From a virus: a stretch of DNA of 64,000 nucleotides. The stretch covers positions 3,708 through 67,707 of IMG/VR virus record IMGVR_UViG_3300025266_000005; one strand, written 5' to 3'. The position numbers were made by a program, and so were the translations under genes. The notes under the pieces were generated by a model. It saw only the letters and a program-made list of their open reading frames with translations. It had not been told where the DNA came from and searched no databases. Shown one piece after another: positions 1 to 64,000 of this stretch (position 1 is the first letter of the stretch; each line of letters begins with the position of its first letter).

Positions 1-1879
1 TAAGTGCGGCCTCAATAGTTCGCTCAAACGTGATCATACGTTGGTTAGCTAAACACTGAGTTGCCCACATGGTTAGATGTATGTCGGCACTAGATGGTAT
101 ATACCAATTACCTATATTTTCATCTACCATCCTATCTAGGCATATATCTACCTGCTGGCCTTCTAGCGGATCAGAAAAGCTAACACCAGAAAACATGAAA
201 AGGATTTTACCATCATCAGGCAATCTAATATTGCTTATATATATATTATTTGGTAGGTTGTTCGTGCCGTTAGGTAACTGCATACTAATCATTCGCGACC
301 TTGGTGGCATTGTTGTTGAGGTAATGTTGGCAGGACTTGTGCCGCCATAACTCCCCATATAAAACCAGTCATCTACACTCGCGGTCGATGGAGAGCTAGC
401 AAAGTCACTGGTTGTGCCAGAAAGCAGCATGATGCCAAAGTTATCCGCTTGCGGATTACCTCCGGTATAAAAGCCTTTAGGCCCAGTCGATGAGGTCAGT
501 CCGGTTGCGTCCGCACTCAGTTTATAAGCATCATCAATGCGTATCGCATCATCACTGATTTTTTCAGCAATTCGGCGTAACGCTCCACTAAAATAAATCC
601 AGTTTGTATTCTCTCTGTCGTAACCAATGCTTGCTGCTGCGGTGTGGTCATAGCCTGCAAACTTGCCTGTCTCGGTTAATACTCCTGTTGACTCAACATA
701 GCTCGCATTTGTTAAAGCAAAGCCGTTAGGGTCTCTGCCATCGTTTGAATCATTGCCAGATGAGCCAGCATAGAAGTAAAAATCAGCTCCACAAGGATTT
801 ATGGTTACATTACGACTAAACACATGCTTGATAACGTTCCCTGTAGAGTTTGCCAGCATGACGGTTGTTTCTACTCTGTAATCGCCATCCTTACGAATAA
901 GCGCAGTAATTTCAGGCCCCGGTGTATCGGTATATGGGTTGACTACCGACTCATCACCAAATTTATGAACCTTTTTAACTTCGCCCAAATATTCAATTGG
1001 ATCGCCATTGGCATACGTCACTTTTGTTTCATAATGGGCGTGACGGTATGCACTGACAGGCTTTCCTGTATGACGTAATACGCCTGACGCGACTGCTTCG
1101 GCTGTAATCATCAATGAGCAAGGGGCTTCTAGCGTGCCCGCTAATATTCTTTCCTCAACGCTATCCTGAAACTTCAATTCTGTTACCTGAATTGAAGTTC
1201 CGTTTACTTGCGTGTAGCCGTGGAAGACCAGTGGCATCGCGTCGATTTCAGCCACCACCCAATCAGCAGTGTTAGTCGCTGCACTGCCAGCCGCATTAGT
1301 CGCAGTAATGGACAAGCCTGAAACGGTTTCAAAAACAGCATTGGTGTAGGTAAATACACAAGTTGAGGTGTTAAACGTCAACCATGCTGGCAACGTGCCT
1401 GTCGCAATGGAATAGCTGTCAATCTCACCCGCAAAACAATAAGCCGCACTAAATGTGCCTGTATCGCCTTCGGTTAATTGAGGGAAAACTAAATCAAATT
1501 CAAAGGTCGGCGCTTCAAGTGCGGCCGCTTTGTAGACAGTGACCGAACGGAATAAAGGCGTAACCGTAAAGCCTGAAGGAACATTGATAATATCCAGCGT
1601 TACGCCCTGCCCATCTTCAACCGTAATCGTGTTGATATTGACGGTATAAACAGCACCAACTTTCGACACAACACCCTTGCTTGCACCGGTAACAACAAAG
1701 TTAGCCGTGGTTAAGCCTGGATCAACATCAAACGTGGCTGTTAATTGCGTGGTGGAAACTGTGCCACTTGTGCCGTTTGCGGTTAGGGATTGGAAGGATA
1801 CTGCTGTTGGCTCTGCAGGCGGCACAAATTTAGGTTTTCGTCCTAAAATCCATGGTGCTATGTTGCCCATAATATTCAT
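1..1879 (-). CDS. Large multidomain fibre/depolymerase-like protein (over 620 aa, 3' end outside window)
   Basis: Absent from the ORF track, apparently because it has no stop in the window; spot-checked open at both ends. ATG 1879 with AGGA RBS; MNIMGNIAPWILG...FQSLTANGTSGTVSTTQL domain shared with 44110-47040; He_PIG/Ig-like stretch (SYSIATGTLPAWLTFN); FYAGSSGNDSNDG motif typical of pectin-lyase-like beta-helix proteins. Confidence 0.7.
   Translation of the reverse strand, partial: MNIMGNIAPWILGRKPKFVPPAEPTAVSFQSLTANGTSGTVSTTQLTATFDVDPGLTTANFVVTGASKGVVSKVGAVYTVNINTITVEDGQGVTLDIINVPSGFTVTPLFRSVTVYKAAALEAPTFEFDLVFPQLTEGDTGTFSAAYCFAGEIDSYSIATGTLPAWLTFNTSTCVFTYTNAVFETVSGLSITATNAAGSAATNTADWVVAEIDAMPLVFHGYTQVNGTSIQVTELKFQDSVEERILAGTLEAPCSLMITAEAVASGVLRHTGKPVSAYRHAHYETKVTYANGDPIEYLGEVKKVHKFGDESVVNPYTDTPGPEITALIRKDGDYRVETTVMLANSTGNVIKHVFSRNVTINPCGADFYFYAGSSGNDSNDGRDPNGFALTNASYVESTGVLTETGKFAGYDHTAAASIGYDRENTNWIYFSGALRRIAEKISDDAIRIDDAYKLSADATGLTSSTGPKGFYTGGNPQADNFGIMLLSGTTSDFASSPSTASVDDWFYMGSYGGTSPANITSTTMPPRSRMISMQLPNGTNNLPNNIYISNIRLPDDGKILFMFSGVSFSDPLEGQQVDICLDRMVDENIGNWYIPSSADIHLTMWATQCLANQRMITFERTIEAAL
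1541..1797. repeat. Dispersed repeat copy 1 (shared fibre domain; copy 2 at 46708-46964)
   Basis: Ungapped alignment at offset 45167, with mostly third-position differences. Confidence 0.9.
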
Positions 1880-1902
1880 GCGGTTTTCCTGTTTTTAGGC
1901 GC

Positions 1903-1927
1903 AAAAAAAACCCGCTCAACGGCAGGC
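1903..1927 (-). terminator. Intrinsic terminator
   Basis: GCCTGC-CGTTGA-GCGGGT stem followed by a T run on the minus strand. Confidence 0.7.
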
Positions 1928-1947
1928 TTTATGGTTTGATGGCTTTA

Positions 1948-2214
1948 TTAACTGGACCATTCAGTAAAATCAATTTTCACTGACCCGGTGGACGCCCTCA
2001 CCCAAGCTGTTAAGGTTGATGTTTTGGGGAATGCCTCAAGCGGGGCAAGCTTCATTCCTTCAACGCCTGCGCCTGGCGCGCCTGATGCGGTTTCAGCGTA
2101 GTAGCAGGAAAGTAAAGCTGTTTTATTTTGAATAGCCCCCGATAAGCCGTCCGCAGCCGTTATTTCAACCCATCCATCTTCTTTAGTAATTGTCACTGTA
2201 TTGCTGGTTGCCAT
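1948..2214 (-). CDS. Small beta-rich virion accessory protein (possible fibre/spike base)
   Basis: 88 aa, GAGGT RBS, beta-strand-like pattern, directly upstream of the large fibre gene. Confidence 0.5.
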   Translation of the reverse strand: MATSNTVTITKEDGWVEITAADGLSGAIQNKTALLSCYYAETASGAPGAGVEGMKLAPLEAFPKTSTLTAWVRASTGSVKIDFTEWSS

Positions 2215-2287
2215 TTTGCTACCTCGTCTTAATTGGGAACGCGATCAGCCCTCAGAAATGAATCTGCTTCGCGTGAATTTCGGGCAT

Positions 2288-2309
2288 AAAAAAAACCGCT
2301 TTCGCGGCC
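2288..2309 (-). terminator. Intrinsic terminator after tail fibre chaperone
   Basis: GGCCGC-GAAA-GCGGTT followed by a T run. Confidence 0.75.
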
Positions 2310-2332
2310 TTGATGAATGATTAGATGTTTAA

Positions 2333-2716
2333 CTAAAGCGTTTTGGCCAGAGTGAATAAACTATTCAACTCTGATTCAGTACCGCCAAGCTGGTTCCACA
2401 TAGATTGTAGAAAAGGATTGCCTAACTCCCATGTGTCAGCTTCATACTCAATCTGGGCGTCTATACGAGCGTCATCATCAGCAATATTATTGATAGCAGA
2501 CTCAACAATTAATAGCTTATTAGCTCGACGCAACGCTAACCTGCCCTGCCTGCGAGTTATAGTGGTTACCTGTGGCGCGGGCGGCTGATTAGCCGCAATA
2601 ATAGCATCTGCCTGCTGCTTGGTTATCGTTACCAGTCCGCTAGGAATGAACTCATCCTGACTGCCATCAGATTCAAAAGCATATATTTTGTCGTTATTGT
2701 CTTTGTAATATTTCAT
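2333..2716 (-). CDS. Tail fibre assembly chaperone
   Basis: Start MKYYKDNNDKIYAFESDGSQD overlaps the fibre stop (TAATG); C-terminal ITRRQGRLAL...LFTLAKTL resembles 47104-47622. Confidence 0.7.
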   Translation of the reverse strand: MKYYKDNNDKIYAFESDGSQDEFIPSGLVTITKQQADAIIAANQPPAPQVTTITRRQGRLALRRANKLLIVESAINNIADDDARIDAQIEYEADTWELGNPFLQSMWNQLGGTESELNSLFTLAKTL

Positions 2717-3342
2717 TATCGTAACTCCGCCCAGCTTTGTATGCCACTTGGCGCGCTTAATGAGTACACACCACCATTTGGAACTATAAATTGAACCGAC
2801 ATTGCAAAACCACCTACAGGACAAGCCAGGATGGTTACCCCATTAACTATGGCAATTACATTCTGACCCTCAGTGTTTACACCGATTGACGCTGAAATCA
2901 TGATCGATCTGCCAGTAGAATTGGTGTAGTTGACGTCAAGAGATCGGCTGCCGCCAACATTTTGCCAAGTTTGTACCTCCCCAATGGCTAGAGTTTTAAT
3001 TTTAGAATCTAGTTTTACTGGGCTTATAGAGCTTTCTGTGGTTAATAAGCCAGAATCCCATATAGCTTGCAATTGCGATGGAGCTACGCGGGTATTTATC
3101 ATGGACAGGATGGCGTTTAATACTTGTGACGCCTGGGCGGTCTCAACAACTCCGTTGGCAACTATTTCAGCCTCATCAAGCGTGGCGTCCCTAAATCCAA
3201 GCCAGTCATTGGCCCAGTCTTTTTCAAGCGGGGTTCCGTCCTCTGACTCCGGCGATGTGTCATTCCTGAAGCTACCTGTTGGGTAGTCAAGTGATGGAGC
3301 GTCCGCATTGGCGGGATATTTCGTTTTTACATTTATAGCCAT
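2716..3342 (-). CDS. Short tail fibre protein
   Basis: Follows baseplate genes; N-terminal DGTPLEKDWAND attachment-type motif and C-terminal QTWQNV...YTNSTGRSIM...WAELR tip domain. Confidence 0.75.
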   Translation of the reverse strand: MAINVKTKYPANADAPSLDYPTGSFRNDTSPESEDGTPLEKDWANDWLGFRDATLDEAEIVANGVVETAQASQVLNAILSMINTRVAPSQLQAIWDSGLLTTESSISPVKLDSKIKTLAIGEVQTWQNVGGSRSLDVNYTNSTGRSIMISASIGVNTEGQNVIAIVNGVTILACPVGGFAMSVQFIVPNGGVYSLSAPSGIQSWAELR

Positions 3343-3995
3343 TAGTAGCCCCTGTATCTTCTGAAACGTATATCACTTGCACCCATCCTGACCGCTGACG
3401 CTGTTGGTGCAAACCTATAAAAATCGGTCTTTTCTGTAATCCCTAAAAATTTCACACCCTGTGGCCTTTGGATAAGATTTGAATTGAATAATGCCCACCG
3501 AGTAAGGCTGTCAATATCTCCAGAAAACTCTATTCCGAAGGTCATATCCTGGTTGTCATTTACGGCAAGATACTCAATACCTGGCGCAATGATCATCATC
3601 TGCCTAAGAATACTTTTAATGGTTGCGTCGCCATTGTTTTTGGCGATCTTTGCTTTGATTGCTATCCGCAAAAGACCGTCAGACATTATGGTGTCGGATG
3701 CGGCTGTTTTTGCCGACATGGTCGCACCACCACCCATACGAGGTTGAATATCGGTGGATGCAGCGAAACGATATTGATTTAGCGGTATATTTGAAACAAA
3801 CCCGCGATCCAAAACAACAATCCTAGCTAGCACATCAAGCTGCTCGCCTTCGGCGGAATCTATGTCATATGAATTTCTGACCGCCTCCGCCGCTGATTCA
3901 ATATCACCTCCCAATACTCTGGCAATATTCATCCAATCAACAAGTTTTGGCTTACTCCGATATTGGCTATAAATCCGGCTTGGTAGATTTATCAT
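3342..3995 (-). CDS. Baseplate wedge protein (DUF2612-like)
   Basis: SQYRSKPKL...DIDSAEGEQLDVLARIV motif; position after J-like gene. Confidence 0.75.
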   Translation of the reverse strand: MINLPSRIYSQYRSKPKLVDWMNIARVLGGDIESAAEAVRNSYDIDSAEGEQLDVLARIVVLDRGFVSNIPLNQYRFAASTDIQPRMGGGATMSAKTAASDTIMSDGLLRIAIKAKIAKNNGDATIKSILRQMMIIAPGIEYLAVNDNQDMTFGIEFSGDIDSLTRWALFNSNLIQRPQGVKFLGITEKTDFYRFAPTASAVRMGASDIRFRRYRGY

Positions 3996-5212
3996 GCAAT
4001 CGTTACCGTGATATTAGATTCAGTCCATCGGCTTAACTCGTTATAAGCAATCGCCTGATTTGTGGTTGCGCCATTAACAGTTAAAGCGGAAACAAAAGCG
4101 TTTCCGTAAGGCTCAATTACGTGGTTTATAGGTGTATATAAGCTGCTGTATGGCACTGATTCGCCAATATCAAACCCTCTATCACGAAAGCCGCATGATG
4201 GAGAGGTCATCGACCCATTGGCAAACTCAAGAAATGCCTCACTTATCAGGCTTTCAATATCTTCTGGCAATTCATTTAAGGTATCGGTTAACTCAATAAC
4301 AATAACCATATCCACATAAGTTGGACGGTTAATGCGTATTGGTTGAATGTTGGTGGGGTAATCTTCGTCTGTGACAATTACAACTGTATCGTCACCGGTA
4401 TCGGCTAAAAAACAGCCTGGGTTTTTCTTGCTATACACCGCATAAGCAATATCGTAATCCTCGCCGCCATCCACAATAATTCCCATTGAATGCTCTGGTA
4501 GTCCGTGAGGGTTAAATATAGGATCAACTGTTGCTGAATCGGTGGTGTTTTCATAAATTCTGGCACGGCGAACACCTTCAACGGCGTAGATTTCACCCAA
4601 TGCAGACCCAATCTGATTTTTGCCCGCCCTTGCTACTGCGGCACGCCTTTTCAAGCGCAAAGCTGAATCTGTTTCGACTGTGGTTCCTGGTGTTGCTGGT
4701 GCTGGGTTTGTAACGCCGGTCACGCCACTCATCGTGGTAATTATCTTTGTCAGCGTTCCTGTGTCTGCTTGCGTCAATCCAATTACAGTGGCCTTGGCTG
4801 GAACCGTTGCCGCGCCTGAAACGTCTAGCGTGTAGGTTTGACTAACGGTCCATCGTGATCCGGTAGTCGCGGACTCAACAATTGCGCCCGACAAAACGGT
4901 TGCACCTGGATTGCCAGAAAATAACAGCTCAACGTCTGATGGCGTTCCTTGCGATCTTGATGTGAACGTAATTGCTGATAACACGTCCAAATCAATGCCA
5001 CGAGCCTTGTTTGGGTCTTTTGAGTTGTACGCCTGCATCAGCGTTTCATCTAAGGCAGAGAATACCTCCGCATCATGTGCGATTTTTAAACCGTCAGGCG
5101 TGGATGGATCAAGATTCCAACTAGGATCGATCTCTAAATATAAATCCCTTTGATTGTTAAACCATTCGTTTTGAGTGGTTAACTTATAGCCCTGTGGTGT
5201 CAACTGCGCCAT
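3992..5212 (-). CDS. Baseplate J/gp47 family protein
   Basis: ARGIDLD, ETDSALRLKR and VEGVRRARIYEN motifs. Confidence 0.85.
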   Translation of the reverse strand: MAQLTPQGYKLTTQNEWFNNQRDLYLEIDPSWNLDPSTPDGLKIAHDAEVFSALDETLMQAYNSKDPNKARGIDLDVLSAITFTSRSQGTPSDVELLFSGNPGATVLSGAIVESATTGSRWTVSQTYTLDVSGAATVPAKATVIGLTQADTGTLTKIITTMSGVTGVTNPAPATPGTTVETDSALRLKRRAAVARAGKNQIGSALGEIYAVEGVRRARIYENTTDSATVDPIFNPHGLPEHSMGIIVDGGEDYDIAYAVYSKKNPGCFLADTGDDTVVIVTDEDYPTNIQPIRINRPTYVDMVIVIELTDTLNELPEDIESLISEAFLEFANGSMTSPSCGFRDRGFDIGESVPYSSLYTPINHVIEPYGNAFVSALTVNGATTNQAIAYNELSRWTESNITVTIA

Positions 5213-5552
5213 TGTATAAAACCTCTATCTCGCCAAATTGCGTTAATACATAACTCGATATAGTTATCGAGCGCGACTGCAGATCATAATCAAGATTAAA
5301 AGAAAGTAGCCGCACCACCCCCGGCGTTCTGGCAATTCTGTTTCTTAAGATTGACTCAACACTGTTCAGGCTTTCAAACTTGCCAAGAATTTGCTGGAAC
5401 CAGGGCGTTCCGTCAGTTATGTCTCTGAAATACTCAGCTAGGAAAAGCTTTAATCTTGTCACGCAGGTTTGGGCTATTTCTTCGCGATCGTGAATAAACA
5501 CATCGCCAGTGGTGACGATATCGCCCTGCTCATTTAATTTTCTTACCGTCAT
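5184..5552 (-). CDS. Baseplate wedge / sheath initiator (gp25/W-like)
   Basis: IAQTCVTRLKLFLAEYFRDITDGTPW...TPGV motif. Confidence 0.75.
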   Translation of the reverse strand: MTVRKLNEQGDIVTTGDVFIHDREEIAQTCVTRLKLFLAEYFRDITDGTPWFQQILGKFESLNSVESILRNRIARTPGVVRLLSFNLDYDLQSRSITISSYVLTQFGEIEVLYNGAVDTTGL

Positions 5553-6229
5553 ACTGGTGGCCCCGATGTTCCGCCGCCCGACTCAACGCCCGAATGGACG
5601 TGATCGTTGCCGCTAATGGATCCGCTTCCCCATACTATATTTTCCGGCGTGGTAATAAGGCCTTCCGGAGTGATAACCACATTGTTAATGGTGACCGTTC
5701 CATCTGCCGCCATGCGTATATGACCTATACTGTTTTCAACTGAAATTGTGTCGTCATTTTTTAACCAAGCAAACTGACTGCCTGATTTATTTCTTAATCT
5801 AATGCCATTGTTTTGAAAGTCTGGCAATACATTTGGATCGCTTCTAAATCCAGGCACAAAGAACGCATCTTGCAAGCTGTGCAATCTGCCTATTGGGTTC
5901 TGTGCGATGCCGCCTGTTGTTTTCCAGCCATCGGTACAACGTTGGGAGAAAAAAACCATCCCCTCGCAACCTCGGTCAATCTGGTACTCAATGCAGTAAT
6001 CGCCTCCAGGGAAGTGAATTGGCACGTCAATAATTGGCTTAAGTGCAAATGAAGATCCATTGATGTCAACACGCTCAATACCGACCTGTATCTGTGCCCG
6101 CTGTTTCGACCCGCCGTCTATTAGTGCAATTACGTGACCTGGCACACTGGTGTAAACGGTTTTCATTAACTCATGGAATCCCGCCTTTAATGGCGCTGAA
6201 CCAGTCGTTTCTTTATGACCATTACTCAT
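5549..6229 (-). CDS. Central puncturing spike (gp138/gpV-like)
   Basis: PIHFPGG, RLHSLQDAFFVPG and C-terminal metal-binding HxH (DHVHSGV). Confidence 0.85.
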   Translation of the reverse strand: MSNGHKETTGSAPLKAGFHELMKTVYTSVPGHVIALIDGGSKQRAQIQVGIERVDINGSSFALKPIIDVPIHFPGGDYCIEYQIDRGCEGMVFFSQRCTDGWKTTGGIAQNPIGRLHSLQDAFFVPGFRSDPNVLPDFQNNGIRLRNKSGSQFAWLKNDDTISVENSIGHIRMAADGTVTINNVVITPEGLITTPENIVWGSGSISGNDHVHSGVESGGGTSGPPV

Positions 6230-6234
6230 GGCGG

Positions 6235-7656
6235 CTACCTAATGTATTTAAGGCCTTCCATGTAAGACTTATCAACTCTTTCAACGGCCTCACCTCGTGT
6301 TATTTTATCGTCGCGATTTGCATCTAAACCGGCGTTTTGTGCGTACTGTCTGGCGTATGTTCCGGTCTTTTCCCACATCACATAGCTTTCAGGTTTATTA
6401 ATTGCTGCAGGCCACAGCACCGCCATGTATGCATCACCAATATTTCTGATGCGTCTGGCGTAGTCTTCAAAATAACGCTCGACGTAATCAAGCTGCTGAA
6501 CTGCTGTCATTCTGGCTAATGCTGTTGTGCTGGTGCCAAGACCTACCGCTGTTGACGGAATAAACTGTATTAATCCTGTAGCACCGGAACCGGCCAGATT
6601 GGTTGTTGTCGGATCAAATGAATTGCCCGTTTCAAAAGCCATAATTGCCATGAGCCAGTTGGCGTTAATACCAAGATTGCTTTCAATCTGACGGACTCTC
6701 GCTCTAAATTCCTTACTGACTTTCGCGCCCCAAACCAGACCGCCCGTAGCTTGTCTTTCTTCAACACTTGGCGCTTGCTCAGTTGCCAGTATTCCCGGCA
6801 CTAATCCATCGATCGTTAAATCCCACGAATCGCCGTGACTATCGCCCGTATAGGACATGGCCAGCACGTTATAAAGGCCGTTCGCATTTGCATTGCCGGA
6901 TAGCTGCTGAATAAAAATATTGCCGGTATTGAATGTGCTGAACTCAGATTTAACATTAATTCGGCTTGACGTTCTAATGTATGGGTTAATACGCATCGTG
7001 ACCGTTACACCCAATCCATCAGGGCCGCGATTCACTTCTGGCATACCTACCATGCCGGTGTATTGGTTTACTTCAAATATCGGCGTTGTTCTGGTTTTGC
7101 CTTTTCGTGTAACGGTTATCCGGCCGCGATCTTCAACCCATGTAAAGCCAAACTGCCCGCCCAAGTCGGTGAGGATTTTAGGAATATCTCCATCTGCAAT
7201 AAATCCACTTATAAAAACGGGTTTATCGGTAAATTGCGACTCATCTAAATCTAACGCTCTAGGCCATGCTGAGGCTAAATCTTTAACCACATCGACAAGC
7301 AGTGTTCCCGCGCCATACGATGAATTAATAGATCCCCTGTCATATACTGGCGTACCAGACCGGCAAAGCAATCTTGTTGCTGTGCTTGTCCCGTCACGCT
7401 CTGGCAATACGTTATTTATGATGCCGTTGAAAATTAAATCAACGCTATTCTCATAGCCCGCTTTTAGCGCGATCGTTGATCCCTGACTGATAATGCTGGT
7501 TTTTGCCAAGTTGTATAATCGAATATCGGCAAATGATTGTGTATTTAAAGGTGATACAACCACATCAAAGACGCAACGTAACTGTCTATCTCTGCCGCCT
7601 TGCACAAACTCATTGCCGTCTATCTCAATCAGCCATCGGCGCAAATATTGAGACAT
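6235..7656 (-). CDS. Baseplate hub protein fused to a C-terminal lytic transglycosylase/lysozyme-like domain
   Basis: Hub part ends at YTGDSHGDSWD; then WGAKVS...MAIMAFETG...SGATGLIQF...QLDYV and an EF-hand-like DANRDDKIT. Confidence 0.8.
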   Translation of the reverse strand: MSQYLRRWLIEIDGNEFVQGGRDRQLRCVFDVVVSPLNTQSFADIRLYNLAKTSIISQGSTIALKAGYENSVDLIFNGIINNVLPERDGTSTATRLLCRSGTPVYDRGSINSSYGAGTLLVDVVKDLASAWPRALDLDESQFTDKPVFISGFIADGDIPKILTDLGGQFGFTWVEDRGRITVTRKGKTRTTPIFEVNQYTGMVGMPEVNRGPDGLGVTVTMRINPYIRTSSRINVKSEFSTFNTGNIFIQQLSGNANANGLYNVLAMSYTGDSHGDSWDLTIDGLVPGILATEQAPSVEERQATGGLVWGAKVSKEFRARVRQIESNLGINANWLMAIMAFETGNSFDPTTTNLAGSGATGLIQFIPSTAVGLGTSTTALARMTAVQQLDYVERYFEDYARRIRNIGDAYMAVLWPAAINKPESYVMWEKTGTYARQYAQNAGLDANRDDKITRGEAVERVDKSYMEGLKYIR

Positions 7657-7949
7657 TAGGCCACCCAAGTAAGCGTGTTATCGATGCCTAAACTATCTAA
7701 TGTGGCCTGCTTTCCGGTGAATACCAGTGAGCCTATTTTGGCCTGATAGTTTTCGATGATATCTGCTCCAGGCTCTAACATTGCACCCAAAACCAACGGC
7801 GTGCCATCACGGTAAATATTTAAACTCCATGCGGGGTAATCCAGATACGAAAGGTAATTAATCTCAAAGTCCAGAAAGTTATTACCAAGCTGCATTGAAA
7901 AGCGTTGATGTGCATTTGCAGGGCCAGCAAGCAAAGGAATTGTGATCAT
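7656..7949 (-). CDS. Small baseplate protein
   Basis: 97 aa between Dit-like gene and hub; MITIPL...WSLNIY pattern. Confidence 0.6.
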   Translation of the reverse strand: MITIPLLAGPANAHQRFSMQLGNNFLDFEINYLSYLDYPAWSLNIYRDGTPLVLGAMLEPGADIIENYQAKIGSLVFTGKQATLDSLGIDNTLTWVA

Positions 7950-8611
7950 ATATCCTCACCCACGTATTGCATGACATCCTCAACGGCTATCGTGACCGCG
8001 CCACTAGGCTGCACACCTACTTTCTGTCCTGCGTTCACATCGGCTGCGGCTGCACTTTTAACTGGATCGCCATCAGGCAATTGAAACTGTGACGGCTGCA
8101 GTTTTTCTGGCAGCCTGTCGAGCGTGATCAATTCTTGTAATTCAGCAATGAATATCAGTCCATTTTCATTTACTGGATCTCGTGTCCTGCTGATTCTGGT
8201 TAGCACCATATTGGCTAAGTTGGCATCGACGGTATCAACATCAAACGGCAGGCCAGCCACCATTAAATCAATTAAAAATTGTAAGGTGCTTGACGCTCTT
8301 GTTGCGTTATTGCCTGATAGGAAGCCAATGGACAGCCCTGCAACCGTTGCTACAAAGGGATTGCTTCTATCTATGTTTGTTCCCGCACCGATAAAGTCAG
8401 TCAGTATCGGTTTGATAGGGTTATTACTCACCGCGCCGGTCAAGAAATAACGGATAGGGTTAATGATTCTGTGATCGTTTACGCGAGCGCCAGATTCCAC
8501 TGGATAGCGTGTTAATTCGATGCTGGCATCAATCGTATCTTCAAGAGTGGCGTCTAACTTATAACCTGCCAGCGTGGGAGACTGACGGAATAGGATATTA
8601 ATAACACTCAT
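7946..8611 (-). CDS. Tail tube initiator / Dit-like baseplate protein
   Basis: ELTRYPVESGARVNDH motif; directly after tape measure. Confidence 0.75.
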   Translation of the reverse strand: MSVINILFRQSPTLAGYKLDATLEDTIDASIELTRYPVESGARVNDHRIINPIRYFLTGAVSNNPIKPILTDFIGAGTNIDRSNPFVATVAGLSIGFLSGNNATRASSTLQFLIDLMVAGLPFDVDTVDANLANMVLTRISRTRDPVNENGLIFIAELQELITLDRLPEKLQPSQFQLPDGDPVKSAAAADVNAGQKVGVQPSGAVTIAVEDVMQYVGEDI

Positions 8612-9765
8612 TATCTGTCCGTCGTTGTTTGCATATCGTCGATTGTGGCTTGATCGCGCCGCTCAATCACCCCTGTTACCGTATTCTCTAAAGCCTTGCC
8701 ATCAATCGTTAGATTAACGTCGAGATTGTTCTGTATTTTTGGTTGTTGATAATTAGTTGTGTCACTACGGCTGTTATAAAAGTTGTAGTCAGGCGTTGCT
8801 CTGATAGCGTCCTGATTGTCTACTGCGCCATCCATGACTGACTGCCGGTAAATGGATGATCGTTCAATGGCTTTGGCGCGCTGATCACCTATCCATCCGC
8901 CAACCGAATCAGTAATACCGCTAAAGCCTTCCGCGTGCCATTCACGTCTTTCACCACCATCTTTGCCAAATACGCCCTTATCGAGCATATTCTCCCAAGC
9001 TGTTGGCGCTTCTGGATCTCTTGGCGTCGTGGCCCTATCAATTAAGTCGTTTGCTGTTTCTAACATTCCAGCAAAGGCGGGCAGCATTTTTTCAGCCAGC
9101 GTATTTGATACGCCCTCTATTCTCAGCTTTGTTAACGCTAACTGCTCGTTGAAATCCCTAGCCGCTTCTGTTGAATCTTGTATGTTTCCGGTTAGGTTGG
9201 ATGCCTGCTCGATCAGCCTGTCAAACTCTTGCTGCCCCTGACGCAGTGACCGCATAGTTACATCGGAAAAGCCAAATGTTTTTTGCAGTTGTAGTTGCTG
9301 CTCTTTACTAAGCTCTGGCGTAATGCTTGATAGCATTCGCATAAATTCCTCACCATCTTTAGCTTGCATTAGTGAGGCAGTATCTATTCCGGCATAGGCC
9401 AGACTTTCAAAGGCGCTCGCATCACCACGCAACCGGAAGTCGCTTAATGCGTCTTCTATGGATGAAATGGCTGATAATGCATCTGCAGCATCACCACCAA
9501 GAACCTCAAAGGCATTCCCTAGCCCATAAACAAACTTAGGCGATGAACTCAGCTTTTCTGCGGCAAGGTTAAAGCCATCTATCCGACTGCCCGCTGCAAT
9601 AGCCGCTGATGAAGCCGCCCCAAATGCGCCAACCATAGCAGCACCGGCAAACCCCGCAACTGAACGAATACGATTTAATCCGCCGGTAACCTCTCTCTCG
9701 CCCTCATCGAACTTGGAAGCATCCAAGCCAACGCCAACAAGAAAGTTTTTAATGGTGTTAGACAT
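8611..9765 (-). CDS. Tape measure protein (short, 384 aa)
   Basis: IKNFLVGVGLD start, Ala/Gly-rich helical body, position after tail chaperones. Confidence 0.75.
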   Translation of the reverse strand: MSNTIKNFLVGVGLDASKFDEGEREVTGGLNRIRSVAGFAGAAMVGAFGAASSAAIAAGSRIDGFNLAAEKLSSSPKFVYGLGNAFEVLGGDAADALSAISSIEDALSDFRLRGDASAFESLAYAGIDTASLMQAKDGEEFMRMLSSITPELSKEQQLQLQKTFGFSDVTMRSLRQGQQEFDRLIEQASNLTGNIQDSTEAARDFNEQLALTKLRIEGVSNTLAEKMLPAFAGMLETANDLIDRATTPRDPEAPTAWENMLDKGVFGKDGGERREWHAEGFSGITDSVGGWIGDQRAKAIERSSIYRQSVMDGAVDNQDAIRATPDYNFYNSRSDTTNYQQPKIQNNLDVNLTIDGKALENTVTGVIERRDQATIDDMQTTTDR

Positions 9766-10014
9766 TTATCGTTTCTCAGCCTTTGCGTTAGCGATAGCAG
9801 ATTTATAATCATCGACCATCTGCGTTATTGTCTGGTTGAACCGTTCAACGTCTTCCAGCGAGTAAGTTCCATCATTCAAATCAGCCCATGAACATAACGG
9901 CGGACAGATACCGTTTACCCCTGTGCAGGGGCGCATCAAGTACCAATTTATGTTGGTTGGCTTTGCATTGCCTCGATTGCGGCGCGGTTTTCTTCTGCCC
10001 AATAGGTAAAAAAA
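9766..10014 (-). CDS. Tail assembly chaperone frameshift extension (GT-like), reached by -1 slip at T-TTT-TTT 10008-10014
   Basis: GGT TTT TTT ACC; a -1 shift reads TAC CTA TTG GGC AGA into ORF 9766-10002. Confidence 0.7.
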   Translation of the reverse strand, partial: FFYLLGRRKPRRNRGNAKPTNINWYLMRPCTGVNGICPPLCSWADLNDGTYSLEDVERFNQTITQMVDDYKSAIANAKAEKR

Positions 10015-10355
10015 CCTTCAAGATTCCACCGCAACACTTTCGCACGCAGTTTGTTGTATTCCATCACCTTGCCATCAAAATCACGAATGGAAACAAAGTC
10101 ATCACGTCCGGCAATGCTGATACGCGACATAATTAACCCATCGATTTTTTCTTTTAACTGATATGGCAACGCCATCATCATAAAAACCAATACCGCCTCA
10201 TCAGGCTCACTGCTTTTCTGGTTTTTTGCTGCCATAGCAAGACGCTGAGTCAATGGCTGAGTTAACAGGCTAAATACTTCATCTTGTGCGACGGCTGATG
10301 CCCTTGCGACGTTGTAGGTTTCTGCGCCCAGTGTGAATGTCTTAGTATTGGACAT
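9948..10355 (-). CDS. Tail assembly chaperone (G-like)
   Basis: Between tube and tape measure; slippery run near its 3' end. Confidence 0.75.
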   Translation of the reverse strand: MSNTKTFTLGAETYNVARASAVAQDEVFSLLTQPLTQRLAMAAKNQKSSEPDEAVLVFMMMALPYQLKEKIDGLIMSRISIAGRDDFVSIRDFDGKVMEYNKLRAKVLRWNLEGFFTYWAEENRAAIEAMQSQPT

Positions 10356-10768
10356 TATTCACCGCCTTTAAGACCAGTCCATGCGTTGAATTCCATTAAG
10401 AATTGGTCATCTGAAATAGTGGTGCCGCCGCGATTACTTGCGCCGTCATTGGTAATAACGCCCTCTGTACCAATTGCGTTTTCCAGTGTGCCGATTACCG
10501 TTGCCGAAAAACTGATGTTTGCGTAACTATTGAATAGCGCCTGCATGTAAGCTGAATCGGGACTGCCAGGGTTAAGATTTAATGTTACTGAGCGGCCAGG
10601 GTTTTTCCGATCCAGACGAATAGCGTTACCACCCATGCCGCGGCGCAGGTTAGAGCGTTGATCGATAGGCGCATCAGTAATGGGTGAATCTGAATCGCCC
10701 CAATCCGTTATTTCTCGTCCGTTGACTGTTACTACTATCTGATCGGTGCTGAAATTATTTAATGCCAT
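10355..10768 (-). CDS. Tail tube protein
   Basis: 137 aa after sheath; VTVNGREITDW and VTLNLNPGSPD motifs. Confidence 0.75.
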   Translation of the reverse strand: MALNNFSTDQIVVTVNGREITDWGDSDSPITDAPIDQRSNLRRGMGGNAIRLDRKNPGRSVTLNLNPGSPDSAYMQALFNSYANISFSATVIGTLENAIGTEGVITNDGASNRGGTTISDDQFLMEFNAWTGLKGGE

Positions 10769-10780
10769 CGTTAATGCCCC

Positions 10781-11920
10781 TTAGTAAACGTCTAAATCAA
10801 TGATTGCTTTATGGATAGCGCCAGCACGGAACAGGCGAATACGAATTGGTGCGGACAAACGACTGTCGCGATCTTCTGTTGAAATATCCAGAATATCTTC
10901 TGGTTTGGTTAAGATTTCATAGCCGACTGTGTATTTTTCAATACCATCATCTGGATCGACATAATTGCGCGGGCCCAAATACCCGTTATCAATGTATTGG
11001 TCGCAAACCTGACGCGCTGTAGCCAGTAATACCGCTTGTCCGCGTGGCGTTTGTTGTAACTTGGTGGTGACATTTGCCAGTGCGTTATAAAGCCGGACCG
11101 TCACGGTATTAATAAACGCATCCAGATTCACCACGTCATCGATGTATTCACCGAAGGTGCTATGCGTAATGGTATTTAACCAGCGACCCACATCAGTTGA
11201 GCCTTGAAGCTCTACCGTTGCGTAGAAGGTAGCGTTTTTGGTATCAGCTTCCATCGCGGCAATCTCAGTGCCTTTTAAATCTTCTGACGCAACACCTGGG
11301 GATTTTTTAAACTCTCCGGTAATGGTTGAGTTTTCGCCGCTGTAATTAACTGCTGCAAAATGCTTGGCCAGTGCCGTTCCTGCATAAGCGTCTGTTGCGT
11401 GCGCTGCTGTGTAAACGTGGCGATAACCCAGTGTAGTAAGCTGTGATGCAATATCGGTATCATCATTTTGATCGCGAATCGCGGCAACTGCTGTACTGGT
11501 TTGATTGTCAATGAACATACTGGCGTTTTCTTCACACCATGCAGCAGCCAGAAGCACATCTGCTTCTACCGAATACACATCAGCGGTCAGGATTGTCCAG
11601 TACCACCAGAACTCATCACGCGCTTTATTGAACGTTGCGGTTAGCGTGGCATCTACTGGATTGGTTACCCAAATAGTAACTTGGCGCATTTTTGGTGTGC
11701 CGCCCAACCATTTATTGGCTGACTTGTATGTTTCGGTGGTATCGGCAAAGTCGGCTGCTACTTCTGTAATATCAAAGTAAGTTTTGAAAGTATCTACGGT
11801 CAGCGCACCATTTTCGCTTGAATCTGAAAACACCACTGCTGATGCAAAGTTAGCAAAGCCCAAACCAGCAGGACTTATACGTGCATTGACTTGAATTATT
11901 CGATCTGCTGGATATGTCAT
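10781..11920 (-). CDS. Tail sheath protein (DUF3383-like, compact 379 aa)
   Basis: YIDDVVNLDAF, QTPRGQ and C-terminal AGAIHKAII motifs. Confidence 0.85.
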   Translation of the reverse strand: MTYPADRIIQVNARISPAGLGFANFASAVVFSDSSENGALTVDTFKTYFDITEVAADFADTTETYKSANKWLGGTPKMRQVTIWVTNPVDATLTATFNKARDEFWWYWTILTADVYSVEADVLLAAAWCEENASMFIDNQTSTAVAAIRDQNDDTDIASQLTTLGYRHVYTAAHATDAYAGTALAKHFAAVNYSGENSTITGEFKKSPGVASEDLKGTEIAAMEADTKNATFYATVELQGSTDVGRWLNTITHSTFGEYIDDVVNLDAFINTVTVRLYNALANVTTKLQQTPRGQAVLLATARQVCDQYIDNGYLGPRNYVDPDDGIEKYTVGYEILTKPEDILDISTEDRDSRLSAPIRIRLFRAGAIHKAIIDLDVY

Positions 11921-11923
11921 TTA

Positions 11924-12454
11924 TTAACCTCGTATATCAATATTGATTTCTTGGATGACCTGGCCATCCTCTTTTTCTGCAATGATTTTGGTGCCTAAAA
12001 TATTGTTCACGGCATAGGCTGTGCTTGACTCCATCCATAGATAAAGCTCAATACGTGCCCGTTGCTCGTAGTTATTTGATTGAAGTGCCGTTAAATCGAG
12101 TATTCCGCTTGTGTTGCGTATGGAAATTTTGTGCTTAAACAAATCCCATGTGACCGTTTCAACCTTGCCCATCTGCAGCAGACGCTGAGCACGCTCATTT
12201 GCTGGACCGCGATAGAACTCAACTATCACGGTGACCATGATTTGTGGTCTTACATCGGTTTCGACTTGATCGTCAGGTATGTCTTTTCGGTAAATATTGG
12301 CTTGTCCACGCTCTTCCACTGCATAACGTGGCTGAACTGATGCGTACTCACCTGTCGGCGCATCTTGGTTTTGTGCATAGAGGATGCACTCAGGTACGCC
12401 AGTTAAACCCATAATGTGCGGGCGCAAGATGGCAAAGATTTCTTCATTGGTCAT
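11924..12454 (-). CDS. Neck/tail terminator protein
   Basis: Position before sheath; DLTAL...YEQRA motif. Confidence 0.65.
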   Translation of the reverse strand: MTNEEIFAILRPHIMGLTGVPECILYAQNQDAPTGEYASVQPRYAVEERGQANIYRKDIPDDQVETDVRPQIMVTVIVEFYRGPANERAQRLLQMGKVETVTWDLFKHKISIRNTSGILDLTALQSNNYEQRARIELYLWMESSTAYAVNNILGTKIIAEKEDGQVIQEINIDIRG

Positions 12455-12800
12455 CGTAGCGAACCACTATTAGTTTTGCGTAATTGCGCCACTCTCTAAC
12501 GTCACGTTCAACGATTTTCCATTCATCGCCTTCAAGCCGCATATCTTCGCCGAGCTTTAATAACTCTAAATCACCGTCATTGATATACACCTTGCGAGAA
12601 TCAAGGATTCTCTGCCCGGCTAGCATGAGATTGGATAACTCTTTATCATCTAGCTGCTGAACGTTTGCTCTGTAACTGACGGTTGTTTCTGTGCCGTCCT
12701 GCCAAATACCGTTTACATAAGCGCCACCTGCTTGATAGGTGAGAGTTACAGGTATCGACTCAAACACATCATCGATGTGCCCACTCATATTGAGGCTCAA
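12444..12800 (-). CDS. Head closure / head-tail adaptor
   Basis: GAYVNGIWQDG...ANVQQL pattern; synteny. Confidence 0.65.
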   Translation of the reverse strand: MSLNMSGHIDDVFESIPVTLTYQAGGAYVNGIWQDGTETTVSYRANVQQLDDKELSNLMLAGQRILDSRKVYINDGDLELLKLGEDMRLEGDEWKIVERDVREWRNYAKLIVVRYDDQ

Positions 12801-13258
12801 AGTGATACCTCCGGTTTTTTGCTGCTGACGGTGTACGTAATGCTGCTACGCATTGCGCCGGTATCGATTAATGGGTTTGAACTGCCTTTGCGTTTGATGG
12901 TGCTTGCTGCATTAGCTGGTGATTTCAAATCCGTGATGAACTCTTTCACATTACCTACGGCAAGCAAGCCAACTTGAGCAATAATCTGCTCACTGGTTAG
13001 GCCGCGCTTCACGCCATCCTGAATGGTTTGCAAATATTCTCTGTTACCTTTTGCCACGCCTAAATCTAGGAATGGTCTGGCAGGTATCTTGCCGTTGCCA
13101 AAGTGCTGTGTGGCGCCCAATCCAGCCATAGTGAGCGGCTGACCTTCGACACTACCTGCAGACTCATGAATGCCAATTAATGCGTATTCTGTGGTGAACT
13201 TTCCCAGTTCTTTTTTAAGCGCTTCCTGCACTTGTTGCAGACCAATTATCTTGATCAT
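12797..13258 (-). CDS. Neck / tail completion protein
   Basis: IPARPFL and NAASTIKRKGSSNPLIDTGAMRSSITY motifs. Confidence 0.75.
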   Translation of the reverse strand: MIKIIGLQQVQEALKKELGKFTTEYALIGIHESAGSVEGQPLTMAGLGATQHFGNGKIPARPFLDLGVAKGNREYLQTIQDGVKRGLTSEQIIAQVGLLAVGNVKEFITDLKSPANAASTIKRKGSSNPLIDTGAMRSSITYTVSSKKPEVSL

Positions 13259-13674
13259 TAAACAGCCAATGCGCCCATACCAGCACGCCGACGCAGGCGT
13301 AAAAACTGCACGCCGTAGTTGGTCAGTGACAGCCAGTCGTTTTCCGTGTCCTGGATAGCGCCTACTCGATAAGTTATCGATTCATCAGCAACTGACTTAG
13401 CAGCTACGTTTAACCGTGCTGTCGGGCTAATGTTTGACGTATCGCTAGCGCCTTGCAGATAAGTCACAGCCAGCCAATGCGCGGCGTAATAAAACATGCC
13501 ACGTCGTTTAAAATTCTGACAAACATCATCAAATACACCCCAGCCGCGACCACCTGTTTCAGCGTCAGCCTCACATAACGCAGTTTCAACGACATCATCA
13601 GGCCATTTAGTTGCGTCAGTGAATGCAGGCTGATTTGCACGAAACGATGTGATGATGGCTGGGGTGATTTCCAT
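13258..13674 (-). CDS. Head-tail connector (DUF4054-like)
   Basis: FRANQPAF, YYAAHWL and TNYGVQFLRL motifs. Confidence 0.75.
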   Translation of the reverse strand: MEITPAIITSFRANQPAFTDATKWPDDVVETALCEADAETGGRGWGVFDDVCQNFKRRGMFYYAAHWLAVTYLQGASDTSNISPTARLNVAAKSVADESITYRVGAIQDTENDWLSLTNYGVQFLRLRRRAGMGALAV

Positions 13675-13677
13675 TGC

Positions 13678-13986
13678 TTATGCTTCTACTGCTTTTTCAA
13701 GCTCGTCTTTCATTTGAGCGATAGTCCAGCTTTTTTTAACTTCAACACCTAAAGCTTCAAGGTCTTCAGTCAGTTGTTCTTTTTCTGTTTTTGGCGCGTC
13801 TTCATCAACGTCTTTTACGTCAACGACAGATAGCCAGCCACGCTTAAAGCAGTCTTTCGCAAATTCGGTCTTGGCTGCTTTTTCTGAAATCTCGACAGGC
13901 GGATGATTACCTGGCAATGTGCGACAAGGCTTTTCACCTTTGACATTGATCGTGATAACTCGCGCTGTGTGGTTTTTTACAAACAT
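13678..13986 (-). CDS. Small capsid-associated protein with HeH/LEM-like C-terminus
   Basis: GGAG RBS; KEQLTEDLEALGVEVKKSWTIAQM. Confidence 0.5.
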   Translation of the reverse strand: MFVKNHTARVITINVKGEKPCRTLPGNHPPVEISEKAAKTEFAKDCFKRGWLSVVDVKDVDEDAPKTEKEQLTEDLEALGVEVKKSWTIAQMKDELEKAVEA

Positions 13987-13999
13987 AATGCTCTCCAAT

Positions 14000-14024
14000 A
14001 AAAAAGCCCCTTTCGGGGCTTTTT
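14000..14024. terminator. Bidirectional intrinsic terminator after major capsid gene
   Basis: AAAAAAGCCCC-TTTC-GGGGCTTTTT. Confidence 0.85.
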
Positions 14025-14044
14025 GGTTGCTTATGGTTTACCGC

Positions 14045-15064
14045 TTAGATTAGCGTGCGGTATGCACCTGACAGCGGGTAACGGAACTCAACGCCAGACA
14101 CCTTGTACTCAGCGGGAACCTTGATTTTCAGGTTGCGGGCTTGTGGTGCGATTGGACGCCAAACCATAGGCACATGCATGACCAGGTTTTCAGAGTTGTT
14201 TTCATACGCCATCATGCGATCTTTGGTAATTGCAGCATCGTATTTTGCTAATTCGGTTGCGCTTAACTGCAAACGAGGCACAACACGTAACTGCTGACCG
14301 GTCATTTTGGTGTAAACGTTGTTTTTCATCAGTAAATCCATGATGGTCACATCAGGGTTTACTGTGCTGGCTGTGGTTGTGGCTAAGAAGCTCCAACGCT
14401 CAGATGGCAACACCAACGTATTTGGCACATGAATATTTGAAGAAGTCGCCCAAACACTGGTTAAGAAATCATTCACATCTGCCACAATTTCCAGTGGAGT
14501 AGTGGCAGGATCATTCCAGTCCAGTGTTGAGTTATCGAGTGATACGTTAGGGTTATTAAACAAGCCTGTCATACCCCGATCGGCATCACCAAAGTAAGCC
14601 ACTTCCTGCATATGTTCTTCTGCGCCGCGTCGTGCTGCACGCGCCAGAGAAACATCGATAGGCATACGCATTTGAGCTGATTTACGCAGTTCATCCAGGG
14701 TGTATTCAAACGAGTTACCGGCATAGCCCACTTTAATGCTTGATTTGTGGGCATTTGCTGATACGTTTGGCAAGTCATCTGCTGCAGCGCCGATGAATTT
14801 ACCCATCGTTACGGCATCAATGCTGATGTAATCAACGCTATCTACCCATTCAGGCATAGAAGTGTCGATTGGGATCAGGTCTGCAAAGTTGATGTTAAGG
14901 TATTTCGCTTCGTAAATACGCGATTCAACCTGTGATAACTGGCTGATGTAGAACGCCAACCCATCATCGATAGTGCGCATTTCAGCATCGAAACTGATAA
15001 CCGTACCTTTTTGCAAGCCTACTGCAGGCAAGTCACGGTCAAGAGTGATTGTATTTGTCTTCAT
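14045..15064 (-). CDS. Major capsid protein (DUF2184 family)
   Basis: YTLDELR, VAYFGD...GLFNNPNV and GVEFRYP motifs. Confidence 0.85.
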   Translation of the reverse strand: MKTNTITLDRDLPAVGLQKGTVISFDAEMRTIDDGLAFYISQLSQVESRIYEAKYLNINFADLIPIDTSMPEWVDSVDYISIDAVTMGKFIGAAADDLPNVSANAHKSSIKVGYAGNSFEYTLDELRKSAQMRMPIDVSLARAARRGAEEHMQEVAYFGDADRGMTGLFNNPNVSLDNSTLDWNDPATTPLEIVADVNDFLTSVWATSSNIHVPNTLVLPSERWSFLATTTASTVNPDVTIMDLLMKNNVYTKMTGQQLRVVPRLQLSATELAKYDAAITKDRMMAYENNSENLVMHVPMVWRPIAPQARNLKIKVPAEYKVSGVEFRYPLSGAYRTLI

Positions 15065-15067
15065 GGT

Positions 15068-15565
15068 TTAACCTCCTACCACAATTGATAATGCAGCCAA
15101 ACCACCTGATGCAGCATCGCTGATAAATTTCGCATTAGGCAGTGCCAATGCAGTTGTTGCAGCGGTGCCTGCTGCGTTTGAGAAATGGCCGACTGTATCG
15201 AGGTCTGAACCGTTGCCGATAACGACAAAGGCCGGCTGACCTGCGGTAACGTCTGCAATGACTGGAACGTAAATGGTGCCAACTGTTAATACAGAGGCAT
15301 CATATTCAGGCAATGCGCCGTATGATTCGCCTTGTTCGGTGACGCGGTTTAATTCGCGACGCAGAACGCCAACCACATTGGCAATGACTGATGTGTTAGT
15401 GAGTAAGCCAAAACCGTCTTCACCTACGCGAGCAACAGCAACGCCAAAAGGCACAACCGCATCAGTGGTGTTTAGTTTTGAAACCGAGTTATTTACTTGT
15501 GCATCAACCACCATGCCTGGAAGGGCTTTCTGGTGATTAATGGCATATCCGCCTTGTACTGCCAT
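15068..15565 (-). CDS. Capsid cement/decoration protein
   Basis: Between protease/scaffold and capsid; PFGVAV...VLTVGTIYV motif. Confidence 0.7.
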   Translation of the reverse strand: MAVQGGYAINHQKALPGMVVDAQVNNSVSKLNTTDAVVPFGVAVARVGEDGFGLLTNTSVIANVVGVLRRELNRVTEQGESYGALPEYDASVLTVGTIYVPVIADVTAGQPAFVVIGNGSDLDTVGHFSNAAGTAATTALALPNAKFISDAASGGLAALSIVVGG

Positions 15566-15567
15566 GA

Positions 15568-16689
15568 TTAAGCCTCCTTAGCTTGTGGTTTGGTTAAACG
15601 GTCTTTGTACTCGCTATGCGCATCAGACGTTTGTTGCTGCATACCCTGCGCACCGTCCTGAGCCAATCGAGCAAGTTGCTCTTTGTTTTTCTGCTCTGGT
15701 GATGCTTTAGCTGATTCCAGCGCCATATCGAACGATGCACGAATGTAATCAGCCGATCTATCGGCCCATTCGTTTGCTGGTCGCGCCACTTTCAAGGCTG
15801 ACCGCATAATTTCCACGTCATCCATTGAGTCGGTTGTGAAGGTATCGCCAGCAATTTTCATTGCCGCATCTTTCACGGTAGCGATGCGATCAACACGTAA
15901 TTTGATTTCTTCATCAGAAGATTTCAGTTTTAATGCGTCGATTTCTTCTTTTTGGGCATCAATCACAGCTTGTTTTTTCTGGATTTCTGCTTGTGCGTCG
16001 GAAACCGCCTTATTTGCGTCGGTTACTTCTTTGTTCAATCTGTCAAATGCATCAGTAACGAGCAGAGCTGTTGCCTCGTCCTGCACATCAACAGATCGAC
16101 CACTATCTAATGTGACTTTAGTCATAGCTGTCTCTCTTTGTTGGTTGTCAAAAATACGGGCTTGCCGTCCTGCTCGTGCCATGGGCACTATAGCAACGTG
16201 ATTTACCCTAATATCACGCTGTATATACTGATAATTCTCGCCGCTTGGGGCTGTGCCTTCTTGTGGCACGTAATCGGCTGTATAGCCTGCTGAAAGCTCT
16301 GCATTGCCTGCATTAATGTCATCTATGGCTAACTGGTCTTTAATGATTAAATCAGCCACCACAAAATCACCATCACGACGGCCTGAACCACGCACCACGC
16401 CTTTTGATGTGCTGCTGTAGTTTTTGGCATTCACTAAATCGCCAGGGTGACGAATGGTGATGTCTGCACAGTTATAGGTATCGAGTGATTCGGCCTTAAA
16501 TACTTCATCCTCTGGACGAAACACGTTGACCACTTCGTTAGGGTCGCCGTCTAATTGCAGTTCTTTTCTGAGGTACTGCTGAATGCCGGTTTTCGCCACA
16601 CGTCCAGGCACCTTTAAAAAGCCTTCATCGGTAAACTCACGATGCGTAACCCTAAAGGTGTTTTTGTCTTGAATCGTTATGCGTGTCAT
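15568..16689 (-). CDS. Prohead protease-scaffold (DUF2213 family)
   Basis: TDEGFL...AKTGIQQY, ELSAGY and NHVAIV...RAG motifs plus coiled-coil tail. Confidence 0.85.
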   Translation of the reverse strand: MTRITIQDKNTFRVTHREFTDEGFLKVPGRVAKTGIQQYLRKELQLDGDPNEVVNVFRPEDEVFKAESLDTYNCADITIRHPGDLVNAKNYSSTSKGVVRGSGRRDGDFVVADLIIKDQLAIDDINAGNAELSAGYTADYVPQEGTAPSGENYQYIQRDIRVNHVAIVPMARAGRQARIFDNQQRETAMTKVTLDSGRSVDVQDEATALLVTDAFDRLNKEVTDANKAVSDAQAEIQKKQAVIDAQKEEIDALKLKSSDEEIKLRVDRIATVKDAAMKIAGDTFTTDSMDDVEIMRSALKVARPANEWADRSADYIRASFDMALESAKASPEQKNKEQLARLAQDGAQGMQQQTSDAHSEYKDRLTKPQAKEA

Positions 16690-17474
16690 TGATTCGCCTT
16701 TTTATTCTTCATGTACTTTTCAACTGATGCCGTTGTTTTGGCTCGTGCTGTGCATCGACACCCAAAATCAGAACCGGGCTGTATTTTTTGGCCCTTATCA
16801 TTCGTCGGCAGGTCATCCCATCGATAAACGCCTATGCCGTATTTAGTTTCTTTATTGGCTATCACTTCATGGCGGTGACGGACTCGCTCATCATCACTAT
16901 CGAGCCACTGGAAGTATTCAAAGCCCGCATCTATCTGGCGTTGCTTGTCTATTTCACCGTTTACTTTGGCGGTCTGGTCGCGGGCAATAAATCTGGCCCG
17001 ACGCTGCGTTATTTCGTAATCCGCTTTCAGTTGCCGGGTTATCTCTCTCGGCATGATTCCGTTGCGCATGGCTGTCATAACGGTATTGGCTACGTTATTC
17101 AGGTATTGCTCTGGAATGGATTTAATAAGGTTTGCGTTTTGCTTGGTTGCTGCGCTTAAGTAATTGGCCATCTTTTCCGAATTACCAAAAGCGTTAATGC
17201 CAAACTTTGCTTTGTTCTTTCTATCTACGAATTGCGTTGTTTCTTTAACGAACGTTCCCGCAATAACGGCTGCACGCTCAATAAACTCTCTTGAGGACCA
17301 AGTTTCTTTCAGAATATCGAGCATCAACTGAATACGATCGGGCCATGAATCATCCGCGGTGTAACTGTATTCAGACTGATAGATAACCGGCACCAATAGC
17401 TCGTTAATATCTGTTCTGACTTGATTTACAACGCGCTGTAGATTGACGTTGTATTCAATGCCGACGCGGAGCAT
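16686..17474 (-). CDS. Minor head morphogenesis protein (SPP1 gp7 / Mu F family)
   Basis: RARFIARDQTAK, DERVRHRH and PGSDFGCRC motifs. Confidence 0.85.
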   Translation of the reverse strand: MLRVGIEYNVNLQRVVNQVRTDINELLVPVIYQSEYSYTADDSWPDRIQLMLDILKETWSSREFIERAAVIAGTFVKETTQFVDRKNKAKFGINAFGNSEKMANYLSAATKQNANLIKSIPEQYLNNVANTVMTAMRNGIMPREITRQLKADYEITQRRARFIARDQTAKVNGEIDKQRQIDAGFEYFQWLDSDDERVRHRHEVIANKETKYGIGVYRWDDLPTNDKGQKIQPGSDFGCRCTARAKTTASVEKYMKNKKANQ

Positions 17475-18775
17475 TACTCATCAACCGAATTGTCTTCATC
17501 CCGGTCAAATAGATTCGGGTCTTCTAATGCTTCAAGGTCTTCAATCTTTTTATCATCGAACTGATAGGCTTCTGCTGATTGCAGTCTGCGTTGAATCTGT
17601 GACCTTTGAATAACGCCAGCATCAAGCAATAAAACGTCCGTCTCAGCTTCAACCTTGGCTGCTTCTGATTCTTCTTTACGGTTAGGCTGATAAAGCCGGT
17701 TCCAGTCCCAGTTGTAATCCGCTGGCATACTGCCAATGGCTGACCGGACCATAATCTGATCAAGCCAATTCATAGCCGGATCTAACTGGCTATTTTGTTT
17801 CGAGCGCAAACTGTCGTAGTAATTCTTTAAGTCACCTTCGCCAGTTGCATTCATGCCTTTGGCGGATGTACCGAATAACCGTGTCGCTGGAATATCTGCT
17901 GCACCACTAATCCAGGTCATGAGTATTTCCATGACGGGTGCAACGCCGGTTAAATTAAGCGTTAAGCGGTCTAATTTCTCATCACCGTCGAGCAAAGCCA
18001 ATCTGACAATCGATTTCATCTGACTAAACAGTGTGTAACGGTCAATAATTTTGCCGTCTTGATCGGTCGTTAAATCTTCGGTTAGCCCTTCGCGGGTAAT
18101 GACATCAATATTGGCTTCCTGCATTAGCTCGGCAATACCGTCTTTTGATGCCACAACCGATTTCAGGTCAGATAAGCACTTGCGTAATTCTGAGTCACCC
18201 CAGCCTTGCGTAATAACGCGCTGTCTACGTGGGAGCTTGGCACCCATAAAGCGTGCAAAGTGTGTCCAGTGAATACGTTGATTACCCTGATAGATGGTAT
18301 AGAACTCCGGCATCAGGTAGTTTTCAGCTAATGGGTTCCAGGTGTTAATGCTGTTTGGCATTAATTCATAGCGATCGAAAACGATTAACCGCTGCAAATC
18401 ACCTTTTTTAATATTGTTTGGATTGAGCGGCTGCTCTAAATCCTGATTGGCCAGCATTAAAATAGCTGAACCGCCGTACAGTCTCGCCCATGACAAAGCG
18501 TCATTAACGTGCTGCATTAAATTAAGGCGGTCTTCCTCTACGCGGATTTCTTCTGCGTTTTGGCTTTTAATTGAGCGCCATTCACGGACCATATCATCAG
18601 CAGGAATGTCGACTATCTGACGTGCCAGCCAATTTGACTGATAAGCCGCATCTAGTTGAGCAAAGTTACCGATCTCATCAAAGGCAAAATGGTTGTGATA
18701 ACCCTTGGATGCAGCCGTACCTAGACCAGTAACGACGTTTACTAATCCGTCGCTGGTTGGTAATGGTTTATGCAT
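17474..18775 (-). CDS. Portal protein (DUF1073 family)
   Basis: IVDIPADDM, ARLYGG and IPATRLFGTSAKGMNATGEGD motifs. Confidence 0.85.
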   Translation of the reverse strand: MHKPLPTSDGLVNVVTGLGTAASKGYHNHFAFDEIGNFAQLDAAYQSNWLARQIVDIPADDMVREWRSIKSQNAEEIRVEEDRLNLMQHVNDALSWARLYGGSAILMLANQDLEQPLNPNNIKKGDLQRLIVFDRYELMPNSINTWNPLAENYLMPEFYTIYQGNQRIHWTHFARFMGAKLPRRQRVITQGWGDSELRKCLSDLKSVVASKDGIAELMQEANIDVITREGLTEDLTTDQDGKIIDRYTLFSQMKSIVRLALLDGDEKLDRLTLNLTGVAPVMEILMTWISGAADIPATRLFGTSAKGMNATGEGDLKNYYDSLRSKQNSQLDPAMNWLDQIMVRSAIGSMPADYNWDWNRLYQPNRKEESEAAKVEAETDVLLLDAGVIQRSQIQRRLQSAEAYQFDDKKIEDLEALEDPNLFDRDEDNSVDE

Positions 18776-18813
18776 CGTTTAGTCTCCGCGCTTTAGAGCG
18801 CATCTAATGATAG

Positions 18814-20178
18814 TTACAGCATGTTGCCGATACTGAGTTTTGCAACCAGCGATCGGCTGTTGGCGATAATGAAAGAATCAGCAATATTGGGAGAGTCAAC
18901 TTCTCTTGCCCTTAACTGCTTCTTGCTTTCCACCATTTCTTTGCCAGATGAGCTATACGTTTTTTCAACAACGGATAATTCTTCTTTCAGTTTTTCTAAT
19001 AACTTTTTGTCCAGGTCGCTTGAGATGCTTATCATCTCGTCGGCCCTGAACTTTTTATTTTTGGTGACCGCTAAATATGTGTTTTTAAATCTGTCTGATA
19101 CGGTTCGCCATGCTTGAGCTTTTAAATTCTCAAAGTGATCGACGTTTTTAATCTTGCCAGCCACCATGTAATACCGATCTGGCTTGGCTACTTTTGCGGC
19201 TGCATTAAACTTGAAGTGCTTACGCCATTTAAGGTTATTAAAATGCGCCCCAGTGCCAGCACCAACGCCGATGGAGTCATACCCTATCAGTGAGGCGTTT
19301 AATCGTTTAGCAGTGTTTACGACGCGCCCGGCAGACTTATCCAGCTCATCTTCACCAGCTTTCCACTCGTCAACATGAACAGCAACATAACCATTCATTG
19401 TGGTGGTTGCGTTTGCATCATCGCCATCATCCGCCACGTCATAACCTACCGTTACACCACCAAGCCATTCACCACTTGCAGGCTTAACGGTTAGATGTGC
19501 ATCAATAGTCGCCTCAATCCATTTCAGCTTGATAATGGCGTTTTCGCTACTGTCTTTCGGCACGCCTAGATATACGTGCTGATATTCTTCGTAGTCATCC
19601 TCTTTTAACTGCGCTATCTCTTTCTTACTGGTTTCAGATAAAAAAGGATTTTCATCGTAGTTAATAAGTCGACAAACACAATCATTAGGCGGGTCAACGA
19701 CAAACCGCTTATGAATGTAATCTGTTTTAAATCGTGGATTCCAGATAAGCCATATTTCAGACCCTTCCTTACGGATGGTTGGCCTGAGAACTTTCATCTG
19801 TTCTTCAGTAAGCCCTTCGGCCTCCTCAATCCAAAGTATGTCTGCACCCTCAACCGATTTAATGTCAGTGAGGTTTCGCTGAATACCGTAAAACATGAAC
19901 TCAGAACCCGTAACCAGATTCTTGATCCGGTTATTGGTTATATAAAATCTGTCCTGCAATCCAAATGCAGCAATCTTGTCTTTCAGGACCGTATAAACAG
20001 AGTCATCAATCCTGTTCTGAAACTGCCTTACACAGAGAAACTTAACGGTGCAGTAGTCGGCAATTCTTATGGCGTTACCGGCAGCGTCATGTGACTTGCT
20101 TGAATCCCTACCACCCCTTAACGCCTTATAGCGTGACTTGGTAGCCCAGAAGTCTCTCAGGGCTGGATTCATCAACAT
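18814..20178 (-). CDS. Terminase large subunit (PBSX family)
   Basis: GGRDSSKS Walker A, WIEEAE Walker B, GYDVAD and SPNIADS nuclease motifs. Confidence 0.9.
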   Translation of the reverse strand: MLMNPALRDFWATKSRYKALRGGRDSSKSHDAAGNAIRIADYCTVKFLCVRQFQNRIDDSVYTVLKDKIAAFGLQDRFYITNNRIKNLVTGSEFMFYGIQRNLTDIKSVEGADILWIEEAEGLTEEQMKVLRPTIRKEGSEIWLIWNPRFKTDYIHKRFVVDPPNDCVCRLINYDENPFLSETSKKEIAQLKEDDYEEYQHVYLGVPKDSSENAIIKLKWIEATIDAHLTVKPASGEWLGGVTVGYDVADDGDDANATTTMNGYVAVHVDEWKAGEDELDKSAGRVVNTAKRLNASLIGYDSIGVGAGTGAHFNNLKWRKHFKFNAAAKVAKPDRYYMVAGKIKNVDHFENLKAQAWRTVSDRFKNTYLAVTKNKKFRADEMISISSDLDKKLLEKLKEELSVVEKTYSSSGKEMVESKKQLRAREVDSPNIADSFIIANSRSLVAKLSIGNML

Positions 20179-20183
20179 GATTG

Positions 20184-20666
20184 TTATTCTTGCCTATAAA
20201 AGTCATCCAGTGTTCTAGGTGTCTCGTTATTTATCTGAGTGTTTTGCTGTACCTGTGATGGTTTGGCGTGGCGCTCGTTAACGCCGGTCGTAATACTTAA
20301 CTTATCAACACCCTCAACTATCGCTTTAAAGTCTGAGCCTGAATCAGAAAGCGTTAAAAGGTCGCCTGCTTTACGCATTGCGTTAGTGGTGAATAACTGT
20401 ATCTCGCCAATCATTTTCTCTTTAAAGTGAACAGCTTCGTTTACTGCGTTTACTTCTTGTTCACTTAATAGCTTAATATCTTGATTTAGTTCTACTTTCT
20501 TGTTTACTATCTCGGCGTTTTTTTTCTCAACACCTTTGGTTATTCTGTTCACCATTGCTGGCGATATTTTATGTCTATCGGCTAACTGGCGCTGAGTGTA
20601 AGTTCCAGTATGGAAGTCAGCCAGTAAAGCCGCCTTGTCATACTTTGCCGCCATAGCTAGTCTCAT
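20184..20666 (-). CDS. Terminase small subunit
   Basis: N-terminal HTH (TQRQLADRHKISPAMV), immediately upstream of terL. Confidence 0.75.
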   Translation of the reverse strand: MRLAMAAKYDKAALLADFHTGTYTQRQLADRHKISPAMVNRITKGVEKKNAEIVNKKVELNQDIKLLSEQEVNAVNEAVHFKEKMIGEIQLFTTNAMRKAGDLLTLSDSGSDFKAIVEGVDKLSITTGVNERHAKPSQVQQNTQINNETPRTLDDFYRQE

Positions 20667-20978
20667 TCATAAAGTAAATTCAGGCCCGGCTCTGTGGGCT
20701 TTGTAGTGTGAGTTCTTGCAGGTTTCAAACATCAGTTCAAATACCTGGTCGCTTTCTAATTCAAATGGCACCTGGTGGTAAACCAGATACGCCATGCCGA
20801 GAAGGTTTTGATAACCTTCGTCGTCTTTGTATATTCGCTGGGTGTTTTCTTTGAACGCTTCCCAGTTATCACCTTGATGGCGTATTTCCTGAACGTTACT
20901 GGCGACACCTGCCCGGTAAATGCATTGATCGTGTATTTGTTGCTGGCTTAGCGCGACTGCAAAAAGGAACTCGATCAT
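20667..20978 (-). CDS. Hypothetical protein, homologue of 63570-63881
   Basis: 103 aa, same length and visibly alignable with the prophage B copy. Confidence 0.7.
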   Translation of the reverse strand: MIEFLFAVALSQQQIHDQCIYRAGVASNVQEIRHQGDNWEAFKENTQRIYKDDEGYQNLLGMAYLVYHQVPFELESDQVFELMFETCKNSHYKAHRAGPEFTL

Positions 20979-21097
20979 GTCTTACCCCCGCAGGGTTAGT
21001 TGTCAAAGTCTGTCGTCTATCTCGTGTGGGTATGGATGGTTGTTTGCGTTGTTACGGGCTATTTCTGCCTCAATGCGTCTTTGCTCAAGTCTTAGTG
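20971..21097. repeat. Exact direct repeat copy 1 (copy 2 at 63874-64000, truncated by the window end)
   Basis: 127 identical bases starting TCGATCATGTCTTACCCCCGCAGGG; offset 42,903. Confidence 0.95.
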
Positions 21098-21299
21098 TTT
21101 TGCTTTTGAAATACCAGGTCATCAGTGACTGCGTTAAGAAACCAGCTGCAGCAAAGAAGATACCGGCCAGGATAGCCACAACCGTCCACTCTTCCGGACT
21201 GAGCCAGCCTAAGAACAGTAACCCGGCACTTGCACCGTAGTTTGTCTTTGCTCCTACAGTGGCGGCTGTTTCAGCCAAGTGATGGGTAATGCCTGTCAT
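21003..21299 (-). CDS. Holin-like membrane protein
   Basis: One to two hydrophobic segments, TWYFK and charged C-terminus; first gene of the late operon. Confidence 0.65.
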   Translation of the reverse strand: MTGITHHLAETAATVGAKTNYGASAGLLFLGWLSPEEWTVVAILAGIFFAAAGFLTQSLMTWYFKSKTLRLEQRRIEAEIARNNANNHPYPHEIDDRL

Positions 21300-21333
21300 T
21301 AGTTAATCCTGGTTTCTCCGAACGTGAGGCAAT

Positions 21334-21366
21334 AAAAAACCCCAACACATTTCTGTATTGGGGTTT
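21334..21366 (-). terminator. Late-leader terminator (tR'-like)
   Basis: AAACCCCAATACAG...TGTGTTGGGGTTTTTT on the minus strand. Confidence 0.75.
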
Positions 21367-21372
21367 AGGCTT

Positions 21373-21613
21373 TGCAATGTGATGACCGGTCGTTACTCCG
21401 GTTCTGTAGGAATTTCACCTACTCTTGCGTGTATCGGTGATGGTTTATCTACCTATCAATCCATTGTGAGTGCCGTAACTTTCGGATTGAACGCCCATGC
21501 TTCGCCTAACTCACCTTCGGCTGCTGCACTACAGCTTCACCACATTACAGTACCAACTGTCTCACCAAAGAAACGACTGGAGTTATCCTGTCTTCTCAAT
21601 TGGTACTGTGATG
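21373..21613 (-). ncRNA. Candidate structured non-coding RNA in the late leader
   Basis: 13-bp closing helix 21373-21385/21537-21549 whose two mismatches are G-U only on the minus strand; several internal hairpins; second 14-bp helix 21543-21556/21600-21613. Confidence 0.55.
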
Positions 21614-21713
21614 CAATCTTTCTTAGTCACTTTTCCTAAGTATGGCTTATTAGAACATGTTTGTTTTCAGCTGTAGTGCCTTTTTGTGTGTTATTTTTGG
21701 TGATTTCTTGTGG

Positions 21714-22331
21714 TTAATTAAGTAAATAGTAAACCCGATGACGTAAGGTGCTTAATTTACGGTAATACTCATTTCGATTTATGTCGTGGTCTTGCTCTAC
21801 GTGTGCCAGCCATAGTTCATTTTTTGGCTTTATAGGTGCAAACACCTCTCCATCACCTAGCACCAACTTGCCAGGTTTATGGCCTATTGGCTTAGCTGAT
21901 TTAAACCCTCCATCTCGAATGTTTTTTATCCATCTTTCTCGCTCAATATAATAAAGCACTGTATTTTTCATGAGCTTTGGTTTTTGTTGTGGATTCCTGC
22001 CGCGCTCAGGCTTCAACCAATGGCCTTTACGCGTTACCTCTCCTCTCCACCAGTTACGCTCTATGTAGTGCAATTTACCAACCTTATGCATCATCTCATC
22101 ATCTTCTGATAGCGACAACATATAGCCCATCATAAGCTCTTCTTCTGGGCTTATTGGCTCCTGATATCCACTATAACCAATGACCATCTTTTGCTCAGCG
22201 CTTATATGGTTATATCCTAAATCGTCACCGTCATGCAGTACGTTTCTAGCCCACTCTTCTAGCGCTCTGTCTGCTACCGCCGTAATTGTTCGCTCGGAGA
22301 TCCGATTTGTAGTTTTCGATGGCATATTCAA
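21714..22331 (-). CDS. Late antiterminator Q-like protein
   Basis: LEEWAR...LGY start and HTH-like end (INRNEYYRKL); last early gene before the late leader. Confidence 0.5.
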   Translation of the reverse strand: MNMPSKTTNRISERTITAVADRALEEWARNVLHDGDDLGYNHISAEQKMVIGYSGYQEPISPEEELMMGYMLSLSEDDEMMHKVGKLHYIERNWWRGEVTRKGHWLKPERGRNPQQKPKLMKNTVLYYIERERWIKNIRDGGFKSAKPIGHKPGKLVLGDGEVFAPIKPKNELWLAHVEQDHDINRNEYYRKLSTLRHRVYYLLN

Positions 22332-22557
22332 TATCCTTTAGCAGTAACAGGTAAGGCGGTAACGTTTTAGATGTAACTCGCTTTATGTGCAATTCTTTGA
22401 TGTGGGATGATTCTGGCGTATCTCGCACAACTCGAATGCCTTCACCCTGGAAGTAAAGCTGATGAGCGCCATGCCTCTTAACCTTAATCTCTAGGGCTTG
22501 ATAGTCTCGCGGCGTAAACAGATCCATTACTTTTATATCAATCAATACCTCAGCCAT
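22246..22557 (-). CDS. Hypothetical protein
   Basis: ORF in nin-type region with GGGG RBS. Confidence 0.5.
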   Translation of the reverse strand: MAEVLIDIKVMDLFTPRDYQALEIKVKRHGAHQLYFQGEGIRVVRDTPESSHIKELHIKRVTSKTLPPYLLLLKDIEYAIENYKSDLRANNYGGSRQSARRVG

Positions 22558-22777
22558 TTGACACCCCTTTATGGATATCCATCTTCTCCTGCATTAACCG
22601 CATTTCCTCATTAACCGATCCAGCCTCTTCGTAATGCCTATCTGTTTTATTGCTGTTGCTGGTTAATACGCAGATTGGTTTGCCGAAGATGCGCTCGTAG
22701 TTTTCGTTATAAGCTTTTTGGTCTGCGGTTCTGTTTCGGCTGCCTTTACTCATACGGCTTCTCCCATATTTCTCCAA
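22550..22777 (-). CDS. Hypothetical protein
   Basis: Short ORF coupled to neighbours; likely start MSKGSRNR. Confidence 0.45.
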   Translation of the reverse strand: MEKYGRSRMSKGSRNRTADQKAYNENYERIFGKPICVLTSNSNKTDRHYEEAGSVNEEMRLMQEKMDIHKGVSNG

Positions 22778-23364
22778 CTAATGCTTCTGATTTTTTCCCT
22801 TTGGCTTTCAATAGTTTTAACCAGTGATGCGTTATGCCGTGAGATTTCCTTGTATTTCTCATTGAATGTCTCAAGGTCTGGAAACCGTCTTAATATCCTT
22901 GCCAGCAAAAAAACCTCTCTACCATGATTAGATTCGTGCGTATTGCCGGTCATCCAATCGCTTACATCACGCCAGTCTTTGGTGACAAAAGGGCTGACGA
23001 TGTGTTTTATGTGGCCTCTATTGTTCACGTAGAGCAATCCAAACTTGGGCGGCAAATCTTCAGGTTTAATAATGCCTTCGGGACACATGTAATAACGCCA
23101 TCTACCTAAACCGACTTCGCTGCCGTTTCGATGTGGTTTGTTCTTATCTGATAAGAAATCCGATCGGCTTACCTTGACCTCAACAACAGTTGATTCAGCT
23201 CCGCGCATGGTTAGCTTGAAACCGATAGCGTCAGGACATTCACCATCCCAACCACTTGTGCATTCTGATAATGCGATTTCGCAACCATGGCCTTTTTGAC
23301 TATTTGGTCTTTGCAGCCATTTAACAGCTAATTTGCATAAATCCTTATGTGTCAAATTACTCAT
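22750..23364 (-). CDS. PD-(D/E)XK-like protein (MmcB-like)
   Basis: ECPDAIG...VVEVKVSRSDFLSD...RYYMCP motif. Confidence 0.6.
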   Translation of the reverse strand: MSNLTHKDLCKLAVKWLQRPNSQKGHGCEIALSECTSGWDGECPDAIGFKLTMRGAESTVVEVKVSRSDFLSDKNKPHRNGSEVGLGRWRYYMCPEGIIKPEDLPPKFGLLYVNNRGHIKHIVSPFVTKDWRDVSDWMTGNTHESNHGREVFLLARILRRFPDLETFNEKYKEISRHNASLVKTIESQREKIRSISWRNMGEAV

Positions 23365-23582
23365 CTAAAATGCCTCCCTAAATGTTCTTCGTTAGCCTTG
23401 CATTCCGCACATTTCGTGGTTCCGCCTGTTGCTGCTTGTCGCGCCATCGGTATGCGATTTCCGCAGTCGATACAGTCCTCAGATACCTCTCTTGGCCTAG
23501 CCGCCTCAATAGCCCTTTTCTTGTCACGCAATGCCTGTTCTTTTTCCATTCTCTCGTCTGTTTGGTCGAATATGTCAGCCAT
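23361..23582 (-). CDS. TraR/DksA C4 zinc-finger protein
   Basis: MADIFD...CIDCGNRIPMARQ...CAEC. Confidence 0.85.
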   Translation of the reverse strand: MADIFDQTDERMEKEQALRDKKRAIEAARPREVSEDCIDCGNRIPMARQAATGGTTKCAECKANEEHLGRHFR

Positions 23583-23862
23583 TAATCTGCTCCAATATCT
23601 GCTCCAGGCTGTGAACGATGGCGTAATGACCTTTCCACTCCGCCGCTAACTTGATTTGGCTGTCTTTGATTGCACCGGCTTTAAAGCTTCCGTCTTGCTT
23701 TACTTGGTTTGGAGTTTTTATTTCGAACCAAAATGTGCGATTTTTAGCTCCAACCAAAATGTCATCCATACCTGTTTGGACGGTGAAGCCTAGTTGACGA
23801 AGCTGTTTAACGATGTCGGCTTGGTTTTCATCCACTCTTGCTGCTTGTCTATATTTGCTCAC
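23575..23862 (-). CDS. VRR-NUC-like nuclease
   Basis: ARVDENQ...DILVG...FEIK motif; GTG start with GGAG RBS. Confidence 0.7.
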   Translation of the reverse strand: MSKYRQAARVDENQADIVKQLRQLGFTVQTGMDDILVGAKNRTFWFEIKTPNQVKQDGSFKAGAIKDSQIKLAAEWKGHYAIVHSLEQILEQING

Positions 23863-24146
23863 CAGTAGGACGCTCCAATCCTGAAATGCCACCAGTACAA
23901 ATAAGCGAAGGTACTGCCAACCATTAATGTCGGGATTACTGCTTTGCAGGTAAATCCACCTCCATCACATATCAGCCTCAATCGTTTTCGCTTCATTTCC
24001 GCTTCCTCATCTCAAACTCATTAACCACAATTCGTTTAACCCAATTCTTTAAATGCTCTCGTACTTCGTCTAGCAGTTTTTGGCGCTCTTGCTTTGTTGG
24101 TGCTGCCAGTATTTTAGCTGCGTAATGGCGGGGCCATAGCTCGCCG

Positions 24147-24443
24147 TTAGCCAACCTTCAAAACCCCTTCGTTAAACCGTCTGATATTCGTCAACATGAT
24201 GTAGTGAAGGAATTGCGAATCTCGGTCATCTTTGTTGTGAAAACCTGATGTAGTGCCTTCACTGAATAATTGATCGCACACGTAGCAAAATTCAGCCGTT
24301 GCCATGTCGTGACACTTGATACCTCGACCTTTGCCGTATTGGTGTTGATATGTGCCGTTGAAGTGGCAGGAGTAAGCATCGCTTGAACCGCATCTGATGC
24401 AGGTTGTGCCTTTTGATTTGTCAGTTAGCTTGCTCACTCGCAA
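24147..24443 (-). CDS. Zn-binding HNH-like protein (DUF1364/YbcO-like)
   Basis: CIRC...CH...GRGIKCHD...CYVC. Confidence 0.55.
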   Translation of the reverse strand: MRVSKLTDKSKGTTCIRCGSSDAYSCHFNGTYQHQYGKGRGIKCHDMATAEFCYVCDQLFSEGTTSGFHNKDDRDSQFLHYIMLTNIRRFNEGVLKVG

Positions 24444-24886
24444 CCCCCAATCGTTTTGCCGTCTTTAGTGGTCATGGTTGACCAGTGTTGCCAGCCTTTT
24501 TTGCAATGGAAGCCCCATTCACGTTTTACTGGTCCGGTGATGAAGATTGTCCAGGCTGGCTTGTTACCGACTAATTCAAGGCGGTGTGCGAAATCAGCGG
24601 GCCTGATTGTTAATATGTCTACAAATCTCCGCTTTACCGGAAATAGGTGGTAATACCCGCCTATCCACTGCTCTAACGCTGTTGCCATGTAATGCTCAAC
24701 CACTCGGCCTTTTAATTTTATGCTGATGCTCGCCCACGGATGGTCATGCAAAGCCCTTTCATCATCGTTACCAATAAACTTATGCAAGTAGATATTGAAG
24801 AATCTGTTGCGTGGGATTAGGTGCCATCTGAGAAGATAGCCCGCGCCTATATGTTTGGGTTTGAATGGGTTTTTCATGCTGCCCAC
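24434..24886 (-). CDS. Cupin-like phage protein
   Basis: YLHKF...LHDHPW...HRLEL...WTIFITGP...WGF. Confidence 0.55.
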   Translation of the reverse strand: MGSMKNPFKPKHIGAGYLLRWHLIPRNRFFNIYLHKFIGNDDERALHDHPWASISIKLKGRVVEHYMATALEQWIGGYYHLFPVKRRFVDILTIRPADFAHRLELVGNKPAWTIFITGPVKREWGFHCKKGWQHWSTMTTKDGKTIGGCE

Positions 24887-25269
24887 CTCGCGCTAGGTAA
24901 AGAAATTCCAGCCTCAGCCGCCAATCGGTAACAGGTTTCGATAAGCTCTGAATACTCTTGTTTTTTGAGGGTTTCGCTTGACTTGACGACTTCGATTTCA
25001 CGGCCTGCCAGATTTACGACTGTCGTACCCATTAGCTCAAACTTGCACAGCTCTTTAATCTCGCCTTTTGTGTAACCGGTCTCGTCTGCAAATATGCCGC
25101 ACAGGGTATGGAAGAAAGCGCGCTGCTCTGCTGTTTTGTCTTCTTTGTAATCCTGAACCGTGATGCGATATTTCTTATCTGCCGGTAAAGACTTAAGGCA
25201 CTCGTAAAGACCAACTTTAATTTTGTCGCGTCTCTGGTCATCCAGGAATATGAAGATGCGGGAGAGCAT
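24874..25269 (-). CDS. NinB-like recombination protein
   Basis: KTAEQRAFFH...SSETLKKQEYSELIE motif. Confidence 0.7.
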   Translation of the reverse strand: MLSRIFIFLDDQRRDKIKVGLYECLKSLPADKKYRITVQDYKEDKTAEQRAFFHTLCGIFADETGYTKGEIKELCKFELMGTTVVNLAGREIEVVKSSETLKKQEYSELIETCYRLAAEAGISLPSARWAA

Positions 25270-26687
25270 TAGGCGGCTTCCTTATTCATCAGCCAGAATG
25301 CTTCGGGGACTTTCTTATCTTCTTTTGGAAGCCATGCCCGTTTACGGCCGATAATCAGATCGAATTGCTGGAGTAACATCAGGTCTTTGAAGTAAAGGTG
25401 TACTGTGCCTTTTTGGTATATTCTGGCTTTGAAAAACTCACTTTCTACTGCTTTCCCATAACCAACATCATCAGCATTTAAAGCATCACTGGCCTTGATG
25501 TATCCGGTTTTTCCGGTTATATGCGCTAATGCCCGATCAATATCATCAAGTTGCCTTACCTTTTCCCACTTAACCTTATTGCCCAGCATCCAGCTGTCAG
25601 ACATATTCGGCAAAATCACACGCTTACCAACAAAGAAATAATCGTTGCTTTTCCAGCCCTCGATATGCACTCTGTTTTCTGCGTGGTATCGGGTCATCAG
25701 GTCAAACGCTTCCTCAATACAGTCTTCGATAATCGTGTCATAATCGGCTATCAGGTTTTTCAGGAAGGTTTTAATGTTGTTCGCCGTGAACTCCATCTGG
25801 CTCACAATTTCAAGCTGGCTTTCAAATTCTGTGCGTACTTTCTCAGTCATGTATTTGTGAAAGTCAGCTAGGTTGATAACGGTTCGCCACGCTGATTTAC
25901 GTAAGCCTTCAACGAAGTCATTGAGTGACTGTTTAACCATTTCGGTTTTGTCGCTGCCGTTACCCTCAATCAGATTCGCGTAGTAACTGGCTTCTGCTTC
26001 TGCAATAACCGCTTTGCGTTTCGACATCACTGCGTTGTCATAGGCCAGGACCATGTTTTCAATTCTGCTTTCAGGGATAGCGAGTTGATTGCCGTTTATC
26101 GCTGGCTCGTATTCAGTGCCGGCCGCTTTCATTCCGCCGAAGTAATCAGCGTTTATGCTGTTGCGTTTTTTCAGGTGAACCAGGGCAACGTCAATATCGG
26201 TTTTACGCTCTGCATCGTTGAAAGCGCCCTGGATAAACTCAATGGTTCCATGTTGCTCGATAATGCTGACTAAAAGCTGTCTGGACTTGCTGAATGGATT
26301 GCGGATGGTTTCAGCGTTGAGCAGTGCGATCACGTCTCCGTTGTAAATCAGATCCCACGCTTTCAAAACGTGATCATCGCCGTTACTAAATGGAGGGTTC
26401 ATGATGATGGTGTCGTACTGCTTAGTGCTGGTGTAGGCCAGAAAATCCGTGTCAATTACTCGGTAGCCTGAACCAGTAAGCAAGGCTCTTAGTTCGGGTT
26501 CTTTTTCAATGCAATCAACATTTAGCTTTGGCTGATAGCTACGCTCAAAACGCGCTTTTACAGCCTGAACCAAATCCCCTTTTCCGGCTGATGGCTCCAA
26601 AATTCGATTGCAAAAATCTTTATCAATCATTGAGGCCATGCGCGTGGCTAAGTTACTTGGCGTGGGGTAGAAGTCAGCGTTAAACAT
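25269..26687 (-). CDS. DNA amino-methyltransferase with C-terminal DUF4942-like domain
   Basis: DFYPTP, ILEPSAGKG (SAM-binding), IMNPPF (catalytic) and YQKGTVHLYF. Confidence 0.8.
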   Translation of the reverse strand: MFNADFYPTPSNLATRMASMIDKDFCNRILEPSAGKGDLVQAVKARFERSYQPKLNVDCIEKEPELRALLTGSGYRVIDTDFLAYTSTKQYDTIIMNPPFSNGDDHVLKAWDLIYNGDVIALLNAETIRNPFSKSRQLLVSIIEQHGTIEFIQGAFNDAERKTDIDVALVHLKKRNSINADYFGGMKAAGTEYEPAINGNQLAIPESRIENMVLAYDNAVMSKRKAVIAEAEASYYANLIEGNGSDKTEMVKQSLNDFVEGLRKSAWRTVINLADFHKYMTEKVRTEFESQLEIVSQMEFTANNIKTFLKNLIADYDTIIEDCIEEAFDLMTRYHAENRVHIEGWKSNDYFFVGKRVILPNMSDSWMLGNKVKWEKVRQLDDIDRALAHITGKTGYIKASDALNADDVGYGKAVESEFFKARIYQKGTVHLYFKDLMLLQQFDLIIGRKRAWLPKEDKKVPEAFWLMNKEAA

Positions 26688-26965
26688 CACACCACACCCC
26701 AAATCATCTGCTTACCCTTGCCAAAATCCACGACTGCAACCAGTTTGCGTTCTTCAAGCTCTGGCAATCGACGTGCAAACACGTATCTGTCGTAACCCTC
26801 ATGGGCGTATTTCTCGCCTAATTGCTTACTGGTCATGTTTGGGGATTGCTTAAGGCGTTTTAATACGCCAGCACGTTGCGTTGCAGCACCACCACCCATT
26901 TCCATTTTCATTCCAGCAATGTGGCTTGATACTGGGTCTTTTGTTCTGGTGTTAGTTGTGATCAT
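26687..26965 (-). CDS. Winged-helix DNA-binding protein
   Basis: DPVSSH...MTSKQL...ARRLPELE motif. Confidence 0.6.
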   Translation of the reverse strand: MITTNTRTKDPVSSHIAGMKMEMGGGAATQRAGVLKRLKQSPNMTSKQLGEKYAHEGYDRYVFARRLPELEERKLVAVVDFGKGKQMIWGVV

Positions 26966-26967
26966 GG

Positions 26968-27867
26968 TTAGCTCCTGATTGCCTGAAATGGCTGTGCATC
27001 TGGATTACTGATGAACTGCTGGCTTTCTGGGTGAAAGTACAAGGCGAACTTATCTTCGATGCCTGCGTGCCGTTGTTTGGCTACGATTAGCGATGTATCG
27101 GGATCGAATTTCTCAAACGGTTTCCCTTCACGCTGTTTGGCTTCTTTGTCTTTGTTCCGGTGAACGATGCAGACGTTATCAACGAGATCCGTTATTTCTC
27201 CGGCGCCCTTGATATCGAACTTGTCAGGCACTTTTCCTTCACGCTCAGACTTGCGAACATGATGGACAAGGTGGATATGTATGTTTTTGGACTTAGCCGC
27301 CCAACACAGCTTGTCTACGAAGGATTTTTGAGCGTTGTAGTCATCGACTCCCAGGCCGCACTTGACCAGCGAATCAAGGATGACGTGCTCAACTCCAAGC
27401 TTGGTTGCTGCGTAGTGGATCATGGCAATAATTCTGGGCGCTGGTATCGTGTCTAGTTGGTCATAAATCCATAAACGGCCTTTGGTCGTTTCCATGATTT
27501 TTCTGACATAGCTTTCGGTTGGATTTGATAAGCCAGCCATCTGCCTAACCATGCGATTTATCGTTGAACGTACAGGCATTTCCAGTGATGCAATAAGCCA
27601 TTTGGCTGATGGCATTGTCAGTGCACAGATTTGATTTAGCAGTTGTGATTTACCGTGACCATTTACGCCAGCCCATAGCGTTACTTCGCCAGGGCGTAGT
27701 TGAAAACGTTCGTGCGTTTTAGGCCAAGGAAGCTGCAAACCGGACATGTGTTCGCCATCCTCGAATGACTTCACCGCCATATCAGCAAAATCATTTGCGT
27801 CAAAAATGTATTGGCTTTCTTCCTGTGCTGCGAAATCTAGGAAATCGCTGTCTTTGAGTAATTCCAT
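26968..27867 (-). CDS. DnaB/T7 gp4-type (SF4) replicative helicase
   Basis: WAGVNGHGKS Walker A, SLEM, ILDSL, LVHHVRK, KGAGEITD and KQR motifs. Confidence 0.85.
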   Translation of the reverse strand: MELLKDSDFLDFAAQEESQYIFDANDFADMAVKSFEDGEHMSGLQLPWPKTHERFQLRPGEVTLWAGVNGHGKSQLLNQICALTMPSAKWLIASLEMPVRSTINRMVRQMAGLSNPTESYVRKIMETTKGRLWIYDQLDTIPAPRIIAMIHYAATKLGVEHVILDSLVKCGLGVDDYNAQKSFVDKLCWAAKSKNIHIHLVHHVRKSEREGKVPDKFDIKGAGEITDLVDNVCIVHRNKDKEAKQREGKPFEKFDPDTSLIVAKQRHAGIEDKFALYFHPESQQFISNPDAQPFQAIRS

Positions 27868-28505
27868 TAGCGATATCCTGCGAATTGGTTGGATTGTTCT
27901 TTCATTGCTGATGCGGAACTGCTTTTTTCCCATGTACGTACACAGGCCTTCCAGTCCTTAACTTTTGTTTTTCCCCTAACCCAGCCATTAGCTTCGTAGT
28001 GGTCAAAGATTTGCTCAGGATCTAAACCGTTCTTTCTTTCCTCGCAGTAGTCCGCTATTTGCTCGATGGAAGGTTTTTTAAAAATGGGATTTTCTTTTTT
28101 ATTATTTTTCTTCTTAGATTCATTGACTGGTTCAGAAGAGTGACTGATTCTGGGTGCAGATTCTGCACTAGGGGTTGATGCAGATTCTGCACTACCCTGA
28201 TGCAGATATTGCACCACCCCTGATGCAGATAATTCACTAGGTTTAAGTGTTAATTGATAAATGTTTGAAGTGTTACCTTTATCTGTTTTTCTGCGCTTAA
28301 TAATCAGGAAACCGTCAGTTTCAAGTTGTTTTATATGCTCAATTGCTGCACGTTTTGATATTTCACATTGGTCAGCAATATGCTGGTAACTAGGAAAGCA
28401 CTGGCCTTTGTCATTTGCATTATCTGCAAGCTTTAAAAGAACTAGCTTCCTGGTTGAACTGCCGACCTTTTGTTGCATTGCAGAAACCATTAACATCATG
28501 CTCAT
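27867..28505 (-). CDS. Replication initiator (lambda O-like, HTH)
   Basis: KLVLLKLAD...CFPSYQHIA HTH; C-terminal FDHYEANGW...DWKACVRTWE; internal iterons. Confidence 0.85.
   Translation of the reverse strand: MSMMLMVSAMQQKVGSSTRKLVLLKLADNANDKGQCFPSYQHIADQCEISKRAAIEHIKQLETDGFLIIKRRKTDKGNTSNIYQLTLKPSELSASGVVQYLHQGSAESASTPSAESAPRISHSSEPVNESKKKNNKKENPIFKKPSIEQIADYCEERKNGLDPEQIFDHYEANGWVRGKTKVKDWKACVRTWEKSSSASAMKEQSNQFAGYR
28155..28237. repeat. Replication origin iterons (4 copies, TGCAGATTCTGCAC consensus)
   Basis: Copies start at 28155, 28179, 28201 and 28224, adjacent to an AT-rich tract at ~28075-28115. Confidence 0.8.
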
Positions 28506-29041
28506 TGGTAGCGCCCCTTTATTACGCCCCAATTAATGCCGCAAAAGTATTTAATAACCTTGCTTGGTGAGTCGCATTTAAGGCAGGCTTTATGCATGTG
28601 ATCGCATAGCTGATCAACGTCTAATTTCGGTAAGAAATTAATACGAATGCTGTTTTTAAATTCCTCTGTAAAGCAGCGATCAGGATAGTAAGTTTCAAAT
28701 ACTTCCTCGATTTTATTTATGTCTTTTGTAGCTCGGCGCTTTACTGCAGCTTTAAGTTTTTTAAACTCTTTTAACTGCTCTTCTTTTTCACGCTGTAACT
28801 CTGCTTTCTCATTAATGGTTTGAGGGATTGAAGTTAAAAGCCGATCTGATTTACCACGGTTACAATCAAAGCAAGCAGTGATTAAGTTATCAATATCGTT
28901 TTCACCGCCTTTAGATACTGGCTCAATGTGATCAATCTCAAGAACTGAACCAGGTGGCTTCCCACCACAGTAAGCGCATGTAAAATCATCCCGTTTAAAA
29001 ACATCAAAACGGATTTTTTTACTTAATGATTTTCTGCTCAA
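28502..29041 (-). CDS. HNH endonuclease
   Basis: RDDFTCAYCG...IDHIEPVSKGG...NLITACFDCNRGK. Confidence 0.9.
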   Translation of the reverse strand: MSRKSLSKKIRFDVFKRDDFTCAYCGGKPPGSVLEIDHIEPVSKGGENDIDNLITACFDCNRGKSDRLLTSIPQTINEKAELQREKEEQLKEFKKLKAAVKRRATKDINKIEEVFETYYPDRCFTEEFKNSIRINFLPKLDVDQLCDHMHKACLKCDSPSKVIKYFCGINWGVIKGRYQ

Positions 29042-29373
29042 GCTGCATCCTCCGATAAGCGGTAATTACTCATGTCGTACTTTTCCACTTGATCAGGCCA
29101 ATACTTCTTGGCATGCTCCCAGGCCGCTATAAAGGTTCTAACGACAATCTCGAACTCACTATCAGGTGTGCGTTTATCTTCTGGGAAGCCTGCTTTTTTA
29201 AGGTTCTTAAGCTCCATCAAGGCCACTCTTGCAGGCGTTCTGTATTTATGAAGCTCAAAGGCTTTCTCAAGCGGTAAGCGCTCAATAGCGAACTCAAGGG
29301 ATTGCTCAGCAATGCATCTGGTTTCAGGTTTTACAACCAGTCGCATGTATTCATTTATGTCGAATCTCATCAA
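29038..29373 (-). CDS. Hypothetical protein
   Basis: Overlap-coupled ORF in the early right operon. Confidence 0.55.
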   Translation of the reverse strand: MMRFDINEYMRLVVKPETRCIAEQSLEFAIERLPLEKAFELHKYRTPARVALMELKNLKKAGFPEDKRTPDSEFEIVVRTFIAAWEHAKKYWPDQVEKYDMSNYRLSEDAA

Positions 29374-29822
29374 ACAGCCCTCACCAACTTGCCAGCTTCC
29401 TGCTGATGAATAGCCAGCTTTAAATGCTCGCAGGCTTTCTCAATTCGGTTTAACTGGCTAATGCAGTCTGCTTTCTCACGTTCTGTGTACTTACCATCTG
29501 CCTCAGCCTCGGTAATGATGTGAGCCATTGATCCCAATTCGTGCGTGATATGCAGAAGGGATTCAGTAACGCCCCGCTCAGTCGCTCCGGCGCGCTTTTC
29601 AGCCAGTCTCATAGCATTGTTAATGCGATAGTCGTCTGCGGTGTTTTGCAGGGTTATAAGCTGTTCAGGGGAGAAATGAGAGTTATCAGAAGTTGGGCAG
29701 GCTTTGTTACGCATAACCTGCTCACTGATACCCATTAAGGCTGCAAGCTCACGAAAAGCGCCGTTCTTACCGCCCTTGTATTCGTGTGTCGTGCTCCAGA
29801 TTGCTAACTTAACTTGATTCAT
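29370..29822 (-). CDS. CII-like regulatory protein
   Basis: HTH (ELAALMGISEQVMRNK) and ADGKYTERE motif; position after cro. Confidence 0.7.
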   Translation of the reverse strand: MNQVKLAIWSTTHEYKGGKNGAFRELAALMGISEQVMRNKACPTSDNSHFSPEQLITLQNTADDYRINNAMRLAEKRAGATERGVTESLLHITHELGSMAHIITEAEADGKYTEREKADCISQLNRIEKACEHLKLAIHQQEAGKLVRAV

Positions 29823-29916
29823 TGTTTGAACTCCTGGAACTTAAATATTTTTTTCTTGTCATGGCTCGGTTAATCTGGAGTCATGGATAAATCAGCTTTC
29901 AAAAACGCATCAGGCA

Positions 29917-29944
29917 CAAAAAAAGCCCACCCGAAGGTGAGCTG
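29917..29944 (-). terminator. tR1-like terminator after cro
   Basis: GCTCACC-TTCG-GGTGGGC followed by TTTTTTT. Confidence 0.85.
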
Positions 29945-30142
29945 TTATGCGGCTGATTTATTTGTTTTTGCGTGCTCGTCAAACATCAGTGATATTGCAT
30001 CCGAAGTCGATGCCTTCATGTCGGAATGCTTGTTAGTGAGGATTCGAGATATAGTTGCTTGCGACACACCAACGCGCTCGGCTATGTCACCCTGCTTTAA
30101 CCCCAAATCAACCAATGCTTTAAGTTTTTGTTTTGCGTTCAT
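29945..30142 (-). CDS. cro: Cro-like repressor
   Basis: 65-aa HTH (KQGDIAERVGVSQATISRIL) divergent from cI. Confidence 0.85.
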   Translation of the reverse strand: MNAKQKLKALVDLGLKQGDIAERVGVSQATISRILTNKHSDMKASTSDAISLMFDEHAKTNKSAA

Positions 30143-30148
30143 GGGGAA

Positions 30149-30220
30149 AATATATACGTTTATGTATATAGTGTCAATACGAATACGTTGCTATTTTGTA
30201 TTTATACGGCAACGTATAAT
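30149..30220. promoter_or_regulatory. OR region: PR (minus; TTGACA 30172-30177, 17 bp, TATATT 30149-30154), PRM-like -10 TATAAT 30215-30220, operators TATACG-N4-CGTATA at 30153-30168 and 30203-30218, degenerate copy at 30176-30191
   Basis: Direct reading of palindromes and sigma70 hexamers. Confidence 0.8.
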
Positions 30221-30226
30221 CAATGC

Positions 30227-30877
30227 ATGACCGCATTTAAAGACAATCTTGATAAGTTAATGACAGAGAAAGGGCTATCTCAATATGCTCTTGCTAAAAT
30301 ATCAGGCGTTCCACAGCCCACTATTCAACGGGCATTAAAAGGCAGTAACCCCAGACAAGATACTGTTCAAAAGCTGGCTAAAGCTTTAGGCCGATCTTCA
30401 TCAGAGTTAATTGGTGATTTAATAGAGGGTGAATCAAGTAATATTGATGGGTTAACCGACGCCTACAGGTTTAAGCCAATACCTATTATTTCGTGGGTAA
30501 AAGCTGGTCAATTCTGCGAGTCACCGGACATGTTTGAGCCGGGTGATGCTGATGGGTGGGTTCCAGTGAGCGCCAAAGGTGCAGGGCCTAATACTTATGC
30601 GCTAAAAGTAGTTGGTGACTCAATGACTTCTTCAAACCCAGATGGAGCCACATACCCTGAAGGTTTCATAATTATCATTGATCCAGACCAAGAAGTGTTG
30701 CCAGGTATGCGTGGGATATTCAAAATACCCGAAACCAACGAGGCCACCTTCAAAGAGCTAATGCATGACGCTGGAAAATTGTATTTAAAACCTCTAAACA
30801 CAAGGCATCCGCTTATCCCTGTTAATGACGAAATGGTTGTTTGTGGGAAGGTAATTGGGTCCTATAGACCGGAATGA
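30227..30877 (+). CDS. cI: CI-like repressor (HTH plus S24 peptidase)
   Basis: HTH, VKAG cleavage site, GDSM serine and TFK lysine; likely start MTAFKD at 30227. Confidence 0.9.
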   Translation: MTAFKDNLDKLMTEKGLSQYALAKISGVPQPTIQRALKGSNPRQDTVQKLAKALGRSSSELIGDLIEGESSNIDGLTDAYRFKPIPIISWVKAGQFCESPDMFEPGDADGWVPVSAKGAGPNTYALKVVGDSMTSSNPDGATYPEGFIIIIDPDQEVLPGMRGIFKIPETNEATFKELMHDAGKLYLKPLNTRHPLIPVNDEMVVCGKVIGSYRPE

Positions 30878-31833
30878 TAATCAAGGATTAGATTATTAAT
30901 ATCTAACTTATTTAGATTAAAAGTGTATTCATGGCTTTCTTTTGAACCGGCGTAATAATTTTCATAAAAATTAACCCTTATCCTCATTGTCGAGGATTTT
31001 GATATTTTCTCCTCAAGTGAGCCGTTTGATTGGATCATTAACCTGCTTTCTTCGCCAACGCCTGTCAGAGAGTAACCCGAAATTCTAGAGGTATAGTGTT
31101 GTGAATCATATATTGCAAGGTATTTTTCGTATGGGTTGTCATCAAATTTTATTGCAAGCATGCATTGATGAATGCAAAGAAAATCTTCTTTGATTATTGC
31201 CCTGCCGAGTGATAATAAAACATCCCTTGCGCCATTTTTATCTACAAAAATAATCCTCGCCCGGTCAATCTCATTATAATCATCCGCCGCGTAATCGAGA
31301 TACACAGTTTCATTACTTCTTATCGAAACTTCAACTTCATCATTCATGTTTTTCTGAATTAATGGATCTCTTCTTAAATGCCTGCTGACATCAAACTGAC
31401 CGACATTAAATATTAAGTCCACATCCCGAAGATCGTCTGAATCAACATTAACAGATAGTATTTTTGACTCATAGATTAATTTTTCAATTAATCCATTGGA
31501 TTTTATGTTGATCACTAATTCCCCAGACCTTAATTGCATCGCTGACGAGGAAAAATAAACTGTCTTTTTATTATCAAACTGTAGATTAACTTGGCAAGGA
31601 TCACCGCAATTTACACCGTACGTGGAGCCAGGTTCATAGACTCTAATCGTTATGTCGTTGTTATAATCGTTAACAAAAATACTGGACTTAACGCCCTCAT
31701 TTGTCGCGTCGATTGATACGCTAATATTTTCGTTTTGTCTGACAGTCCAGTCGTCAATCGTAATTTCTTTGTATTCGCCTGCAAAAGCGGGACATAAGAA
31801 TACAGATAATAAAAATGCACTCCGTTTTTTCAT
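30862..31833 (-). CDS. Exported protein with internal duplication, in the immunity region (accessory)
   Basis: Signal peptide MKKRSAFLLSVFLCPAFA; AT-rich; two similar halves. Confidence 0.6.
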   Translation of the reverse strand: MKKRSAFLLSVFLCPAFAGEYKEITIDDWTVRQNENISVSIDATNEGVKSSIFVNDYNNDITIRVYEPGSTYGVNCGDPCQVNLQFDNKKTVYFSSSAMQLRSGELVINIKSNGLIEKLIYESKILSVNVDSDDLRDVDLIFNVGQFDVSRHLRRDPLIQKNMNDEVEVSIRSNETVYLDYAADDYNEIDRARIIFVDKNGARDVLLSLGRAIIKEDFLCIHQCMLAIKFDDNPYEKYLAIYDSQHYTSRISGYSLTGVGEESRLMIQSNGSLEEKISKSSTMRIRVNFYENYYAGSKESHEYTFNLNKLDINNLILDYHSGL

Positions 31834-31946
31834 TCATCAATCCTCACTCAATACAGCCAAAGACAAACCACACGCAGCTATTACCATACCACTGCAATAA
31901 ATAATTATCCCGCCCTGCGGGTTATTTATTGCATATATGAAATTTA

Positions 31947-31990
31947 TATACGTTTCCGTATTGACATATGTATACGTTTGCGTATATTAT
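31947..31990 (+). promoter_or_regulatory. OL/PL: TTGACA 31961-31966, -10 TATATT/TATTAT 31983-31990, operators at 31947-31962 and 31971-31986
   Basis: Same TATACG-N4-CGTATW palindrome as in OR. Confidence 0.8.
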
Positions 31991-32142
31991 TCTCCCAACA
32001 GTCACCGAAACGCAGGCAATGACGAGTGTGAGCCGAAGCATCCTGCAAAACGTAAGACTCAGCGGTTTCGGTTGACAGGCTTAAGCCCCAAGGCAACGCC
32101 GGTCAGGACTGAAACCAACAACGGTTACGGGAGCAAAACAAC

Positions 32143-32313
32143 ATGAAGTCAGCAAAGATTTATCCAACATACAAAGTCGGTGATTGTTCTACCGAATATC
32201 CAGCGGCTAGACCTCCTAAAACATTGCTTGAAATGGCTGGTGACGCACTCGCCTTAACTTCGTTTGCATGTCTGCTGTTTTATGTCGTTTGCAAATGGCT
32301 GGGGGTGCTGTGA
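32143..32313 (+). CDS. Small membrane-anchored protein, first gene of the PL operon
   Basis: 56 aa, GGGAG RBS, hydrophobic C-terminus, TGATG overlap with the next gene; below the ORF-track cutoff. Confidence 0.45.
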   Translation: MKSAKIYPTYKVGDCSTEYPAARPPKTLLEMAGDALALTSFACLLFYVVCKWLGVL

Positions 32314-33701
32314 TGGGTTCTGCTGCTTTTGCAAATATAGACTCAACCGGCTTTACCGAAGATATGGACATCAATCTTGGTGGTGAAGATTTCCCTGCAA
32401 TTGTTACTTATAACAGCGGTGATGATTTAGAGGTCACTAAGGTTCACTTCTGCGTTATCGGCAATGTTTGGGCTGTTCTGGATGATGAATATACAGATTC
32501 AGTTAGAGAGCAGCTAGAAGCGTTTCTGCTGGCACGCAAAGAAGAAGCAAAACTTGATCGCCGTATCGAAGCTTTGGAATCAAGAAAAGGAGATTTGTGA
32601 TGGGCGATATGGGCGACATATTTAGAGATATGAAAGAGGCTAAAAAAGAACGCAAAGAAAAGCGTTTAAAAAATGCTGATGACACAGGCTGGAGCAAACA
32701 CACCACCTATCACTGGTACAGAGAAACACCAAGAGGACGCCTAAGTTATTGGCCTTCAACAGGCCTGTGCATGCTGAACGGTAAGCGTCACAACATACGT
32801 GGCAAGTACATCAAAAACCTGCTTGAAAAGCTAAACGCTGCCGACGAACTGGCAGCTACCAAAATTTATGAGGGGCTTTGATATGGAAACTTACAACAGG
32901 CCAACCGACGAGCAGAGAGATTTGGCTTATAAGCAGGTGGCAGAGATAGCAAGCAAGAACGGCTTAATCTCCCAAGCTTTTGGCGGGTTGATGGTCGTTA
33001 TGCACCCAGATGCACAAAAAGATGCTGGATCAGAGGACTTAATTTTGTACACGGCTGGGCTTGGCCCGCACCCGAGCAAGATTAATAAAACTGGAGATAA
33101 ATCATGACCACCAGCAATGCCGATTTACCGGCCATGCCAAACCAAGTGAATGGCGGTGATTTGTACGGAGGCTTAACTAAGCGTGAGCAAGCAGCTATCC
33201 ACATGATGGCCGCCAGAAGAATTGCCAATCCGCTAAGTAATAGATGGGATATAGCGAAAGACGCTGTACATGATGCCAACGCATTATTCGCAGAACTGGA
33301 AAAACAACCATGAAAACCTACTGCTCAGAAGAAATGGTTGGCTATCCAGAAATAGTGGAATGGGTTCCTGCTGATGTGGCTCGGGAGTTGTATTCAGCGC
33401 TTTACAGTGTGCACTCAGAAGCTAAATCAGAGTTTGCAATGTATCGATCGAGCGATATCGGTGTTGAGGTTGAGCAAGCGCTCAGAAAAGCCTGCAACAA
33501 ATGACCACCACAAAACGCGACCTAGGACTTTTAGCAGCAATATTTTTAGGAATAGCTATGGCAGAACCTACTTTAGAGAAACAAGCAGAACCATTACCCG
33601 GCGCAGGTGAAAAAACAAACCTGGCCTTTTATGAGATTTTCGGAAATTTGGATAACCAGGAAGGAGTTAGTGATGAACGCACCAGCCAAAACGAACAATA
33701 A
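32313..33701 (+). CDS. Run of small overlap-coupled hypothetical early genes (32313-32600, 32597-32881, 32868-33107, 33104-33313, 33310-33504, 33501-33701)
   Basis: ATGA/GTGA overlaps and RBS motifs; no recognised families. Confidence 0.55.
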
Positions 33702-34524
33702 AGACAGTTCACCGGCAATACATAAAGAGCAGCTTATTGCCGTTCTTGGCCAGTCACTTTATGTCGGCGTTAAAAGTGAATCAATATCAATGATTATTGA
33801 TTACTGCAATGCCGCTGGACTTGATGTGATGCAAAAGCCAGTACATGCCGTGCCAATGAACACTAAAAACCCAGTGAGTGGCAATTATGAATGGCGTGAT
33901 GTGGTTATGCCAGGTATCGGCCTTTACCGTATCCAAGCTGACCGCTCAAAAAACATGGCTGGTATCAGTGAGCCTGAGTTTGGTCCAATCGTCACTAAAA
34001 CGCTAACCGATAAAAACGGTAATGCGGTTGAGGTTTCATTTCCTGAGTGGTGCAAGGTTACAGCTCACAAATTAGTAGGCGATCAAATCGTTTCCTTTGT
34101 GGCCAAAGAATACTGGGAAGAAAACTATGCCACCGACTCGGGCAAATCAACAGCGCCAAATGCTATGTGGCGTAAACGTCCACGCGGACAGATTGCGAAA
34201 TGTACCGAAGCCCAAGCATTACGTAAAGGTTGGCCAGAAGTTGGGGCAGCACCTACTGCTGAGGAAATGGAAGGTAAAACGCTTGACGCTGAATACACCG
34301 TAGTTGATGACCGCAAAGCGGTAAATCATCAGCCTCAGGAATTGCCTGTATACGAAGCGAAACGCTTTGATGCCAATTTCCCTAAATACAGCAAAGCGAT
34401 TGCTGAAGGCACGCAAACCGCCTATGAAATCATCGCCCTTATCGAAAGCAAGTACACCATGAATGACGATCAAAAACAGGTGTACATCGACCTTGAAGCA
34501 GATATCAAAGGAGAACAACCATGA
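33673..34524 (+). CDS. bet: Phage recombination protein Bet (RecT/Redbeta-like annealase)
   Basis: GLDVMQKPVHAV, GIGLYRIQA, MWRKRPRGQIAKCTEAQALRKGWP and TAEEM motifs. Confidence 0.85.
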   Translation: MNAPAKTNNKDSSPAIHKEQLIAVLGQSLYVGVKSESISMIIDYCNAAGLDVMQKPVHAVPMNTKNPVSGNYEWRDVVMPGIGLYRIQADRSKNMAGISEPEFGPIVTKTLTDKNGNAVEVSFPEWCKVTAHKLVGDQIVSFVAKEYWEENYATDSGKSTAPNAMWRKRPRGQIAKCTEAQALRKGWPEVGAAPTAEEMEGKTLDAEYTVVDDRKAVNHQPQELPVYEAKRFDANFPKYSKAIAEGTQTAYEIIALIESKYTMNDDQKQVYIDLEADIKGEQP

Positions 34525-36215
34525 TCGTAATTAAGCAACAGCAAGGCTCGGAAGAATGGAAAGCCGATCGCCACCTTCACCGTAACGCGTCAGAAGCATC
34601 AATGATTATGGGTGTGCATCCTAATGTGAAACGTGACGAACTACTTCACATGAAAGCAACAGCAACCGACCAAGAGTTTTCAGATTTTGTACAAAAGTAT
34701 GTACTTGATCGTGGTCATGAAGTCGAGGCTATTGCCCGCCCTATCATAGAAGACCGTATTGAAGATGAGTTATTCCCAATGGTTGGCAAAACCGATGACG
34801 AATACCTTTATTCAAGTTTTGATGGTTTGAATTTTGACCGGTCTATCGTATGGGAATGTAAGCAGTGGAACAAGCAGAAAGCCGTTGACGTAAGCAATCA
34901 AATCGTGCCTGAGTGCGATTACTGGCAAGTGGTGCAGGAAATGGAAGTGTCCGGCGCTGAGCTGGCTATTTACACCGTATCTGATGGTACAGAAGAAAAT
35001 ACGATTAGCGTTGAAATGAAATACAGCTTTGATGACGTGAAAAAGCTTTATGCCGCCTGGAAACAGTTTGATGAAGATTTAGAAGCCTACAAAACCAAAC
35101 TAGCCAATGGCGAAATCAAGCAGACGGTTCAGGCGCAGTCTGAGGTTATTCGCGACCTACCTGCTATCACGTACAAAATGAATGGGCTGGCACTGCAAAG
35201 CGATTTAACAGTATTCAAAACACAAGCCAAAAAGTTGATTGAAAAATCACAGGAATCGCTTGTAACGGATAATGATTTTGCAACAGCTGCGACACTGGTT
35301 AAAACCTTTTCAGACGCTGAAACAAAGATTAAAGCCTTATCTGAACAGGTCATTGGCGAGGTATCGGATATTGATGCGTTTATCAAAGACCTGAAACAAA
35401 TTGGCGAGGAAATCCGTCAGGCACGTTTAGCGACCGACAAAAAGGTCACATCTGAAAAAGAGCGTCGCCGTCAGGAAATCATCAACAAAGCACAGCATGA
35501 CCTGAATAATCACATTCAGACTCAGCAGGCTAAGTTAGATGGTTATACCCTGCCCGTTTACAACACTGATTTTGCTGGAGCTATGAAGGGCAAAAAAACA
35601 ATTGAGTCTCTGCAATCAGCAGCTAATGACTGCCTGGCTAATGCAAAAATTGCCATCAGTCAGCAAGCCGATGAAGGTGCTGCGAACCTGAAAGTCTTTA
35701 ACGAGTTAGCGGTTGATCACAAATTCTTATTTGCAGACCTGCAGCAGAACTTATTCAAACCGGCCGATGATTTTACGGCAATGGTTAAGTCTCGCATTGC
35801 TGACCATAAAGAAGCCGAAGAAAAACGCCTTGAAGCAGAGCGTGAACGTATTCGGCAGGAAGAAGCTGCAAAGGCGGCTCGACGTGCAGAAGCTGAGCTA
35901 CTTGAAGCTGAATACACCAGCAAGCCAGCACAGGCGGCAGTGAAAGCCAGCGAAAAGCCAGCACTAAAGCAACAGGTTAATGCCGTGATGGATAACAAGA
36001 AGTCTGGCGGCGAATTAAGCGGCATTGTTAATGCTGATTTACTTGATGCTGAAATCAATTCAATCGTCCGGTACATGACAGAGGAAGGTTATCCACTCAA
36101 GCACCTTAAAGCTATCGCCTCAATCGTCTACGCCTTCAACGAATCAGAAGAATCAGAAAAAGAGATTTTCGCTTTCGCTGACAGCATTAAGAAAAAGTAT
36201 GGGGTGGCAGCATGA
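34521..36215 (+). CDS. YqaJ/lambda-exonuclease family protein with long coiled-coil extension
   Basis: QGSEEW...ASEA, GHEVE, SFDG, WECK and YWQVVQ motifs. Confidence 0.85.
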   Translation: MIVIKQQQGSEEWKADRHLHRNASEASMIMGVHPNVKRDELLHMKATATDQEFSDFVQKYVLDRGHEVEAIARPIIEDRIEDELFPMVGKTDDEYLYSSFDGLNFDRSIVWECKQWNKQKAVDVSNQIVPECDYWQVVQEMEVSGAELAIYTVSDGTEENTISVEMKYSFDDVKKLYAAWKQFDEDLEAYKTKLANGEIKQTVQAQSEVIRDLPAITYKMNGLALQSDLTVFKTQAKKLIEKSQESLVTDNDFATAATLVKTFSDAETKIKALSEQVIGEVSDIDAFIKDLKQIGEEIRQARLATDKKVTSEKERRRQEIINKAQHDLNNHIQTQQAKLDGYTLPVYNTDFAGAMKGKKTIESLQSAANDCLANAKIAISQQADEGAANLKVFNELAVDHKFLFADLQQNLFKPADDFTAMVKSRIADHKEAEEKRLEAERERIRQEEAAKAARRAEAELLEAEYTSKPAQAAVKASEKPALKQQVNAVMDNKKSGGELSGIVNADLLDAEINSIVRYMTEEGYPLKHLKAIASIVYAFNESEESEKEIFAFADSIKKKYGVAA

Positions 36216-36798
36216 GCAACCAAATAAATCGCCCTGAATTCTTCATGGTTTGGAAAGAAGGTAGTGATAGAACAACGCCGACTTTCAAGCACCCTAATTA
36301 TCAGATCGCCTTAGAAGAATCTATTCGACTTACCAGAATGCATGGTGGCAAGTTCCATGTGCTTTGTCAGCTGGCAAGTGTTGAGCTTAATGACCTAAAG
36401 GTTACTGAGCTAAGCATTGATGAAATACCATTTTAGAGGTTGATATGAGCGAAAACAGCAACCAAGCCCCAACCTACTGCACTTACAAATACAAAGGCAA
36501 AAAGTATTCAAGAGATGACCTGGCAGCGCATTTAGGAATAAACAAAAACACCTTTCAATCATGGGTGTTGAGATACGGCCGGGTAAACGCAATAGCTATT
36601 GCTGAACTGCCTAAATCAGAACGTAAAGCAGAAATGCGGAGGCTGGTTAATAAAAGAAAGCCTGAAATGAAAAGCAAGATTGACCAGTTTGATATACCAA
36701 AACTTGACCCGTATTACGAAGAAAGGAACAGGCTTAAACACTGGATAAGACGATTCGGAGAAGAAGGAGCAATTGCAAAGGCAAGTTTGAGAATTTAA
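36212..36798 (+). CDS. Two hypothetical genes (36212-36436; 36445-36798, the latter HTH-like)
   Basis: PTFKH...ESIRL pattern; DDLAAHLGINKNTFQSW. Confidence 0.5.
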
Positions 36799-36869
36799 CC
36801 AAAACCCGATTAACAACCAGCCCCTTAAATGGGGCTAAAGGGTGTAAGGAATAATTAAGGAATAAGGCA

Positions 36870-37430
36870 ATGGCCTCACCAAATACAGCAAGAAAAGAAG
36901 TTACTAGCAGCAATGATTTATATAACACACCTATTGAGGCTTTAGAGGCTGCTTGGGCTGCTGGAATATTTGATCAATTCCGTCATTACCACGATCCATG
37001 CAACGGCTTGGGCGAAATAGCTAATTTTCTCAACACGCACGGGAAAAAATGCACTGCTGCCGACATCGTTGACTATCAAAACTTTGCACTTGTTGAGGAT
37101 TTTTTACTGACCAATACAGCACATCTTGCTTCTTGCTTGGTTTTTAATCCGCCATTCCTATTGACCGAAGAATTCATTGATCACGCCTTAACGCTTTGTG
37201 ATCACGTAATCATGTTTAACCGGGCAACAGTGCTGGAAACCAAAGATAGAAGCCGTAAGCACAATGAAAAGGAATGGCCGTTAAAAACATTCTATTCAAT
37301 GGCTAATCGGGTTTCATGCACGAAAGGCGTTGACCGTGAATATACAGCTAATAGCGTCTGGTATGGCTGGTATGTGTACGACAAAAACTATAAAGGCAAT
37401 CCAGAAATTAAATGGCTGTTTACGAAATGA
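36870..37430 (+). CDS. Small DNA amino-methyltransferase
   Basis: DLYNTP, DPCNGLG and FNPPF motifs. Confidence 0.75.
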   Translation: MASPNTARKEVTSSNDLYNTPIEALEAAWAAGIFDQFRHYHDPCNGLGEIANFLNTHGKKCTAADIVDYQNFALVEDFLLTNTAHLASCLVFNPPFLLTEEFIDHALTLCDHVIMFNRATVLETKDRSRKHNEKEWPLKTFYSMANRVSCTKGVDREYTANSVWYGWYVYDKNYKGNPEIKWLFTK

Positions 37431-37452
37431 ACGCACAACAAGGAATCAACTG

Positions 37453-37638
37453 ATGCAAACCGAATACAGAACACCAGGCCAATCATTACGCATCAATGAC
37501 AACGTTGTTGTAAGGGTTTTAGAGGTAGATGGCAATCAGGTCAGAATCGGTATTGATGCAAGCAAAGATATTTCCGTTGATCGCATGGAAATCAGAGAAC
37601 GCAAATTGGCAGATAGATTGGAGACAGCTAATGACTAA
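37453..37638 (+). CDS. csrA: CsrA/RsmA family RNA-binding regulator
   Basis: RTPGQSLRINDNVVVRVLEVDGNQVRIGIDASKDISVDRMEI matches the CsrA pattern; AAGGA RBS. Confidence 0.8.
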   Translation: MQTEYRTPGQSLRINDNVVVRVLEVDGNQVRIGIDASKDISVDRMEIRERKLADRLETAND

Positions 37639-39114
37639 ATCAAATAATGAATGGGTGCCTGAGGTTGGGGATGAGTTTGAGTTCAAACAGCCTCAACAAG
37701 ATAGTTTAATGTGGAAGCAAAGTGTAGCCAGGTATGTTGGAGACAATCTAATTATTGGCTACCACGAAGATTTAGAGTGGGCAATATCTATAGGCTGCAA
37801 CATATTCCGTCAAATCAAAACAGAAGCCGAAAAGAGGCGTGAATTTCTGCGGGTTGACCTCGGAAATTCATTATCAATGGCTGGGTTTATTGGTAGCCAC
37901 ACTGATGATGCAAGGTTAGATAAGTTAATCGATTCAGGCTGGATAAAACCTAAGCCGCTGACTGATGACGTGATCTCAAAACTGCATCATCCTAACAGCA
38001 AGGTTTTTGCGGCGCGCATTGAATCCTATGTTCACGGAGAATTAGATTGATGACCTCAAACAAAATAACCGAATGTACTGATGAGAAGCAGTTGTGTGAG
38101 TGGTCTCCAAGAGTCGGAGAAACTGTTGAAATGACATTTGAGGTTGAAGAGTTAAACAACTGGTTTATTGCAGAGTGGCTAGGAGAGAGAGACGGCAAAC
38201 CAATTTACCGTGATTTAGAAGATGAGCCGCCATCTATTGTTTTGGCGGATACGATCAAGTATTTCATGCGCCCGCATACACCAAAGCCAAGCAATAGCAG
38301 CACTGAATGGAGAAGAATGATGGAAATAAAAACAGACAACAGCAAAGTAATAGACCAGCTCCAAAAACAAAACGCTGAACAGGCTGCGAGGATTGAGAGA
38401 CTTGAAAAAGCAGTATTAATTGCAATACACGCGCTACCTGGTGGCGAGTCAAAGTCTGATGTCAGAGATATTTATGACGAAACCCCCGCCCAATCTTTAG
38501 CGGCGCGGGATGCAGAAGTAGTTCATGCGTTTTTAAATAAACACGGCACTCGAACAGGCGACATTATTGAAATAGACATTATTGATTTGCCTCATGGTAA
38601 GTATGGAAAACAACAAACCAATGGGGAGTGATGGGGATGAGTGAAATTATAAAAATTCTTGACAGCCGATTCGTTACTGATAGAGATATTCGGGTTACCA
38701 AAGCGCTTGTTTCCTCAGTTGAATATAGTGAATTAAAACAACGCATCACCGAACTTGAGCAGCAACTGAAAACGGCAAGAAAAGAAGCATTTATTGCTGG
38801 AGTCATTAAAGGAAATCCAAGCGCCGAAGGCCGATCAACAGTTGACGAAGCTGCCGAAGAATACGCAAACAACCTAGAGGGTAAGTGATATGGATGATAG
38901 AGATGTAAGTACTTTTTTTGAGCCATGCCGGTGTGATGATAGATTTTCGATTGAGCCCCACGGTGATGCTTATGCGCTTTTCTACGGCAGATGCCCGCAC
39001 AAGCATGGTTATAACTTCATGCGAATAAGCGAGGTTTCTTTTAATGCGCCTGATATGAAGGAAATAGAAAACGCATTAAATTCTCATCCGCAACTAGTAT
39101 CACGCCTAAATTGA
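37631..39114 (+). CDS. Four hypothetical early genes (37631-38050, 38047-38631, 38628-38888, 38890-39114)
   Basis: Coupled ORFs; 38628 has an Ead/Ea22-like coiled coil. Confidence 0.5.
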
Positions 39115-39128
39115 ATAAGGACTGACAA

Positions 39129-39332
39129 ATGCCCTTAATGAAAGTATCAGTCTACAGGAAGAAACGCTTTGCGGAAGGCTCACGGCCATCTGTGAACACT
39201 ATTAAGAAATGGATTGATAACGGCGAAATTCAAGGTGAAATTATCGGTGGAATGTACTATGTTGATCTGGATAAGATTAAGCCAGCAAATCACTTGGTTT
39301 CAAAGGTGCTGAGAAATGACGCCACGGCCTAG
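39129..39332 (+). CDS. xis: Excisionase / recombination directionality factor
   Basis: RPSVNTIKKWIDNGEIQG...YYVD winged helix, overlapping the int start. Confidence 0.75.
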   Translation: MPLMKVSVYRKKRFAEGSRPSVNTIKKWIDNGEIQGEIIGGMYYVDLDKIKPANHLVSKVLRNDATA

Positions 39333-40461
39333 AAAGCGCGGGAATAAAGACTTAGCCGGACTGAACCTGTATGTTCAGAAACGTGGTGAGCGTAACTATT
39401 ACCAGTATAAGCACCCTATCACTGGCAAGTATCACGGTTTTGGTTTTGACCGAAAAGAAGCCATTGAAGCGGCGAAGCAATTACAGCAGTTATTGAAACA
39501 AAACCCTGGTTTAGTTGGCAAAGTCGTTCAGCCTGCCGGTTCATTCTCAGAATACCTTGAATATTTCCGCGACGAAATCATTCCCCAAAAACGGGTAAAC
39601 GGTCAGCCATTATCAGATAGTACCGTACGGGAATATTCACGCTTGATTAAAACCTTTATTGCCGAATTAGGCCATCATGGTTTTGAAACCATACGCCAGT
39701 CGCATATAGCAGAATACTTAAACACGCGCTCAACAGCAGAGGTTTACAACAAACACAGAACCTTGCTGGTGATGATTTTCCGGCAAGCGGTTTCAGATGA
39801 AAAATACCCTGATAACATTGCTGAGAAAATAGTAAAGCGCGACATGGATAAAACCAAACGTCAGCCGCTTACGCTTGAGCAATACGAATTGATATACAAC
39901 CATGCAAGCTTTGCCATAAAGAACGCTATGGAGCTATCCCTGAACGCTCTGCAACGCCGTAGTGATATCCAGAAGTGGCGATTTGATAGTAAAGAAGGTG
40001 ATTTTTACCGAGTCGTGATTCAGAAAACCCGCAAGCATGGCAATAACTCAAATATTGAAATACCTGCATCATTGCCAGTGGCCTACTCTGCTGCAGGCGC
40101 TAAAACGCTTGATGATATTGTGCGTAATTGCCGTGATGAATACGCCTGCCCTTACCTGGTCCACGAACCACGGCAACGGCGTAAAGAGTCAAAAGAAAAA
40201 ACACACTCGATGCAGTTATCGGTTAAACAAATTAGTGATGGATTTGCCGAAGCCAGAGAAGCGGCCGGCATTAAAATGGAAAACCCGCCAACGTTTCATG
40301 AGCTACTGGCATTAGGTGAATCGTTACGGGAAAAACAAGGATGGACAACGAAGCAGCTCCAGTTATTGCGTGGTCATCGTAAAGAGAAAACCACGCAAGA
40401 TTATCTGGATCGGCATATTGAATGGGTTAGGATTGAAATGCCGGAGATTTTAAGCAAATGA
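39316..40461 (+). CDS. int: Lambda-type tyrosine integrase with atypical active-site motif
   Basis: N-terminal arm-binding domain (YYQYKHPITGK), QRRSDI, QKT, TFHELLAL, LLRGH and catalytic Y (TQDY). Confidence 0.9.
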   Translation: MTPRPRKRGNKDLAGLNLYVQKRGERNYYQYKHPITGKYHGFGFDRKEAIEAAKQLQQLLKQNPGLVGKVVQPAGSFSEYLEYFRDEIIPQKRVNGQPLSDSTVREYSRLIKTFIAELGHHGFETIRQSHIAEYLNTRSTAEVYNKHRTLLVMIFRQAVSDEKYPDNIAEKIVKRDMDKTKRQPLTLEQYELIYNHASFAIKNAMELSLNALQRRSDIQKWRFDSKEGDFYRVVIQKTRKHGNNSNIEIPASLPVAYSAAGAKTLDDIVRNCRDEYACPYLVHEPRQRRKESKEKTHSMQLSVKQISDGFAEAREAAGIKMENPPTFHELLALGESLREKQGWTTKQLQLLRGHRKEKTTQDYLDRHIEWVRIEMPEILSK

Positions 40462-40488
40462 TTGAGCGCTATTGAGCGCTTTTGAGCG
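40461..40488. repeat. Three 10-bp-period repeats (WTTGAGCG) immediately after int
   Basis: ATTGAGCGCT ATTGAGCGCT TTTGAGCG. Confidence 0.75.
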
Positions 40489-40551
40489 ACCTTGATCGGT
40501 TACCTGATATATAAAAATACTTATGTAAAAAACTATTTTGGAGATATTAAT

Positions 40552-41002
40552 GTGAATATTGATATGGATAATGCGCATGAATGGAATACAGACAAAATGC
40601 TTAACGAATCAATTGACAGCCCAATGGAGAGAAAAGCTGATGAGCAAATCAAAAACAAAGACATTGACGAACTACATAGCGGCGTAACCGCTTTAGTTGA
40701 TGAATTATCAAAACGGGCCTGTAAGGCAGAAAGCAAGCTTTACGCGATCGAGTTTATTGTGGATGAGGCTATTAAAAATGGCTATTCAAATGGGTTTATC
40801 GCTGACGACATTCGCTACGAGTTAAATAAAAATGATTGATAGAAACGCTGGAAGCTGGGTTTGCACATGCATCACCACTGGCAGGGTGTGGGAGGTGTTT
40901 AAATATAACCAAGCTGTGGCGGCAGATAAAACAAACGTGATTATGGTTGAGACTGCTATGGAATATTTAACGCGAATTAATGAAGAAATTAAAGAGGCTT
41001 GA
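40552..41002 (+). CDS. Two hypothetical genes (40552-40839, 40832-41002)
   Basis: GGAGA RBS; overlapping short ORFs. Confidence 0.45.
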
Positions 41003-41011
41003 GGTGACGGG

Positions 41012-41386
41012 ATGAGAAATATAAAGCTAAGGGCTTGGGATAAGCAGCGCAACGAGTGGTATGGGGCCAGCAACCCTGAAAGCTTGACGTTTATTGACTT
41101 CTCAATATTTGGAGAGTGCACGCTTTTGTGTACACCAAGTGTTGAGGATTTAATGAATATTGAAATAACGCAAAAAACTGGACTAAAAGATAAAAACGGC
41201 GTTGAGATTTATGAGGGCGACTTTATCTCTGAGGGTGCAACGGTTTCTGTAATTGAATGGCTACCCAAGCACGCATCTTTTGGTTATAAGACAAAAACAA
41301 GCACAGTAAAGCTGTACGGATTTTTTGGGGAAGTGATCGGCAATATCTACGAAAACCCAGAATTGCTAGAAAAAACTGCTGCATAA
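41012..41386 (+). CDS. YopX family protein
   Basis: IKLRAWDK...TGLKDKNGVEIYEGD...EVIGNIYENPELL. Confidence 0.9.
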   Translation: MRNIKLRAWDKQRNEWYGASNPESLTFIDFSIFGECTLLCTPSVEDLMNIEITQKTGLKDKNGVEIYEGDFISEGATVSVIEWLPKHASFGYKTKTSTVKLYGFFGEVIGNIYENPELLEKTAA

Positions 41387-41436
41387 TACAGTAGTATATT
41401 ATTTCTATATTATTCTTTATTATTTTTAGTGAAAGA

Positions 41437-41660
41437 CGAAAAGTAAAACACTGCCAACTTACTGAATTATATAGGGTAAATTGGTAGGCACGAATGGATT
41501 CGAACCATCGACCCCCACCATGTCAAGGTGGTACGGTAAAACGCGCAAACCTACTAGGGGCGTGATTTTACACCGTTTTTAGCTACTGTCAAAAATGGCA
41601 TTTTCGGCATAATAAAAACAATGGGTTACGTGTTGGTTTCGGACTGAGTTTTACTTTTCG
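41437..41660. repeat. 13-bp inverted repeat flanking the att core (candidate arm-type sites)
   Basis: CGAAAAGTAAAAC at 41437-41449 and GTTTTACTTTTCG at 41648-41660. Confidence 0.7.
41482..41532 (-). other. att core: 3' portion of tRNA-Val(GAC), from anticodon arm to CCA; 5' half absent
   Basis: Minus strand reads ACCACCTTGACATGGTGGGGGTCGATGGTTCGAATCCATTCGTGCCTACCA. Confidence 0.9.
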
Positions 41661-41696
41661 CTTTCGCCAAAAATTATTAATTAAAAGGTGAAAACG

Positions 41697-42491
41697 ATGC
41701 TTAAGGAAATGCTGGTTGGTACAGGATTTGATGGTGTTTTATTGAGACTACGCACGAAAGCCGAATTATTAACTCAGGCCAATAAACGTTCATTGTCTGT
41801 TGGCACTGTCATGAACGATCACCTTTCCACGTTTCTGGTGGTCAGGCTGTGCGATACTGATAAGGTATTTGTCGATATAGGCGCGCACATCGGATCTATT
41901 ATCTCTGAGGTTAAAGCGCATTCCAGTCCATCAAAAATAATTGCCTTTGAAGCGATACCAGATAAGGCCAAAAAACTTTCATCCAAATTCAAGGATGTTG
42001 AAGTTTATGAGTGCGCCGTGTCTGACAGCACTGGCCTTACCCGATTTTTTATCGATCAAAAGCTTAGCGGATACAGCTCGCTTAATAAGATGAAAAACTC
42101 CCGGGAAACTACCGTTGAAATGAACCTGGTGGACAACCTAGTTGACCGCAATGATGTTGACGTTATCAAGATTGATATTGAAGGTGCAGAGCTTGGCGCT
42201 TTACGTGGCAGTGTAAAACTGATTGAAAGATGTAAACCTGTGATCATGTTTGAGTCCGGGCCAAGTGAGGTACTGGGTTATACCAAAGAGGCTATGTGGC
42301 AGTTCTTTGAATCACTTGGCTATCAGCTGTTCATCCCAAACCGTTTACCGCACTCAGCAAAAGGCTTAAGTCTTGAGGCATTTATCGATTCGCACCAGTA
42401 CCCAAGGCGAACCACCAATTATTTTGCAGTGCATAATTCGCGTATTGACGAGATAAAAACAAAGGCAATGAATATCCTCACTATGAAGTAA
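41697..42491 (+). CDS. FkbM family methyltransferase (moron)
   Basis: FVDIGAHIG, IAFEA and IKIDIEGAE motifs. Confidence 0.85.
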   Translation: MLKEMLVGTGFDGVLLRLRTKAELLTQANKRSLSVGTVMNDHLSTFLVVRLCDTDKVFVDIGAHIGSIISEVKAHSSPSKIIAFEAIPDKAKKLSSKFKDVEVYECAVSDSTGLTRFFIDQKLSGYSSLNKMKNSRETTVEMNLVDNLVDRNDVDVIKIDIEGAELGALRGSVKLIERCKPVIMFESGPSEVLGYTKEAMWQFFESLGYQLFIPNRLPHSAKGLSLEAFIDSHQYPRRTTNYFAVHNSRIDEIKTKAMNILTMK

Positions 42492-42526
42492 ATAATTTTG
42501 ACTTAGGATAGCAAGGGATCATATTT

Positions 42527-42542
42527 TGTGATCTCTATCACA
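42527..42542. promoter_or_regulatory. CRP-family consensus box just downstream of a TTGACT-16-CATATT promoter
   Basis: TGTGA-TCTCTA-TCACA. Confidence 0.65.
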
Positions 42543-42561
42543 CTTCTATGGAGGGAGTCCC

Positions 42562-43074
42562 GTGAAAGCTATCCTATTCTTATCTTTTTTATTTTTCTCA
42601 TCGGCCAGTCATTCTGCTTTTATTGCTATATGGGGTGACTCAACCCCATTTGGAGACAGTATTGGCGGATGTTTTGATGAAACTTGTTATGGTGAGTCAT
42701 CTCCAGGTTACTTTACCGAAAATGGCGAAATTTTCTTACATAATGAAACTGTTTTTGTTCAGCTATACACAAAATATTTTGGCCCGAGTCAATCAGCTTT
42801 GTTTTCATGGTCTGTAATAGGCCCGAATCCTTCAAAGGCCATATCCATTTCTTCAGGCCTAGATTCTTATTCCACAACCGCCCTGAGTGGGTCGACCTGG
42901 TTAAACCTAATCAATAACCAAGAATATTATTTCAGTGTCTTGGCGTTTGCATCTGGAATAGATACAGAGGTCTCATGGAGCGTAACCCCATCAGCCGTCC
43001 CCTTGCCTGCAAGTATTTTTTTTCTTGCTTCCTCATTATTAGGGCTAATAGGTATTCGAAGAAAGCTACTTTAA
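42562..43074 (+). CDS. VPLPA-CTERM (PEP-CTERM class) surface protein (moron)
   Basis: Signal peptide; C-terminal AVPLPAS, TM helix, RRK. Confidence 0.85.
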   Translation: MKAILFLSFLFFSSASHSAFIAIWGDSTPFGDSIGGCFDETCYGESSPGYFTENGEIFLHNETVFVQLYTKYFGPSQSALFSWSVIGPNPSKAISISSGLDSYSTTALSGSTWLNLINNQEYYFSVLAFASGIDTEVSWSVTPSAVPLPASIFFLASSLLGLIGIRRKLL

Positions 43075-43539
43075 CCTGACTTGACACGCGAGCAGTTGCT
43101 TGGTTATTCGCTCAATTCCGTCTCTGAGGGAATAATAATCCTGTCGAGCATCTGCATTAAGTTCGGGGGCGATTCCATTATCCACGCTGGCACTGGATCC
43201 GGTTTCGGGCATGTTGTCGCTACTGGCTGGACAGCTTGCGTTGACGCGCAACCGCTTACGGCCAGCATCAACATCAGCACGAAGCTGGTTGTTTTGCTTC
43301 TCTGCATCACGCAGTAAAGTATATTGTTCAGCCTCAACAACTGCCCATTTAGCCTGTTTAGTATCGAGTTCATCTTGCAATTCCCATTGTTTATTGGCTG
43401 CAGTCACAGTAATTGCTTTCAGTGTTTCTGCTGTTCTGGCGTTTAACTCAGCAATCTGCTCACCCATCCGCCAGCCTTGTATTTGCCAGCCTGCAACGAA
43501 CGTCAGGCACGCAACGGTGATAAGAATGTATTTATTCAT
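43066..43539 (-). CDS. rz: Rz i-spanin
   Basis: N-terminal TM, GWQIQGWR, coiled coil, RLRVNASC, QLLACQ. Confidence 0.85.
   Translation of the reverse strand: MNKYILITVACLTFVAGWQIQGWRMGEQIAELNARTAETLKAITVTAANKQWELQDELDTKQAKWAVVEAEQYTLLRDAEKQNNQLRADVDAGRKRLRVNASCPASSDNMPETGSSASVDNGIAPELNADARQDYYSLRDGIERITKQLLACQVRLK
43104..43307 (-). CDS. rz1: Rz1 o-spanin lipoprotein embedded in Rz
   Basis: Lipobox VSGC and Pro-rich CPKPDPVPAWIM in an alternate frame. Confidence 0.8.
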   Translation of the reverse strand: MQRSKTTSFVLMLMLAVSGCASTQAVQPVATTCPKPDPVPAWIMESPPNLMQMLDRIIIPSETELSE

Positions 43540-44050
43540 AAAGACCCGCTAAACAAAGGTTGTCACGCTCAGCTTGCCTGCGGTTATAAAGCCCCTGAAT
43601 GAACCTTCCACTCGCATAAGACCAGTTTGGTTTACCGCTGAATGTATTTGCGAGTAACTTGCAGCCTTTCAAATAATCACCACGGTTAATGTGACGCACT
43701 GATTGACTCTTACATGCCTTGGGCGCGCCTACGTTCCAAGCTAATGAAGAAACAGCGTCAAACACGCCTTGTGGTGGCTCATGCGTTAAACAGCTCAGCA
43801 GCTCCAGCTGAACTTTAGTTAACGCAACACTCATCACCCGATCACATTTTTCTTTTGGCCAGTATTCACCAACAATAACCGGCTCATCTGTCACGTACTT
43901 AGTGATACCGTGACACGCTGTAGGCAGTCCGCCTGCAAACTTATCGGCGTAAACGGTCATACCTTCACTACCGCCCTCCCATAACGCCAGAAACACCATT
44001 AAAGGGATGGATGCCAGCGATAAACCACCAACCTTTGCCAATCTATTCAT
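43532..44050 (-). CDS. Endolysin (GH24 lysozyme, likely SAR type)
   Basis: Hydrophobic N-terminus, EG...YAD...PTACHGIT, AWNVG and GLYNRRQAE motifs. Confidence 0.85.
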   Translation of the reverse strand: MNRLAKVGGLSLASIPLMVFLALWEGGSEGMTVYADKFAGGLPTACHGITKYVTDEPVIVGEYWPKEKCDRVMSVALTKVQLELLSCLTHEPPQGVFDAVSSLAWNVGAPKACKSQSVRHINRGDYLKGCKLLANTFSGKPNWSYASGRFIQGLYNRRQAERDNLCLAGLYE

Positions 44051-44065
44051 GCTTTACTCCAGGCA

Positions 44066-44088
44066 TAAAAAACCGCCCTGAGGCGGCT
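44066..44088 (-). terminator. Intrinsic terminator upstream of endolysin
   Basis: GCCGCC-TCAG-GGCGGT followed by a T run. Confidence 0.75.
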
Positions 44089-44109
44089 TGATATGGCTTA
44101 CATTAGAAA

Positions 44110-47040
44110 CTAGGTCCAATCACCAGATATCACATTAACGAAGGTCATTGTTCCAGTACCTACGCTTGCAGCCTCAGTTGTTGTGCTTCCCGAATCTATT
44201 GCGTAGGTGGTTAATACAGATCCTGATACAGTTAAGTTTCTAACAGATGCGTTGGTGTATATTGTGCCTCTGCGCGCAACCCGATTAACCCTGATATTTG
44301 CAGTGATGGATGTTGTGCCGGATTGGGCAATTGTTTCTCCGTCAATAACCGCAAAGAATGAATCAGCAGCATCACGTTCAATTTTAATGGTGTGCCAGTT
44401 TCCATCCAGCAGTCCGGTTTTAGGGTAGTTAAACGTAGTGGGGCTTATCCACGTTCTAACGATGACGCCTGTTGCATTAACTTCTACCCTTGCGTCCGCG
44501 CTACCAGATTCGCCTACAACTATTCCACCTGTTGTAGTCTTAACCTCAAATTGCACCCAATCACCTATACCAGTTACTCCATCACGAACTATCATGTCTG
44601 GAGATATGGACGCATAGGAATCTACGCCGTTGAATGTTACATACGGTATCGCCTCTTCAACTGTTAAGGTTGCAGCCGTACCTGTGACGCTACCTTTATT
44701 GCTACTAACAATCGGGTAGTATTGATCCCCGTTATCTGCAAGAGATACGGCTGATAAGGTTAAAAGCCTTGAAGTCGCGCCACTTACCGGAGTATTGGCG
44801 GGTGAGTTATACCACTGATATGCGTCTATTGGCTCTATGTAGGCATTAATAGAAAACACAGCGTCATCACCTTCACGAGCTAATTGGTTTTCTGCTTGAT
44901 CTATTATATTTATGCCTTTGTCAGTAAACCTAAACCCCTCTTTTATGTATGAGTGAGCATCGCGATCTAATGTTATCCAGTTACCTTTATGCCTTGGCAA
45001 AAGTAGCGCTGCAAAATCATCAGTTGTTCCACCGCTATGAAACTCAGTCATGTAGGAGTCTATGTCTCTCGTTGCTTCAACATAACCAGTTTCATTTATT
45101 GCGTTTCCATAAACCGCTATAGACTGTCCCGCTGTAATGCCGGACTCTTGGATAGTCGATTCTGTACCTTCAAAGATATTGTATTTAACATCCGAGTCGG
45201 TAAATAGACCGCCTAATAAAACAGTTCTCCTATCATCTACTACCGCATCAGTGAATATGGTAGAAACCCAATTATATTGAGCATCTAAATCTTCATGGTC
45301 TTGGAACCACATGGGCCATGAAAGCCCCCGGTTGGTTGGTTTGTTTTGACCAACGCCAGCGAAAACATTATCACCGACTATAAAGCGACCGAACCTAGGC
45401 AGGGATGTGCTTGATACGTTACCTCTCGCCTCAATACCTATCTCACCACCCACATAAAGATTTCCTGTATATGCGCAGTCATATGCGTTCAGTAGGTCAT
45501 CATCATCATTAATGTTTTTATTGTGGGTTGATGATGGGTTTATAGATACGTTATCAACGCAGTAGTATTTTTTTGGCTGTAATGCATAGCTTGAGTGGCT
45601 TGTGAACACGCCACCATACAACCTTACTCTAACCTGATTTCCTGCTGTAGCGTTATCGGCTGAAAAATCTGTAGCGGGAATGGTTATTGTTGATCCTGTA
45701 TAACTTAAAACCTCAATCTCTACCTCAACAGCGCCATCCGTTGTAACATAAATATAGACGCCATCAGGCATATTGCTCGGCAGGGTTCTTGTAAACACAA
45801 CTTGCGTTTCAGCAGCGCCACTTAATGTTGTAGCTAACTCATCAACGAATTGACCAGAATATGCAAACGTATTATCAGTTCCGTCATACCTGTCATAATA
45901 ACCGCAGTGATAAAAAAGGTTTTCCTGCTGTAAATACCTTGTTTTCTGACCGTAACTACCAACAGCAAAGTTGCCATAGTTTCTATAGAATGTGTTTCTA
46001 CGTTCATGAAAGTTTTCTACGACCGACGATGTGTTTATTGAAACACTAAACCAATCCATTCGACACCCTTCAATTAGGGTGTTGTACATTGTTGGCGCAT
46101 TAGAATAGGAAAAATAAAAGCTTGCTGCTGCAACGTTGTTCCATCCAGCAAAATCAGGGCTTGATGGGTCCCTTACCGTACAAGATGCGTGGATATGGGC
46201 AATTATGAAGTTATCACCCCTTCCAACCTGTCCAACCTGAGTAACATTATCAAACATGGTTGAATTACTACCCTGCTTCTTAAAGGCAATAAATGGCCTG
46301 CCAAGTGCCGGATTCCCATAAGCAGTAATAATATGACTTTCAAGCAGGCTTTTACCTGCTGGCAAGTTGTTTATTTCTCCTGTTTGCTCAAATGAATCGC
46401 CATAGCGAAGCAATACAACATCATTCTCACCTTCGCGCATCTGAGCGATAGCCGCTTGATGCGTTCTATAAGCAACCTGCCCCTCATCGGCAAACCAGTC
46501 TGTAAACGCTGAGCCGTCACCATAAATGTATGGCGTAGCGGCGCCATCATCACCCGATTCAGATACGTACATAACGCGACTTGTTGCGGATATAGATAAA
46601 ATCGTCCATCCATCGTTATCTTGTGGTCGAGTGACGATCTCACTCATCCATGCCTGGGTGTAACTTGGCGTTGGGAACAGACTAGAGGCTGGAGCAACAT
46701 TAACCGCCACGGTTCTAAACAGAGGTGTAATCGTAAAGCCTGAAGGAACATTGATAATATCCAGTGTAACGCCCTGCCCATCTTCAACCGTTATAGTGTG
46801 AATATTAACCGTATAAACAGCCCCAACCTTCGATACAACACCCTTGCTCGCACCTGTCACAACAAAATTTGAAGTGTTTAAACCCGGATCAATATCAAAC
46901 GTGGCTGTTAATTGCGTGGTTGAAACCGTGCCACTTGTGCCGTTTGCCGTTAGGGATTGGAAGGCTATGGGTGTGTTTGTTGGTGGCGTGAACGAGCGCT
47001 TACCTCTCCAGTTTAATGCAAGGTCTAGGCATAGATTCAT
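44110..47040 (-). CDS. Large multidomain fibre/depolymerase-like protein (shared N-domain, beta-helix, Ig, LamG-like)
   Basis: Start MNLCLDLALNW with GGAG RBS; MYVSESGDD and VLLRYGD lyase-type motifs; AYQWY...DNGDQYY Ig motif; TFNGVDSY...DGNWHTIKIER LamG-like motif. Confidence 0.75.
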   Translation of the reverse strand: MNLCLDLALNWRGKRSFTPPTNTPIAFQSLTANGTSGTVSTTQLTATFDIDPGLNTSNFVVTGASKGVVSKVGAVYTVNIHTITVEDGQGVTLDIINVPSGFTITPLFRTVAVNVAPASSLFPTPSYTQAWMSEIVTRPQDNDGWTILSISATSRVMYVSESGDDGAATPYIYGDGSAFTDWFADEGQVAYRTHQAAIAQMREGENDVVLLRYGDSFEQTGEINNLPAGKSLLESHIITAYGNPALGRPFIAFKKQGSNSTMFDNVTQVGQVGRGDNFIIAHIHASCTVRDPSSPDFAGWNNVAAASFYFSYSNAPTMYNTLIEGCRMDWFSVSINTSSVVENFHERRNTFYRNYGNFAVGSYGQKTRYLQQENLFYHCGYYDRYDGTDNTFAYSGQFVDELATTLSGAAETQVVFTRTLPSNMPDGVYIYVTTDGAVEVEIEVLSYTGSTITIPATDFSADNATAGNQVRVRLYGGVFTSHSSYALQPKKYYCVDNVSINPSSTHNKNINDDDDLLNAYDCAYTGNLYVGGEIGIEARGNVSSTSLPRFGRFIVGDNVFAGVGQNKPTNRGLSWPMWFQDHEDLDAQYNWVSTIFTDAVVDDRRTVLLGGLFTDSDVKYNIFEGTESTIQESGITAGQSIAVYGNAINETGYVEATRDIDSYMTEFHSGGTTDDFAALLLPRHKGNWITLDRDAHSYIKEGFRFTDKGINIIDQAENQLAREGDDAVFSINAYIEPIDAYQWYNSPANTPVSGATSRLLTLSAVSLADNGDQYYPIVSSNKGSVTGTAATLTVEEAIPYVTFNGVDSYASISPDMIVRDGVTGIGDWVQFEVKTTTGGIVVGESGSADARVEVNATGVIVRTWISPTTFNYPKTGLLDGNWHTIKIERDAADSFFAVIDGETIAQSGTTSITANIRVNRVARRGTIYTNASVRNLTVSGSVLTTYAIDSGSTTTEAASVGTGTMTFVNVISGDWT
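46708..46964. repeat. Dispersed repeat copy 2 (shared fibre domain)
   Basis: Aligns with 1541-1797. Confidence 0.9.
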
Positions 47041-47057
47041 GTGAAACTCCGGGCAAT

Positions 47058-47081
47058 AAAAAACCCGCACTTGGCGGGTTT
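47058..47081 (-). terminator. Intrinsic terminator
   Basis: AAACCCGC-CAAGT-GCGGGTTT followed by TTT. Confidence 0.8.
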
Positions 47082-47103
47082 GTTTGGTGAGGGTGGTTGG
47101 TGG

Positions 47104-47622
47104 TTAAAGCTGTATCTGGCTTGCGTTTATAAACAAATCGTCAAACTGCTGCTGAGTCAGATTTAAACCGCTTTCACCAGCAAGTAGCTGCATTGTCGGG
47201 CTATCTTTCTGCCATGTATTTGCTGCATATAAAGCCTGCTCAGCAATTATTTTTGTTGTGGGATCTGGAATAGCATCAACAAGTGCAATCACAGTGGACC
47301 AATAGCCTGATATTTTTAGCTGCGCCGTTCCCTGTGCGCGACTCACTTGAGTTATCGGTTCCGGTGCGGGCGTAGGAATTTCATCCTGCCACCCAGAAGG
47401 AGTCTCATCCTCGGTCAATATTTCTTGTGATTCGACAATATTTTCAAACAGTCGGTAAACAGTTCGTTTTTCACCGCTATGAATAAAGGGTTCGCCATTG
47501 CGCACTGTAACGGGTTTACCGTCCAATTTAGCCGCAAGCAGAGACTGATATTGAGCATCGCTTATTTCAATACCACCATCAATCATTGACTGGCTTATCG
47601 TGTCATTTTTCATGTAAGGCAT
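47104..47622 (-). CDS. Tail fibre assembly chaperone
   Basis: IEISDAQYQSLL...GEP and VSRAQG...DDLFINASQI motifs. Confidence 0.7.
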   Translation of the reverse strand: MPYMKNDTISQSMIDGGIEISDAQYQSLLAAKLDGKPVTVRNGEPFIHSGEKRTVYRLFENIVESQEILTEDETPSGWQDEIPTPAPEPITQVSRAQGTAQLKISGYWSTVIALVDAIPDPTTKIIAEQALYAANTWQKDSPTMQLLAGESGLNLTQQQFDDLFINASQIQL

Positions 47623-48131
47623 TATGCGGTCCTCTCTTCAAAAATATGTCCACAGATAGCTGTTTTTTTGGCATCAATGTATGCCGAATGAGCATCCTCG
47701 ATCTTGTCAAACGTCCCTCTGTGCTTATTTCTATATATCGCCATGTATTTTCCTGACTGCGTTTTATGCACACCCATTGGAATGGCCCTTATCTTTGGAG
47801 GTTTAGCGTTTGCTCTATTTTCCCACTGGTCCGCCAGTCTTAGGTTTTCAATTGAATTATTCAAAGGGTTCCCATCAATGTGGTCTATATGTTTTGTGGG
47901 TAAGACCTTGTTAAAAAACAGCCAAACCAAATGATGCATAAAATAGTATCGTCCAAATATAACGGTATGGGCATAGCCGTCAGGCCTTATAGATCCGACA
48001 TCACTACCTACTTTCGCTCTACCCCTAGACTTAGACCACACCAATCTGCCATCAATTAACCGGTAATACTCAGTGACAAACTTGTAAAGGTTTTTCTCAT
48101 CTTCTTTGGTATGACTCTTTAGTAAACTCAT
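47622..48131 (-). CDS. HNH homing-type endonuclease
   Basis: HHLVW...IDHIDGNPLNNSIENLR plus AP2-like tail. Confidence 0.9.
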   Translation of the reverse strand: MSLLKSHTKEDEKNLYKFVTEYYRLIDGRLVWSKSRGRAKVGSDVGSIRPDGYAHTVIFGRYYFMHHLVWLFFNKVLPTKHIDHIDGNPLNNSIENLRLADQWENRANAKPPKIRAIPMGVHKTQSGKYMAIYRNKHRGTFDKIEDAHSAYIDAKKTAICGHIFEERTA

Positions 48132-49201
48132 GCTATTCTCATATAATAGGTTGCACCTATGTTTCTAGGGCGTGACTCATCGCCGCCACTAGAAGCTGTC
48201 GTGCCGGTGTTAGCCGCTCCTGAGCCAGATCCGGGATAAATGGTTGCAGCCTCCAATACAGTCTGTCGAAATGGATAGGTGTGGGTGTGAGATAGATTTT
48301 GGCTTGATTGTTCTGCACCTGACGACCCTGGTCGAATGAATGGGCGCGATGTATTAATTAATGGAACTGTTTGCCCATCCATAGGGCTTTCAGCGTGGGA
48401 TATGACAGCTGTGGCAGCGATATTAGGCGATGTACCACTTACGGACTCACTGGTTAATAGTCCCTCGTTATATTCACCAACGCCGGACTCTCCCGCTGTT
48501 AAAAGGATATATTTTTCATCGCCAGCATTTGATGGAACTGTAACACCAGTAATATGTGAAAATATTGGAAATGGCCATCCTATAGGTAGCGTTTTAAGCA
48601 AGTCTGCCTTTATCTGTGTTATTTCATTGTTGATTTCAACAGTGCTGAATGTCAGTGTGTCAAATCTGCTACTAAAGGCGTTATAAGTAACCCGCTGAAT
48701 ACTTCCCGCTGGCCAGTCACCAGTAACCAAAGCGTCTCCATTATTCTTTTCAACTGGCGCTGGACCGGCACCAAAATCCAGCGTCACCGCCCCGGTGTTT
48801 GTGCTCACAACCGTTAAAACATAAACCGCTTTATCCACATAGGCGCTAACAGGTGGCACAGCCTCAGCCGTGACATCGTTAATACCCTGAACATTGATTA
48901 AGTTAATAGTGGGCGAATCTGCAAGCTCTCCACGCTGCAAGTCCTGCAGCTTTTGAGCGCCGTTACTGTCTTCAACTTTTAGAGAGTATCTAGCGGGAAC
49001 CCATATCTTGTTTTGAGCGCGACCATAGCTATCGGTACGTTGTGGATTGGCAATTGGCACAGTCAATTCGCGATCCGAATAAATCACTATCGGGTTAAGC
49101 TTTGGATCTTGCCCCGCCGCACCAACATAGATATACCCATTAACAATAGGCTTTCCGTCCGTGCCCTGAAACGACTCATGCTCGCTTATCATTGATGCCA
49201 T
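48128..49201 (-). CDS. Tail fibre with P22 tailspike-type head-binding domain
   Basis: GKPIVNGYIYVG...DP...IANPQRT...YSLKVEDSNG; C-terminal SHTH...ESRPRNI fibre tip. Confidence 0.8.
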   Translation of the reverse strand: MASMISEHESFQGTDGKPIVNGYIYVGAAGQDPKLNPIVIYSDRELTVPIANPQRTDSYGRAQNKIWVPARYSLKVEDSNGAQKLQDLQRGELADSPTINLINVQGINDVTAEAVPPVSAYVDKAVYVLTVVSTNTGAVTLDFGAGPAPVEKNNGDALVTGDWPAGSIQRVTYNAFSSRFDTLTFSTVEINNEITQIKADLLKTLPIGWPFPIFSHITGVTVPSNAGDEKYILLTAGESGVGEYNEGLLTSESVSGTSPNIAATAVISHAESPMDGQTVPLINTSRPFIRPGSSGAEQSSQNLSHTHTYPFRQTVLEAATIYPGSGSGAANTGTTASSGGDESRPRNIGATYYMRIA

Positions 49202-49239
49202 GTTATTGCCCTAATTGGTAATTGTGATATATTCGGGTA

Positions 49240-49566
49240 ATGCGTTTACTTATCATTCTTTCTGTTGCTCTCTTGGCTGGTTGTCAGTCTCAAGCTGTGC
49301 GCACAGCTAACCATCACACGCAATGCGATGATTATGGTTTTGTTAAAGGAACTGCTGAATATGGCCAGTGCATGATGGCACTGGATGAAAAAGATACTGC
49401 TGAGCGTCTTCGTAAAGCGGCGTTGATTCAAAATCTTGGCAACACAATTGAAGTTCCTGCGCCGCAACATCCTCAGTTGCCGCCTTCTCAACCAGTTCCT
49501 AACTACCCTTCCTTAAACTGCACATCAACCACGGTTGGTAATCAGGTTTATACTCGGTGTAATTAA
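49240..49566 (+). CDS. Lipoprotein moron
   Basis: LLAGC lipobox; CDDYGF...YGQCMM; opposite strand to the late operon. Confidence 0.8.
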   Translation: MRLLIILSVALLAGCQSQAVRTANHHTQCDDYGFVKGTAEYGQCMMALDEKDTAERLRKAALIQNLGNTIEVPAPQHPQLPPSQPVPNYPSLNCTSTTVGNQVYTRCN

Positions 49567-49670
49567 TGGAGTTTCTGGCCTTTATCGCGCTCTGCTATTT
49601 CTTTCCGGAAGTAATGGCTGTTGTCTTGGTCATTGTTGTTCTTGGCTCTGTTGTTGAATACTATCGTTAA
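49566..49670 (+). CDS. 34-aa hydrophobic peptide coupled to the lipoprotein
   Basis: TAATG overlap; MEFLAFIALCYFFPEVMAVVLVIVVLGSVVEYYR. Confidence 0.45.
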   Translation: MEFLAFIALCYFFPEVMAVVLVIVVLGSVVEYYR

Positions 49671-51756
49671 ACTCATCTTGCTCGATATCATTTAACAACT
49701 GCGTAAACGCTCTGGCTGCTGCAGGGGTATCTGACTTTAGCTGTCTCAATGCTCGCATTTCTGGCTGCCATTTTGGATCATAAAGTGCTTTTGCTAAGAC
49801 AGAAACGCGACTATTAAATGACGCATCCTCACCTGCCATGGTTATCATGCTGACACCTTTATCAACAGCTCCAGATATAGGGTTGCGAAGCCAATCACGG
49901 AATCCTTGAACCAGCCCACCTTTTAATTCACTCTTAATTTCTTCGCGCGCTGCCGTTTGTGATCCACCTGGACGGCCTAATCTGGCACGACCTAATGCGG
50001 TCTTTAAGTACTGCATGTTTTTACGCTGCTCAGCTGTGAGCGCATTCATCAACACTGTTTCACTTTTAGCGTTAGGGAATAGCGCCCGGTAAAGCTGTCC
50101 TGGCAGGTTTTCGACGGTTCCTGATTCGGTAGTCGCTTTGATTGAACCTAACCGGCGTTCCAATTCCGTACGCACAATTTCATTCCAGGCATCGGGATCC
50201 GTATTGGTGATGGCCTCTCTCGCTTTCAAAACAACTTGCGGATTAGTCTGGGCAGGGTCAAATATCTTACTGGTGACGCTTTTCAGCTGTGTATCGTCCA
50301 AATCCGCTATCTTGCCAACGATTGAGTCTTGAAGAGCCGAAACAGGCGGAGATTCGGCTGCAAACAATTCTCTGGCTGCCCGGTAGTCTGGGCTTGCTTC
50401 ATCCATTTGTTGCAGGAGTAAGTCTTTGATTTCGGTTACTTGTCGTTTAGTGGTATTGCCTAACGCGTTTTCGCCTTGTTTGCTGAGCATTTGGTCTAAT
50501 TCAAGCTTGGCATTGTGAAGCAGTTTTAAGGTGGGCTTTTCGATAACGGTTTTACCATCCACTTCTTTCGCTTTGCCGGTCATTAATGCATTAACTTTTT
50601 TCAGTGTTTTTGACACCTCGCCCGATTCTGGCAAGTCATCTAATGATGATTTTATGTAATCTTTGATAGGCGCTATATTCACATCAGCTGACTTCTCAAA
50701 TGCTGACTTATAAAGCGGTGATGTTTTTTCTGCTCTTATCCGTTTTGCGTTATCAATCGCTGCCTGCGCTGCTGAGCGTGTACGACTTTGGGCTGTCACC
50801 ACAGATTCAGGCGGGGCAATGGTATTAAGGAAGTTCTCAACTGCATCGCCTGCCGCTTTATTTTGACCTCTTAAGGCTTTTACAGCTGATTTGGTTCCTG
50901 CTGGCAATTGAGCGACAAATGATTGCTTTTCCAGTGTTGCTGGCACGCCGGTTTTTTGTGCTTGAAATAATGGCACGCCGGTTTGCTCACTGGCTTCTTT
51001 CGCCACAGCAACATTATCTGAAACTTGAGCAATATCATCTGTCATCGCGCCAAATTGTTTAGCGTTACGTGATGCCCTGAAACCTTGAATGGCTGGAGCA
51101 ATGGCCTCTGCTGCGCCGCCTGCCATCATAGCCACGCCAGTTGAAACCGGATCGCGCTCTTCTCGACCCAATGCAATACCACCTTCCTGCAATAGCTGTT
51201 CTGTTGCACCCGCGCCAGCCGCACCCATGCCTATTTTAGCCATGAGCGTTTTACCAAGGCTGGCAAGTTTTGCTGCAGGGATAAATGCCAATACTTGGGC
51301 TGTTGCTGTCATAGCGTCTTGTGGAGAGAATCCTGGACGATTTAATACTGAGCGGCGCATTTCTCCTGAGTCAGTTGGCACTTCAATAATTACCGTTCCA
51401 TCATCTGTTTGTTCAAAGCGCGCCTCTGGCACCGCCTGCTTGATCATATCCATCTGCGCTTTAGGGTCAAACGTAGACAAAAAGCCTGCCGCTATACGTG
51501 GTGTGTCACCTTCTTTAGTTGTGCCAAATTCAGGTAGTTCAGCTAATTCAGGGTTGTTTTGTTTTCTGGCTGAGCCGGTGAAAAATTCGCCCCATCCAGG
51601 CTGTGCTTTTACAGGAGTTTGATTTGGGTCAGGTATTAACTTTCCCTTAACTTCATAACCGCTAAAAAGGTCAGCCTCCTTGCTCTTTTCGACAGGCTCA
51701 GGAATGACTTTGCCTTTTACCTCGTAACCCTCAAGCAAGTCATCATATTCACTCAT
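49630..51756 (-). CDS. DNA ejection protein (P22 gp16 position)
   Basis: LNRPGFSPQD motif, Ala/Gly-rich hydrophobic segment, synteny. Confidence 0.75.
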   Translation of the reverse strand: MSEYDDLLEGYEVKGKVIPEPVEKSKEADLFSGYEVKGKLIPDPNQTPVKAQPGWGEFFTGSARKQNNPELAELPEFGTTKEGDTPRIAAGFLSTFDPKAQMDMIKQAVPEARFEQTDDGTVIIEVPTDSGEMRRSVLNRPGFSPQDAMTATAQVLAFIPAAKLASLGKTLMAKIGMGAAGAGATEQLLQEGGIALGREERDPVSTGVAMMAGGAAEAIAPAIQGFRASRNAKQFGAMTDDIAQVSDNVAVAKEASEQTGVPLFQAQKTGVPATLEKQSFVAQLPAGTKSAVKALRGQNKAAGDAVENFLNTIAPPESVVTAQSRTRSAAQAAIDNAKRIRAEKTSPLYKSAFEKSADVNIAPIKDYIKSSLDDLPESGEVSKTLKKVNALMTGKAKEVDGKTVIEKPTLKLLHNAKLELDQMLSKQGENALGNTTKRQVTEIKDLLLQQMDEASPDYRAARELFAAESPPVSALQDSIVGKIADLDDTQLKSVTSKIFDPAQTNPQVVLKAREAITNTDPDAWNEIVRTELERRLGSIKATTESGTVENLPGQLYRALFPNAKSETVLMNALTAEQRKNMQYLKTALGRARLGRPGGSQTAAREEIKSELKGGLVQGFRDWLRNPISGAVDKGVSMITMAGEDASFNSRVSVLAKALYDPKWQPEMRALRQLKSDTPAAARAFTQLLNDIEQDEFNDSIQQQSQEQQ

Positions 51757-53137
51757 TTATCTTTCTCCACGCATCAATCACTTCCTGCTCGGTTATACCG
51801 GGCCGCTTACGTTCAGCGTTTTCTTTAAACTCATAAAAGAACACCGGCAATCCTGTAGCTGGGTTTTTAACGGCACTTGATAGCAATGGCGTTTCACGCT
51901 TAAAGTTATTCCATTCAGTGCGGGCTTTACTAAAGCTTACAATCTCATCATTTTCACGTTGAGCATCCATTTTGCTCTGAATGAAATCAGCCATTTCAAT
52001 GTCACGCATGGCAAGGGCTTTCATTGCGTTGATCTTGAATTTGCCGCCCTCTGGTGTATCACCAAGATTAGCAATGGTTTGTCTAGCGCGAGCCGCATCT
52101 TGCTCAGTTTGCGGGCCTTTTGCAGCGTTTAAAACTTTATTAACCAATGTATTTGCCACTGCGTTATACGCCTGAGCGTTCGATACATTAGCAATTCCAC
52201 TAGCATCCACACCAAACCCTTCAACTATTGCCGCCATTGCCACTTTTGCAGGCTCAATCGCGCCAGTCTGAACATCAATCAATTCAAGCTGTGAAAGGTT
52301 GTCCAGTGTCTCCTGTGAGTTGCTAGCCTTTTCAAGAACCTGACCATATTGCTTGGCATCAATTTTGGCTATTTCCTCGCGCTCCTTATCTTCGCCGCCA
52401 CTATTAACATTCATATTGACACTAGTTGAAGATTTACCGGCTGACGCTATTTGCTGTTTCTGCGCCAATGCCTCAGGTGATAAAACGCCATTAACATTAT
52501 TGCGAATAGCTTCTTGATATTCGGGCGTACCAGGCTTCAGCCCTGCTGCTTGCAACTGCTGCTCTAAGGCGGTTGGTTTTGGTGCTTCAGGGAATAATGC
52601 TTTAGCATCAGCTCCCATCACCTGCATGCCCTGCAGTCGCAAATCAAGCTGCTCTTCTGGTAGGTTGGCAAGCTCAATATAAGGGGTTGGGTCTTCGCCA
52701 TCCATGATGGCTTGATTAGCTAGCTCAGTAATAGCGTTGATTTTTTCAGGGTGTGACTTTTGCTTACTGATAAACGCTGATTCTCTCATGCGTCTATCGA
52801 CCTCAGTTTTGGCCTGCTCCTGCTCCAGCTTATCGCCGCGCTCCATAACACCTTGCAGTGTCTTGGCAAGCTCCGGATTTATTTGAGCTATACGCATCAA
52901 CTGCTCTTGGCCCATTTGAGGATTGCCGTTGATGCCTGGGGTTGCGCCCGGCATACCTCCCTGACCGCCCTGCTGACCTACACCAAGAATCTGAGCTATT
53001 TGCTGCTGCTGTGCCGCCTTCGCTTCTTCTGCGCGCTTGCGGTCCATCATGCCGCCAAAGGCCTGAGAGAGCATACCAAGCCCACCATCAAAGCTTGGAA
53101 CTAATGACGCGCCATTCACGTTTTCAAGCGTTGCCAT
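51749..53137 (-). CDS. DNA ejection protein (P22 gp20 position)
   Basis: Gln/Ala-rich helical protein with KGPQTEQDA motif; synteny. Confidence 0.7.
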   Translation of the reverse strand: MATLENVNGASLVPSFDGGLGMLSQAFGGMMDRKRAEEAKAAQQQQIAQILGVGQQGGQGGMPGATPGINGNPQMGQEQLMRIAQINPELAKTLQGVMERGDKLEQEQAKTEVDRRMRESAFISKQKSHPEKINAITELANQAIMDGEDPTPYIELANLPEEQLDLRLQGMQVMGADAKALFPEAPKPTALEQQLQAAGLKPGTPEYQEAIRNNVNGVLSPEALAQKQQIASAGKSSTSVNMNVNSGGEDKEREEIAKIDAKQYGQVLEKASNSQETLDNLSQLELIDVQTGAIEPAKVAMAAIVEGFGVDASGIANVSNAQAYNAVANTLVNKVLNAAKGPQTEQDAARARQTIANLGDTPEGGKFKINAMKALAMRDIEMADFIQSKMDAQRENDEIVSFSKARTEWNNFKRETPLLSSAVKNPATGLPVFFYEFKENAERKRPGITEQEVIDAWRKINE

Positions 53138-53962
53138 TTATGCGGCCTCCACTAATGTTTTTGATTCAAGCTCATCCAGTAGTGCCGGATAATCGATTAT
53201 CATGAAGCCGCCAAACTCGCCAACATGCTGCGGGTATTTATCCTGCACCTCATCTGCCATAAACCCGATAGTTGAACAGCCTTCGACCAGCGTGCCTTTG
53301 GTTTCCGGCATCCAGTCCCATTGATACACATTTAAGTCATGGATGGATGAAACCTGTTCAACATTCTCCTTCAGGCGCGGATCAGAGAAACCCATAAACA
53401 TTGAACCAATCGTTGCTGCAGTATTGAGCATATTTTGCTGGCCCTGGGCTTTGGCTTGCTGGTCCGTGATAATGCCGCTTGAAACAGCGTTACCTGATGC
53501 GCTCATCATATTGCCGATATTGGCTGAGTTTTGCTGCCCCATCTGACCTAGTCCCGTTGCCGCATTAAGGCCGGTGTTCATTAAGTTGGTCTGACGGCCA
53601 TTGAGCATCTGCTCCAGCATTAAACCTAAGTCCGTTGGCACTCTTGCCGCTTCCTGCATAGCCGTACCTGAGCGCGTCAATCCGCCTGCAGCTAGTTGAC
53701 CCTGCACACCACGCTGACGCTCATCGACCAGTGAGCCGAATATGTCGCTGTTAAATATCTGAGCGAGCATTTCATCCATGCCGCCAACTGTGGCTCCGGC
53801 CTCAACACCAGGAACAGCACCTTGCCCAGCTTCCAGAAATGGCGCAATGTTTTTCTGTGTCGTGTCAAACTGCCGCCGCATTTCTGCGATTGATGCGTCA
53901 TTAGCCTGAACCTGTGCTTCGGCTGCCCTTTTTCCTGCTTTATCGCCTTTACCGCCGCCCAT
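53138..53962 (-). CDS. DNA ejection protein (P22 gp7-like) with C-terminal peptidase S74 chaperone domain
   Basis: MGGGKG, APFLEAG, AAGGLTRSG; then SDPRLKENV...GFMADEV...DY. Confidence 0.75.
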   Translation of the reverse strand: MGGGKGDKAGKRAAEAQVQANDASIAEMRRQFDTTQKNIAPFLEAGQGAVPGVEAGATVGGMDEMLAQIFNSDIFGSLVDERQRGVQGQLAAGGLTRSGTAMQEAARVPTDLGLMLEQMLNGRQTNLMNTGLNAATGLGQMGQQNSANIGNMMSASGNAVSSGIITDQQAKAQGQQNMLNTAATIGSMFMGFSDPRLKENVEQVSSIHDLNVYQWDWMPETKGTLVEGCSTIGFMADEVQDKYPQHVGEFGGFMIIDYPALLDELESKTLVEAA

Positions 53963-54317
53963 GTTTATGCACCTCATGCCAAATATAACCATCATCAGCA
54001 AGGTGGGTGTATGTCATTCCCGCCTTTGCCGCCATCATGCAAGCCGCCCTGTTGTCTCTTGGCGTCTCACCGTAAATCGTTTCGTAATCAGTATTGTTCC
54101 AAACCCACTCAAACACTTCTTTTGCCGCGTCAACGGCCTTTTTGCCTCTGACATTGACACCCATCTGGCAGTGCAGCATCAGCTTTCCGTCAACAGGCTC
54201 CAATATCCATAGTCCTTGCATATCATCCTGTATGAGGTAGTAACACTCTGACGATATGGCAAAGTTGAATTTGACCAACCGCTTGACCAGTCGATAATCA
54301 AACGTCCTCGTTATCAC
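53949..54317 (-). CDS. P22 gp14-like protein (DUF2824/GNAT-like)
   Basis: RGKKAVDA...WVW...NRAACMMAAKAG; synteny. Confidence 0.65.
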   Translation of the reverse strand: MITRTFDYRLVKRLVKFNFAISSECYYLIQDDMQGLWILEPVDGKLMLHCQMGVNVRGKKAVDAAKEVFEWVWNNTDYETIYGETPRDNRAACMMAAKAGMTYTHLADDGYIWHEVHKHGRR

Positions 54318-54595
54318 GAAACAACAGCCCTATCTGTTACCCTTCGCCAGTTGGTTCCGTCACTAAAGGCAGGAACAGCGCCGCCAGATTCATTACTCAC
54401 AAAGATTTGCCCGCCCAAGTTATTTGCTGCAGGCGGTAAGGTTGCTACGGTGTAAACAGGAAGCCGGACAGACTGGCCAAGCACTAAGTTATTTAACTGT
54501 GATTCGATATCATCAAAGAATGACTGCAAGCTATGAGACGCCATGCCACCATTGATAATAGCTGTGCCGTGATCGGGCTTTGTGATGATTTTCAT
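54314..54595 (-). CDS. Short tail needle/plug (gp26 position)
   Basis: 93 aa after gp10; C-terminal YTVATLP...AFSDGTNWRR knob motif. Confidence 0.55.
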   Translation of the reverse strand: MKIITKPDHGTAIINGGMASHSLQSFFDDIESQLNNLVLGQSVRLPVYTVATLPPAANNLGGQIFVSNESGGAVPAFSDGTNWRRVTDRAVVS

Positions 54596-55950
54596 CGCAG
54601 GCTCGCACTCATGTAATCAAGTGAAAACTCAATATCTTCTGTGGAGTAGATGCGCACACCCATAAAGCCTTGATAGCTACCAAGACCACCAGGCGGGTTC
54701 CAGATAAGCTTTTGTGCGTACTGACCAATACTGCCAAGGTTTCGGTATACAGGCGGGCCATAGGTCACGTTATCGCGACTCATCATGATAGCCACCGAGC
54801 CATTGGCTGCGTTATAGCCTTGCGAGATACCAAGTTCTATTTGTTGGCAGGCAAAGTAATCGCCATCTGCCTGCTCCATCGCTAAATCAATGATGTGCGT
54901 AATGCGTTCGCCGTAATCGGTATTCAGTTTGCCGATACGACCTAGTTTGTCGCTGAATGCGGTGTAATACTCGCCATCAAACTGCGTGATATAGCCCGCG
55001 CCCCATGGACGCGATACGCCATCAAAGACGGTATCCAGTAAGAACCAGTTGCCACCGAAAAAGCCGAATGAATGTCTGCGTAATGTGAATGTAGCAAGGT
55101 CATAGCCTCGCCACTTAATCCGGCCTGATATCGCCTCGGCAAGCTCTGCCTGTGTATACGTGGACAGGATTAAATCAATTGATTCGTTTGATATCTTTGG
55201 AGCCTGCCCCTGACCAATTGCATAGATGCCAAAGTCTTGATCTTTCTCGCGGCCGATAAATAGAAACGTGCTGTTATATTCCAGCAATCCGCCGATATAG
55301 CCATTTGGTATTCGCGATCCATTCACGACTCGCAAAGGGTTTGGCAATATTCCAGCATCACGAAACAGCTGGATTGAGTCCGTACCACAAATAAACAGCG
55401 TGTTGTTAAAGTTAAAGCAGGCATTGTTTTTGTCGGGCAATTCCTCAGCATCAAAGAAGCTAGGTGGCTGCACGCTCGCTGCATTACCTACATCAGATAC
55501 ATAAGCTGGATCACCATCCGCAGGAATGTAAACAAACCGGCCGTTTATGTGACAGACATCAACCGATGGCTCAATATTGGCCTCACCTGATATATCGGTC
55601 AGCGTGTCACTCGCATCAAGCGTGTAAATAGCGCCGCCTTTAACAACAATGACCGCCTCATTAAAGCCTATCGCTGTTTCAATCGCTTCAGGGCCCGCAA
55701 TCGTACCAATGACTGAATACGTGCCTGTGACAAGGTTTGTCATCTTGACCAGCTCCTGACTCAACACATGATAAAGCGCACCATTCCATACAAAGCTACC
55801 GCGTGCTACCGCATTAGTCTCAGCAATTAACTCAATTCCAGGACGTCCAATTATCTTGCCATCACCATTGTTAAAACAGTTCTGCAATACGCGGCGCGTC
55901 TTTGGCAGGTACTCAACACCTTCAAAGCCTGCCGGAAATGGGATGCGCAT
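54592..55950 (-). CDS. Tail hub / DNA stabilisation protein (P22 gp10-like)
   Basis: RPGI, AEELPD and GTDSIQLF motifs; beta-rich; synteny. Confidence 0.8.
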   Translation of the reverse strand: MRIPFPAGFEGVEYLPKTRRVLQNCFNNGDGKIIGRPGIELIAETNAVARGSFVWNGALYHVLSQELVKMTNLVTGTYSVIGTIAGPEAIETAIGFNEAVIVVKGGAIYTLDASDTLTDISGEANIEPSVDVCHINGRFVYIPADGDPAYVSDVGNAASVQPPSFFDAEELPDKNNACFNFNNTLFICGTDSIQLFRDAGILPNPLRVVNGSRIPNGYIGGLLEYNSTFLFIGREKDQDFGIYAIGQGQAPKISNESIDLILSTYTQAELAEAISGRIKWRGYDLATFTLRRHSFGFFGGNWFLLDTVFDGVSRPWGAGYITQFDGEYYTAFSDKLGRIGKLNTDYGERITHIIDLAMEQADGDYFACQQIELGISQGYNAANGSVAIMMSRDNVTYGPPVYRNLGSIGQYAQKLIWNPPGGLGSYQGFMGVRIYSTEDIEFSLDYMSASLR

Positions 55951-56396
55951 TAATCACCAATCTCTCTGCTGCCATTGATAAACACAGCTGCATGATTGCC
56001 CCGAGTGCTACCAGCACCAAGCGGCATAGTTGATGACATTTTCTTTTTTGGGATCTCGATTGATTGATACATCTTTTTAATAAATGCATAACCAATACGA
56101 GCACTACGACTAAGCTCTGGTGAAACGATTTGCTTGCCGTTTGAGAATTCTGGTGCCATGTATATGGCAAGGTTGTCGATGATACCTGCTCTGGCATCCA
56201 TGGGCTCTCCAAGTTCATCACCTGGCGCATTGAGTGGTACAGCGCCTAACTCAACGCCTATTGACTGCCACATTTGCAGCATACTGTTCAGCATATCTTT
56301 ACCAGACACTATAGCTTCTGGTGACGCTGGTGCAGCAACAGAGTGCACTCCAATCCTTTGGAGCGCTGTCTGTATGATTTCAGTTCCTGAACTCAT
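55950..56396 (-). CDS. Head-to-tail adaptor (P22 gp4-like)
   Basis: IIQTALQRIG...LNSMLQMW...NLA...MPLGAG. Confidence 0.85.
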   Translation of the reverse strand: MSSGTEIIQTALQRIGVHSVAAPASPEAIVSGKDMLNSMLQMWQSIGVELGAVPLNAPGDELGEPMDARAGIIDNLAIYMAPEFSNGKQIVSPELSRSARIGYAFIKKMYQSIEIPKKKMSSTMPLGAGSTRGNHAAVFINGSREIGD

Positions 56397-56656
56397 TACT
56401 CAGCCTCAAGCATGGATTTGACTTTTTCACGGGCTTTTTCCAGGCCAATGTTTGCCGCCATCTTTTGGCCCATATCTTTTGCAATCTGATGTAACTGTGG
56501 CAATTCCATTTCATCAACAGACTGCAAGGCTTCTGCTTCTGCTTCTGCTTCTAAATCATCATCCTTGGTATCTGGTTTTTTATCCCACCCTTTAGGCAAA
56601 GCTCCTTCATGCCACTTCTGCTTACCATCTTTGTAGCCTAGAATTAATACGGGCAT
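56396..56656 (-). CDS. Small protein after coat gene
   Basis: 86 aa, acidic linker, helical HeH-like tail. Confidence 0.5.
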   Translation of the reverse strand: MPVLILGYKDGKQKWHEGALPKGWDKKPDTKDDDLEAEAEAEALQSVDEMELPQLHQIAKDMGQKMAANIGLEKAREKVKSMLEAE

Positions 56657-56669
56657 TTCTATTCCCCTT

Positions 56670-56705
56670 AAAACGACAAAGGGAGCCGAAGCTCCCTATT
56701 GTCGA
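56670..56705 (-). terminator. Terminator after coat gene
   Basis: CGACAATAGGGAGC-TTCG-GCTCCCTTTGTCG followed by TTTT. Confidence 0.8.
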
Positions 56706-56719
56706 GGTTTGTTAAGTGA

Positions 56720-57967
56720 TTAAGATTGACCGCCGATCAAGATGCCGTTTTTCTCAGGGTGCTTATTAGTCACGCCGAAGAAGATGGTCATACGATAGGT
56801 TGTCTTGCCGGTGAACACATCAGATGAGCGGGCAAACAGAATTTCAATGCCTGACTCAGTTGTCATACGCTCAACGGCTACGTTAGGCGCTGCATCAAAC
56901 ACCAGATTACCGCCGAACACTTCAATAGAGTCATTGGTAAAGAAGATGTTTGATTGAGCCGCTGTTGTGTTCAACCAAGTCAGCGCCACGCCATCTGCTG
57001 CAGGAGCCGAGCAGTTTGCGTAATCATCTTCAAGGTTGCTGTTTCCATCATTCACCACAATAGCGGGCGCAATCTTCAACGTAGTTCCGTTAACAACTTC
57101 TTTCACGGTGAACGTTTTCAATTGCTGCGTATTGTTTTTATTGATGTGTGACAGAGCGTTAACACCAGCGATAGTGAACTTATCACCAGCCGCAACACCA
57201 GCCGTATTATCTACGGTCAGATTCATGAAGCGGTTATCCACTTTTGATTCTTCGCCTGTTGATGCGGTCGATGTTGCTACCGGAACGTAACGCTGAGTAC
57301 CGCCAACCAGAGTCGCGCCACCTGCAGCAGCAGCCACAGTTGGAGCAAACGAGCTACGGAACGTGTTAAAGCCAGCAATACGTCCAAGCTCGCTCTCGCT
57401 TAATGCTTTTTCAGAGCGATTCATTAGCGTGCGTTTCGCCAGATCGCCCGACATACGGTTGTAATCCCGTGGCGCAAGCACCATGGTTTTTTCCATATCG
57501 GACAAATCATTTTCAAGCATCAATGCTTCAACCAGAGAAACATCATCATATCCAGCCAATACTGTTGACTGAGCAACAGTCAAAGAGCCTTCAATGTTGA
57601 CCTTGTTAGCCATTGCGCGGTTAACAAATGCAGATAACGCCTGCGCGCCACTTTTAGCCTTACGTTCCCGATAAGATGGATCGCGAAGCTCCAAGGCATT
57701 CAGCTGCCAAGGTACGTTCTCAATGTTGGATAAGGTTGCAGGCACCTGGAACTCACCGATATCACCAATTTTGCCGGTAATATCCAAACCAGATACCGTG
57801 GTTGAAATCATAGGCACATCACGCCAGACAGTATCGCCTTGACGCTGCATATTTCCTTCCGGTTGCGTGAAGAACTCAGCTTGCTTAGCAACGGTATTGT
57901 CACTGTCAAACTGCTTCACAACTTCTTCGATGAGGGAGACCTCATCTTTATTTAGCTTATTAGCCAT
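56720..57967 (-). CDS. Major capsid protein (P22 coat family)
   Basis: MQRQGDTVWR, ELRD, AGDKFTIAGV I-domain and PEKNG motifs. Confidence 0.9.
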   Translation of the reverse strand: MANKLNKDEVSLIEEVVKQFDSDNTVAKQAEFFTQPEGNMQRQGDTVWRDVPMISTTVSGLDITGKIGDIGEFQVPATLSNIENVPWQLNALELRDPSYRERKAKSGAQALSAFVNRAMANKVNIEGSLTVAQSTVLAGYDDVSLVEALMLENDLSDMEKTMVLAPRDYNRMSGDLAKRTLMNRSEKALSESELGRIAGFNTFRSSFAPTVAAAAGGATLVGGTQRYVPVATSTASTGEESKVDNRFMNLTVDNTAGVAAGDKFTIAGVNALSHINKNNTQQLKTFTVKEVVNGTTLKIAPAIVVNDGNSNLEDDYANCSAPAADGVALTWLNTTAAQSNIFFTNDSIEVFGGNLVFDAAPNVAVERMTTESGIEILFARSSDVFTGKTTYRMTIFFGVTNKHPEKNGILIGGQS

Positions 57968-57978
57968 GGGACTTTCCC

Positions 57979-58908
57979 TTATTTAGAAGCGCCCAAAATC
58001 TGCTTCTTACGGTCAAGGTATTGCTGCATCGTGATAGCACCTTTCTCATACTGCTTAAACGCTGCACTAATCTTGGCTTCAGTGGCATTTGCTCCCGGCT
58101 CCGCTCCTTCAAGCGGGTCAACCGGGTTTGGGCTGAATGATTTGCTTGGCTTCAGTTTCAATGATTCTGAGAGCCGACCTATTTCAGCAGCACCACGAAT
58201 AGGATTGGTTTGAATTAAATCAGCGAGTCGCCGGGCTTCCTTCTCGTTCTTGCCGAGGTGGTAAACCAGCGCATGTGAGTCTTCATCAAAATTAGCAATG
58301 ATGTGATTCACATTGTCTTCACCCAGGATTTCCATCACCTTATCTTCTGACACGTCATAATCTTTCACTTCAAGCGTTAAGGCGCGCTCATAATGCCCCC
58401 GCTGCTTTTGCTCCAGCTCTTGACGTTTCGCCGCTTCTTGCTGCTGCTGTAAGGTGTTGTTCTGGCTTTCCTGGTATCGCTGATGCGCCGCTTCTTCTGC
58501 TTTTTTAATGAGGTACGATTCATGCGCTTTTCTGAACGCTGGATCGTATTCCCCACCATCAAAGTCATCAGGGTTTGGCGCTGCATCTGGTTTGGGCTGT
58601 TGCGTGCGTTGCTGTACCGCTAACTCTAAAAGCTTGTTCTTCTGCCTTAAGAGCTCCAGTTCAGTTTTAGCCGCTTCAGCTTCTTCAGATACCTTTTCCA
58701 CTTTGCGATTAGCTCTTGCCACTCGCTTTTGGATCCAATCTGTTTTATGTTGCTGCTTGTCTTGAGGCTGCGTATCTTCCTCACCCTGACCATCGCCTTC
58801 CGCTTCATTCTCGTCAGCTTCTTCCGACTCAATCTCTTCGGTTTCCACTTCCTCAAATTCATTTTCTTCAGGCGTGTTTTGGTCTAGGTTTTCCGCTTCT
58901 GTGCCCAT
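57979..58908 (-). CDS. Scaffolding protein
   Basis: Acidic N-terminus, PNPDDF, LVYHLGKN...EIGRL; position before coat. Confidence 0.85.
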   Translation of the reverse strand: MGTEAENLDQNTPEENEFEEVETEEIESEEADENEAEGDGQGEEDTQPQDKQQHKTDWIQKRVARANRKVEKVSEEAEAAKTELELLRQKNKLLELAVQQRTQQPKPDAAPNPDDFDGGEYDPAFRKAHESYLIKKAEEAAHQRYQESQNNTLQQQQEAAKRQELEQKQRGHYERALTLEVKDYDVSEDKVMEILGEDNVNHIIANFDEDSHALVYHLGKNEKEARRLADLIQTNPIRGAAEIGRLSESLKLKPSKSFSPNPVDPLEGAEPGANATEAKISAAFKQYEKGAITMQQYLDRKKQILGASK

Positions 58909-58971
58909 GTTTTTACCTCTAATGGTGTGTGAGTGTGTGCGAATATGCACCCGGCTTAAAGTCGCCGTGAC

Positions 58972-61026
58972 TTAATTCAGACCTCGCGCTTGGCCTAAAA
59001 CTTGATTGCGGATCTCCATCAGCCCTTTGCTATATTCCATCTTGGTTTTAGTCTGGCTGTTTTGTATGTCCGCGAATATTTCTTGTGTTTCTGCTGCCTT
59101 CTTCTCAGCACTGGCAATTTTCTCGATAGAGCTAGCATCAAGGTTTTTAGCCTCTGCTATTTGCTGAGCGGCTGCAGCTTCCATTAATTTCTGATTCGGA
59201 TCTTCTTGTGGCTGTGTTGCCTGGGCGAGCCATTCTTTTTCTTCATCCGTTTGCGGCTCAATCAAGCTCTGCAACATCATTTGCTTGCGGTTAAACTCTT
59301 TTAGTGGACCCATACCCACACCACTTGCGTTATCCAGCATGGTGGAGATAATGACGTCCAGATATTTTTCGCCCGCCGCCGTGCCCTTCAGTGTTTCTGA
59401 GATACCTTTCAAGTCTTCAACTGTTTGCTCTTTCATGCTGCCGTATTCTGGACCTACATCAGCATGAGCCCGGAAACGTTTGCCACGTAATGTGTTCGCT
59501 TCAATCAAGCGGCCTGTTTTTGGATCAGCAATGACCTTAAACAGGGTTTCTTTACCCTCTGAGCCATCCTTGCCAAGCGTTCTAACCATCTGTTTGGTGC
59601 TGTAGATATCTGATGCAATAGATTGGTACAAGTCACCAGCAGCAACGAATGATTTCTCAATGTTGTGCCGTATGCTTTGCGTGGTCAGATTGCGTTGTTT
59701 GATCATTGCGTTGATGGCCTTGCCGGACGCATCTGGATCTAACGTGTCCTGTGGTGCGCCACCTGTCACTTCACGCAGGAAGTTAGGAATAATCTCAATC
59801 AATTCTGATGTGCTTTGGTCAAGCATTGGTGGCTTGTTGTAGCCAATTGGACCCGATGAAACGATATTGCCATCACCATCTGTCAATGGGTCAACATACA
59901 AAAACGGTTTATTGTTCTTGTCAGCCCAAAGCTGAGCAACATCCTGAGCTTCTATCTGCTCACGGCCAAAGATAGGTACTTCCTGTCCAGCTGATGCAGC
60001 ATTTTCGACCAACTGATTCATCTGCACGTTAAATGACCGACAAGGATCCTTAATGGGGCGAATCAAGCCGAAGTAGTACTCAACGCCGTTAATAAATGCA
60101 CGATAGGCGTACATCGGGATAATCGGTAATCTAGTTCCCGCTATCTGGCGCGGCTCTTCAATAAACTCGTTACCAACAAAGCGCGACATCATTACCTTAC
60201 GGCTGATGATTTTTCTTTCTTTTACAAACCGATGCGTTTGACTGCTTTTTAGCTCATCCTTAATCAGTTCGTGATCGTCTTTGCTGTACATTTCCACCTG
60301 ACCAGATGCCAGGTTGTTGTAGATATATACAGGCTCTTTCTTTTTAACTATCTCGTAACGTGTCGCAACATACACTTCATTCGCTGAGCCGTTCTCATTC
60401 AGATAGCTGCGGTCTTGTGGCGTATAAGCTGAAGATGGCTCAACATCCGGAAACTCACTCTCAAACGCGTCTATAGTGTATGGCGTAAGCTCTGTTACCC
60501 ATCGTGCGTCCTGCTTATCTGCACGCCTTGCTGAGCGGTCATAAAATACGGAATTGTAGGCGTTATGAATTGGACGCCAGACAATCTTCTGTAACTCGTT
60601 CTCAGGGTCTTCCTCGTCCCGGTACTCGGTAAACATGCCATAAGCGCCAAAACCACAAGTCGCGCACTCATCAATCGCCGTCTCTACAGCTTCACGGCCT
60701 GAGTTATCGCGAAAGTCGGCGCGGTAAATGCCAGACAGTAGCTCTGCATCATCATCGGTTGTTGCGTCATCGTCTGGATCGTATTCAACACCCAAACGAC
60801 TGAGACTGTATTCACCGACAAACTTATTCTTTACCTGTGATGCGTAATCAAATTGAAGCCTTGCACGCCCTTGAAACTCCTTCTCAAGAAAGTTTTCCCA
60901 CTGCCCACCGTCAACGTAGATAAAGCGCATGTCTTCATCTGCTTTGTCCCGCTGTTCTGAGAGAATATCAGCGTCTTTAGCAATGTCCCGCTTGAAGCGG
61001 TCGAGCATTTCTAATTCTTCTTCCAC
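58972..61026 (-). CDS. Portal protein (P22 family)
   Basis: GGQW, IPMYAYR...GLIRPIKDP and SGKAI motifs, barrel-like C-terminal coil. Confidence 0.9.
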   Translation of the reverse strand: MEEELEMLDRFKRDIAKDADILSEQRDKADEDMRFIYVDGGQWENFLEKEFQGRARLQFDYASQVKNKFVGEYSLSRLGVEYDPDDDATTDDDAELLSGIYRADFRDNSGREAVETAIDECATCGFGAYGMFTEYRDEEDPENELQKIVWRPIHNAYNSVFYDRSARRADKQDARWVTELTPYTIDAFESEFPDVEPSSAYTPQDRSYLNENGSANEVYVATRYEIVKKKEPVYIYNNLASGQVEMYSKDDHELIKDELKSSQTHRFVKERKIISRKVMMSRFVGNEFIEEPRQIAGTRLPIIPMYAYRAFINGVEYYFGLIRPIKDPCRSFNVQMNQLVENAASAGQEVPIFGREQIEAQDVAQLWADKNNKPFLYVDPLTDGDGNIVSSGPIGYNKPPMLDQSTSELIEIIPNFLREVTGGAPQDTLDPDASGKAINAMIKQRNLTTQSIRHNIEKSFVAAGDLYQSIASDIYSTKQMVRTLGKDGSEGKETLFKVIADPKTGRLIEANTLRGKRFRAHADVGPEYGSMKEQTVEDLKGISETLKGTAAGEKYLDVIISTMLDNASGVGMGPLKEFNRKQMMLQSLIEPQTDEEKEWLAQATQPQEDPNQKLMEAAAAQQIAEAKNLDASSIEKIASAEKKAAETQEIFADIQNSQTKTKMEYSKGLMEIRNQVLGQARGLN

Positions 61027-62484
61027 TTAAAATCTCTTCAGGTTAGGGATGGTGATTGGTTTTCGTATTTTTATGGCTCTTGCTGTCTGCACTTTCTGAA
61101 TTGCATCAAACATTGGATCAAGCTGATCGTCATGCGCCCCACTTGGGAAGCTCTCAGACTCACTTAGAAAATCGGATAGGTAATCTGCCACTTCCGGCAA
61201 TAGAACGTTGCCTGACTCAATGAATGGGGCTGCGTCATAGCCGCGCGTTATCTTGTCTACGTTGCGCTGTATTGGCAGGACTGGAATGCCCTCACGCCGT
61301 AACGTTTGAATCAATCCTGTGCCGCTTGCTTTGTCTTCAACGTTAAGTGCTCGCGGTGCAACCTTGCGGCCTAAGTGCTTTAACCAGAATGAACGGGTTT
61401 GAACTAATAACTCTGGTGCTTCCCATTTGCCGCGCTTTAAGTCTAGCAATACAGCCTGGCCGTTTATGGTCCTACCCCAAAGCTCAAGGACGCTGAAATC
61501 GTTTTCTTCCTTGGTCTTCATTGCTGTATCAGCAAAGACCTCGCAAAACTCAATCTCTGGCTCTTCAAGGTAGTACTGATACCACTGCGTTTTGATAATG
61601 CCGCCGCCGCGTGGTGCTGGTTGCTGCTGTAATTGTCCAGCCGCACCATAACTGCCCAATGTTTTTTCAAGCTCTTGAACTTGTTCCTCGTCAAACCGCT
61701 CAGGGAACATCAGCTCGCCTTCTTCGGTTCGTGGGTCTTTCCACCCGATAGAGGTTTTACATATTCGTGTTGGGTCAAAGCGCATCGGAATAAACAGATG
61801 CTCATACTTGAGACCCATATCCAGAATGACTCCTGACGTATCTTTCTCGTTGAGCCGCTGCATGATTACAACAATTGCTGACTTGCTGGAGTTGATCCGA
61901 GTCGGCAATGTTTCGGTAAACGCTATGCGTGCAGCTTCAAGCTTTAAATCACTGTTTGCACTGTCTGCGCTAATAGGGTCATCGAGTATTACTCTGTCAC
62001 CACGCACACCAGTCATTGATGTGAATGAGCGTGCTTGCCTTACACCTTTACGGGTATTGCCAAACTCACGCTTACCATCAAGTGATGGGTCAAGACCTAT
62101 CGTCCAAAGGCTTTGATACCAATCTGACTTGATGAGATCGCGACATTTACGGCTATCACGTATTGCAAGCGTTTCTTCATGCGCCGTACCAATGAAACGC
62201 ATTTCAGGTAAACCTTTCGGCCCCCATTCCCACGCTGGCCAGATAACGCCAGTAAGCAGGCTTTTCATTGTGCCTGGCGGGACATTCATCAGTAGACGGT
62301 TAATGCGCCCATCTGTGACCGCTTCAAGGTGCAAGCAGATAGCATCTAAAGCCCAACCCCACTTTAGTTCTGCAACAGGCTCTAATACCTTCCACGCACG
62401 CTTAGCAAACTCAGCAAGAGAGCGTGAACATAACTCCCTTTCAATTGCTAATAAATCATCCTGCGTCAGAACTGGTGTGTTCAT
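61027..62484 (-). CDS. Terminase large subunit
   Basis: NVPPGTMKS, ILDDP, MQRL, QQQPAP, EDKASG and FPSGAHDDQLD motifs. Confidence 0.9.
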   Translation of the reverse strand: MNTPVLTQDDLLAIERELCSRSLAEFAKRAWKVLEPVAELKWGWALDAICLHLEAVTDGRINRLLMNVPPGTMKSLLTGVIWPAWEWGPKGLPEMRFIGTAHEETLAIRDSRKCRDLIKSDWYQSLWTIGLDPSLDGKREFGNTRKGVRQARSFTSMTGVRGDRVILDDPISADSANSDLKLEAARIAFTETLPTRINSSKSAIVVIMQRLNEKDTSGVILDMGLKYEHLFIPMRFDPTRICKTSIGWKDPRTEEGELMFPERFDEEQVQELEKTLGSYGAAGQLQQQPAPRGGGIIKTQWYQYYLEEPEIEFCEVFADTAMKTKEENDFSVLELWGRTINGQAVLLDLKRGKWEAPELLVQTRSFWLKHLGRKVAPRALNVEDKASGTGLIQTLRREGIPVLPIQRNVDKITRGYDAAPFIESGNVLLPEVADYLSDFLSESESFPSGAHDDQLDPMFDAIQKVQTARAIKIRKPITIPNLKRF

Positions 62485-63001
62485 AAGCCTTCATCAGTTC
62501 TTGAAGTGTTTCAGTGCTTAGTTTTGATGCGTCTAATCCGGCCTTAGGCGTCATACTTCCATCTGGTGATTGGTGGTCTAAACTCACCTTATCGCCATAG
62601 GCTTTTGGCTTAAGTTTTGACATCAACCATTTGCGTGACTCAATACGAAGCTTTGACCGCTGAATGTGTTCGTGATCGACAACCTCCATATCGTTATCGC
62701 CACGCGTAACAGTCATGTAATCGTTCTTGCCTTCATCGGCTATATCAAGGATTTCCTCAGCCATGTAATCAGCTTGCAACTCTTTCGCGCGCGTGTATTT
62801 GTCGGCAATTGACTTGTCTTCAACGATCCACTCCATAATCGTCTGACGTGTTGGCATTTCATGTGGTGCTGTTTTAACGATGGACTCAATACCTAATGAT
62901 GTTGTGGCAACTTTCTGAAACACATACTCAACAACTTTATCTCTATGCCATTCCTTCTTGTTTTTACGCATAGGGTTACTATTAACGGCCACTACGCCCA
63001 T
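62456..63001 (-). CDS. Terminase small subunit (Sf6 gp1-like); start may be 62971
   Basis: YTRAKELQADYMAEEILDIAD...RKWLMSKLKPKAYGDK. Confidence 0.85.
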   Translation of the reverse strand: MGVVAVNSNPMRKNKKEWHRDKVVEYVFQKVATTSLGIESIVKTAPHEMPTRQTIMEWIVEDKSIADKYTRAKELQADYMAEEILDIADEGKNDYMTVTRGDNDMEVVDHEHIQRSKLRIESRKWLMSKLKPKAYGDKVSLDHQSPDGSMTPKAGLDASKLSTETLQELMKAYEHTSSDAG

Positions 63002-63282
63002 CCTTTAGTGATCTGCACCCGTTTAACGGCATCGACTGTCCAGTTTGGAAGTGTCGCTGTTCTTACGAGATACCAAAGCCCAACATCAAGTGATGCTGTT
63101 TCTTCTGGTGTCAGGATAAATTCAATTTTGCTGTTGATGGCTGAGCCTTCTTTCTCAATAACAGGATCGCTTCCAGGAAACTGCTTTACCTCAAACGTGT
63201 AAATTGCATCTTCAAATACACCGCAAGCATCGGCTATAAAGTAATAGCTGGTTCCTTGTGGGATTTGGTCTGGTGCTGGCAT
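62992..63282 (-). CDS. Small beta-sandwich protein (BppU-N-like pattern)
   Basis: IPQGTS...LTPEETASLDVGLWY pattern. Confidence 0.45.
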   Translation of the reverse strand: MPAPDQIPQGTSYYFIADACGVFEDAIYTFEVKQFPGSDPVIEKEGSAINSKIEFILTPEETASLDVGLWYLVRTATLPNWTVDAVKRVQITKGWA

Positions 63283-63557
63283 TAGCCGTTAGCCTGATTC
63301 TTACGTGAGTATTCGATTTTTGTCGCAACGGTAAACGTTAAGGTTTTCGCGTCACTAGGAACGCCGCGCACAGTCCCCTGAAGTAGCTCTACCGGCGCAT
63401 CAAAATTTCCGGTATCGTACTCGTAAACACAGTCAGCGGTAGGCGCCCAAAAAGTAATATTTGAAAGGTCATGAGTTAAAGCTGCCGCATTACTGCCGCC
63501 AGGCACAAAAGCTTGCGCTACCTGACCGTTTAGCTTGCTAAAATCTTCATCTGCCAT
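63282..63557 (-). CDS. Small beta-rich protein (possible capsid vertex/spike base)
   Basis: 91 aa, GAGG RBS, beta-strand pattern. Confidence 0.45.
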   Translation of the reverse strand: MADEDFSKLNGQVAQAFVPGGSNAAALTHDLSNITFWAPTADCVYEYDTGNFDAPVELLQGTVRGVPSDAKTLTFTVATKIEYSRKNQANG

Positions 63558-63569
63558 GGTTGGCCTCGT

Positions 63570-63881
63570 TTATAAATTAAATTCTTGCTTTGTTATCGGA
63601 GTTTTCTTGTGTCCCGCATTACAGGCATCAAATATCAGTTCAAATACCTGGTCAGGACTAAATTCAATAGATGCTTCGTGGTAGACCAGATAGGCAATGC
63701 CTAACAGGTTGTGGTAGCCCTCATCGTCTTTGTAGATTTTCTGTGTTTTGGCTTGAAAGGTTTCCCAGTCATCGCCTTCATGTCTGGCTTCCTGTACTCG
63801 GCTTGCGACACCCGCTTGATAAATGCATTGATCTTGAATTTGCTGTTGGCTTAATACGACTGCAAAGAGTAATTCGATCAT
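63570..63881 (-). CDS. Hypothetical protein, homologue of 20667-20978
   Basis: MIELLFAVVLSQQQIQDQCIYQAGVAS aligns with the copy in prophage A. Confidence 0.7.
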   Translation of the reverse strand: MIELLFAVVLSQQQIQDQCIYQAGVASRVQEARHEGDDWETFQAKTQKIYKDDEGYHNLLGIAYLVYHEASIEFSPDQVFELIFDACNAGHKKTPITKQEFNL

Positions 63882-64000
63882 GTCTTACCCCCGCAGGGTT
63901 AGTTGTCAAAGTCTGTCGTCTATCTCGTGTGGGTATGGATGGTTGTTTGCGTTGTTACGGGCTATTTCTGCCTCAATGCGTCTTTGCTCAAGTCTTAGTG
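63874..64000. repeat. Exact direct repeat copy 2, including the 3' end of the holin gene (63906->64000)
   Basis: Identical to 20971-21097. Confidence 0.95.

Follow-up and report, generated by a model that had tools for sequence, protein, structure and literature searches.

Two virion modules on one early region

How a single viral contig comes to carry two virion modules of different morphotype, both joined to an identical holin sequence, is the question raised by the 67,707-bp IMG/VR virus contig IMGVR_UViG_3300025266_000005 (C1). The window analysed here comprises 64,000 nt (positions 3,708 to 67,707), so that the contig's final base, C1:67707, coincides with window base 64000. A preliminary description of this DNA had proposed a tandem double lysogen or a locus that switches morphotype, with a complete 42.9-kb phage genome bracketed by a repeat. 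We consider it likely that the record is not one physical locus, and that it represents an assembler's walk through a graph of two cycles sharing one edge.

Three parts were distinguished, namely a contractile-tail module (M), an early region (S) and a short-tail module (P) (Table 1). In M, portal, MuF-like, protease/scaffold, head, sheath, tube and hub proteins (matched families phrog_146, 324/15127, 530, 264, 205, 280 and 196) make up a Mu-like head and a contractile tail on a lambdoid chassis; the label "SfV-like" is applied to M in the sense of PMC3603311, on the basis of module make-up. In P, portal, scaffold, coat, gp4-/gp10-like adaptor and ejection proteins (phrog_156, 648, 283, 637, 578 and 598) point to a P22-like virion, and no sheath, tube or tape measure was found in this module. 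A needle (gp26-like) protein was not recognised in P either. Its 986-aa spike matches no PHROG or Pfam family, shows no P22 gp9-type head-binding domain, and shares its N-terminus with the fibre of the myovirus-type module. The PHROGs content therefore bears out the claim that one copy of the repeat leads into a contractile-tail module and the other into a P22-like short-tail module. Besides, the flanks of P are homologous to those of M at both ends (methyltransferase, Rz-like spanin, endolysin, fibre ends, 103-aa gene).

Region S combines an integrase and att site, repressor and cII, an O-like initiator with helicase, and nin-type genes in lambda order, as in lambdoid temperate phages. From the inventory given earlier for the 42,903 bp between the repeat copies, holin, replication, immunity, integrase, att, lysis and virion genes were recovered, whereas Bet/Exo were not, the recombinases being of the RecT/RecE type. 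The "Q-like" and xis assignments could not be confirmed, as the 205-aa ORF at 21714-22331 matched no PHROG or Pfam family and no xis gene was identified.

Table 1. Features of the contig, in window coordinates unless prefixed C1.
Feature	Position	Strand	Remark
Module M	1..20970, extends to C1:114 outside window	-	Mu-like head + contractile tail; PHROGs matches, ORFs
1162-aa fibre, endolysin, Rz-like spanin, methyltransferase (M)	C1:214-5586		PHROGs/ORFs
Baseplate hub (M)	6235-7668	-	PHROGs
Tube-like protein (M)	10355-10768	-	PHROGs
Tail sheath (M)	10781-11920	-	PHROGs
Major head protein (M)	14045-15064	-	PHROGs
Protease (M)	15568-16689	-	PHROGs
MuF-like protein (M)	16686-17474	-	PHROGs
Portal, Mu-type (M)	17474-18775	-	PHROGs
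Large terminase (M)	18814-20178	-	PHROGs
103-aa gene, M-type	20667..20978	-	65% aa identity to P-type copy
127-bp repeat, internal copy	20971..21097	.	M and P merge into S; exact match to terminal copy
Holin	21003-21299	-	
Early region S	21098..41420	.	holin, late leader, replication, immunity, recombination, integrase, attP
Terminator-like hairpin	21337-21366	-	13 pairs then T run, just before holin
205-aa ORF ("Q-like")	21714-22331	-	upstream of hairpin
NinB-like	24874-25269	-	
Methyltransferase (S)	25269-26702	-	
Helicase	26968-27933	-	
Branch node, k=31 graph	27861..27890	.	O-like initiator/helicase boundary; minor ~7x path exits S
O-like initiator	27867-28532	-	
HNH (S)	28502-29041	-	
cII-like	29370-29822	-	
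Repressor	30128-30877	+	
RecT-like	33607-34524	+	
RecE-like	34521-36215	+	
Methyltransferase (S, second)	36870-37430	+	
Integrase	39316-40461	+	
Internal copy of contig's first 113 bases	41421..41533	.	60 bp integrase-side attP arm, then att core
attP core, 3'-terminal 51 nt of tRNA-Val(GAC)-like sequence	41482..41532	-	overlap of attL + attR matches, Methylophaga MAG prophage
Module P, P22-like	41534..63873	-	PHROGs matches
Methyltransferase (P)	41688-42491	+	
Rz-like spanin (P)	43066-43539	-	
Endolysin (P)	43532-44050	-	
Spike, 986 aa (P)	44110-47070	-	
HNH (P)	47622-48131	-	
Ejection protein (P)	53138-54001	-	
Head closure Hc3 (P)	54592-55950	-	
Adaptor Ad3 (P)	55950-56396	-	
Coat (P)	56720-57967	-	
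Scaffold (P)	57979-58950	-	
Portal, phrog_156 (P)	58972-61026	-	
Large terminase (P)	61027-62484	-	
Small terminase (P)	62456-63001	-	
103-aa gene, P-type	63570..63881	-	65% aa identity to M-type copy
127-bp repeat, terminal copy	63874..64000	.	final 127 bases of 67,707-bp contig

Both contig ends repeat internal sites

Direct comparison revealed that window 20971-21097 and 63874-64000 agree at 127 of 127 bases, as had been reported up to the window edge. Identity does not extend leftward, where the preceding base differs (c at 20970, t at 63873), and rightward it stops only where the sequence runs out at the contig end. The repeat spans the 3' end of the holin gene and a short gap, and reaches 8 bases into the M-type 103-aa gene; identity thus ends just inside the diverged 103-aa homologues, as previously noted, whose proteins are 65% identical and match no PHROG or Pfam family. 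Homologous DNA immediately outside the repeat is ~71% identical between the copies (79.0% over 448 nt in an alignment across the repeat flank, the 127 identical bases included), and relatives are 91-94% identical in the adjoining stretch 21098-21366, which argues that the exact identity over 127 bp is not due to conservation. The largest SPAdes k-mer is 127, and the repeat is exact, of k-mer length and abuts the contig end, the features of an assembly-graph repeat. As described for phage U136B (PMC8104045), 127-bp terminal repeats are a familiar signature of SPAdes where the assembled phage genome is circular or permuted, and in both cases an exact 127-bp repeat touching the contig end would reflect the graph and not the molecule. 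In contrast to U136B, the terminal 127-mer here matches an internal site instead of the opposite end, and the opposite end has its 113-bp counterpart at a second internal site, which gives two cycles and not one.

This second match involves the first 113 bases of the contig, outside the window, which are those of window 41421-41533 (C1:1-113 equals C1:45128-45240); beyond it, similarity goes on at ~83% over 1,051 aligned nt. Compared with the 127 bases at the contig end, this repeat is 14 bases shorter, for which we can only guess at trimming or at a variant beside the contig start. The window itself contains no complete tRNA, and an intact tRNA-Val(gac) lies in a Methylophaga metagenome-assembled genome (MAG) at C9:17879-17955. 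Both att junctions have the attP form (integrase arm, core, late arm), and an ORF survey across the 67.7-kb record found neither host DNA nor host genes. Since contig bases 1-113 recur at attP, M, like P, is bordered by S on either side. With both ends being copies of internal sites, the contig has two periods, M+S of 45,127 bp and S+P of 42,903 bp, and can be read as a figure-eight walk, M+S+P, that takes in two circles.

Assembly graph and depth

Run X1, a possible source run, was consulted through its Logan k=31 contigs, which hold 1.00 of the sampled words. One contig begins exactly at 20971 and continues unbranched across 21097/21098 to 21863, so that this independent k=31 assembly of the probable source run has a branch at 20971 and none at 21098; no second continuation past the repeat was found in the k=31 contigs for at least 893 bases. 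The identity, which the preliminary description could follow only to 21097, would reach at least 21863 in this graph. Both virion modules run into one single holin and leader sequence, in agreement with the proposal that two phages of differing morphotype share an identical late-operon entry. A contig break at 21834 bears a 17-letter loose end, which we take to be sequencing-adapter-like.

The longest S contigs listed have depths of 82.4, 82.5, 83.3, 76.3, 63.3, 53.2, 72.1 and 80.5. Depths of M and P were obtained indirectly, by bin arithmetic on contig-level k-mer depths over a 20-kb stretch in this one possible source run: from the mean of 82.1 in the first bin (20600-21266) follow ~75-76x for M and hence ~7x for P, and a check on the second bin gave 86.1 calculated against 86.2 observed. 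The resulting estimates are ~76x for M, ~82x for S and ~7x for P, with an S:M ratio of ~1.09 and P at about one tenth of M. In a 1:1 tandem, M and P would be equally deep and S twice as deep. These indirect values therefore fit neither a 1:1 tandem nor a cointegrate.

Within S, the contig covering 25762-27890 has a depth of 83.3 and the next, 27861-29643, one of 76.3; this drop of 7.0 matches the depth estimated for P, and on one contig a 255-letter loose end lies behind 27890. As a minor ~7x branch exits S at this point, the 42.9-kb "genome" that had been called complete is probably partly chimeric. The branch might nevertheless come from an M-phage variant rather than from the P phage, in which case S+P is possibly a true 42.9-kb genome.

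Host and relatives

The hosts belong to the Methylophaga lineage, and attachment is in tRNA-Val. DNA comparison with 50,697 phage records gave no similarity beyond two matches of 52 and 79 nt. In all eight loci examined, a holin of 93-95% aa identity is followed by a homologue of the 103-aa gene, and then by P-type genes in four loci and by a different small-terminase-like gene in the other four, which in the MAG leads into a siphovirus-type module. A search for relatives with this early chassis had been suggested; in the relatives, the holin/103-aa junction recurs with podovirus- or siphovirus-type modules. S-like holin and cII genes are found in each of the four P-type relatives. The prophage of the Methylophaga MAG (L006, C9 about 17905-61264) shares with C1 the att core in tRNA-Val(GAC), an integrase of 90% DNA identity, a holin of 95% aa identity, the 103-aa homologue, a similar fibre N-terminus, and endolysin and Rz-like spanin beside attR, but its virion is siphovirus-type (tail terminator, major tail protein, tape measure) and it is integrated, with host DNA on its flanks.

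G002, a 39,990-bp IMG/VR record with direct terminal repeats that is rated 100% complete, combines a P-type module with S-like early genes. Like the Tara contigs L078 and L079, it carries the P-type module after the holin, 103-aa, 91- and 96-aa genes, together with an S-like cII of 96-98% aa identity. These three differ from C1 in that they share only mosaic patches of S (80-98% identity), that their large terminase is of another type, 29-30% identical to the M terminase, and that all of them lack the M module. In addition, provirus G005 (44,718 bp, rated 94% complete) has 16 proteins colinear with the M module at 43-93% aa identity, and a contig of 45,411 bp from two other marine studies shows patchwise colinearity with S. 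Given G002, G005 and this contig, each circle appears to be a natural architecture.

Proposed explanation and alternatives

The match of the terminal 127-mer to one internal site, and of the contig start to a second, points to a walk over two cycles. We propose that the linear walk M+S+P was made by a de Bruijn-graph assembler (in all likelihood SPAdes with k=127) through a graph in which S would be the shared edge, M (contractile tail) and P (short tail) the alternative edges, and each end a halt on re-entering sequence already used. Two or more temperate phages of a Methylophaga-type host, occurring together and attaching in tRNA-Val(GAC), would lie behind the graph. The dominant one would be M+S, 45,127 bp, circular or circularly permuted; the minor relative, which would carry P, would share base-identical DNA with it at both S borders. 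On the late-leader side this DNA shows no branch over at least 0.9 kb and probably extends 6.9 kb, as far as the O/helicase boundary, and on the integrase side it measures at least 113 bp. The initiator, immunity and recombination segment of the minor phage is probably its own. The jump from ~71-83% to 100% identity would then stem from recent recombination between relatives at module borders, presumably by a homologous crossover, which RecT/RecE-type genes could catalyse, or by a site-specific one at att. The pattern is thus most likely ordinary phage mosaicism, lambdoid style, between two related marine phages, and the programmed morphotype switching suggested earlier finds no support, since ordinary recombination among relatives living side by side accounts for what is seen. 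The refuting case formulated at that time, a misassembly of two unlinked phages at the repeat, comes close to this explanation.

It is possible, if somewhat doubtful, that a module swap was caught nearly in the act, with one Methylophaga population currently re-pairing one chassis with different virion modules. Under this reading, ~6.9 kb of late-leader/holin/nin/helicase DNA and the integrase/att DNA would be base-identical between a myovirus-type and a podovirus-type temperate phage, next to flanks at 71-83%, RecT/RecE-type genes and/or Int at the common att would be the agents, and additional minor recombinants would exist in the immunity region. A siphovirus-type version of the chassis occurs elsewhere.

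Rather unlikely, in our view, is a graph walk over two phages in which the P phage shares the whole of S, so that S+P is a true, complete P22-like temperate phage of 42,903 bp, identical to the myovirus-type phage across 20.3 kb of early genes. P does enter S at 20971 and no other path opens at 21098, at least 113 bp of the integrase-side arm are identical, the contig crosses S unbroken, and S depth dips to 63 and 53, which exceed the 7x of P, imply other variants that could own the 27890 branch. Nevertheless, the depth lost there (83.3 to 76.3) equals that estimated for P (82.4 minus about 75.5), and the natural P-type relatives G002, L078 and L079 share mere patches of S.

Real linkage, whether in a tandem double lysogen at tRNA-Val or in a heterodimer circle (S-M-S-P) formed by Int, the two S copies having been collapsed by the assembler, is quite improbable. 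The S/P att looks like attP, as would the middle junction of a tandem array, att core and integrase end are common to both phages, and, judged from contigs alone, a minor tandem subpopulation would give the same k-mers and depths as free genomes. However, S:M is ~1.09 and not 2, P is estimated at one tenth of M, and the left end of M is the integrase arm, where an array needs host DNA; prophages on host contigs are single in the stretches examined (the MAG contig of L006; L079, within a contig of 98.7 kb). Neither host DNA at an outer att nor, by the indirect depths, equal M and P copies with doubled S were found. Together with two att junctions in attP form, contig ends that copy internal sites and a repeat as long as the assembler k-mer, this argues against the one-locus linkage originally put forward. 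A pure mis-join, in which the early region of the P phage is unrelated to S save for a short identical stretch, is very improbable: a contig end at a k-mer vertex proves just at least 127 shared bases, yet the k=31 graph offers no second continuation over at least 893 bases, P and M flanks are homologous at both ends, and S-like holin and cII occur in each of the four P-type relatives.

Lambdoid mosaicism in Methylophaga phages

Lambdoid enterobacterial phages (PMC3603311) include lambda-like siphoviruses, P22-like podoviruses and SfV-like lambdoid myoviruses. As here, a single type of chassis for early functions, regulation and integration is paired with virion modules of siphoviruses, podoviruses or myoviruses, and exchange takes place at module borders. 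Gene order is also the same (integrase, recombination, repressor/cII, O-like initiator and helicase, NinB, late leader with terminator, lysis and virion genes). In contrast to those phages, the host lineage is the marine methylotroph Methylophaga, the recombinases are RecT/RecE-type, PHROG/Pfam comparison found no recognisable Q protein, and the lysis genes lie in two places, the holin preceding the virion genes and the endolysin and spanin following them.

Although filed as a single linear virus of 67.7 kb, 100% complete, the record is most likely two genomes concatenated, a warning for database users; contig-end repeats of k-mer length that match internal sites merit an automatic flag. Raw reads or an isolate would allow rates of recombination between morphotypes to be measured. 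What is seen is lambdoid-style mosaicism in a new host group, a clean case of that pattern outside the enterobacteria, in which a Methylophaga chassis is paired with siphovirus, myovirus or podovirus modules, the junctions repeatedly fall at the same gene borders, and DNA is shared in one sample without detectable divergence.

Repeats at the ends of the contig

The preliminary description had reported one identical sequence leading into a contractile-tail module and a short-tail module, and this was confirmed: window positions 20971-21097 and 63874-64000 are exactly identical over 127 bases, the base just before them differs, and identity stops only at the end of the sequence, the right edge of the window being also the end of the 67,707-bp contig (C1). 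Another repeat involves the start of the contig, beyond the window: C1:1-113 is identical to window 41421-41533, which consists of the integrase-side attP arm (60 bp) and then the att core. Both contig ends duplicate internal sites, so that the module with a Mu-like head and a contractile tail (M) and the P22-like module (P) each have the shared early region (S) on both sides, with two periods, M+S of 45,127 bp and S+P of 42,903 bp.

At 127 bases, the terminal repeat is as long as the largest SPAdes k-mer. A graph edge running into a vertex always shares exactly its last k bases, whatever the length truly in common, and the 127 bp are therefore a lower bound on the shared DNA. The repeat at the contig start, with 113 bases, is 14 shorter than the 127 expected of a k-mer vertex. 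Both att junctions are in the attP form, and no host DNA was found anywhere in the 67.7-kb contig. Taken together, the duplicated internal sites, the repeat of k-mer length, the attP-form junctions and the lack of host DNA argue that the contig is a walk through an assembly graph over two circles, M+S and S+P, and not a locus; the earlier interpretations (single locus, tandem lysogen, morphotype switch) are unsupported. IMG/VR classes the record as 'linear', and CheckV rates it 100% complete. An exact 40-mer from the repeat had no matches in viral_contigs, from which records close to the window may be missing. Terminal repeats of 127 bp in SPAdes assemblies are routinely taken to indicate that a phage genome is circular or permuted (PMC8104045).

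Parts of the contig and their features, with Logan contigs of the probable source run X1 across the early region (main contigs, the longest listed per stretch) and the DNA identity between modules M and P. Positions are those of the window or, where marked C1, of the whole contig.
Feature	Position	Content or value
Early region S	21098-41420	lambda-like gene order
S, late side		strong terminator-like hairpin (21337-21366) ahead of holin; NinB-like protein; methyltransferase
S, replication		helicase, O-like initiator, HNH endonuclease
S, immunity		cII-like protein, repressor
S, recombination and integration		RecT-like, RecE-like, second methyltransferase, integrase
Holin	21003-21299	start of late operon
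150-aa ORF	24434-24886	nin-like region
HNH endonuclease gene in S	28502-29041	adjoins O-like initiator
186-aa DNA methyltransferase gene	36870-37430	present/absent cassette
Module P	41534-63873	P22-like
P, head and tail genes		small and large terminase, portal phrog_156, scaffold, coat, Ad3, Hc3, ejection protein
P, far end		986-aa spike (44110-47070), endolysin, Rz-like spanin, methyltransferase
Methyltransferase phrog_8156 in P	41688-42491	opposite strand, beside att
170-aa ORF in P	42562-43074	extra ORF
Endolysin and Rz-like spanin in P	43066-44050	after spike, beside att
HNH endonuclease gene in P	47622-48131	among tail genes, between fibre-like gene and spike
Module M	20970 down to C1:114	Mu-like head and contractile-tail set
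M, head genes		large terminase, portal phrog_146, MuF-like protein, protease, major head protein
M, tail genes		tail sheath, tube-like protein, baseplate hub
M, far end		1162-aa fibre (C1:2098-5586), endolysin, Rz-like spanin, methyltransferase
Methyltransferase phrog_8156 in M	C1:214-1059	opposite strand, beside att
Endolysin and Rz-like spanin in M	C1:1052-2036	after fibre, beside att
X1 contig	20971-21863	depth 82.4
X1 contig	21834-25346	depth 82.5
X1 contig	25762-27890	depth 83.3
X1 contig	27861-29643	depth 76.3
X1 contig	29819-31466	depth 63.3
X1 contig	32157-32878	depth 53.2
X1 contig	33653-36406	depth 72.1
X1 contig	36377 onward	depth 80.5
M vs P, att and methyltransferase		82.8%
M vs P, Rz, endolysin and fibre C-terminus		82.6%
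M vs P, fibre N-terminus		88.6%
M vs P, 103-aa gene region		79.0% with the 127 identical bases, ~71% without

Depth in the source run

Among the 14 runs listed, X1, a marine metagenome, is the sole one to hold all sampled words of 16001-26000 and is possibly the source run, while X2-X14 hold 0.05-0.11 of the sampled words each; the three of these 13 small-share runs that were examined (X2, X3 and X5) contain diverged relatives of 90-95% likeness. Depths were taken from the Logan k=31 contigs of X1 over the stretch 20600-40599. One of these contigs starts exactly at 20971 and continues unbroken to 21863, which indicates that the shared sequence has two predecessors and a single continuation in the reads. 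Contig depths were summed per base, a rule that gives 86.1 for bin 2 compared with 86.2 observed. For bin 1, with a mean of 82.1, the rule places M at ~75-76x and consequently P at ~7x, the latter value being derived by arithmetic. At 27890, where the O-like initiator adjoins the helicase, a contig with a 255-letter loose end is found and the main path drops by 7.0x. From these indirect depth figures we infer a minor population of the P phage, which has 20971-27890 in common with the dominant M phage, takes a separate path beyond that point and rejoins before the integrase. Elsewhere the depth dips by more than 7.0x, a variant at 29873 reaches 11.3x, and the methyltransferase gene is deleted (36879 to 37437) at 2.3x; these features show that further minor recombinants are present.

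Homology between the two modules

DNA comparison revealed that M and P are homologous at their ends only, with identity rising to 100% at both borders of S. No PHROG or Pfam family was found for either of the 103-aa proteins, nor for the 160-, 91- and 96-aa proteins downstream of their genes. That identity stops where the att core does was considered as proof of an Int-mediated crossover, but this was dropped: the late arms are only ~90% identical, and a first mismatch would be expected after a few bases wherever the crossover lay. The parts do not differ clearly in GC content, at 45.6% in M, 43.4% in S and 46.1% in P.

The lysis cassette is split: in both modules the holin begins the late operon, and the genes for endolysin and Rz-like spanin close it. 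The latter two are at the far end in a prophage of a Methylophaga MAG as well, where they lie beside attR. The 1162-aa fibre and the 986-aa spike share 75% aa identity over the N-terminal ~120 aa and 93% over the C-terminal 176 aa, and differ in their centres; in the siphovirus-type MAG prophage, the N-terminal DNA of the receptor-binding protein is also ~86% identical. Such a common N-terminal domain across three tail types is unexpected if the domain anchors the protein to the virion. The two phrog_8156 methyltransferases share 87% aa identity, and a position next to att is a frequent place of lysogenic-conversion genes.

Further genes of S and P

The preliminary assignment of a Q-like gene is unproven, as the 205-aa ORF concerned matches no PHROG or Pfam family. 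The 150-aa ORF may be an auxiliary metabolic gene, judged from its match (E 3e-46) to a PHROG with the annotation cysteine dioxygenase. Both HNH genes may be homing elements, which could promote local recombination. The 186-aa methyltransferase gene is cleanly present or absent, and its deletion joint, with six replacement letters, also occurs in relatives in three other runs. Module P contains no sheath, tube or tape measure gene; its 170-aa ORF carries a weak PEP-CTERM-like tail below Pfam's threshold. No complete tRNA was found in the window.

Relatives and known systems

Eight loci of relatives were examined (L002-L006 and L078-L080), some of which may be duplicates of each other. All eight have a holin with 93-95% aa identity and, next to it, a 103-aa homologue, after which four (L002, L005, L078 and L079) lead into P-type genes and four (L003, L004, L006 and L080) into a small-terminase-like gene, the onward module being typed for the MAG only; none of the eight continues into M. 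In L002 the 103-aa gene is M-type (90% aa identity) and the genes after it are P-type, so that junctions fall on the other side of this gene too. The Methylophaga MAG (L006) has a holin homologue of 95% identity in a prophage of ~43 kb, which lies in tRNA-Val(GAC), has an att core matching window 41482-41532 and carries a siphovirus-type virion module. Two records bear on the genome format, namely a 39,990-bp P-type phage (G002) with terminal repeats and S-like early genes, rated 100% complete, and a 44,718-bp provirus (G005), in which 16 M proteins are colinear and the chassis is a different one. Each circle is thus a natural genome format, unlike the 67.7-kb sum.

When S was compared by megablast with 50,697 phage records, nothing matched beyond two trivial stretches (79 and 52 nt), and with respect to these records the phages are without a close cultured relative. 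A literature search on Methylophaga prophages gave no paper titled on Methylophaga phages among the matches listed. In enterobacterial lambdoids, lambda-like siphoviruses, P22-like podoviruses and SfV-like myoviruses are all represented (PMC3603311). The present phages work alike, but they belong to a new host group. The 67.7-kb record is most likely a mis-filed database record, and the co-occurring temperate phages behind it offer a good natural case of modules exchanged very recently.
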